Positions 1 to 43,838 are shown, numbered from the stretch's first letter. The stretch is 43,838 nt of DNA from Chiloscyllium plagiosum (GCF_004010195.1 NC_057718.1:6541253-6585090); one strand, 5' to 3'. The notes: generated from the sequence alone by a model not told the origin. A program made the numbers and translations.

Positions 1-314
1 GGGAAAGGAAGAAGCGGAGGGCTTTGAGTCCTTCGTGATGGGGGATGGAGGTATACAGGGACTGGATATCCATGGTGAAGATAATGTGTTGGGGACCGGG
101 GAAGCGAAAATCATGGAGGAGGTGGAGGGCGTGGGTGGTCTCCCGAACGTAGGTGGGGAGTTCTTGGACTAAGGGGGACAGGACCGTGTCGAGATATGTA
201 GAGATGGGTTTGTTGGGGCAGGAGCAGGCTGAGACGATGGGTCGGCTGGGGCAGTCAGGTTTGTGGATTTTGGGCAGAAGATAGAAACGGGTGGTGCGGG
301 GTTGTGGGACTATC
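1..314 (-). mobile_element. Penelope-like element reverse transcriptase fragment (runs off window edge)
   Basis: Minus-strand translation IVPQPRTTRFYLLPKIHKPDCPSRPIVSACSCP...IIFTMDIQSLYTSIPHHEGLKALRFFL contains the PLE RT motifs LPKIHK/RPIV and DxxSLYTSIP. Confidence 0.92.
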
Positions 315-507
315 ACCCTCACCTTAACCTCCTTCCACCTATCGCATTCCCAACGCTCCTCCCCCAAGCCCCTCCTCCCTACCTTTTACCTTAGCCTGCT
401 TGGCACACCTTCCTCATTCCTGAAGAAGGGCTTATGCCTGAAACGTCGATTCTCCTGCTCCTCGGATGCTGCCTGACCTGCTGCGCTTTTACAGCAACAC
501 ATTTTTC
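315..507 (+). mobile_element. PLE pseudo-LTR (family A), inverted relative to the adjacent RT fragment
   Basis: C-rich tract, then CATTCCTGAAGAAGGGCTTATGCCTGAAACGTCGATTCTCCTGCTCC...; the same sequence follows the PLE endonuclease C-terminus at 8290-8700. Confidence 0.85.
415..452 (+). ncRNA. Minimal type I hammerhead ribozyme motif (PLE family A)
   Basis: CTGAAGA 420-426, extra A, stem II GGGC-TTAT-GCCT, GAAA 440-443, palindromic stem III ACGT, GUC triplet 445-447; stem I weak. Confidence 0.7.
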
Positions 508-509
508 AC

Positions 510-1149
510 CCAAGTGGGTAGGGTTGTTCAGAAAGCATATGGTGTTTTGGCTTTCATTAACAGGGACATCGAGTTTAAGAGCTGCGACATTTTGCTGCAG
601 CTCTACAAGTCCCTGGTGAGACCACACTTGAAATATTGTGTCCAGTTCTGGTCGCCCTACTATAGGAAAGACACAGAGGCTTTGGAGAGGGTGCAAAGAA
701 GGTTTACCAGGATTCTGCCTGGACTGGAGGCCTTGCCTTATGAAGAAAGGTTGAATAAGCTCGGACTTTTCTCTCTGGAGAGAAGGAGGAAGAGAGGAGA
801 CCTGATCGAGGTATACAAGATAATGAGAGGAATAGATAGATTCGGGGCAGGATTGACTGGTACGAGGAGACATAGTTTGAAGATATTAGGAGGAAGATGC
901 AAAAGAGATGTCAGAGGTAGGTTCTTTATGCAGAGAGTTGTGAATGCATGGAATGCGTTGCCAGCCGTGGTGGTGGAAGCAGAGTCACTGGGGACATTTA
1001 AGCGACTGCTGGACATGCACATGGATAGCAGTGAGTTGAGGGGTGTGTAGGCTAAGCTACTATATTTTACATTAGGATTAAACCTCGGCACAACATCGTG
1101 GGCTAAAGGGCCTGTTCTGTGCTGGACTTTTCTATTGTTCTATGTTCTA
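510..1149 (+). mobile_element. CR1-clade LINE (HER1-like), 5'-truncated ORF2 C-terminus and 3' tail
   Basis: ORF 466-1050 contains LYKSLVRPHLKYCVQFWSP, LERVQRRFTR, LFSLERRRKRGDLIEVYKI and FFMQRVVNAWNALP; ends in (TTCTATG)-like tail. Confidence 0.93.
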
Positions 1150-1151
1150 AT

Positions 1152-4100
1152 CTGTCTCAAACAAAATTTGCTCTGGACTCCAACCCTTAAGTTTATGCAA
1201 GACCTCGACTAGACTGAGAACCAAGACCAGGGAACCTTTCCAGATTAACGATACATCTCTGGTTCCAGTCTGTTATGAGAAGCAGCTGGTTCAGATCCCA
1301 CAGTTTGTAGTAAAAGGCTCAGACCCAAGCCTTTTACCAACGAGGTGAAGTTGGTGAGAAAGATTCACCTCGATTGACTCAACATTTATTGATTGGAAAA
1401 CGGCTGCCTGAATGATGTCCTAATGAAATACCCAGAGGATTTTCAGGAAGGTTTAGCGTGGCATGGTGGCTCAGTGGTTAGCACTGCTGCTTCACAGCAC
1501 CAGAGGCCCGGGTTCGATTCCAGCCTCGGGTCACTGTCTGTGTGGAGTTTGCACATTCTCCCCGTGTCTGCGTGGGTTTCCTCCGGGTGCTCCGGTTTCC
1601 TCCCACAGTCCAAAGATGTGCAGGGTCAGGTGAATTGGCCATGCTAAATTGCCCGTAGTGTTAGATGCATTAGTCAGAGGGAAATAGGACTGGGTGGGTT
1701 ACTCTTCGGAGGGTCGGTGTGGACTTGTTGGGCCAAAGGGCCTGTTTCCACATAGTAGGGAATCTGCCAAAGCTACCTTGCATTGTTGACCCGGAAGCAA
1801 TTCTGCAAGGTGCACCCAGTGCCATTTACCTTAAGGGCAAAAGTAGAGGCAGATATCAGGAGGCTGGAAAGTGAAGGGATCATTAAACCAGCCCTTTTTG
1901 TGGGATGGGCACCACTTGTCATACCAATGTGAAGCCTGACGGGTTTAAAATCCCCTTTGTGGGGATTTTCAAAAAACGGTAACCACTTTTCCCAGCTGGA
2001 TAAATACTCAGTCCCTTGTTGTAAGGATTTATACACAGTGCTGGCAAAGGGAGCTGTCCTTCAGGAAGCTGAACTTGAGCCATGTGTCCGTGCAATTGCA
2101 GTTAGATGAGGACTCCCAGAAAGTATGCTACAATTAATACCCATCAGGGTTTGTACCAATATTCAAGACTGCCATCTGAGATATCGTCAGCCTGTGCAAT
2201 TTTTCAGCTGCCAATGGAGAATATTTTACAAGGTCTACCCCAGGTCACCACTTGTCTGAAAGCCCGCTAATACTAGGGAAGATCAATAAGGAGCATTTAG
2301 AGAGCATGGACATAGTTGTTAGACGTTTCTCACAGGTGGGCATATGCCTTAGAAAGGAAAAGTGTGTGTTTCAGGTGCCCCAAGTGACCCACTTGTGCTA
2401 CAGAGTCATTACAACTGTCGAAGCGCCAGCTCCCACACCTGTACCGGACCTTCAGTCTGTCCTCGAGCTGGTGATTTATTACGGAAAGTTCACACATAAC
2501 CTGGCCTCCATCCTGCCACCTTTGCATCATCTCCTAAAAAAGGGGTCAGCCTTAGAAATGGTCACGTAGCTATGCCATAGCTTTCAGGGAAGTGAAGAAA
2601 CAGTTATCATCCTCAAAGGTGCTGGCACATTATAATCCCAAGCGAGATCTGGTATTGACATGCTTTGTGGCATCAGGGTAGTATTAGCACATAGGTGACC
2701 CAATAGAGAGGAACACCCAATAGTGTATGCATCCGGGACTTTGTCTAATGCAGAGTGTAAATGCGCCTAGATAGCGAAGGAAGGTTAGGCAGTTATGTTT
2801 GGAGTCAGGAAGTTCCACCAATATCTTTACGGATGTAAATTTGCAAGAATAACAGGCCACAAATCCCTGCAAGGTTTACTTAAAGTGGACAAGGTAGTGC
2901 CACCCATAGCTTCAGACCTAATTAAATGCATATAATTACAAGTTGGAACATTGTCCAACAGGCAAAGTAGCAAATGCTGATACATTGAGCTGCCTCTCAC
3001 TGGCAGATACACAACCGATGGTACAGCCACTGGAAGAGTCTGTAATGGTTTTACATTTTCTGGACGCACTTCCCATCACAACTGACAATATTAGACTTTG
3101 GAAGCAGAAGGATCCTATCCTGGACAAACTGAAGCAGCTGGTGGTGGTGTTGGGGAGGGGGGGGGAACCAAAAGGTCATCACAACCAGATTTGAAACCTT
3201 TCTGGACCTGGAGAGACCAGTTCACAGTAGAGGGCAGTGTGTTACTATGGAGAGCAAGAGGGATTGTCCTAAACAAAGGTGTCACCACACATTGGCTGAA
3301 CTCCACCGGAGGGTGTGGGGCTGAGGTGGGGTGGGGGCGCATCCAGGGGTTTCCAAAATGAAGATGTTGGTGAGAGGTTTTGTCTGGTGACCAGGATTGG
3401 ATGCAGACATAGCTGCGTTGGTGGGGGCAGTGCCCAGAGTGCCAGCAAGGACAAAAATTACCACCAGCAGCTCCCCCACATTCGTGGGAATGGCTGGGCA
3501 ATCCGTTGGCTCAGTTACACATCGACTGTGCAGGTCGTTTCATGGGCTCAATGTTCTTTGTCACGATGGACGCCCAGTCAAAAACTAGGAGTTCATTTGT
3601 CAAACGCGGGGACGACGATAGATAAACTGTGCACATCTTTTACAATACACAGGCTCCTGGAAATACTGGTCACAGACAACAGGCCATTGTTTACCAGCAG
3701 GGAATTTGACTATTTGGAAAAATGGAAGTCTTCGTTATTTAAGGACATCTACATACCATCTATACCTGGCAGAAAGAGCAGTCTAAACTTTGAAGGCAGG
3801 CTTAAAGAAATAGCCTATAGCTTCACTCAATACCAAACTATCCCAGTTCCTGTTTGACTATAGGGCCACCCCTCAGGCAACTACAAGGACAGCTCTAGAG
3901 AGTGACCAATGGGGAGAAGACTCTGCACCAGGTTAAATCTGGTCTTCCCAGACCTGAGGGAGAGGGTGAAATGGCATCAGGAATGCCAATGTCAGATTCA
4001 AGACTTCACTAAGTGCGAGAGAGAGAGAGAGAGAGACAGTTTGCTTCAGGGGATGAAGTATGGCGTAGGAACCACAGAAACGGTCCCACATGGGTAAGAG

Positions 4101-4500
4101 GCATGGTTGACACAAAGTCAAGATTGGTGTCATATAAAGTTCAGGTAGGTCCTGAGCAAGCACATGGATCATATGGAAGCCGCGAACTCTCAACCAGGAC
4201 GAGAGCAAGACGTGCCCCACCTCTCACCAGCCTTTCTGATTGTTCTGAACCCAGGGGCTCTCCCTCTCTGTTCAGCAATGAAGTTACCTCGGAATCTGAG
4301 ATAGCGTGGATGTCACTGCCTCAATGCCTGCTGAAGAAGATAATTAGTTTCTTCTGAGACACTCCGGGAGCTGGAGATGAGTTACTGTATGTGAAACACT
4401 GCCCGTATCTGAGGCAGAGTTGGAGAAACCTGACCCTGTGTTAAAACATCTCAAAAAGTGCTAAAAAATAAAACCAAACTGGCCCCTGTCCTCGCACTCA
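1152..4500 (+). mobile_element. Decayed Ty3/Gypsy LTR retrotransposon internal region (PR end-RT-RH-IN)
   Basis: Frame-shifted motifs: LNDVLMKYPEDFQEGL; KYATINTHQGLYQYSRLPSEISSACAIFQ (~2121-2205); [51 protein letters not shown]. No intact YxDD. Confidence 0.9.
1456..1764 (+). mobile_element. tRNA-derived V-SINE (HE1-like) inserted in Gypsy pol
   Basis: A box TGGCTCAGTGG, B box GGTTCGATTCC, V domain GTGTGGAGTTTGCACATTCTCCCCGTGTCTGCGTGGGTTTCCTCCGGGTGCTCCGG, CR1-like tail. Confidence 0.92.
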
Positions 4501-4512
4501 GATGGGGAGGGA

Positions 4513-4936
4513 TGTAGTGATTGAAACAAAGTCAGTCAGGTGGATCCCATAGAAATGAGTTCTCTGATTGGGGCTGTTTATCTGGTTCCATCAGGGAGCC
4601 CTGACTGACAGATAGAAGGTCAGGCAGCATCCAAGGAGCAGGAGAATCGATGTTTTGGGCATAAGCCCTTCTTCAGGAATGACGCTTATGCCCGAAACGT
4701 TGATTCTCCTGCTCCTTGGATGCTGCCTGACCTGCTGCGCTTTTCCAGCAACACATTTTTCAGCTCTGATCTCCAGCATCTGCAGTCCTCACTTTCTCCT
4801 GGCTGTCAGATAGCAACAGGAGTGTCAGAGGGTGCGTTCACTCAGAGCTGTTTTCTGAGGGAGCTGGATCAATGTCAGGGACTCTCCACGCATAAATAAA
4901 GAGTGGCTTGACGCTGACCTCTGTGGAATTATTTCA
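4513..4936 (+). mobile_element. 3' LTR of the Gypsy element, interrupted by a PLE insert
   Basis: Polypurine tract GATGGGGAGGGA 4501-4512 then TGT...; AATAAA near 4895; ends ...TTTCA; homologous to the minus-strand LTR starting at 30415. Confidence 0.8.
4617..4800 (+). mobile_element. Fold-back mini-PLE (family A pLTR)
   Basis: 50-nt inverted arms 4617-4666 and 4684-4733; full tail ...CTCACTTTCTCCT; flanking duplication CCTGACTGACAGATAG / CCTGGCTGTCAGATAG. Confidence 0.88.
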
Positions 4937-5748
4937 GTTAGAATGTGCCAAAATTACTTTGTAACCCGTGGCTTCCAGTGAAGTTTGGGAGGATTTTCCT
5001 TCCAAGAAAGAATCAGGCCCTCTTTCCACAACCTTCCAAAACAGCAGCTTAGGGTCAGTCACAAACAAATCCCTTTCCAAAACACAGGAGAAAAGGTTAA
5101 AATGTTATCTGAGGCATTTCGATCTTATTTTTCTAATTATCGCAACAATTGTGGCAAGTTAGCAGTTACTTGGAGTTCGCGAAACAAAGCTTTTGGCATC
5201 ATCAGTGAGGTGCACTTCACTCCAGAGTAGCCTTCGCATGAGCGATTTGGAATGAAAATAAATTTTAAACTAAACAGCTATACCACAATTTCAATGCTAA
5301 AGCAGGGATATAGCAAACGCAACTGACACGTTAAGAGTGATGCTAAAGAGCTGACTGTCTCGTCCCAACAATAACTTCAGTTGACACTAATGAAGACGGT
5401 TGCCTTCATAAAGAGAAACTCGTGCTGAGTGGTGTGGGGGCAAATCGTCATTCAGTGTGTTTGGTTAAGGAATGATAGATAGATCTTAATGGAGATGAAT
5501 GTAAGTAGCTGTACAGTGATTCAGGAAACAGCAGAAATGCCTCCATGATGAATTGTGTTAGCTCAATAGTGGAAAAGGGCTAGAATTCAAGCAAAGAAAA
5601 AAATAAACAATAGAAGCTTCAGATGAAGGGATGGGAGCAGGGAGGTAATGTCTGGGATACTCTCGGTGCTGCACCTCGGCTGAGACAGGGAGAGGAAGAT
5701 TGTCAGCATGGTCTGGAAAGGAAGATGGACAGGGTAGGGTTTCAGATA

Positions 5749-5871
5749 AAAGCCCTGATGAAGGGCTTTTGCCCGAAACACCGATTTTCCTGCTCCTCGG
5801 ATGCTGTGCTTTTCCAGCCCCACTCTAATCTTGATTCTAACCTCCAGCATCTGCAGTACCCACTCTCGCCT
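5749..5871 (+). mobile_element. Mini-PLE (family A variant) with hammerhead core
   Basis: CTGATGA 5755-5761, GGGC-TTTT-GCCC, GAAA; TSD TAGGGTTTCAGATA 5735-5748 / TAGGGTGTCAGATA 5871-5884. Confidence 0.85.
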
Positions 5872-6118
5872 AGGGTGTCAGATACCCTGCACACACTACT
5901 TTTCACGTTAGAGATGGCAACACAGATGGGATTGTTTTTAGTTAAACTGAGGAATGCCTCGACCACCTCCTGGCATTGTGCAAAGAACAGGAGAGGACAA
6001 TTTGTAAATGGTCTCAGATGAAGGACGGAGGGGGGGTGACTGAAGGATAAGGTTGATACAGGATCAAAAATTAGGTGAATAAGCAGATACTAGGATATCT
6101 GGACCAGATGACAGTTAC

Positions 6119-6315
6119 CCAGTGAAGCAGTTGAGGCTACCTCGTTGAACGTTTTTAAGGCAAAGATAGATATATCTTTGAACAGTAAATGAATTAAGGG
6201 TTACGGCGAGAGGGCGGATAGGTGAAGCTGAGCCCATGAAAAGATCAGCCATGACCTTATTGAATGGTGGAGCAGGCTCGAAGGGCCAGATGGCCTACCC
6301 CTGCTCCTAGTTCTC
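6119..6315 (+). mobile_element. CR1 LINE 3' end
   Basis: AVEATSLNVFKAKID-type end, then AGATCAGCCATGACCTTATTGAATGGTGGAGCAGGCTCGAAGGGCC tail, repeated elsewhere in the window. Confidence 0.8.
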
Positions 6316-6479
6316 CTTGCGTTGTCTTGGTAAGAGTCTGCCCACAAACAGATGCAACTTAAGAAGCAAAATAGACAATTTGGAAAATCAAATTCAGTTG
6401 AAAGAGTGATAAAGATTATAGGTTACAGGAGTTTGAGACAGTGTACAGAAATGGAGAGAACAGGATTTGCAGCATTTGA

Positions 6480-7050
6480 GAGAAAAAAAAAGACAAGTCT
6501 TTGGGATCAGATGGATTTCATCTGAAGATATCGCAGATGATGGTCCGACATAATTTTCGAAAGCTCTCCAGATTCGGAAACCCTGCCTTCAGTCAGAAAA
6601 TTACATACACCCACTCATTCTTCACAGAACAATAGAGAAAGGCACCAGTTCAAAATCAGTTGGAGGGAAACTAGTGGGAGCTATAATTCGAGGCAGAGTG
6701 ACTCAGACATGGTTCACATCTGAGTTGTTTCGGGAGAGTCAGCGTGGTTTCATGAAAGGTGAGGCACATTTTACAAAACACATTGGTCTCTATGAATGAT
6801 GGGCACGGAAATGATAGTGGAGCAACAAATCAATACTGGAAGGCTGGAAATCTGAAATAAAAGGAACAGAAATTCTGGAAATGCTCAGCAGGCCATGTAA
6901 CATCAACGGAGAGAGAAGCAGAGTTAAAAAGTCAAATAAATGACAGTTCACCAAAACTAGTTCCATGAGTATTATCTATATGGAATTCCAGAGACATTTG
7001 GTAAGGTTTCACGTTAGAAATTATCAAAATTGAAAATGCATAAAATTTTA
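6480..7050 (+). mobile_element. Old CR1 RT fragment interrupted by a decayed PLE pLTR (~6825-6955)
   Basis: GAGTCAGCGTGGTTTCATGAAAGG (SQxGFMKG) and ATCTATATGGAATTCCAG (IYM(D)FQ) remnants. Confidence 0.55.
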
Positions 7051-7088
7051 GTATGAACCACATAAATTTGGTGCAGGAGCAGATCACT

Positions 7089-7455
7089 CATAGAAACATA
7101 GCAACATGAACAGGCCATTCAGCCCCTTGTGCCTGTCCTCTACCATTCAGTAAGATGGTGGCTGATCTGTGACCGAACTCCATACATCTGCCTTTGGTCC
7201 ATATCCTTTTCTTAACAAAGATTTACCTATCTGAGATCTAAATGAACAACTGATCTCACAACAATTGCAGTTTATGGAGAGAGTTCCAAAGTCTCTCATA
7301 AATCTGTGAGGTAAAATATTCTCCTTACCTCTCTCTCAAATGGCCAACCCATCCATTTGCAACAATGAGCCTCTCTAGTTCAAGATTCTGCCACAAGGGC
7401 AGGCATCCTTTACACATGGACCCGATTAAAACCCCTCTGGACCTTACATGTTTCC
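7089..7455 (-). mobile_element. CR1 LINE 3' end
   Basis: Reverse complement of the CR1 tail (CAGGCCATTCAGCCCC...GGCTGATCTG) and of the ORF2 end. Confidence 0.7.
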
Positions 7456-7471
7456 ATTAGCGTTAGCAGAT

Positions 7472-7690
7472 ACAAAAATGGAAATTGCCGGAAAAGCTTG
7501 GCAGATCTGGCAGCATCCTCAGAGAGAAATCAGTGCTAACATTTCAGAACTGGCAACCCTTCCTCAGAATCCGGACCCGAAGCGTTAACTCTGATTTCCC
7601 TCCACGGATGTTGCCAGATCAGTTGGACTTTCCCAGCAATTTCTGTTTTGTCTGATTTGCAGCGTCCACAGGTCGTGTAATTTTTATTCA
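7472..7690 (+). mobile_element. Fold-back mini-PLE (family B)
   Basis: Imperfect inverted arms ~7472-7545 / 7572-7650 centred on a decayed hammerhead (GGACCCGAAGCGTTAAC); TSD-like TTAGCAGATACAA / TCAGCGGATACAA. Confidence 0.78.
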
Positions 7691-8070
7691 GCGGATACAA
7701 GCTGAGGCAGCTCAACCAGCCCTCATTCGACAAGCTGCTGAGCTATTAGACTCACAATTCTTCTCTGAACTGTTTCAATTGCAATTATAGCCCTCCTCGC
7801 AGCAGGAGATAATTCTTGAAGTAACCTTATGTCATTAACCCTGAGGTAGGTGAGAAAGAACAGTTAGGAGATTGTTCAATGATTGAGTGGAGTTGCTTGC
7901 GATCTTGTCTGGGACATCCATCATATTCCTCGAGTCTCTGGGTGTAATTAGCAAATGAAACTCAAAAGGGAATAACATCATAACGATAATGTGACTGAAC
8001 TAGTAATCCAGGGAGCTGGGTTAATGCTCCTCAATTCAAATCTCCATTATCACAGCCAGCAGAATTTAAT

Positions 8071-9143
8071 GGGAAGGGCATTATTAAGCTGGAGAAGGTT
8101 CAGAAAAGATTTACCAAACTGTTGCCAGGAGTAGACGGTTTGAGCTATAAAGACTAGGAGAAAGCGAGGGCTGCATTTGCTGGAGATCAGAGTCAGGAAG
8201 TGTGGTGCTGGAAAAGCACAGTAGGTCAGACAGCATCCGAGGAGCAGGAGTCGATGTTTCAGGTTTAAGCCCTTCATCAGGAATGCCTCCTCCACTGCCA
8301 CCCGACGCCTGGAGGAAGAACGGCTCATCTTCTGCCTTGGGACTCTGAAACCACACGGCATCAATGTCAACTTCACCAGTTTCCAAATCCCCCCTCCCCC
8401 ACCTCATCTCAGATCCAACCCTCTAACTCAGCACCAGCTTCATGAACTGTCCTACCTATTCACCTTCCTTCCCACCTATCCTCTCCACCCTCCCCTCCGA
8501 CCTCTCACCATCAGCCCCCACTTCCATCTACCCTCTGCACTCTCAACTCCCATCCCCCAGACCCACCCCCATCCTCCTATTTTTCTCTCAGCCCCCTTCC
8601 CGCTACCACATTCCTGATGAAGGGCTTATGCCCAAAACATTGACTGTCCGCTCTTCAGACACTGCCTGACCTGTTGAGCTTTTCCAGCACCACACTTTTC
8701 AGTTCAAGTTATCAAGAAAGGCTGCCTCGGCTGGGTCTTTTTCACTGGACAATAGGAGGTGGAGGAATGACATTATAGAGCTTTATAAAATCATGAGGAG
8801 TATAGATAAGTTGAGGGCAGGTATCTTTTCCCTAGGATGGGAGAGTTCAAGCCTAGGAGGCAGATTTATAAGGTGAGAGGAAATGGATTTATAAAAAACA
8901 TGAGGGGCAATTTCTTTAATCAGAGAATGGGTCATGTGTGGAATCAACTTCCAGAGGAAGTGGTGGATGCAGGTGCAGTTGCAACATTTAAAATACGTTT
9001 TGGGTAAGTCCATGAATAGGAAAGATTTAGAGGGATATGGGCTAGGAGCGGGCAGGTGAGACTAGTTTAGTTTGCGATTATGGTCGACATGAACTGGTTA
9101 GACCAAAGGGTCTGTTTCTGTATTATATGACTCAATGACTCTA
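8071..9143 (+). mobile_element. CR1 LINE 3' fragment split by a PLE
   Basis: KLEKVQKRFTKLLPG before 8155 continues after 8705 with RLGLFSL...ELYKIMR...WNQLPEEVV; (GACTCTAT)-like tail. Confidence 0.88.
8157..8700. mobile_element. PLE insertion: minus pLTR (8157-8286) joined to plus-strand endonuclease C-terminus and pLTR
   Basis: ATRRLEEERLIFCLGTLKPHGINVNFTSF (GIY-YIG domain C-terminus of PLEs); hammerhead cores at 8614-8637 (+) and ~8255-8281 (-). Confidence 0.9.
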
Positions 9144-9324
9144 TCTGGAATTGATCTGAACTCTGGTTAATGTCATTGTTAATCATCATGAATTGCTGTT
9201 TTTTTCATAAAACCCATCTGGTTTACAGAGAAGGAAGTCTGTCATCCTTACCCAGTCTGGCCTACATGTGACTCCAGACCTACTGCAGTGAGGCTGATAT
9301 TCAACTGCCCTCTGAAGGAGATTG

Positions 9325-9650
9325 AGAAAGTAGACAGAGACAGGATTTTGCCTCATGTGGCGTACATTCATGGGAAGCAGATTTAAAACAGTGATATGGA
9401 GCAATGACGTCTCTCACGGCTTGAGACTTTCTGGAAATCACTACCATAGAGTATGGTGGATGTCACAACATTGTGGAAATTGTTGGAGGAGATGGATAGA
9501 TGTTTATTCAGTAATGGGACGATGGGTTATGGAGAGCAGGCAGAAAAGTGGAATTGAGGTCAAGATGAGATCAGCCATTTTGTACTAAATGGTGGAGCAG
9601 GCTCAAGAGGCTGAATGGCCTCTTCCTGCTCCTAGCTCTGATATTGCCAT
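9325..9650 (+). mobile_element. Old CR1 LINE 3' end
   Basis: LWKSLP-like remnant and AGATCAGCCAT...AATGGTGGAGCAGGCTCAAGAGGCTGAATGGCCT tail. Confidence 0.72.
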
Positions 9651-9740
9651 GAAATGTTCTCACAGAGCTTGCCACCCATGTACCACACCCAAGGACAAAT
9701 AGGGACTGACAATTAGTGCTAGCCTTGCCAGACTCCACCT

Positions 9741-10085
9741 ACATCACCAAAGATCCCTCCCCATCCCAGTTATAACCTCTTCCAACCTCCTCCGTCAAGC
9801 GAAGATGTAGAAGTTTGAACACACACACACACACACAAACAAGTTCAAGAATAGCTTCTTCCCTGCTGTTATGAGACTTCTGAATAGATCTCTCAAATTT
9901 TAAGTTTAATGTTGATTTAGCTCTCTGTGCACCTTCTCTGCAACTGTAACATTATATTCCTTGCTCTGTTCTATTACCCTAATGTCCATTGTATGGTATA
10001 ATCTACCTGTCCTGTACGTAAAACAAAACTTTAGGTATGTGAATCAATAGTAAGTCAAACCAAATCAAAACAAAAATCAAATCAG
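9741..10085 (+). mobile_element. Rex1/Babar-like LINE 3' end with internal (CA)n
   Basis: ITKDPS...LFQPPPS...TNKFKNSFFPAVMRLLN matches the Rex1/Babar RT C-terminus; (CAAAT)-like tail. Confidence 0.75.
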
Positions 10086-10140
10086 ATCCTAAGAATAAAT
10101 TTCAAAAAATTGCATTCCAACTCGTGTTGATTTTCCAAAG

Positions 10141-10430
10141 TGATTAGATTACATTACAGTGTGGAAACAGGCCCTTCAGCCCAACAAGTCCACACCGACG
10201 CGCAACCCACCCCATACCCCTACATTTGCCCCTTACCTAACACTACGGGCAATTTAGCATGGCCAATTCACCTGACCTGCACATTTTTGGACAGTGGGAG
10301 GAAACCGGAGCACCCGGAGACATGAGGAGAATGTGCAAACTCCACACAGTCAGTCGCCTGAGGTGGGAATTGAACCCGGGTCTCAGGCGCTGTGAGGCAG
10401 CAGTGCTAACCACTGTGCCACCGTGCCACC
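10141..10430 (-). mobile_element. V-SINE (HE1-like)
   Basis: Reverse-complement A/B boxes, V domain and tail; very similar to 25363-25667. Confidence 0.92.
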
Positions 10431-10506
10431 AACCATGCTTGAATCCTTGTCACAGGTGTAACCATTTCAATGGATCAATACAATTGGACAGTGATTCTTT
10501 GTGAAT

Positions 10507-10640
10507 AACAACAAAATAAAGAACTGTGGATGCTGGAAATCAGAAATAGAAATTGCTGGAAAAACTCAGCAGGTCAGGCAGCAACTGTGGAGAGAAAACA
10601 GAGTTAACGCTTTGAGTCCACTGATCCTTCTTCAGAACAG
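10507..10640 (-). mobile_element. Mini-PLE (family B), truncated just upstream of hammerhead
   Basis: RC reads GTT-CTGAAGA-AGGATCAGTGGACTC-AAAG-CGTT-AAC then ...CCAGCATCCACAG tail. Confidence 0.8.
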
Positions 10641-10715
10641 AACAGAATTTCCCTTGTGAAATAAATATTCCTTGATGTATTTAAAAGCCATTGCAGTAGA
10701 AAATAGGTCTTTTTC

Positions 10716-10820
10716 ATAGAGTCATAGAGTCATAGAGATGTACAGCATGGAAACAGACCCTTCAGTCCAACCCGGATGCCAACCAGATATCCCAACCCAA
10801 TCTAGTCCCACCTGCCAGCT
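10716..10820 (-). mobile_element. CR1 3' tail fragment
   Basis: (CATAGAGT)n then GATGTACAGCATGGAAACAGACCCTTC, as at 15525. Confidence 0.8.
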
Positions 10821-10917
10821 TCAAATCATGAATTTTAATAATTGGTCCACCTCCTCACGAGTAACTTATTTTTAAATAATTGAAACAACATTAATAGCTG
10901 TACAAGGTATACTGTGT

Positions 10918-11043
10918 AGGCGGAAGTGGGTACTGCAGATGCTAGAGATTAGAGTCAAGACTAGAGTGGTGCTGGAAAAGCACAGCAGGTCAGGCAGCAT
11001 CCGAGGAGCAGGAAAATGGACATTTTGGGCAAAAGGCCTTCAT
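10918..11043 (-). mobile_element. Mini-PLE (family A variant), truncated inside hammerhead core
   Basis: Reverse complement of 5755-5871; TSD AAGGTATACTGTGTA 10904-10918 / AAGGTATCCTGTATA 11044-11058. Confidence 0.85.
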
Positions 11044-11115
11044 AAGGTATCCTGTATACCCTACATAAGCAATGGCAAATGCTGTGGTAAAGTATATTGC
11101 TGATGACCAGCTAAT

Positions 11116-11517
11116 CCAGAACTAGCATCACAGTCTAGGGATACAGGGCAGGCCATTTCAGACTGAGATGAGCAGAAATGTCTTCACCCAGAGATTGGGG
11201 AGCCTCTGCCACAGAAAGTGGATGAAGACAAAACATTGAAAGATTTCAAGAAGGAATCAATATAGTTCTTAGGGCGAAAGTGATCAAAGGATATGGATAG
11301 AATGTGGGAACTGGGTCATGAAACGCACAAAGACAGAAATGCTGGAGAAACTCCCCAAGTCTGAAGAAGGGTCAGAGGACTCGAAACGTTAACTTTTGTT
11401 TCTCACCAGCATCTGCATTTCTTTGTTCAATACCAGGGTTCAGAGTTAGATGATCAACCAGGATGATATTGAAAGGCTAAAAGGCCTACCCCTGCTTCCA
11501 TTTGCTCTGGTTCTATG
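11116..11517 (+). mobile_element. CR1 3' end interrupted by a mini-PLE (~11320-11428)
   Basis: GRPFQTEMSRNVFTQR remnant; tail resumes at ~11432. Confidence 0.75.
11357..11395 (+). ncRNA. Minimal hammerhead ribozyme motif (PLE family B), intact core
   Basis: AAGT-CTGAAGA(11361-67)-A-GGGTC-AGAG-GACTC-GAAA(11383-86)-CGTT-AACTT. Confidence 0.7.
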
Positions 11518-11910
11518 TGTTGATGAGAAATATTGACCTCCCCACAAACCTGCAGATGAAGAGTGGACTGTCGTTCACCAGGTGTTGGTGGGTGGTTAGT
11601 TCAATTGCCTGGACGGCTGGACAACATCAACAAAATGGGTTCAATTCCTGTAAAGTCCAACTGGAGAGCAGTCTGTAGTCATCAGGGACTGTAGAGACTG
11701 TTAGTTACATTGACTCTACCCAAGTACCATTAGGAGGTATTGAGAATAGCCCACCAAAGAGGTTCGACACAAACTGAGACCATTCAACTCAATGTACCTG
11801 CACTATCTCATTAAATGAGCATCAGACCCAGTCTTACTGCGTTGACAGGGAGAACCAATGAAATCCAAGTTCAGTAGCACATATAGAGTTGCGAAGGTGG
11901 AGGAAGAGAG

Positions 11911-12592
11911 GGGAGAAGACAGTGGTCTAATAGTACTATTGCTGGACTATTAATTCAGAGACCCAGATAGTGTTCTGGGGACCCAGGTTCAAATCCTGCT
12001 ACGGCAGATGGTGGAATTTGAATTCATTAGAAAACCAAAATTGAGATTCTAATAATGACCATGGAATCAAATGCTGATTGTCAGGAAATCTTCAGCTCAG
12101 TGGCTCGCACTGCTGCCTCACAGCTCCAGGGACCCAGGTGCGATCCCACCCTCAGGCAACCAGCTATGTGGACAGTCTGTTGCACATTCTTCCCCTGCCT
12201 GCATTGATATCCTCTGGGTGCTCTAGTTTCCTCTCACAGTCCAAAGATATGCAGGTTAGGGGAACTGGCCATGCTAAATTGCTCATAGTGTCCAGGGATA
12301 TACAGGCTGGATGGATTAGCCAATGCAAATGTAGGCTTAAATGGCGAGGGTGGGCTGGGTGGGTCGTTCTTCAGAGGGTTGATGTGGACTTGATGGGCTG
12401 AATGGCCTGTTTGCACACTGTAGGGATTCTATGAAAAAGCCCATCTGGTTCACTAATGCCCATGTTTACCTGGTTGGGCCTACATATGACTCCAGACCCA
12501 CAGAAATGTGGTTGACTCTTAATCCCCCTCTGGGACAGTCAGTAAAAGCTAGCCTGGCCAGTGACACCCTCATCTGTGAATGAATAAAAAAA
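11911..12592 (+). mobile_element. tRNA-derived SINE family 2, split by a V-SINE
   Basis: A-box-like GTGGTCTAATAG, B box GGTTCAAATCC, core GGCCTACATATGACTCCAGACCCACAG, tail TGAATGAATAAAAAAA. Confidence 0.8.
12094..12432 (+). mobile_element. V-SINE (HE1-like), diverged
   Basis: GCTCAGTGG...CACTGCTGCCTCACAG head, V domain, tail. Confidence 0.88.
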
Positions 12593-13325
12593 CGAGGATT
12601 CCTCTGGTGAATTATTTTATTTAGGCCCAGACCACAGGATAAAGAGCCTGTTGAAACAATACAAGGTTGAGAGGGGTATAAACAAGCTAAGGTCTGTCAG
12701 GAGGCAAGGATGGTAGAAGATGAAAGGGAGACAGAGGATATCTGGATAATTCCTACATTGAAGCCCCTCACGTCTGGCTCACTAATGCTGAGCTGCTGGG
12801 GAATTTGGCATCATGCTCAAACATCAAACTTAGATGGGGGTCAATGAGGAGACATGACAAAAAGAATGCAGGGACAGAACCCAAACCATGCACAGTGTGA
12901 AGGTAGAAGATTGATCTCCAATTACAACAACATTTTTGTAGCCTCTGTCCCAAGAAACAGGCTCAGGTAAAAGTGGAGATCCAATATGTATCAAAAAGCC
13001 ACCTGGTTCATCTCAGTCAAAGAAACTGGGCATTCCCGGTCATGTTACTGCCCTGGCCAGACTGATGGTTCAGCCAGGCTTTGTGTAGGCCACCAAATGG
13101 TTGCTGTAGCAACCAAGGCAGACTCCTCTCCAATTCCTCACCTGGAGGGTCTGGATTCACAAGGTTGGAAGTGCTACCTTTATAATCGAAATTGATGTAC
13201 AAACAGGATACCATCTGCCCTGAAGTATTGGTCTGTCACACTGAACTGCTCTTTTCAATGTCCAGATGTAGCATTCAGCCTGAAAGGTTCGCCAGCTGCT
13301 CTCCATTAGCTGATGAACCAGTAGT

Positions 13326-13533
13326 TAGAGACTAAAAAAGACTGCAGATGCTGGTCTCCAAAGTAGACAGGCAGGAGGCTGGAAGAACACAACAAGCCAA
13401 GCAGCATGAGGAGGTGGAGAAGTCAATGTTTCAGTATAATCCTTCTTCACGAATCGATGTGGGGTAAGGGGAGCTCCCCTAGCCCCACACCTAGTCCTGA
13501 AGATGGGTTATACCCAAAACATTGACTTCTCTA
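13326..13533 (-). mobile_element. Fold-back mini-PLE (family C) with perfect 15-bp TSD
   Basis: TGATGAACCAGTAGT at 13311-13325 and 13537-13551; inverted arms 13417-13473 / 13474-13531; AGTC-CTGAAGA-TGGGTTATACCC-AAAA-CATT-GACT. Confidence 0.88.
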
Positions 13534-13744
13534 ACTTGATGAACCAGTAGTAGCCTGTGTTCCTAACTGTGGTATACCTTGATGATGTACTGGTACACTG
13601 TGAAACTTTAAGGAAACACTTAGAAAAGCTGCAATTCCTTTGCAAAAGATTAAAGGCAGCTGTTTTTGAGGTAAACTCTGTGAAGAGCAACGTTAACAAA
13701 CAGTAATACTGACTCAGGGACTGGTGCAGCCTGAACAGCTGACT

Positions 13745-14050
13745 GATAGGGTAGGCAGGAAGAAATATTCCCCCTTATTTGAGACATCAATGTCCAAGGC
13801 ACATAGATTAAAGGCAGAAGGTTTAGGGGAGATGTGAAAAGCATCATTTCCACCCAGAGGGTGGTGGGAATCACTACCTGTCAGGGTGGGAGAGGCAGAA
13901 ACACTCATCCCATTGAAGAATGTACACTTGCGATAACAAAGCGTACAAGGCTGTGTGTCAAGCGCTGGAAGATAGGATTAGAATCATTAGGTGGCTGTTC
14001 TTGACTAGCACGGCTGTGATGGGTGGAAGGGCTGTAGATCTCCATGACTC
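13745..14050 (+). mobile_element. CR1 3' fragment inside the Gypsy relic
   Basis: RRFRGDVKSIISTQRVVGI remnant and tail. Confidence 0.75.
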
Positions 14051-15389
14051 AGTGACCCTGCCCGAACACCAAATTTCAGCACTTTAGCTGCTCAACATAG
14101 TGACCTGGTACAGAAGGAAAAAGGAGTAAGGTTGCTGCAGGGAATGCCAAAAACCTTTAAGAGATTGAAAGTCATCTTTCCTCATTGAACTAACGTGGCC
14201 TGCTCCAAATCCCACTCAGTGCTTCAAAGTAATGATTAATGCCTGTGACCCTGGGCTCGTTGCACCCCTGCTTCAAGTCATGTGTCTGACAAGAAAGGTC
14301 AGTGGAATATATCTCCAAAAAATGTAAATCAGCAGCAAAATAAATATTCTCCTGTGGACAAGGAAATCCTCAGCCTGGTCACAGGGAGACACTTTTTCAT
14401 TTGTAATTCATTCATGGGATGTCACTTACTAGGTCAATATTTATTGCCCATCCCTAGCTACCCAGAGGCCAATTACAATTACTGGAGTCACATGATGGCA
14501 GCTTCCTTCCCTGAGGGACATTGTCCTCATCATAACCCTGCAGAAATATTTTTTTTAAAAGACTATTTCAATGAAATTTGTTATTTTAGCTTTTACTTTG
14601 TCCAGAATTTAACTTTGTTTGACTTAATTGAGCACCAGGATGGAAACAGCACAACTGCATTCGGTAGACTTCAAGTGTGTGTGTATATATTCCTTTTTTT
14701 TAGGTTCCTTCATGATTTGTTTCCTTTTAATGGAGTGCATCTACGAGCAATTCTTCAAATGGTGGAGGTGTTAAGTGGTGTGATCCAAATATTGCCTTAT
14801 ACAGAATGTGCCACTAAATTGGTTCTCAAACCCGCACCAATCAGAGTCTATTTGCCAACCTATCAGTATAGTCCTCTCATGCAGTATATGTGTATTTTCC
14901 CCTTTAATTGAGATTCTTGTGAATTGTCCTGATCAGTGCAAGATGAAAAATGTCAATAGAATGTGTTTTTTTTCCTACAACACTCAAGTTCTATAGAATC
15001 AAACAATTGGATGTGATAGCTGTTAATGACTATTAATCAATGTCTTTGGCTCAGGAAGTGACATGGTAAAACTTATTTTCATTCCTTCAGTTATGATTGG
15101 AGATTTAAAAAATATCTAATTTTAAATATTTTTTCTTACTTTTCCTTTCTGTCAATTTTTTGTTCTTCCTCACTCTTGAATCAATGTTTATTTTTTTAAC
15201 CAGATTCAGTTTTAAAGCACCTTTCCTCTCAGTCCTGTCCCTGGTTGAGGAGACACACTATTGGGTCCATCTTCCAGCGACAATGTCCCATTACCAGCGG
15301 ACACTATGTGGGCAGAACAACCTAGAATGGAGGTTGCAGGAACGAGCCTAATGGGGCATGACCCTGAAATGGCCTAATGCAAAGTAACC

Positions 15390-15525
15390 TTTTGTGGGAT
15401 CTTGTTGTGCACAATCCTTTCGCCATCTTTCTTGACATGACAATAGAGTCTACACTTTTATAAAATACTTACTTGGCTACAAAGAATTTTAGGATTTCTG
15501 ACGTCGTGAGAGGCGCTATATAAAT
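15390..15525 (+). mobile_element. DeuSINE (SacSINE1/AmnSINE1-type) 3' tail, old
   Basis: TTTGTGGGATCTTGTTGTGCAC...GTCGTGAGAGGCGCTATATAAAT. Confidence 0.6.
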
Positions 15526-16808
15526 AGAGTCATAGCGTTATAGAGATGTACAGCATGGAAATAGACCCTTCGATTCAACCCGTCCATGCTGACCAGATAT
15601 CCCAACCCAATCTAGTCCCACCTGCCAGCACCTGGCCCATATCCCTCCAAATCCTTCCTATTCATATACCCATCCAAATGCCTCTTAAATGTTGCAATTG
15701 TACCAGCTCCACCACTTCCTCTGGCAGCTCATTCCATACACGTACCATCCTCTGCGTGAAAAAGCTGCCCCTTTAGGTCTCTTTTATATCTTTCCCCTCT
15801 CACCCTAAACCTATGCCCTCTAGTTCTGGACTCCCCGACCCTCAGATCCTCCAACCCTGGCAACATCCTTGTAAATCTTTTCTGAACCCTTTCAGGTTTC
15901 ACAACATCTTTCTGATAGGAAGGAGACAAGAATTGCACGCAAAATTCCAAGTGGCCTAACCAATGTCCTGTACAGTCGCAACATGACCTCCCAACTCCTG
16001 TACTTAATACTCTGACCAATAAAGGAAAGCGTACCAAACGCCTTCTTCACTTTCCTATCGACCTGCGACTCCACTTTCAAGGACCTATGAACTTGCACTC
16101 CAAGGTCTCTTTGTTCAACAACACTCCCTAGGACTTTACCATTAAGTGTATACGTGATGCTCAGATTTGCTTTCCCAAAATGCAGCACCTCGCATTTATC
16201 TGAATTAAACTCCATCTGCCACTTCTCAGCCCATTGGCCCATCTGGTCCAGATCCTGTTGTAATCTGAGGTAACCCTCTTCACTGCCCACTACACCTCCA
16301 ATTTTTTTGTTATCTGCAAACTTACTAACTGTACCTCTTATACTCACATACAAATCATTTATGCAAAAGACAAAAAACAGAGGACCCAGCACCTATCCTT
16401 GTGGCACTCCACTGGTCACAGGCCTCCAGTCTGAAAAACAACCCTCCACCACCACCCTGTTTTCTACCTTTCAGCCAGTTCTGTATCCAAATGGTTAATT
16501 CTCCCTGTATTCCATGAGATCTAACCTTGCTAATCAGTCTCCCATGGGGAACCTTGCCGAACGCCTTACTGAAGTCCATATAGATCACATCTACTGCTCT
16601 GCCCTCATCAATCTTTGCTACTTCTTCAAAAAACTCAATCAAGTTTGTGAGACATGATTTCCCACGCACAAAGCCATGTTGACTATCCCGAATCCGTCCT
16701 TGCCGTTCCAAATACATGTACATCCTGTCCCTCAGGAATCCCTCCAACAACTTGCCCACCACCGAGGTCAGGCTCACCGGTCTATAGTTCCCTGGCTTGT
16801 CTTTACCG
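15525..16808 (-). mobile_element. CR1 LINE RT region to 3' tail with internal deletions
   Basis: SLTSVVGKLLE, SQHGFVRGKSCLTNLIEFFEE, VDVIYMDFSKAF, LGPLFF, SKFADN (catalytic DD mutated), WQMEFNSDKCEVLHFG. Confidence 0.95.
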
Positions 16809-17586
16809 CAATCTTAACATAGCCACTTGCAATTTGATAGCAATGTTTCTGTTTCAAACACTGATAGGTATCGATTGTCATATAATAGTGAGTTCGTGCA
16901 ATGATTAATATGATGGAAAAAGCTCCCCAGCCTATTCACTGGACTAGTCAGCCAGTTTGGGCCATCAGTTAATCTTGGGACAGGGACTAATTCTACAGTT
17001 CAAGGACATCTGGTGTGTAAAAAGGAGCCAGAAAACTCTACTGCTACTGTCTGATACTAACAGACCCTGTCAGTTTAGTTAATGATAACTTTCCAACATT
17101 CATCAACAGTCAATGAACAGCGAGTTGGAAACTGTTCCTCTATCATATTTTCAGTGCATTAACTATGTTGTTACCAGGTGAACAAGAATGAATCAACTCC
17201 ACTCTTTTCAACCTCCTTGGCCCACCTCAGCACATATTTTATTTCCTTTTAACTTAGCCCCATTATAACAGTATGAAGTAGTAAGCTAAAACAATAATAC
17301 GTGTCAAGAATGCGTTGCTGGGAAAGCACAGCAGGTCAGGCAGCACCCGAGGAGAAGCCAATTTCAAGGTTTTTTTGAGTGCAACGGAGAACAGTTTATT
17401 ACTTACTCACCTTTAGTAAAATCATAAAGACATTACATTAACACAGGTACATAGTGATAAAAGAGATTGTGTCCAGTTCAAACAAGGAAGACAGGAAGAT
17501 AAAAGAATATGCAGGTTACTGTCCTCCGATCATTATGAGGTTGTTTGATTTTAACCTGAATTACGAGGTCAACGGTGCCCATAGTT

Positions 17587-17860
17587 GGGGTGGCATGGTG
17601 GCTCAGTGGTGAGCACTGCTACCTCACAGTGCCAGGGTCCTGGCTCTAATTCCAGCTTTGTGCGACTGTCCATGTGTTTATTCTCCCCGTGTCTGCGTGG
17701 GTTCCCTCCAGGTGCTCCAGTTTCCTCCCACAGTCCAAAAATGTGTAGGTTAGTTGGATTGGCCATGGGAAATACAGGGATGGGATGGGTCTGGGTGAGA
17801 TGCTCTTCGTAGGGTTGGTGTGGGCCTGATGGCCTGCCTCCACACTGTAGAGATTCTAAC
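17587..17860 (+). mobile_element. V-SINE (HE1-like)
   Basis: GGTGGCTCAGTGGTGAGCACTGC head, V domain, tail. Confidence 0.88.
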
Positions 17861-18480
17861 ATTGCCAATATTTTGCACTGTTTGCGTTTGGATGTTTCTC
17901 CAATATGCTTTGCCACTTTTCTTTGTTCTTCCTGAAAGAGCACAGAGAGAAAGAGAGAGTCTTCTCTAGTTCCAGTCATAATCCCAACTCCTCAGAAATG
18001 CCAAATCAACTGGTGAAATATAGTCTTCTTGTGTATTCCTACGTTTGGGTTTATTGTCTCTAAATTGGTTAATTGCAGGTGATTTTGCTTTCATTCAAAA
18101 TGCAAATTTTTCATAACAGTGCAAATCTTCATACCTCTTTTGACAAAAATTGAAATTTAAATCATCTAGTGTCTTGTTTTCTCATTCATTCATGAAGGTT
18201 AGCTCAACATGTCGTCAGATGATTACTGCATTTATTTTTAAATCAGTTTTGTTTGCTTCTGAAGTCTTTTCAGTCCATTTAATCCCAGGGATTAATTCCA
18301 GATGATGGGAGTTGCAAATTGATAATCCATGTTTTATCGCAATTATGACTATTGATTTTCTGCATCTGATAATGTCAAATCAATTGATTTGTAAACTCTG
18401 TTTCGAGGACTGAATTGAAACTTTGCCACCACACATTAATAAATATAGTGGATTAATAAATTGCTAATTATCAAAACTAT

Positions 18481-18699
18481 CTGCATGGATTTCCTCCGGG
18501 TGCGATGGTTTCCTTCCACAGTCCAAAAATGTGCAGGTTTGGTGAATTGGCCATGTTAAATTGCCTGTAGTGTTAGGTGCAGAGGCAAATATAGGGGAAT
18601 GGGTCTAGGTGGGTTGCTCTTCGGACGGTCGGTGTGGACTTGTTGGGCTGAACGGCCTGTTTCCACACTGTAGGGAACCTTATCTAATCTAATCTAATC
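18481..18699 (+). mobile_element. 5'-truncated V-SINE
   Basis: Starts within the V domain; ends (CTAAT)n. Confidence 0.85.
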
Positions 18700-18819
18700 A
18701 GGAAACTGGTTGAAAGTGAACACGAATACTACCTCAGTATGGTTAGAAGAAAGTATATTCAGTACTGTGTGCGTTTTATTCCTGAAGTAAAGACAGAGAG
18801 TGCTGGAGAAACCCAACAG

Positions 18820-19268
18820 GAATGGAGGGTTTGAGTTATAGAAACAGACTGGATAGACTGGGACTTTTTTCACTCGAGCGTAGGAGGTTGAGGGATGACC
18901 TTATAGAGGTTTATTACATCATGGCGGGCATGGATAAGGTGAATAGCAAGGGTCCTTTCCCGAGGGAGACAGGGGATTTCACAACTAGAGGGCATACTTT
19001 GAAGGTGAGAGGAGGAAGTTTTAAAAAAGGACATGAAGGGTAACTTTTTCACCCAGAGCGTGATCCGTGTGTGGAATGAACTGCCAGAAGAAGTAAAGGA
19101 TGCAGGTATAGTTACAACATTTAAGAAATATTTGGATAAGTACATGAATAAGAAAGGGTTGGAAGGATATGGGCCAAATGCGGGCAAGTGGGAATGGTTT
19201 GGTTTGGGAACATGGTCAATATGGATGGGTTGGACTGAAAGATCTGTTTCTATGCAGTCTGACTGACT
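18820..19268 (+). mobile_element. CR1 3' fragment inserted into a decayed family B mini-PLE (~18787-18819 and 19270-19450)
   Basis: MEGLSYRNRLDRLGLFSLERRRLRDDLIEVY; FFTQSVIRVWNELPEEV; flanks join as GCTGGAGAAACCCAACAG|ATCTGGCAGCATC. Confidence 0.88.
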
Positions 19269-19922
19269 CCACATCTGGCAGCATCTCTGGAGTGAGAAAC
19301 AGAGTTAATATTTTGAGTCAAAAGATTCTTTGGCACTCTATTGCTTTTTCTTTGCCTCCTATCGATAAAACAGATTACCTTTACCTATCAACCAATCCTA
19401 TACAACACATTTGTAATATCTACTCTGTTTTCCAAAATCCTGCCGAACTGCCCTGTATTGCAATTCTACTCAGCAGCTCAGTCATTTCATATACAGCCTG
19501 GGACTCCTCCATATTTCTCTTGCATGAAAAAGTACCTGGAGTGTGTTATTACAAATTAAATTATTTGACCTCTGGTGGAAGGATGTTTCAATCCTGTGTG
19601 CAGGTTAGTTGGCAAATGTTTTACAGTGGAACACCACATGGCGAATTCTTAAGTGATCAGACATCCAGGTCTCCATTTACCCCCTGAGACTCCAAATAAA
19701 TGCAGGAAGCTTGTAGGCGGACTCAAATCCCATCTATATTCTCAACTAGCAGCCTTGCCCTGTCAGCTATCTCTTGACCATTGCTTCCTCACCACAACCT
19801 GTGAATCGTCAGCAGTCACTGAATGCACAGAGCTGGAAGCAAGAGGTCAAGGGAGCTTGGTTTTGAATCAATGAATCCTCTAGGAACTAAACCTAGTGAC
19901 CCCAGCAGATTGAAGGCTTGGT

Positions 19923-20528
19923 TATTATTTTGTTCACAGGAACATCTGGCTGGGCAGGCATTTTGCCCAGAGGGCAATTAAGAGTCAACTACATTGCTGT
20001 GAGTCTGGGGTCTGGGGTCTTAGTTCCTACCTTTTTTGTTAATGACAATCAGCAGTAGCTATAGCGTCACTGCTAGGCTAGCTTGTAATTCCAATTGTTT
20101 ATTGAATTTAAATTTCTGCTGCAGTGTGATTCAAATCCATGTCTAAAGCATAATCATAGAATCCTGATAGTACAGAAGGAGGCCATTTGGCCCTGCAAAA
20201 ACCACCCAAACCTGCATCCCCACCCCCCCAACCTCATCTGGGCCTAGACGCCTAGTCTGCACATCCCTGGAAAATACAGAGCAATTTTATTTTAGGCACG
20301 GCCAGCCCACCTAACCTGCACATCTTTGGACTGTGGGAGGAAACCAGAGCACCCAGAGGAAACCCACAGAGACACGGGGAGAATGTGCAAACTGCACACA
20401 GTCACCTGAGGCTAGAATCAAAACTGGGTCCCTGGCACTGTGAGGCAGTAGTGCTAACCACTGAGCCACCATGCCATTAACCTGGGATCTCTGGTCTGGT
20501 AATATTACCACTACACCAGCATCTCCCC
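19923..20528 (-). mobile_element. SINE family 2, split by a V-SINE
   Basis: AGAGGGCAATTAAGAGTCAACTACATTGCTGTGAGTCTGG is the RC of the family core; head resumes at 20477-20528. Confidence 0.65.
20152..20476 (-). mobile_element. V-SINE (HE1-like)
   Basis: RC head GGCATGGTGGCTCAGTGGTTAGCAC and V domain. Confidence 0.9.
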
Positions 20529-20756
20529 ACACAGAGAAACAGAGAAGTCAATCCAAAGAAAGACCACATCTGCTGAACCTGGAGAGTTTGGGTGAGAGGC
20601 AGCTGCTTTGAAACAATTGTCACTATATTTTACCTTGTGCCCCTCAGTCAGGCCTGAATAAAGGAGAGTGAAGGTTCAGGAAGCAGTCCTCAAAGTAGGC
20701 AAGAAAGGAGCAACTGGTAAATCTGATTAAGTCTTACTAATCAGCTAATATTTGTC

Positions 20757-21008
20757 GTACAAAGTTAAAAATCACACAACACCAGGTTATAGTCCAACAG
20801 GTTTATTTGGAAGCACTAGCTTTCAGAGTGCTGTTCCTTCATCAGGTGGTTGTAGAGAATATGTATAGCTTACAGTCCACAACCACCTGACGAAGGAGCA
20901 GTCCTCTGAAAGCTAGTGCTTCCAATTAAACCTGTTGGACTATAATCTGGTGTTGTGTGATTTTTAACTTTGTACACACCAGTCCAACACCGGCATCTCC
21001 AAATCATG
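20757..21008 (+). mobile_element. Fold-back mini-element (putative PLE family D) with two opposed hammerheads
   Basis: 97-nt inverted arms 20757-20853 / 20879-20975, plus unpaired tail ACACCAGTCCAACACCGGCATCTCCAAATCATG. Confidence 0.85.
20884..20918 (+). ncRNA. Minimal type I hammerhead ribozyme motif (family D)
   Basis: Stem I CAC/GTG, CTGACGA 20887-20893, A, stem II GGAG/CTCT, GAAA 20908-20911, palindromic AGCT, CUA triplet. Confidence 0.75.
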
Positions 21009-21194
21009 TTTGTTGTGGTTCAGAACAAATCAGTGTGCTCCAGTCAGCAATAGGCATCTATGTCAATGATATTTTAAGAAGCCCAGGGGTTAAGGCAGAA
21101 AGCAGTGTGTGTGGAGAGATTGAAGACTTCACATCATACTTTGAGTTTCACATGAAAGTTTTAATAGACCAGAAAAGATATTTGTTCAGCTATG

Positions 21195-21320
21195 TATCAA
21201 ATTGGCTGCTGTGTTTCCTACAATACCATCAAGCTACACTTCAAAAGTACTTTCATTGGTTGTAAAGCACACTGGGAAACCCTGAGGTCATGAAAGGCAC
21301 TATATAAACTCAAGAGCTTC
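21195..21320 (+). mobile_element. DeuSINE (SacSINE1-type) 3' part
   Basis: CAAATTGGCTGCTGTGTTTCCTACA...CATTGGTTGTAAAGCAC...CCTGAGGTCATGAAAGGCACTATATAAA; weaker copy at ~22090-22215. Confidence 0.65.
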
Positions 21321-23218
21321 CAAAATGATGGGCCAAATGAACTCCTCCCATGCTGTAAGTTTCCGTGAGGACCTTGTTTTGTTATTTTGCAATGTTTTGA
21401 TATCCAACCTTGTCAGAAGAGTGGACAATAGCACATCTTACGAACAAAAGCGTGTGGCCAAAGTCTGAAGAAGCTACTTCCTGCACTGTCTGGATTCTTG
21501 AAAGTTCCTTTGGCAGCAGCAAGATAACCCAACAATGTTTCAGGCACAAGCAGGGTCTTAGGACAGAGCTTTGATTACAGGAGGGAGAGAGAGAGATACA
21601 AAGTCGGGCCTGGTAGAGTCTCAAAGCCTGGCTCAGGTTAAGGATAAAAGCTCAGGACTGGGTTCCATCTCATCGTGTGATGTGGTGAACTGAACTGGAC
21701 ACTGCATGCCCCGGGATTGGAGAGTGGGGCAGGTAGGTGACAGTAGAGAGAGATCACCCTGCTGTGGAGGCAGCCAATATCGTGCCATCTTTCCAATCTT
21801 GCTTAGAGAAACCTGTGACCATTCAGGTGATTGCAAGAGAATTTGAGGGAGGCTCAGAGCTCAGGAGAGTTTTCACTGCAGGACCAAACTGCTCTTTACA
21901 CCTTTCCAGGGTTTACTTTCCATCACTGAATCCAGGAGTCTATTCTGAGTGTTGAAAACTCTTTCTGTGAAAACTCTTCCTGATAGCATTCCAAAATTTG
22001 GATTTTAGCAGTTTCAGTGTGCTTGTTTTACTTGTGCCACTTAATTTAAAGAAACAGTTCCAGATTTTTTTTTTTACGTCTCATTCCTATGCACCAATTA
22101 TGTTTCCCCATAATGAAGCAGTGCGTACCTCTCAATAATGTCTTACTGCCTGTAAAGGGGTTTGCGACACCCCAAGGAGATGAAAGAGACTCGATAAATG
22201 CAGTTTCTTTCTTTCTCAGTCGCCATTTTTAAAAAGGGCGCAGTGCTACTGCACTTCGAAATTTCCACCTTTCATTCCTGGCAATCTCGCCTGTCCAACA
22301 AATCCCAGCTAATGTTGACTTATAGCTTTTAAACAATGTTACTCTCAGATTGAATGAATAAGTGCTACTTGTTATTGCCAACTCCGGTCTCGCATTAAGT
22401 ACTGTTAGGCAGTCACAGCACAGCGAAAGATTGCCTGTAATTCAGAGCGTTCTGTCACAAAGTTGGCAGACTCACTCAGAAAGACCTTTGTGGGAAGTGA
22501 GGACCCATTAAACTGCCACGTGCTGCCCTCACTGGGGGTCAGCCTGGAAATGGACAATGAAACACCCCACATCAATCAGTGGCTGTACAGAAATAGACTT
22601 ATTATAATGCACACTTTACACTTCACCCGAGAATACTGGATGCCCATACATATGATTGAAGCCACTCAAATCAAGACAAATTAAAACATAATGTGAGCAA
22701 GACTCTGCGCTTCTGTTCACCATCGCTCATTTACATGGAGTCAATGCACATTGCGGCTACTGTTACCCTGATCAGGGATGTTATTACCCACCGCTGGTCA
22801 GGGGGTATGAACTGAAACCTCCTGGCTAAAAGACATAGGCATTACCACCCTATCATAAGACACCTACAATGTGTTTTATGCGGAAATCATCACAGGTATG
22901 GGCTTTGTTTTTATCTGATAGGAAAGAAAGGAGCGAGATGTAAGCGAATTCTGAAGGAAACATTGCATTCAAGTGGGAAATGAATGTCTATCAGACCAAA
23001 GATATGTGGACACTGTCTGGTGTCTCTCAGTCCCCTCTGTCTCAGGGAGATATCTGTACAAAAAATAAATGTCTGGTGAAAACAGATCTACTCCACCTGT
23101 TACATAGAAATGATCTCAATCTTGCTGGGCAGAAGACAATTTCAGTTTATTTTTTCATTCATTGACAGGACATTAGTAAGGACGCATTTGAAATGCTGCA
23201 TTCTATTCTGTTCTCTCT

Positions 23219-23730
23219 GCTATAGGAAAGGTGTTGTTAAGCTTGAAAGGTACAGAATAGATTCATAAGGATGTTGCCAGGGTTGGAGGGTTTGAGCTAT
23301 GGGGAAAGGCTGAACAGGCTGGGGCTGTTTTCCCTGGTGCATCAGAGGCTGAGAGATGACTTTGTAGAGGTTTATAAAATCAGGAGGGGCGTGGATATGG
23401 TGAATAGCCAAGGTCTTTTCCCCAGCGTGAGGGGTCCAGAACTAGAGGACATAGGCTTAAGGTGAGAGGGGAAAGATATAAAAGGGATCTAACGGGCAAC
23501 TTTTTCACACAGAGGGTGGTGTGTGTATGTGAAATGAGCTACCAGAGGATGTGGTGGAGGTTAGTACAATTACAACATGTAAAAGGCATCTGAGTAGGTG
23601 TATGAATAGGAAGGGTTTAGAAGGATAAGGGCCAAAGACTGGAAAATGGATCTAGATTAATTTGGGATATCTGGTCGGCATGGACGAGTTGGGTCAAACG
23701 GCTTGTTTCTGTGCTGTACATCTCTATGAC
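23219..23730 (+). mobile_element. CR1 3' fragment
   Basis: MLPGLEGLSYGERLNRLGLFSL...; tail ...GCTGTACATCTCTATGAC. Confidence 0.92.
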
Positions 23731-23912
23731 AGGCTGTGGGCATCATTGGGCCGTTAGGAGTGAAGCACTTTGCTGTGGGTCTGAGGTCACGTGTAGATCA
23801 AACCAGGTAAGGACTTTCTAAAGGGGAATACTGAATCAGATGGGTTTTTAACAACAATACACAGAGACTGCATGATTGCCATTTGAAAGTTAAAACCTAC
23901 CTTCTAGAACAC

Positions 23913-24005
23913 TGTCAGAAGTCACATGACACCAGGTTATAGTCCAATAGGTTTATGTGACATCACTGCTCCTTTGTCAGGCTCCGAAAGCTTGTGACAA
24001 AAATA
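23913..24005. mobile_element. Decayed family D fold-back element
   Basis: ACACCAGGTTATAGTCCAATAGGTTTAT...CTGCTCCTTTGTCAGG|CTCCGAAAGCTTGTG. Confidence 0.6.
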
Positions 24006-24019
24006 CCTCCTCCTATTAG

Positions 24020-25760
24020 CTAGCGACGTAAAATTTGGAATTGCTGTAAACCGTGAGGAGGATTAAAAAGGTTAGCATCAAGTTGATGGAATAAGCAGAC
24101 ATATTTCAAAAGGAAGTCTGAGGTGTTTCATTTTGTTAGTACTAATAGAGAGGGACAATATAATACAAAGGTACAATTCTTAAGTAGGTTAATGAACCTG
24201 ATGCATATATATATATATATGTATATAAATCTTTAAAGTTGAAGGATTGGAGCAGAACTTAGTTGATATAATGTGCAATATATCCTGGGCTTTATTTCTG
24301 GAGGCAAGGAGTACACATGCAAGAAAGGTCTGTAAATCTTGTATAAAATATTGGTTCAACTTCATCTGGAGCACATGTTTAACCTTGGCACCAGACTTTA
24401 TAAAGGAAATGAGGACATCAGAGCACCGAAACAAGTCACAAGATTGGTTCCAGAGTTGAGCAACTTTAGTTGGATTGGAGAATCTTGGATTTATTTCCAC
24501 ATGGGGAGGTGATTGAGTACTGATTTGATGGGGGCGTTCAAAATCATAGAGGGATTTGGATAGAACCATAGAGTGCGGCAGCACAGAAAGAGGCCCTTCA
24601 GCCCATCATATCCATGCTGGTCAAATATAACCATCTAACTATTCTCTCATTCCATTTTTAAGTACTTAGCACATAACCTTGTTACCTTTGGCAAGTACAC
24701 ATCTAAATACTTTTTCAATGTTGTAAGAGTTTATGCCTCTTCCACCCTTACCATATACACACCACTCTCTGGATGAAAAAGCTTTTCCTCATAATCCCTC
24801 TAAAACTTCTGCCTGTTGTCTTAAATTCATGCCCCCGGCCGTTGATTCTTTCATGAAAGGGAAGTTTATCCCTATCTATGCTCTTCACAATTGTATGAGT
24901 CTGAATTCTGTCCTTTCTCAATCTCCACTGCTCCAAGGAAAAGAACCCCTGTCTATATTGTGTACAGTTCTGGTCACCACACTACCAGAAGGATATGGAA
25001 GTTTTGAGCGGTTACAGAAATGGTTTACCAGGATGTTGCCTGGTTCGGAAGGTATTATCTAGGAGGAGAGACTGGACAAAACTTGGTTTGTTTTCATTTC
25101 AACATATAGGGGCGACCTGATGGAAGTTTACAAAATTATGGGAGCCATGGACAGTTGGAATCATTTCCCCAGGTAGAAATCTCAGTTACTGGGGAATATA
25201 GGTTTAAGATAAAAGGGGGAAAGTTTAATAGAAATGTGAGAGAAAAGCTTTTTAACCAGATGGTGGTAAGTGCCTGGAATGTACTGCAACATTTGATAGG
25301 CATCTTGACAGATGTATGAACAGATAGAGAATAGAGGGATACAGACTGTGTAGAGGCAAAAGGTTAGATTACATTACAGTGTGGGAACAGGCCCTTCAGC
25401 CCAACAAGTCCACACCGACCCACCGAAACGCAACCCACACATACCCCTACATTTGCCCCTTACCTAACCCTATGGGCAATTTCTCATGGCCAATTCACCT
25501 GACCTGCACATCTTTGGACTGTGGGAGGAAACCGGAGCACCTGGAGAAAACCCACTCAGACATGGGGAGAACGTGCAAACTCCACACAGTCAGTCGCCTG
25601 AGGCAGGAATTGAACCCGGGTCTCAGGCGCTGTGAGGCAGCAGTGCTAACCACTGTGCCACTGTGCCTCCTGTGTTTAGTTGAGAAAGATATCGTGTGTT
25701 GGCACAGGCTTCGTGGGCCAAAGGGCCTGCTCCTGTGTTGTACTGTTCTTTGTCTATCCA
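24020..25760. mobile_element. Cluster of CR1 fragments: old + (24020-24565), minus 3' end (24567-24950), + (24955-25760, split by V-SINE)
   Basis: GRGHEFK...FFIQRVVCIW on minus; FERLQKWFTRMLPG on plus; tails present. Confidence 0.78.
25363..25667 (-). mobile_element. V-SINE (HE1-like)
   Basis: RC A/B boxes, V domain, tail. Confidence 0.92.
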
Positions 25761-26309
25761 ATTTCTCTTCATAATTAAATATCCTCAGCACAGGCAACGT
25801 TCTGGTAAATCTCTCCTATACTCTCTTCAGTGCAATCACTTCCCTTCTGTAATGTTAGTTCCAGAATTGCACACAATACTCTAGCTGTGGACTAACCTAC
25901 ACGTTATACAGTTCCAGCATCGCCTCCCCCTTTCGGTGCCTTGATCAATAAAGGCAAATATCCCAAATGAAGAAAACGGTTGGTTCAGATTTTTAGTTTT
26001 GATAGTAAATGTTAATATTACCTTTCGACTCTGTATTCAAGACTTTACATCAGAAAAAGAACAGTCAATATAATTTATTCTCAAAAGGGACTCTGAACTG
26101 GAACTGATGGTAGGCTTCATTTAAATTCACAGTTAATTGGTGATGGGGTAATTTATTCAAACTTCAAATAATAGTGCACAGGGCAATATTGAGTAGCTAC
26201 TGCTATTTTACATTTCCTTCTGATCACTTGATTTCCTTCTCCAGTCAGTTTGTATACAATAGACCTGTTTGATTTAATATCAGATACTGTTCTTCCTCTC
26301 TCCCTCCTT

Positions 26310-27065
26310 AAGACCAATAAGATTTAGGAGCAGAAATAGGCCATTCAGCCCATCAACTCTGTTGATAACCCTCAACTCCACTTCCTTGCCTTTTCCTCAT
26401 AACCCTTGCTGATTAAAATTCTGTCTATCTTAGCCTTGAATGTAATCAATGACCCAGCCTTCACCAGCCCTCTGTGATAAAACTTTCTTCCAATTCACTC
26501 CCCTCTTCTAACTGTGCGACTCCATATTTTGAAATTGTGCTGTCAGCTCCTATGTTCTCTCACTGGAGGAAGCAAACTCTCCCTGTCTACCCTGTCAAGC
26601 CTTCCAAGAATGTTTTAGGTTTCAATAAGGTCACATCTCATTCTTCTAAACTCCAATGATTCCAGGCCCAATCTACTCAACCTTTCCCCATAAGCCACAT
26701 AAGTATTCAGGGTGGTAACGAAGGTGTATGGCATGCTTGCCTCTATTGGTCGGGGAATTGAGTAAAGGGTCAGAATGTCATGCTGCGGTTCTAAAAGACT
26801 TTGGTTTGGCCACACTTCAAGAATTGTGTTCAATTCTAGTCGCCACCTTACAGGAAGGATGTGGAGATTTTGGAGAGGTTGCGCAGGTGGTTTACCAGGA
26901 TGCTGCCTGGATTAGAGGGTATGAGCTATAAGGAGAAGCCAGAAAAATTCAGGTTGTTTTCACTGGAGTGGTGGAGGCTGAGGAGAGGCTTGATAGAAGT
27001 CGATAAAATTATGAGATGCATAGATTAAGTTGACAGTCAGAATCCTTTCCCCAGAGTTGAAATGC
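26310..27065. mobile_element. Two divergent CR1 fragments (minus 26310-26695; plus 26696-27065)
   Basis: AYGERLSRLGLESLEFRRMRCDLIET on minus; FTRMLPGLEGMSY on plus. Confidence 0.82.
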
Positions 27066-27360
27066 TGGCATGGTGGTTCAGTGGTTAGCACTGCTGCCTG
27101 CCTCCCAATGCCAGGGATCCAGGTTTGATTTCAGCCTCAGGCAACTGTCTGTGTGGAGTTTGCACATTCTCCCCGTGTCTGTGTGGGTTTCTTCCGGGTG
27201 CTCCAGTTTCCTCCCACAAGATGTGTAGGTTAGGTGTATTAGTCAGGGGAAATGTAAAGTAACAGAGTAGGGGAATGGATCTGGGTGGGATAATCTTCAG
27301 AGGGTCAGTGTGGACTTGTTGGGCCAAATGGCCTGTTTCCACACTGTAGGGATTCTATGA
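27066..27360 (+). mobile_element. V-SINE (HE1-like)
   Basis: Head, V domain and tail present. Confidence 0.9.
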
Positions 27361-28894
27361 TTACACTTATCTCTATAGAAGTATATTTTTACTCTCTCTC
27401 ATTCCCCCTTCCCACTGTAAAAGTAAGAATTTTAACCCGAGGATACTCAGTGAGAGCAGCAGCTGGTGGCCTGGATGCTGTATGAATAACAGAAGCACAT
27501 AGTTTGTTCCTGAGTGTACATCAGCGAATTTAGAAATGTCAGTAATTTCAGGGAAAACCTTTTCTCCTCTTTTCCTGAAAAGTTTAAAACAAACCTTGTT
27601 GTTTGTTGGTCCTTTGGCCTCACCGCCACTGTCTCTTATTATTCTGCTGTAATTCTCCAGATAAAACAAGATGACTCATTGAAGGACTATGTGGGTCATT
27701 GCAGATATTTTCCATTCTAACTAGAGGCTAGCCCTTAATTTGGTCTGAGGGAGATCGAGGAGGATGGGGACTGAAGCTCTGATTAATGATCGTGATTAAT
27801 CTCACCTCCTCAAAGCAGTTTACTGTTTCACTGCTTGCCCGTATTTGGACAGATCTGAAGACGACAACCTTTTGAAGAAATGTTATCGTGTTAATCTCCT
27901 GTCAGGGAGTACTTTTAAAAGCTTTATCATTGCTATCTGTGAGACCTGTGTGCAGGAATCAGACACTTGCTCTGTGATTTATGTGTCTGGCTTTGAATAG
28001 TAAGAAAAACAAGTCGAAAAGATTGACACCAGAGAAAGATACAAACCTGTGTCGAATGCCCGAGTATTAAGCACCCTCCTGCTCCCATGCTCACGCTCTG
28101 TCATCGCTGATTGTGATTGTTTGAGATTCATTTCTCTGACATTAAACTTTCAACCACTACACCCCTCCTTATCCCCCCACACAACAAAGTGCAGAGATTC
28201 CTAATGAAAACCTACTGGTGAAGAATACAAGATGAAAATATTTCCGATGGACTGCTTTGTCAGCTTCATATTTCCTCCATCCTATTCTTCTGAAATTAAA
28301 TTTTCCCTGACATTAACACTACGAGACCATGCTCCACCATTCTGAACTTCTGATTATTGTGCTCGAGGGATTTATAATCAGGGAACCCACAGGGAGGTTT
28401 TTATTCCTTCTCCATGTTGTGTTAGTGATTAGGAATGAACTGAAATATTACTTATCACAGAAACATAGACTGGTTGAGGCATGCCATTTGATCCATCTAT
28501 GCTCGTGCTGTGAAAGATCAACTCATTTAGTGGCACTTCTTCCATTTTTTAGAAAATGGCCCAGTTGCCTTTTGAAAGCTTACGTTGAATTTGCCCTCAT
28601 TGCATTCTCAGGCAGTGGATTTCGGATCTGAATCTTTTATATTTCATTAAGGTCTACTCTAATTCCTCTAAACTCCGATGAATACAAGCCCAAGTTGTCA
28701 AAGTCTCCTCACAAAGCATTCTTATAATTGAAGATGTGATTTCTAGAACAAGAAAGGGTCCCAGATATGTGCACTGCATATCATCCTCACATGTGCACAC
28801 TCACTTGCACGCTGAACCTCAATCCCTGATACCAGGGGTGGCAGAACTATACAATGATGAGAGGCTGGTGTCACTGAGCCTGCGATCACTGAAA

Positions 28895-29266
28895 TTTCGA
28901 GGATGAGAGGGGATCTGATTGAAATGTATAAAACCCTAACAAGGTTGGAAATTCAGGGAGGATGATCCCCTTGAGTGACAAGTCTCAAAATAGGAGACAC
29001 AGCTTTGGGGCAGACCATTTCGGACTGAGATGAAAAACATTTCTTTACCCAGAGGATAGTGAACCTGTGGAATTCTCTATCACAGAAGGTTGTGGAGGTT
29101 GAGTCCCTGAATATATTCCAGAAAGAGTGAAATGCATTTTTAGATTATAAAGGCTTCATGGGGAGAAAGCGGACATATAGCAGTGAGATTGAGAATCAGC
29201 TCTGATCATATTGAATGGCAGAACAGGCTTGAAGGGTCGAATGGCCTACTCTTACTCCTTGTTTCT
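28895..29266 (+). mobile_element. CR1 3' fragment
   Basis: FRRMRGDLIEMYK-like and FFTQRIVNLWNSL remnants; tail. Confidence 0.82.
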
Positions 29267-29282
29267 ATATATACTCGCAAGT

Positions 29283-30020
29283 ACTAGAAGGATGAGGGGG
29301 GATCTCATTGAAACTTACAGGGGCAGCACCGTGGCACAGTGGCACAGTGGTTAGCACTGCTGCCTTGCAGCGCCAGAGACCTGGGTTCAATTCCCACCTC
29401 AGGCAACTGTCTGTGTGGAGTTTGCCCATTCTCCCCGTGTCTGCATGGGTTTCCTCTGGGTGCTCCGGTTTCCTCCCACAGTCCAAAAATGTGCAGGTTA
29501 GGTGAATTGGCTATGCTAAATTGCCCGTAGTGTTAGGTGAAGTGGTAAATGTAGGGGAATGGGTCTGGGTGGATTGCTCTTCGGAGGGTCGGTGTGGACT
29601 TGTTGGGCTGAAGGGCCTATTTCCACACTGTAAGTAATCTAAACTTACAGAATAGTGAATGGCCTGGACAGAGTGGATGTTGGGAAGATGTTTTCATTGG
29701 TCAGAGAGACTAGGATCAGAGAACACAGCCTTAGAGTAAAGGGAAGACATTTTAGATCAAAGATAAGGAGAAACCTCTCCAGCCAGAGAGTGGGGATTCT
29801 GTGGAACTCACTGCCACAGAAGGCTGTGGAGGCCAGGTCATTGAGTATACTTAAGACAGAGATAGATAGGTTCTTGATTTTAAAGGGGATCAAGGGTTCT
29901 GGGGAGCAAGTGGGAGAGTGGGGTGAAAAAACGTATCAGCCATGATTGAATGGTGAAGCAGACTCAATGGGCTGAATGGTTGAAATTTTTGCCCCTACAT
30001 CTTATGGTCTAATGGTCTTA
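29283..30020 (+). mobile_element. CR1 3' fragment split by a V-SINE
   Basis: RRMRGDLIETY| continues |RIVNGLDRVDVGKMF...RVGILWNSLPQKAVEA. Confidence 0.88.
29321..29640 (+). mobile_element. Full-length V-SINE with perfect 10-bp TSD
   Basis: AAACTTACAG at 29311-29320 and 29641-29650. Confidence 0.93.
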
Positions 30021-30414
30021 ATATGATTGCACACTTTTCCACATGCTGACTCATACCCTCACACCCAGGTGCGTCAACACTAAGATGGGACGGGAGAAGT
30101 TTTATGGAAATATTTGAAGAGAAGGATATGATTGAAAGGATACGTTACCCACCTGACAGGGTTAAGGCCTGGCTTTTACACCCAAATGGACTTTACGGAG
30201 CCAGTGCAAATACATTTCAGGAGAAGTCTGAAACTAAGATTCCAAGGAATCTGGTGGTTTCCCAAATCAGCAAGTTAGTTGCAATTAATTCTAAAGGGAG
30301 AGGCAATAGCCTATTGGAATGTTAATCCAGAGACCCAGGTCATGTTTTGGGGAAACAGATGGTGGGGGGAATTAGTATTTGGTAAAAATCTGGATGTAAG
30401 AGTCTAATACTGAC

Positions 30415-31733
30415 TGAAGTAATTGCACAGAGGCTGGTATCCTGTCACCAAGTCACCCTTTATTTATAAAGTTAAAAATCACCCAACACCAGGTCGTAGT
30501 CCAACAGGTTTATTTGGAAACACTAGCTTTCGGAGCACTGCTTCTTCATCAGGTGATATTTGCACGTGGAGAGTTATTGACATTGAGCCACTGTGAACAG
30601 AGTCTCTGACACTGTTGAGCTCTATCAGCAAGGGCTCCCTGCTTGGACCAGGCTAACAGACCCAATCGGGGAAATCATAGTCGAAGACGATAAAGGCCGT
30701 CCTTTATTTTGCAGCTCCTCCTGAGGCATTTTTAGCATTGGGTCAAGTTCCTCCAACTCTGTCTCTGATACGGGCTGTGTGTAACACACATGTAACACGT
30801 ATTGCAACTGGAAAGTCTTAGAAGAAATTAATTCTGTTCATCGAGTGGCAAAGGACCCGAGATGGCGACATCTCGAACAGATTCTGAGATATATTCAATG
30901 CTTGACAGACAGGGAGAAACCATGGGTTCTGAAATAGTTGGAAGGACTGTTGAGGAGCCGGGCATGTTATGCTCCCGCCCTGGTTGCGAGTTTGCAGCTT
31001 TCATATGGTCCACATCACACCAATCGAACTTTATGCATCACTGGACCCGACCTCATGCTGACCATGTCTCTGACCCATGCAGGGCCATTCCCATGGTTTG
31101 TCCCCTTTGGTAAACTGTCTCTCTCACTTACTGGAGTCGTGTGTCCAGCATTGGTGATCCTGATGCTGTTTCACTCACCTCCCCAGCCAAGGCCAGGAAG
31201 ATCAGATTTAACTTGGAGTGGAGTCTACTCCCCATTAGTAACTCTGTTGGAGCTGTCCCTGTAGTTGCTTGAGGGGTGGCCCTATAATCAAACAGGAACC
31301 GGGATGGTTTGGTAGCGAGTGAAGCTGTAGGCTGTTTCTTTAAGCCTGCCTTCAAAGTTCAGACTGCTCTTTCAGCCAGACCATTGGATGATGGATGGTA
31401 TGGAGCTGTCCTTATATGATGACTACCATTCGACTTTAGGAAATACATAAACTCCCTGCTGGTAAACAATGTCTCGTTATCTGTAACTAACATTTCCAGG
31501 CATTGCAAAAGGTGCATGCAGTTTTTTCTATTGTCGTCCCTGTGTTGACGAATGAACTCAGTGCATGTCCAACCACTTTGAGTGGGCGTCCACAGTGACT
31601 AAGAACATTGAGCTCATGAAAGGACCTACACAGTCAACGTATAACTGAGTCTATGGTTTACCTGGCCATTCCCACGAATGTGGGGGAGCTGCTGGTGGTA
31701 AATCTTTTCCTTGCTAGCACTCTGGGCACTGCC
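30415..31733 (-). mobile_element. Second copy of the Gypsy family at 1152-4936: integrase and partial 3' LTR
   Basis: [44 protein letters not shown] end RC CCTCTGTGCAATTACTTCA matches 4918-4936. Confidence 0.9.
30468..30557 (-). mobile_element. Family D mini-element with hammerhead, inserted in Gypsy LTR
   Basis: RC of 30521-30555: CAC-CTGATGA-A-GAAGCAGTGCTCC-GAAA-GCTA-GTG. Confidence 0.83.
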
Positions 31734-31879
31734 ACAGAGAGCTGTGAGCTCAAATCTGAGATAGATAGATTCTTGACCAGTTGGTGTGTCAAGTGTTGTG
31801 GGGAGAGAGAAGGAAAGTAAGGATGTAAGGAATGTTAGATCAGCCAGGGGCTGAATAGCCTACTCCTGTTCCTTTTTTT

Positions 31880-32167
31880 TAGAATTAGAACCTCTACAGT
31901 GTGTAAACAGGTCCAAACTGACCCTCCAAAGAGTAACCCAGCCTGACCCATTCCCCTATCCTACATTTCCCCTGACTAATGCACACACCCCTGAACACTG
32001 TGGGCAATTTAGCATGGCCAATTCACCCTAACCTGCACATCTTTGGACGGTCGGTGAAAACTGGAGCACCCGGAGAAATCCCGCACAGTCACCCGAGGCT
32101 GGAATCGAACCTGGGTCCCTGGCACTGTGAGGCAGCAGTGCTAACCACTGAGCTACTGTGCTGCCCA
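31880..32167 (-). mobile_element. V-SINE (HE1-like), internally deleted
   Basis: RC head and tail present. Confidence 0.85.
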
Positions 32168-32235
32168 TGATCTTTCTTATGGCCTTATCTCAATGACGAA
32201 AACAGTGTTGGAAATATAGTTACCGTTTCAACAAT

Positions 32236-32366
32236 CTTGCTAAATTCCCCGTAGTGTTAGTTGAAAGGGTAAATGTAGAGGAATGGTTGTGCTTCGGCGG
32301 GTCGGTGTGGCTTGTTGGGCCGAAGGGCCTGTTTCCACACTGTAAATAATCTAATCTAACCTAATC
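32236..32366 (+). mobile_element. V-SINE 3' fragment
   Basis: TGCTAAATTCCCCGTAGTGTTAG...CCACACTGTAAATAATCTAATCTA. Confidence 0.8.
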
Positions 32367-33288
32367 TGGTATATTTCATATCAATTCCATGCAGGTGTTC
32401 TCAACCGAACACCCACAATGGAAAATATTTCCTGATAGTCATGAGGCGTCATTACTTTATTTTAGCTTGACATGCCAACAGCACATTTGAGAATCCTGGA
32501 TTTCGACAAGACCATCCATCCAAATGGAAGTCACCTCTACTCCCAGAAGACAGGTCTGATATTAAGAATCTCTTCCAAGATGTGGAGAATGAGTGCATCT
32601 TGGATCCCACAATGGTCTGTCAGACAATCTGCAGAAGAGGAAAAGGGACAACATTCACACCATAGCTGATATTCTGATTAAACAGAAGCCAAGGCAGATT
32701 GCAGAGATTTTATGGCAACCCTTCAAAAACATAAATCTTTGGTATTGCATTGAATTCTAAGAAATATGTAAATAATTTGTTGGATGAATGTAATCTTGAG
32801 AGTGAATAACGTAGGAACGACTGGCATCCTGAGGAAGTCACCAAGTTTTATGTTGTGTTTTTTTTCCACTTACTTGAATATTCTGAGGATTTACTGATGT
32901 CACTTTGATTAAATTAGAGCCCAGACAGTATATATTCTATATATATGCCTATATTCCTTATCGTATTGTACATACACAAATTTACAGAAGAGAAAGATTA
33001 TTTGCTTCATTGTTATCCCAGAATAGCCCCATCTCTCTAGCCACTTTAACCTGCTCCCCAACTTAGAAAACTAACTACATTCTTCATATAGGATTTGATG
33101 GTCTCTGCTGACTCAGCCACTCCTTCAGATAAAGCATTGTGTCATCTAGCAACCTTCATAACCCGACCGTTCGGGCTCAACTCACTCCTCACTCCTTTGC
33201 TAAAAACTTTCAACTGATGAATCCTCACCTCTGACTCCCCCTACTCTCAAATCTCAGTCTGCGTATAAACTTTCCTCTTCAGCCCAGT

Positions 33289-33583
33289 CTGTGGCACAGA
33301 GGCTCAGTGGTTAGCACTGCTGCCTCACCGCGGCAGGGAGCTGGGTTCAATCCCAGCCTCGGGTGACTGTCTGTGTGGGTTTCCTCCCACAATCCAAAGA
33401 TGTGCAGGTTAGGTGAATTGGCCATGCTAAATTGCCCATAGGGATGTGTAGATTAGGTGCATTAGTTAGGGGTAAATGTAGGGTAGGAGAATGGGTCTAG
33501 GTGAGTTACCGATTGGAGGGTTGGTGTGGGCTTGTTGAGCTAAAGGGCCTGTTTGCACACTGTAAGGATTCTAATTCTAATTC
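33289..33583 (+). mobile_element. V-SINE (HE1-like), deleted within V domain
   Basis: GGCTCAGTGGTTAGCACTG, GGTTCAATCCC, tail. Confidence 0.88.
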
Positions 33584-33667
33584 AGCCCCTTCTTCGGCAT
33601 TGCAAAGAGTCCAATGATCTCCTCAAAATGCATCACTGCTGTTATCCAGTGTCATGTAACAGTGCTG

Positions 33668-34100
33668 TTGGAAAGATGTTGTGAAACATTAAAGGATTCA
33701 GGGAACATTTACAAGGATGTTGCCAGAATTGGAGGGTTAGAGCTATGGGGAGAGGCCAAATAGGCTGGGTATATTTTCTCTGGAGCTGAGGGGTGACCTG
33801 ATAGAGGTTTATAAAATTGAGAGGGACATGGATAGGTTAAATAGATAAGGTGCTCCGGTTTCCTCCCATCATCCAAAGATGGGCAGAGTAGGTGGATTGG
33901 CCATGGGAAAATCAACAATAGGGGAGGGGAATGAATCTTGGTGGGATGTCCTTGGAAAGTCAGTGTGGGCTCAATTGGCCAAATGGCCTGCTTCCACACT
34001 GTAGGGATTCTATGATCCAAGAGTTATGGGGCTAATGCAGGAAAATGGAGTTGAAGATTATTGAATGGCGGAGCAGACTCAATGGGCCTCTTCAGCTCTA
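33668..34100 (+). mobile_element. CR1 fragment followed by truncated V-SINE (33848-34015) and CR1 tail
   Basis: FTRMLPELEG and LRGDLIEVYKI remnants; V-domain 3' half. Confidence 0.78.
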
Positions 34101-35089
34101 ACACCTGATTGTCATAAACTACAGTGTATTGTGTGGGGGGCAGATCCCTGGGCTACCTCAGTTAAGAGGGTTGGAGCCCTGTGCTGACCATCTGAAGCTA
34201 ACTGGGCTGAATGATGTCACCCATACCCCCAAGTGCCCCCACTCCTGCCAGTCTGGTGTTGGAGAAAAATGAACTGGCCAATGTGTTGAAAATGTGCTCC
34301 TTACGATGGTTGGCCTCAACCTGCCTTTGTGTGCTGTGGACCACATTTCTTAACCCCGTCCTCTTCCAAAATAACATTGGATCACAGCTGAGGGCATGAG
34401 CACACAAGTCTCCACAGTCCATTTGTCTTGACCCAAAATTCAATAACCCCCACCCTCCAACATTGGAAATTTACCACAACCTCCCCATCACCTGCCTGCA
34501 CTACCACATGGGGCTTACGATCACATGTTCAACATCTCTTCTATAAAGCAGCTGATAGAAAAATGTCATCACTTAAATGTTAATCCATGTTTATTGAAAC
34601 TATACCAATCACCATCATATTTTTGGGATCTATTAATCAATTTATTTCACCATCTTCTCATCTTTCATTACGCCTCATTTCAACAACTTCCTTTGTTAAC
34701 TTAATCTTACTATTCATGTACCAACCAATCCTTCCCTGTTCTTCCAAAATTCATAATTGTTTTCCTTCATAGAAATCTCAATTTTCATCCTCTTCAATGG
34801 TTCAATAGACATATTTTGCCAGGCCTAACCATGACAGCTTCTGAACAGTGTTTCTCAAAATCTGTTCAAATCTGTAAATACTTTTAAAGAAATAAAGTGC
34901 AACATCCCTTTCTAGTTACACAAACCCATAAATAAAGTCCCCATCTGGAACCTGCCAAATCATTCTGAAATTTATCCTGCATCTGTTATTCAGATGATTC
35001 ACTGAAGATCTCAGCTACCTAAGGAGGTCCTACAGTGAGCTTGGGTGATTTAGTTACACTGGGAATTGTCATCTGATCTCGAGGGATTG

Positions 35090-35800
35090 CAATGAAGGTT
35101 TCCCAGACTGATTCCGAGGATGGCAAGACTGAGGGAAGCTTGACGAGATTGGAGTTGTTTTCGCTGGAGTTCAGACGAATGAAGGGGGGACCACATAGAG
35201 ATTTATAAAATTCTAGCAAGACGAGATAGCCATAATGAGGAGGTGCCAGTGTAGGACTGGGGTGCACAATGTTAAAAATCACACAACATCAGGGTATGGT
35301 TCATGAGGGTTTATTTGGAAGCACTAGCTTTCAAAGCGCTGTTCCTTTGTCAGGTAGCTACCTGATGAATAAGCAGTGCTCTGAAAGCTTGTACTTTCAA
35401 GTAGACCTGTTGGACTATAACCTGGTGTTGTGTGATTTTTAATTAGGACTAAATAGGGTAGATACAGGGAGGGAATGTTCCCCGATGGTGGGTGTGTCCA
35501 GAACCAAGGTTCACAGTCTGAGGATTCAGGGCAGACCATTTAGGACAGAGATGGGGAGACATTTCTTGGCCTGGTGAGCCTGTCGAATTCATTACCATGG
35601 GAAGTAGCTGATGCCAAAACATTGAATGTATTCAAGAGGTGGCTCGATATAGCACTTGGGGTGAATGGGGTGAAAGTTTGTGGGGAAAAAGCAGGATTAG
35701 GCTATTGAGTTGGACGATTAGCCATGATGTTGATGAATGATTGTGCAGGCTCGAAGGGTTGAATGGTCTACCCCTGCTCCTATCTTCTATGTTTCAATGT
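35090..35800 (+). mobile_element. CR1 3' fragment split by a family D element
   Basis: RLELFSLEFRRMKG before 35230; GQTI/GRPFRTEMGRHF region and tail after 35443. Confidence 0.8.
35231..35442 (-). mobile_element. Fold-back mini-element (family D), zero-loop palindrome
   Basis: Arms ~35272-35357 / 35358-35442 centred on CAGGTAGCTACCTG; CTGATGA 35362-35368. Confidence 0.85.
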
Positions 35801-36004
35801 TTCAACAATTCCACACTAAAGAAGGCATACATTTGGCAGGTTTGTCATCCCCTTAGGACATCTGTTTGATCTTAATCAAGCCCTTGGGAGTGGAAAGGCC
35901 TCTCTCCATGCTGTAATGATCCATGATTCCAGGATTGTCTGCAGAAAGTTGGCAATGATGGGCATCAGATGAACAAAACTATGAGTTTATTCTTAGCTAA
36001 GCGG

Positions 36005-36220
36005 CAGATACATATGAACACCATCTCCTGCAAGTTCCCCTCCAAGCCACTCACTATTCTGACTTGGAAATGTATTGCTGTTCTTTCAAAGTCACTGTGT
36101 CAAACATTATGTGTCTACCTACAGCACACGGTCTGCAGTGGTTCAAGAAAGCAGCTCACCACTACCTTCTCAAGGGCAATTAATGATGAGCAATAAATTC
36201 TGAGCCATTTATTGACATTC
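36005..36220 (+). mobile_element. LINE 3' end (CR1/L2 group) sharing its tail with SINE family 2
   Basis: GGTTCAAGAAAGCAGCTCACCACTACCTTCTCAAGGGCAATTAATGATGAGCAATAAAT resembles the tail at 9688-9742. Confidence 0.55.
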
Positions 36221-37138
36221 AGGAAAGACCGAACTAAAGAAAGTGCAAAGTGAGGTTTGAGCCACATCAATTATTACATTGCTAGGAGGGATGTGTAATT
36301 GTGAGATCCCATCAAGAGCAAAGCTCCTTTACGGAGCACATTCTTGGCACATAGCTCCTCTCTGACCGTGAGGAACCATCATTTTTCTAACCTCCTGCAT
36401 ATCACCATTCTCGCTGTAGTGCTACAGATCTCAGGGATTGAGTCCATTTATTTCAAAGCGTGCTCTGACCCAGAGCTGTTTATATAAACATTTCAATATC
36501 CATTCCTCCCTCGGCTGGTTTGATTCGATGAGACAAAGGTTGGTTGTTTGGTCTGTTTAGACGCATTCCGAAGCCTGTTGATGTCAGGCCAGTCAGTAAG
36601 TGCCAAAAAGCTTTAGATGCACTGTTTAAAAACGCACAACATCTGGTCTATGAAACAAAGCCAGGAAATCTAGTTCCTCGCGCCTGTCTCAAACAAAATA
36701 TATTGATTAGCTTGGCATCTTGTTTCCAAGCATGACATTATGAGGATTGTCATAGCAACAAGAGATGACCATTCAGGTCCTTGAGCCTATTCTGTCATTC
36801 AACTAGATTACGCCTTAACTCCATTAGTCCATCTTGGTTCTTATAAACAATGTTATCAATCCCAGTTTCGATATTTTAAACTGATCTCCAGTTTCAACAG
36901 TCTCCTCCTGTTCCTATTTCTTACGGCCTTAACTGTGCTTCATCTGCCTCAGCTTTCTTTCTGTCCTTCATGGATCATGGCTGGGATGGACTCATCCAGC
37001 ACTCACTTCCCATCCCAAGTGATTCATGAGAAGGTGAGGGTGAGCTCTCTTCTTGCAATCCACGTGCTGTACGTCATTTCTTTGTTAAGACTTTGTAGTA
37101 GTTGATACAAGTGAGTGGCTTGTGAGACCATTTCAGAG

Positions 37139-37225
37139 AAGAAGAGTCACACCCGAAACATTGACTTCTGCACCTCCTGATGCTGCCTAGCTTGTTGTGT
37201 TCTCCCAGCCTCCTGCCTGTCCACC
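37139..37225 (+). mobile_element. Mini-PLE (family C), truncated inside the hammerhead core, within a SINE family 2 copy
   Basis: AAGAAGAGTCACACCCGAAACATTGACTT...; TSD AGACCATTTCAGAG 37125-37138 / AGACCATTTCACAG 37226-37239. Confidence 0.8.
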
Positions 37226-37344
37226 AGACCATTTCACAGGCCAATTAAGAGACACGGACATGGCTGTGGTTCCGCAGTCACATGTAGGCCAGACCAATTG
37301 AGGATGGCAGACTTCCTTCCCTAAAGGACATTGGTGAACCAGAC

Positions 37345-37962
37345 AGAGTCACAGAGATGTACAGCATGGAAATAGAACCTTCGGTAAAACTCGTCCATGC
37401 CGACTAGATCTCCTAATCTAGTCTAGTCCCATTTGCGAACATTTGGCCCATATCCCTCTAAACCCTTCCTATTCATGTACCCATCCAGATGACTTTGAAA
37501 TGCTGTAATTGTACCAGCCTCCACCACTTCCTCTGGCAGTTCATTCCACATATGCACCACTCTCTGCGTGAAAAAGTTGCCCCTCAGGTCCCTTGTAAAA
37601 CTTTCCCCTCTCAGCTTAAACCTATGCCCTCTAGTTTTGGACTCCCCTACCACTGGGAAAAGACATTGACTATTCATCCTATCCATGACCTTTTGATTTT
37701 ATAAACCTCTGTAAAGTCATCCCTCAGCTTCTGGTGCTCCAGGGAAAACAGTCCCAGCCTATTCAGCCTCTCCCTGTAACTCAAACCTTCCAACTCTGGC
37801 ACTATCTTTGTAAATCTTTCCTGAACCCTTTCAAGTTTCACAACATCCTTCGTGTAGCGGGGAGACCAGAATTGCATGCGATACTCCAAAGGTTGTCTGA
37901 CCAATGTCCTGTTCAGCCACAACATGACCTCCCAAATCCTTTTCTCAATGCATTGACCAATA
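37345..37962 (-). mobile_element. CR1 3' fragment
   Basis: TLVRQPLEYRMQFWSP, LERVQERFT, NFFTQRVVHMWNELPEEVVEAG. Confidence 0.93.
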
Positions 37963-39411
37963 TTTTCTGACAATTGACAGTAGTTTCATGGTCATCATCT
38001 TGATATAAAGAGCATGAAGAGACAAGAGATTTGTGCTTACAGCAAAATGCTTTAGTAATTTTAAAAAGAAAATCACCAAAACAAGATCACTAAGCAACAG
38101 CCAGTTAAATCAAATGATTAAACAGTGCCTGGAAATCTTGAGTCATGGACAACTGGATTTCGGTTCTGAAGAAATCTCTCTGTAGAATTTGTAACAGAGC
38201 TGCCCAGGTCAAACTTCATTGATTTTCTGGGTGGATGTGATCAAGTGATGCTAGTTAGTGTTTCAATTCAAGAGGAAATGGAATACAATACAGGTTGACA
38301 TATGGAAACACAGTCTGGTATGAGAAAAAAATTAAACTCAGCAGTTTAACAATTAGAGAGAGAAAAAAAAAATTAAACTGGAGCGATTTGTTTTAGTGAA
38401 TATCATTGAGTTGAACAAAATAATTGCTTTAGAATGTAACTTTCAACTTGGCTTGTCAGGAGCAATCAGCGCGTTGAGAATGAATTCGTAATCTGAGGCA
38501 TCTTTCGAAACATTACCTGAATTTCATGCCAGTGACTAAAAGGCAATTCACATGTCACTGTTTAAAACTACAAGCACAATAAGTCGTGGATGATGGCTCT
38601 CAAGGTCTAAAGACATGTAAAAGTGATTGGGTAATTTAAACAGACATGCTAACATCAGCATCGTGTAAGTCATAAGATAAGTTCCAAGAAACCAAGAAAC
38701 TTGGTATTAAAATAAGTTTATTTTTAAAAAGCCTACAAACTAATATGGATTTTCCATTAGTTTATAAACCTTGTCATTGATTCAGTTAATCTTTAACTGG
38801 GGAAAGACCTTGACCATATATGAAGCCGTCTGAAAAGGTTTCACTAAAGATATTTTAAAAATATTAAGTTTTACCCAGCTATGATCCAACGAGTTAATTT
38901 GTTCCACTTCTCATAATAATTCAACTTTCCCTCATTCATGTATTTCTCAGTCACTGTCAGTGCAAAGGGCATTTGTCTTAAACACAGTGAGATTCCTTGG
39001 AGTGGGAATAGTGCAAAACTGACCGAACGTTAGACAGAATAGCAGCTCAAATGGCATACATGGTCCCACAGAAGGCAGGCTTTTCTGAGTTTGGTTATTT
39101 ATGACCCACTGCTGTCTTTTAAATGTCATCATTACCCTGGCTTGATTTTTGAGAGATATCTATTCAAGATGAATACATGTGTTGTATTAAAATCAGATAG
39201 AACCAAATTTCATTAAGCGTTTGCTCGTAGCAATGCCAAGCTAGGTCCACTGTATTCCTGGCTGAATGGCTTAACTGTGCTCCAAATTCATCTGTCTGTT
39301 TGTACAAAGGCTTCCTCACAAGGCCTCCTGCTTTGAGCCCTTCCTAGCCCCACTCTCAACCACTCGTCTTCCCATGACAAGTCAGTCGTTGGCACTTACT
39401 CTTGTCATAAA

Positions 39412-39852
39412 GAGAGTCATTGATCCCTACAACATGGCCCAAACAAGTCCATGCCGACCAAAATGTCTGTTCACGCTAACTCTATTTCCCTGCACTTGGC
39501 CCATATCCTTCTAAACCTATCCATGTATTTGTCCAAATGTCCTTTAAATGTTAATGTACCCACCTCAACCACTTCCACTGGCAGCTCATTTCATGTGCAT
39601 ACCACCCTCTGTGTAAAAAGCATTACCCTTCAGATTCCCTTTTATTCTTTCCCCCCAAACTTTAAATTGATGTCCTTTAGTCCTCGATTCCCCAACCCTG
39701 GGAAAAAGACTGAGTGCATTCACCCTATCTATGCCTCTCATGATCTTATACACTTTGATAAGATTCCCCCCTCAGTCTCCTAAGCTCTAAAGAAAAAGGT
39801 CCTAGCTTGTCCAACCTCTCCCTACAACCCAGTCCCTTGAGTCCCAGCAACC
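39412..39852 (-). mobile_element. CR1 3' fragment
   Basis: Reverse complement of the ORF2 end and tail, homologous to 37345-37800. Confidence 0.88.
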
Positions 39853-41408
39853 CAGTCTTGGACTGGGTTTTCAATGGGTTAGAACCAGATTTAACTAAAC
39901 AAATGAATTAATCATAACAATGGATTGCACAACAGTTAAGTCCGCAATTCTCATTACCTTTTTGAGTTAAAATATGAAAACATTCCTGAAAAGAAAGGAA
40001 AAATACATAATTTGATGTACTGCCCATTGTTTTTCTCCTGGGTGTAGTTTGTAGGTGTGTCCTAGAGTTTAATCTTCAATTCTTGGAAATTATGGTCAAG
40101 TTGGGGAGTTGGCACCCTCACTTGCCTGAAGGTCTTCCATTTCCACCTCTCTCTTGCTTCCTCCCATCTCGTTAATAACAAATGGGGTATTGATGAGATC
40201 TTTATCCAATTTTATCCAGTAAATGTCTTGGACTTACATCCCACTGTGTTGTGACAATGTTTACACCTTAGAGAATTCTTCCTAAAAACTTAATCTGGCT
40301 TCGGTTTCTTCAGCCCATAAGGATGGAAAGCAGTCCAAATCTACCACTTGAAGAGGAAATTATATTACTGCATTTGGATTATTTAATGGGTCACTGCTGA
40401 CAGAATATCAAGATTGCTGTCCCCTAGGAAGCGGATTCCAATAAAACAGAATTAAAAAACATTTCAGCCACTGCATTTGCAGATTATAATCTTGCATTAT
40501 TCATTTTCCAATTATCAGTAGATGCAAGCACTCCGTAATTCCTCTCTCAAGAATAGCTATTTGCTTTCCCTTATCTCAATTTTCCTCACAATTTCAGAAC
40601 TTGCCTCCTGTCAAATCTGATCATTTCTCATATCACCTGCCCACTGCAAATCTTTGCTATGTTTCTCTCTTTAATTCTTTGCATTAAATTAAATTTTTGG
40701 AGGTTTGCAAAGTCCATAACACACAATTGGCTGCTGATTATACACCTCATGTCACCATTCAAATTCAGCAATTACACAGCACCATAGTATCCAATATACA
40801 TACTGTATGAAGTACACACTATCCTATCCTGGAGATTACACCTTCTGTCTGTTATATGTAATGTATCCTATAAGCACACTTCTGATATAAACCTGCTTCT
40901 TCTTACTTCCCACTGTAAATCCCACACCTTGCCCACCCTGCGCATTTTACACTTACCTATTGCATGAGTAATTCCTACCAATTCACTTTCTTTTTCATTT
41001 GTTAGGAGGTCAAAAACCCCTCAATATATTTTTTTGTCAAAAAAATACTTTTTCCTCCACAGTACACTTGCTGTGGCCAGCCAGCTTGGAGTCAGACCAA
41101 GTCACCTTTTACAGATGCAACTACCTCCCACTCTGCCCATTATCCACCCTGCCCATTATACACTCTGCCTGTTACCCACTCTGCCAATTATCCACCCTGC
41201 CCGTTATCCACGCTCCCATTATCCACCCTGTCAATTATCCACCCTGCCGATTATCCACCCTGTCCATTATACACCCTGCCCATTATACACCCTGCCCATT
41301 ATACACCCTGCCCATTATAAACCCTGCCCATTATCCACCCTGTCAATTATCCACCTTGCCCATTATACATCCTGCCCATTATAAACCCTGGCCATTATTC
41401 ACCCTGGA

Positions 41409-41607
41409 AGGAGAAAGTGAGGACTGCAGATGCTGGAGACCAGAGTTGAAAAATGTGGTGCTGGAAAAACACAGCAGGCCAGACAGCATCCGAGGAGCAG
41501 GAGAATTGACATTTTGGGTATAAGCCCAGAAGGGCTTATGCCCGAAACGTCAATTCTCCTGCTCCTCCAATGCTGCCTGGCCTGCTGTGTTTTTCCAGCA
41601 CCACATT
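41409..41607 (-). mobile_element. Fold-back mini-PLE (family A)
   Basis: 76-nt inverted arms 41452-41527 / 41532-41607 with 4-nt loop AGAA at the hammerhead core. Confidence 0.9.
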
Positions 41608-41745
41608 ATCCACCCTGCCCATTATCCACTGTGCCCATTATCCACCCTGCCGATTATCCACCGTGCCCATTATCCACCGTGCCCATTGTCCACCCTGCCC
41701 ATAATCCACCGTGCCCATTATCCACCATGTCCATTATCCATCCAG

Positions 41746-42660
41746 TGAAAGATGAGGCGTTCTTCCTCCAGGCGTCTGGTGGTGCGGGATCGGCAGTGAA
41801 GGAGGCCCAGGACCTCCATGTCCTTGGCAGAGTGGGAGGGTGAATTGAAATGTTGGGCCATGGGGCGGTGTGGTTGATTGGTGCGGAGATGTCCCCTAAA
41901 GTGCTCTGCTAGGAGGCGCCCAGTCTCCCCAATGCAGAGGAGACCACATCGGGAGCAATGGATATGCAGGCTCCTTTAGGGCCTTGGATGGAGGTGACAG
42001 AGGAGGTGTGGGTGCAGGTTTTACAGTTCCTGCAGTGGTAGGGGAATGTGCCAGGATGGGAGGGTGGGTTGTAGGGGGGCGTGGACCTGACCAGGTAGTC
42101 ACGGAGGGAATGGTCTTTGCGGAATGCGGAAAGGGGTGGGAGGGAAATATGTCCCTGGTGTTGGGATCTTTTTGGGGGTAGCGGAAATGACGGCGGATGA
42201 TTTGGTTTATGCGAAGGTTGGTAGGGTGAGCACCAGGGGCGTTCTGTCCTTGTTACGGTGGAGGTGTGGGGTCTGAGGGCGGAGGTGCGGATGTGGACGA
42301 GATGCATTGGAGGGATCTTTAACCACGTGGGAAGGGAAATTGCGGTCTCTAAAGAAGGAAGCCATTTGGTGTGTTCTGTGGTGAAACTGGTCCTCCTGGG
42401 AGCAGATCCGGCAGAGGCGGAGGAATTGGGAATACGGGATGGCATTTTTGCAAGAGGTAGGGTGGGAAGAGGTGTAATCCAGGTAGCTGTGGGAGTCGGT
42501 GGGTTTGGTAAAAAATGTCAGTGTCAAGTCGGTCATCATTAATGGAGATGGAGAGGTCCAGGAAGGGGAGGGAGGTTTCAGAGATGGTCCAGGTAAATTT
42601 AAGGTCAGGGTGGAATGGACATGGAATGGTTTCCAGCATCTGCAGTCATTGTTTTTAACT
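41746..42660 (-). mobile_element. Neptune-like PLE body: RT thumb, Cys linker, GIY-YIG endonuclease (frameshifted), plus inverted pLTR tail 42630-42660
   Basis: FHPDLKFTW...LPFLDL; KPTDSHSYLDYTSSHP...IPYSQFLRLCRICS; HCRNCKTC; CIHCSRCGLLCIGETGRLLAEHFRGHL; RRLEEERLIF. Confidence 0.92.
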
Positions 42661-43427
42661 CATTATCCACCCTGTCCATTATACACCCTGCCCATTAACC
42701 TCCCTGTCCATTATCCACCCTGCCCATTATCCTCCATGTCCATTATCCACTCTGCCCATTATCCTCCCTGCCCATTATCCTCCCTGCCCATTATCCACCC
42801 TGTCCATTATACATTCTGTCCATTATCCACCCTGCCCATTATCTACCCTGCCCATTATACGCCCTGTCCATTGCCCAACCTGTCCATTATCCACCCTGTG
42901 CATTATCCACCCTGCCCATTATTCACCCTGCCCATTATCCTCCTTGTCCATTATCCACCCAGTCCATTATCCACCCTGCCCATTACCACCTTGCGCATTA
43001 TATGCCCTGTCCATTGCCCCACCCTGTCCATTATCCACCCTGCCCATTATCCACCCTGCCCATTATCCACCCTGCCCATTATCCACCCTGTCCATTATAC
43101 ATTCTTATCCACCCTGCCCATTATACACCCTGCCCATCATCCTCCCTGTCCATTATCCAACCTGGCCATTATCCTGCCAGCCCAATTCCCACCTTTCCAT
43201 TATCTACCCTGTCCATTATCTACCCTACCCATTATCCACCCTGCCCATTATACACCCTGCCCATCATCCTCCCTGTCCATTATCCAACCTGGCCATTATC
43301 CTGCCAGCCCAATTCCCACCTTTCCATTATCTACCCTGTCCATTATCTACCCTACCCATTATCCACCCTGCCCATTATACGCACTGTCCATTATCCACCC
43401 TTCCCATTATCCGCCCTGTCCATTATA

Positions 43428-43770
43428 TAGAACATAGAACATAGAAGAATACAGCGCAGTACAGGGCCTTCGGCGCTCGATCTTGCGCCGATCCAAGCCC
43501 ACCTAACCTACACTAGCCCACTATACTCCATAAGCCTATCCTATGCCCGCTTAAATGCCCATAATGAGGGAGAGTCCACCACTGCTACTGGCAGGGCACT
43601 CCATGAACTCACGACTCGCTGAGTAAAGAACCTACCCCTAACATCTGTCCTATACCTACCCCCCCTTAATTTAAAGCTATGCCCCCTTGTAATAGCTGAC
43701 TCCATACATGGAAAAAGATTCTCACTGTCGACCCTATCTAAACCCCTAATCATCTTATACACCTCTATCA
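43428..43770 (-). mobile_element. CR1 3' fragment
   Basis: IEVYKMIRGLDRVD...RFFTQRVVSSWSALP; (ATAGAAC)n tail. Confidence 0.92.
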
Positions 43771-43771
43771 A

Positions 43772-43838
43772 GAGGAGATGGAGACTGTGTGAGGAGATGG
43801 AGACTGTGCGAGCTGATGGAGAGTGTGCGAGGAGATGA
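43772..43838. repeat. 19-bp tandem repeat (GAGGAGATGGAGACTGTGY)n, runs off window
   Basis: About 3.5 units visible. Confidence 0.85.

Follow-up and report, generated by a model that had tools for sequence, protein, structure and literature searches.

The short hammerhead-bearing pieces scattered over a 43,838-nt stretch of the Chiloscyllium plagiosum genome (hereafter the window) are very probably 5′-truncated, 3′-terminal stubs of Penelope-like elements (PLEs), belonging to two lineages with a record of huge activity in this genome. Such stubs are a known kind of genomic debris, and their copy number is the main oddity here. At least 103,561 exact intact motifs were found genome-wide (exact modal motifs of families A, D and B: at least 86,254, 16,898 and 409, respectively), while a reversed-pattern control gave 0 matches genome-wide; the predicted high abundance is supported. 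These numbers surpass the approximately 4,000 motifs of coelacanth and 9,000 of Xenopus that Cervera and De la Pena 2014 (PMC4209133) single out as remarkable, although the latter are structural-descriptor counts and not strictly comparable.

The swarm of hammerhead motifs in the window is real, as was predicted. There are 14 matches to the loose pattern CTGANGA-N3-30-GAAA, compared with 5.14 ± 2.31 after shuffling, and none of 100 shuffles reached that number. Under a strict descriptor, in which the core must be intact, a bulge is optional and stem II has 4 bp or more, five sites are recovered (420-443+, 5755-5778+, 7567-7542−, 11361-11386+ and 20887-20911+) where 200 shuffles gave a mean of 0.055 and a maximum of 1, which is an excess of about 90-fold. 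Three of the five sites, and no shuffle, continue into ACGT or AGCT, a palindrome of 4 nt, with H as the next letter. That many pieces carry the motif was correct in so far as the motifs are real, but only 11 window copies span the ribozyme at six or fewer substitutions and only 11361-11390 is identical to the modal motif. The conserved boxes CUGANGA and GAAA are those of the PLE variant of minimal type I hammerheads, the type originally proposed, and one box is lost in many individual copies. A search with Rfam models did not recover them: no hammerhead family was matched in the window, whether the gathering score or an E of 10 served as the threshold, a miss that would be expected for motifs lacking a helix III hairpin. 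A homology search with nine family representatives as queries yielded 24 merged intervals, of which about 20-21 are convincing PLE pieces; the weak matches at 6875-6911, 13378-13432 and 13851-13872 and a LINE-derived match at 16745-16807 were excluded from this count. Since seven head-to-head inverted pairs are included, the pieces represent about 15 insertion events, and the predicted figure of about 18 insertions holds for pieces but not for events.

Differences in sequence between the families are accompanied by a preserved stem II, which was also anticipated and is evident from compensatory pairs across families A, B, D and F. The first base pair is G-C (G10.1-C11.1) in all four; the third is G-C in A and B, A-U in D and U-G in F, and the fourth C-G in A, U-A in B, G-C in D and A-U in F, that is, three pair types at the third position and four at the fourth. 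Changes on both sides of the stem are rare inside families (A 1, D 2, B 0). The stem is 4-5 bp long in A, B and D, and 7 bp in F, like the 7-8 bp Schistosoma families (PMC4209133). The D stem first read as GGAG-CAGTC-CTCT is a CpG-decayed form of an original 5-bp GGAGC/GCUCC stem. In A, B and F the loopless helix III palindrome reads ACGU and the next nucleotide is C or U; in D it reads AGCU and the next nucleotide is A. Helix I is weak, with 1-3 contiguous pairs: two pairs, a U.U mismatch and one further pair in A, three pairs, a C.C mismatch and two further pairs in D, and 1-4 pairs, set by the upstream sequence, in B. This is weaker than the 4-5 bp of published minimal hammerheads, among which a D. 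virilis variant has a helix I of 2 bp (PMC4209133). When single copies are folded, stem II alone forms (z-scores −0.5 to +0.7). The motifs otherwise agree with the minimal hammerheads of metazoan PLEs (PMC4209133) in the CUGANGA and GAAA boxes, one unpaired nucleotide before stem II, G10.1-C11.1, the loopless palindromic 15.x-16.x segment followed by H and the location in the PLE terminal repeat. They also share with them the several sequence families per genome and the mostly solitary copies, which were considered probable derivatives of truncated PLEs, with some pairs on opposite strands.

In the following, positions such as +86 or −11 are counted from the start of the CUGA box. At the left edge of the window, a 5′-truncated PLE body holding the N-terminal part of the reverse transcriptase (RT) in the ORF list (2-319, minus; RVT_1 E 0.0012, 19 bits against a cut-off of 29.6) lies head-to-head with a family A1 stub without tail (314-510, plus; hammerhead 420-447 with a G.U base pair in stem II). 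The body extends left of the window to a family A hammerhead and 3′ end of its own on the minus strand (locus L024), and 150 of its genomic matches, out of 58,263 first-look candidates, were scored at 83-91% identity. The linkage of family A to RT that had been claimed at 1-507 thus dissolves into an inverted pair (RT 2-319 minus, stub ~314-510 plus) rather than a single colinear element. The claim for 8157-8700 fared better, as a 410-nt 5′-truncated PLE 3′ end without tail is colinear at 8290-8701 (plus), with 3′ UTR and a decayed hammerhead at 8614-8641, but just the last ~35 endonuclease codons (8290-8400) are left. A family A3 arm with tail and a degenerate stem II occupies 8156-8285 (minus; −5 to +126). 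Family A hammerheads lie about 200 nt beyond the endonuclease C-terminus in the window and in loci L004 and L020.

A further family A pair consists of an arm at 4614-4682 (minus; −6 to +63) with a CpG-decayed hammerhead (GAAA to AAAA, ACGT to ACAT) and its partner at 4684-4800 (plus; +10 to +126) with the 37-nt tail of this family, flanked by a possible target duplication of ~11 bp, CTGNCAGATAG. Another is formed by an A3 arm with tail at 41409-41527 (minus; +8 to +126), inserted in a 16-bp satellite, and a family A arm without tail at 41528-41614 (plus; +4 to +91). The same satellite is found on the flanks of a frameshifted PLE ORF fragment (41741-42660, minus) with RT thumb, CxxC linker and the endonuclease almost to its C-terminus, which lacks a 3′ UTR or hammerhead of its own. 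Single A2 stubs with tail are located at 5753-5874 (plus; hammerhead 5755-5782 with intact core and the palindrome lost as ACAC) and 10918-11050 (minus; mutations in both core boxes), and a tail-only fragment without ribozyme at 17303-17357 (minus; +35 to +90). Weak miRNA-like hairpin matches in Rfam, far below gathering scores, were noted at 4625-4726, 35309-35406 and 41436-41620, and the first of these reflects the inverted pair at 4614-4800.

A B2/E-type arm at 7469-7569 (minus; −2 to +100), whose hammerhead at 7567-7542 has an intact core and a decayed palindrome, is head-to-head with a second at 7571-7651 (plus; +16 to +96). The single family B stub at 10510-10638 (minus) has a decayed hammerhead (10635-10606) and a possible flanking 7-bp target duplication. 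In the family B hairpin unit at 11321-11460 (plus), which holds the one fully modal hammerhead of the window, the unit's tail is present as a short inverted copy (11321-11359) directly next to a forward arm (11360-11460) with an internal tail deletion. Family D is represented by two pairs, 20757-20857 (minus; no tail, −12 to +89, hammerhead 20845-20817 with 3 substitutions) with 20876-21008 (plus; 36-nt tail, −11 to +122, hammerhead 20887-20915, predicted cut after 20915), and 35228-35355 (minus; tail, −2 to +125, core decayed) with 35360-35442 (plus; no tail, −2 to +81, hammerhead 35362-35390 with 4 substitutions). In addition, there is a single stub without tail at 30465-30555 (minus; −3 to +88, hammerhead 30552-30524 with one stem II substitution) and an internal tail fragment at 23919-23955 (minus; +42 to +79).

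At least four families had been proposed; these collapse into two deep lineages with subfamilies: A/B/C/E, with one common 3′ module, and D, with a different tail and a divergent ORF. Family C is not upheld as a family, being one old A/B-like copy (13497-13535, plus) with the GGGU/ACCC stem kept, the GAAA box changed to AAAA and an unrecognisable tail. Family D was at first assigned to the PLEs by analogy, and this assignment is now supported by physical linkage, since in loci L026 and L028 an ORF is located 0.6-1.3 kb upstream of a D hammerhead on the same strand. In this ORF an RT thumb is accompanied by a CxxC linker and by a GIY-YIG-like motif (VVYLI...YIGET), and we take the linker and the motif to be marks of PLE endonucleases. 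The ORF matches the family A PLE ORF of the window at 47% (E 5e-12) and 38% (E 2e-5) identity. Pfam searches with the fragments gave RVT_1 at E 0.0012 and GIY-YIG at E 0.021, both under curated cut-offs; longer shark relatives of the D-linked ORF scored 36.5 and 40.2 bits for RVT_1 (cut-off 29.6 bits). No full-length PLE parent could be read in the fetched loci, because many of their ORF bodies consist of N.

The ends of the copies were compared in a 275-kb sample of loci picked by similarity to the window and enriched for young copies. In 60 family D copies the 3′ ends form two groups, 24 between +77 and +90 and 36 between +115 and +130, centred on ~+86 and ~+122 and hence ~36 nt apart, whereas the 5′ ends are scattered from +40 to −527 and beyond. 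Upstream of −20, at scattered positions, 34 of the 60 run on into 3′ UTR and ORF; pairwise homology of copies reaches more than 1.2 kb upstream, and in longer copies the sequence of the short pieces passes seamlessly into 3′ UTR and ORF. Two pile-ups of 5′ ends are found just 5′ of the core, 11/60 at −14 to −9 (at least one of these, in L035, being an alignment artefact) and 10/60 at −3 to +1. With a common 3′ end, scattered 5′ ends and colinearity with RT/GIY-YIG ORFs, the pieces do not bear out a class of mini-elements of their own.

The arrangement of neighbouring copies points in the same direction. Same-family neighbours within 450 nt, counted for 143 ribozyme-spanning copies, are head-to-head in 15 cases, same-strand in 1 and tail-to-tail in 2. 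On contig 1, the first 100 exact motifs of family D include, within 2 kb, 9 head-to-head, 2 tail-to-tail and 0 same-strand neighbour pairs, and the one same-strand pair is 2.5 kb apart. The 17 family D pairs include 14 of tail with no-tail and 3 of tail with other, none of tail with tail and none of no-tail with no-tail, so that the 36-nt tail is on exactly one arm in 14/14 classifiable pairs. In 8 of these 14 the arms stop within 10 nt of each other, junction positions otherwise varying widely, and 8/19 family B hairpins have a common arm junction with an overlap of 3 nt. PLE insertions are described as highly 5′-truncated, with an abutting inverted 5′-truncated copy, a 30-40 bp tail at one end and targets that include short tandem repeats (Craig et al. 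2021, PMC8557442), and the window pieces match this signature. They differ from that description in that extreme short lengths dominate, and no direct partial tandem (pLTR-ORF-pLTR, with pseudo-LTRs) was found in the window. Elsewhere, on contig 1, same-strand family A motif pairs 2.4-2.6 kb apart hint at PLE partial tandems.

A close parallel is PAc, the Poseidon PLE of Anolis carolinensis, for which Frangieh et al. 2024 (PMC11167929) report a hammerhead ~100 nt upstream of two adjacent RT start sites, a gap between these sites that equals the genomic tail, a protein that cuts and extends both DNA strands, and no RNA-seq reads starting or stopping at the ribozyme cut site. Likewise, RNA reads span the predicted family D cut site with no depth step and no listed read-end pile-up, in a poly(A)-selected library from which cleaved 5′ products would be lost. 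The PAc ORF is reported to start inside stem II, whereas in family D the ribozyme is followed by a stop codon and by a poly(A) signal that is used. Family D transcripts terminate 30 nt beyond the predicted cut site, at a poly(A) site, and the stubs thus carry a poly(A) signal and site, used in transcripts, just past that position. In the arm at 20876-21008 the AUUAAA signal is inside AATTAAA (20924-20930) and poly(A) is added after 20942/20945. In the discontinuous hammerhead of mammalian CLEC2 3′ UTRs, as reviewed in PMC6765202, the cut site is also just 5′ of the polyadenylation signal and cleavage would strip the poly(A) tail; its architecture and host-gene setting are different, and the likeness to family D is positional only and involves a predicted cut site.

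Ribozymes complete in all features were found in 18/47 copies of A, 11/37 of B, 19/55 of D and 1/4 of F, and these intact fractions are overestimates because similarity-based choice enriched the sample for young copies. CpG transitions account for 34/77 substitutions in A, 36/84 in B and 24/96 in D.

The original prediction saw the 90-250 nt pieces as a retroelement class of their own. As a mechanism, such a class would consist of non-autonomous mini-retroelements in which a ~135-nt module of hammerhead and RT-recognition tail (a hairpin in family B) is self-transcribed and copied in trans by a PLE reverse transcriptase. The two 5′-end pile-ups, together 21/60, the nearly equal arm ends of 8/14 family D pairs, the very high numbers of intact motifs and the recurrent family B junction, which would fit amplification of a unit, speak for this reading. 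Furthermore, PLE initiation in vitro is reported to need only RNA just 3′ of the hammerhead (PMC11167929), and animal retrozymes are presented as derived from PLE pLTRs in a preprint (10.64898/2026.07.22.740005). Nevertheless, more than half of the family D copies pass −20 at scattered points into 3′ UTR and ORF, the copies show neither a distinct 5′ head nor a promoter-like module, family D junctions vary widely, the 3-nt overlap at the family B junction would allow recurrence by microhomology, and the copies appear to decay neutrally. Two fixed 3′ ends, seamless continuation into ORFs and mostly one-tailed head-to-head pairs likewise speak for truncated PLEs, and independent mini-elements seem to us decidedly unlikely.

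Animal non-LTR retrozymes (Cervera and De la Pena 2020, PMC7229834; Li et al. 2026, 10.64898/2026.07.22.740005) are also non-coding PLE-related repeats with type I hammerheads that may need dimers to act, and one cartilaginous fish is listed in the latter work with retrozyme families averaging 363 bp. That the pieces are monomers or relics of such tandem hammerhead repeats, spread via circular RNAs, is nonetheless highly improbable. Retrozymes are described as tandem 170-400 nt units with canonical helix III and loops and with circular RNAs, whereas the motifs here are minimal, lack helix III and the loops of canonical retrozyme ribozymes, and are dispersed or inverted. No tandem arrays of 170-400 nt hammerhead units were found by Tandem Repeats Finder in the window, where it reports just 16-bp and 19-bp satellites, or by the neighbour count with its 1 same-strand case among 143 copies, and the fixed 3′ ends suggest linear target-primed copying. 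Least credible of all are foldback DNA transposons or microRNA-like hairpin genes with incidental hammerhead-like boxes. The weak Rfam precursor matches at three inverted pairs would agree with such hairpins, but the arms are unequal, their outer ends coincide with the two 3′ ends of PLEs, and their sequence runs on into PLE ORFs in longer copies. The ~90-fold excess of the strict motif and the empty reversed-pattern control also argue against incidental boxes.

Under the favoured interpretation as truncated PLE copies, the PLE ribonucleoprotein would, judging from the cited papers, nick both DNA strands, and reverse transcription would begin at either of two internal RNA sites ~36 nt apart (~+86 and ~+122 in family D). 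Synthesis of cDNA would mostly halt inside a few hundred nucleotides, and two short cDNAs would then join head-to-head, with the 36-nt tail staying on one arm. In PMC11167929, both strands are reported to be cut and extended by the PLE protein, and the tail to be explained by the two internal sites at which RT starts. The minimal type I hammerhead is ~60-95 nt upstream of the start sites, and will therefore be included in any cDNA longer than ~90-125 nt. The ribozyme belongs to the pLTR of the parent element, where selection on master copies keeps the core, the bulged nucleotide, G10.1-C11.1, the covarying stem II and the 4-nt palindrome with H. In the stubs the motifs are probably solitary, with no nearby same-strand partner, and decay neutrally, so that most stubs would be ribozyme fossils and not working units.

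The 5′-end pile-ups and near-equal arms of family D could reflect short RNAs with defined 5′ ends and not poor processivity. One may therefore speculate, though we consider it rather unlikely, that the stubs are more than failed copies and that the hammerhead with the next ~95-125 nt is the smallest PLE module sufficient by itself. Short RNAs whose 5′ ends lie 2-11 nt before the core would then be copied off both DNA strands at once, yielding equal arms and exactly one tail, and some products, e.g. the family B hairpin with its recurrent junction, might be re-mobilised as units. If this were true, family D would spread working poly(A) sites, each 30 nt past a ribozyme cut site, and the at least 100,000 insertions in this genome would constitute a natural record of the integration mechanism of PLEs.

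The loose box pattern CTGANGA...GAAA occurs 14 times in the window, as compared with 5.14 +/- 2.31 times in shuffled sequence, and a strict descriptor, which demands an unbroken core and no fewer than 4 bp in stem II and tolerates a bulge, identified five sites versus a mean of 0.055 in 200 shuffles. At three of these five sites a 4-nt palindrome is followed by H, which occurred in none of the shuffles, and the modal motif is matched exactly in the window by 11361-11390 only. Self-comparison and searches with nine family representatives delimited 24 homologous intervals in the window, about 20 of them convincing; three weak intervals were dropped and a fourth was due to a LINE adjoining one of the representatives. 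The Rfam hammerhead models gave no match in the window, neither at the gathering score nor at E up to 10. The sole Rfam signals were weak microRNA-like hairpins (4625-4726, 35309-35406 and 41436-41620), which appear because the arms of inverted pairs form hairpins.

The four features of minimal hammerheads that Cervera and De la Pena listed as not imposed by their own descriptor (PMC4209133) are all present here. The motifs fall into several sequence families related by compensatory changes, a single unpaired nucleotide separates A9 from G10.1, G10.1 pairs with C11.1, and the 15.x-16.x segment is a palindrome (ACGU or AGCU) with H directly after it. The expectation that the families differ in sequence yet keep the fold was borne out for the pairing of stem II, where the changes between families are compensatory: the third base pair is G-C in A and B, A-U in D and U-G in F, and the fourth is C-G in A, U-A in B, G-C in D and A-U in F. 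These pairs were counted by script from fixed motif positions, because a MAFFT alignment of 69 intact motifs misaligned D and F. A fifth minimal-hammerhead type, F, distinguished by a stem II of 7 bp and by a bulged U, is absent from the window and was found in the fetched loci only, at L021:2943-3002 (+) and L018:143-202 (-). A 3' module following the ribozyme is common to the three subfamilies of A, to B, to the B-like variant at 7469-7651 and to the decayed 'C' copy at 13497-13535, which places these in one lineage, and the tail of family D differs from that of this lineage.

Family D had been assigned to the Penelope-like elements (PLEs) by analogy, and physical linkage to a PLE open reading frame now supports this. 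In two fetched loci, L026 and L028, the D hammerhead is preceded at a distance of 0.6-1.3 kb by such an ORF in the same orientation, which encodes an RT thumb, a CxxC linker and a GIY-YIG-like motif. It is divergent from, yet homologous to, the family A PLE ORF of the window, with 47% identity (E 5e-12) and 38% (E 2e-5). The ORF fragments themselves score below the Pfam cut-offs (RVT_1, E 0.0012; GIY-YIG, E 0.021), and longer relatives from sharks pass that for RVT_1.

The original prediction of a class of non-coding mini-elements is not upheld by the ends of the copies, which were surveyed in 275,351 non-N bases comprising the window and 77 loci, 7 redundant loci having been dropped. For 60 family D copies that include +45 to +75, positions being numbered from the start of the CUGA box, the 3' ends form two groups, with 24 copies at +77 to +90 and 36 copies at +115 to +130. 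The 5' ends are scattered from +40 to beyond -500, and pairwise homology reaches more than 1.2 kb upstream, into the ORF. Family A shows the same end behaviour; an apparent cluster of its 5' ends at -106 was an artefact of a truncated reference copy and was dropped. In the copy at 8290-8701 the last endonuclease codons are followed by the 3' UTR and then by a decayed hammerhead. A physical linkage of PLE and hammerhead had also been proposed for 1-507, where instead a minus-strand body lies beside a plus-strand stub of about 200 nt. The RT-bearing body (2-319, minus strand) ends outside the window and has its own hammerhead in the fetched locus L024, and the linkage at 1-507 is therefore that of an inverted pair. 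A further inverted stub and truncated body are found in L011. Copies with 5' ends at the cut site would be expected of cDNAs copied from self-cleaved RNA; no start at +29/+30 was seen among the 60 family D copies, and for family A two of 72 copies start at +28, without a pile-up.

Seven insertions in the window are head-to-head inverted pairs. Of the same-family neighbours found within 450 nt in a set of 143 ribozyme-spanning copies, 15 are head-to-head, two tail-to-tail and one on the same strand. One tail per head-to-head pair is a strict rule: in 14 of 17 family D pairs one arm ends near +120 and its partner near +86, the other three combine a tailed with a ragged arm, and two-tailed or two-untailed pairs are not found among the 17. 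The family A pairs at 8156-8701 and 41409-41614, with a tail of 37 nt, obey the same rule, and at 4614-4800 a tailed plus arm is paired with a minus arm that stops early, at +63. Only two plausible target duplications were seen in the window, at 4614-4800 and 10510-10638. The pieces match the PLE insertions described in passages of PMC8557442, which are strongly truncated at the 5' end, abut an inverted truncated copy and carry a 30-40 bp tail at one end. In the Anolis PLE, according to a 2024 in vitro study (PMC11167929), the protein cuts and extends both strands, in agreement with the paired arms, and reverse transcription begins at either of two neighbouring sites within the RNA, spaced by the length of the tail, which fits the tails observed here. 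The same study leaves the mode of PLE integration open.

Truncation of longer elements is the probable origin of these stubs; a less likely reading is that hairpin units, or short RNAs whose 5' ends are fixed, themselves serve as templates. In its favour, the family D 5' ends are clustered within their overall scatter, 11 of 60 lying at -14 to -9 (at least one of them an artefact) and 10 of 60 at -3 to +1. Together with the arm junctions they gather 2-14 nt upstream of the ribozyme core (L026-L054; window positions 20876 and 35355/35360), and both arms end within 10 nt of each other in 8 of the 14 classifiable pairs. This clustering might reflect RNA 5' ends or a hairpin intermediate. In family B, the tail is repeated in inverted orientation immediately before the ribozyme in 19 of 28 copies (L056-L084; window 11321-11460), and variable positions agree between both arms of one copy. 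Eight of the 19 hairpins have a junction in common, with the inverted arm cut at +58 and a 3-nt overlap, which points the same way. The reading as truncated 3'-terminal PLE stubs rests on the fixed 3' ends, the scattered 5' ends and the homology running into the ORF, and is considered probable.

Transcription of family D was followed in one poly(A)-selected single-cell run (X13), in which 1,633 reads of at least 90% identity aligned to 20861-21060; run X14 gave no aligned reads. Across the predicted cut at 20915|20916 the sense depth climbs from 899 to 1,118 without a step, an observation uninformative on cleavage in a poly(A)-selected library, and no pile-up of molecule starts or ends was listed on 20861-21060 in this run. 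Untemplated poly(A) follows 20942/20945 in 796 reads (244 + 552), where the sense depth falls from about 1,190 to about 320; addition takes place 15-20 nt past AAUUAAA/AAAUAAA at 20924-20930. The family D module thus contains a poly(A) signal and site that are used. The signal, AUUAAA in this plus arm (20924-20945) and AAUAAA in many copies, lies 9 nt past the predicted cut. The used site, about 30 nt after the cut, is upstream of the genomic 3' ends at +86/+122, so the templates that were copied must read through it. A literature search for a PLE ribozyme adjoining a polyadenylation signal found nothing specific.

All ribozyme criteria hold for 18 of 47 A, 11 of 37 B, 19 of 55 D and 1 of 4 F copies, in a sample that favours young copies. 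Helix I is weak, with 1-3 contiguous pairs. When single copies of A, B, D and F were folded, stem II alone formed (z-scores -0.5 to +0.7). When A, B and D were cofolded as homodimers, the dimers of lowest energy differed from the hammerhead dimer, pairing in family A through an imperfect 13-nt palindrome that surrounds the GAAA box; this speaks neither for nor against a hammerhead dimer. Within families the changes are mostly one-sided, with CpG sites as hot spots. Compensatory change between families, one-sided change within them, CpG decay and weak folding together indicate that selection acts on master elements and that copies degenerate once inserted. Near the window copies there is no partner of the same family and strand, which closes to them, in cis, the dimer route of the literature.

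Genome-wide, exact modal motifs number 86,254 for A, 16,898 for D and 409 for B, with zero matches of the reversed-pattern control for each. This amounts to at least 103,561 exact intact motifs in the 3.56-Gb assembly, or about 29 per Mb; the RT fragment has 58,263 first-look candidates, 150 of which were scored. Cervera and De la Pena termed about 4,000 minimal hammerheads in coelacanth and 9,000 in Xenopus remarkable (PMC4209133), and for the axolotl, excerpts of two reports give 126,247 retrozyme hammerheads (PMC7229834) and a genome of 28.21 Gb (10.64898/2026.07.22.740005). Summed DNA-contig depth, which is not a copy number, peaks at 8.4 million over 20938-20944 and is lower over the ribozyme core (0.36-1.56 million) and the tail (0.89 million), a profile that suggests many still shorter, ribozyme-less fragments. 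Same-strand pairs of exact motifs 2.4-2.6 kb apart occur on contig 1 of the assembly and may be pseudo-LTR pairs around near-full-length PLEs. A search for shark PLE hammerheads in print found nothing specific.

Other repeats share the window with the PLE pieces. A 16-bp satellite with the unit CATTATCCACCCTGCC (41128-41406, 41604-41740 and 42661-43426) is split by the family A head-to-head pair at 41409-41614 and by a PLE ORF fragment on the minus strand (41741-42660) that is without its own 3' UTR and hammerhead; these insertions fit the reported PLE bias toward short tandem repeats. CR1/L2-like LINE fragments with RT and a conserved C-terminal domain lie at 520-1050 (+), 15729-16813 (-), 37423-37985 (-) and 43541-43837 (-), one of them adjoining a family A stub at 510. 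ORF fragments at 2180-3860 (+), judged by eye from the ORF list to resemble LTR-retrotransposon or retrovirus-like pol from RT to integrase, have no relation to the PLE pieces.

The occurrence of minimal hammerheads in the terminal repeats of PLEs, for the most part as truncated solitary copies, is already known; Cervera and De la Pena regarded them as mostly solitary and probably truncated PLEs, with some opposite-strand pairs (PMC4209133). Here, we add new family members, an unusually high load and some clean statistics relevant to PLE integration. In annotation, the pairs that form hairpins should be treated as fragments of PLEs and masked; labelling them as microRNA precursors or as novel ribozyme genes would be wrong. 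The strict one-tail rule and the clustering of junctions immediately 5' of the ribozyme are relevant to the mechanism of PLE integration, and with a used poly(A) site in the family D stubs, thousands of them may end host transcripts.
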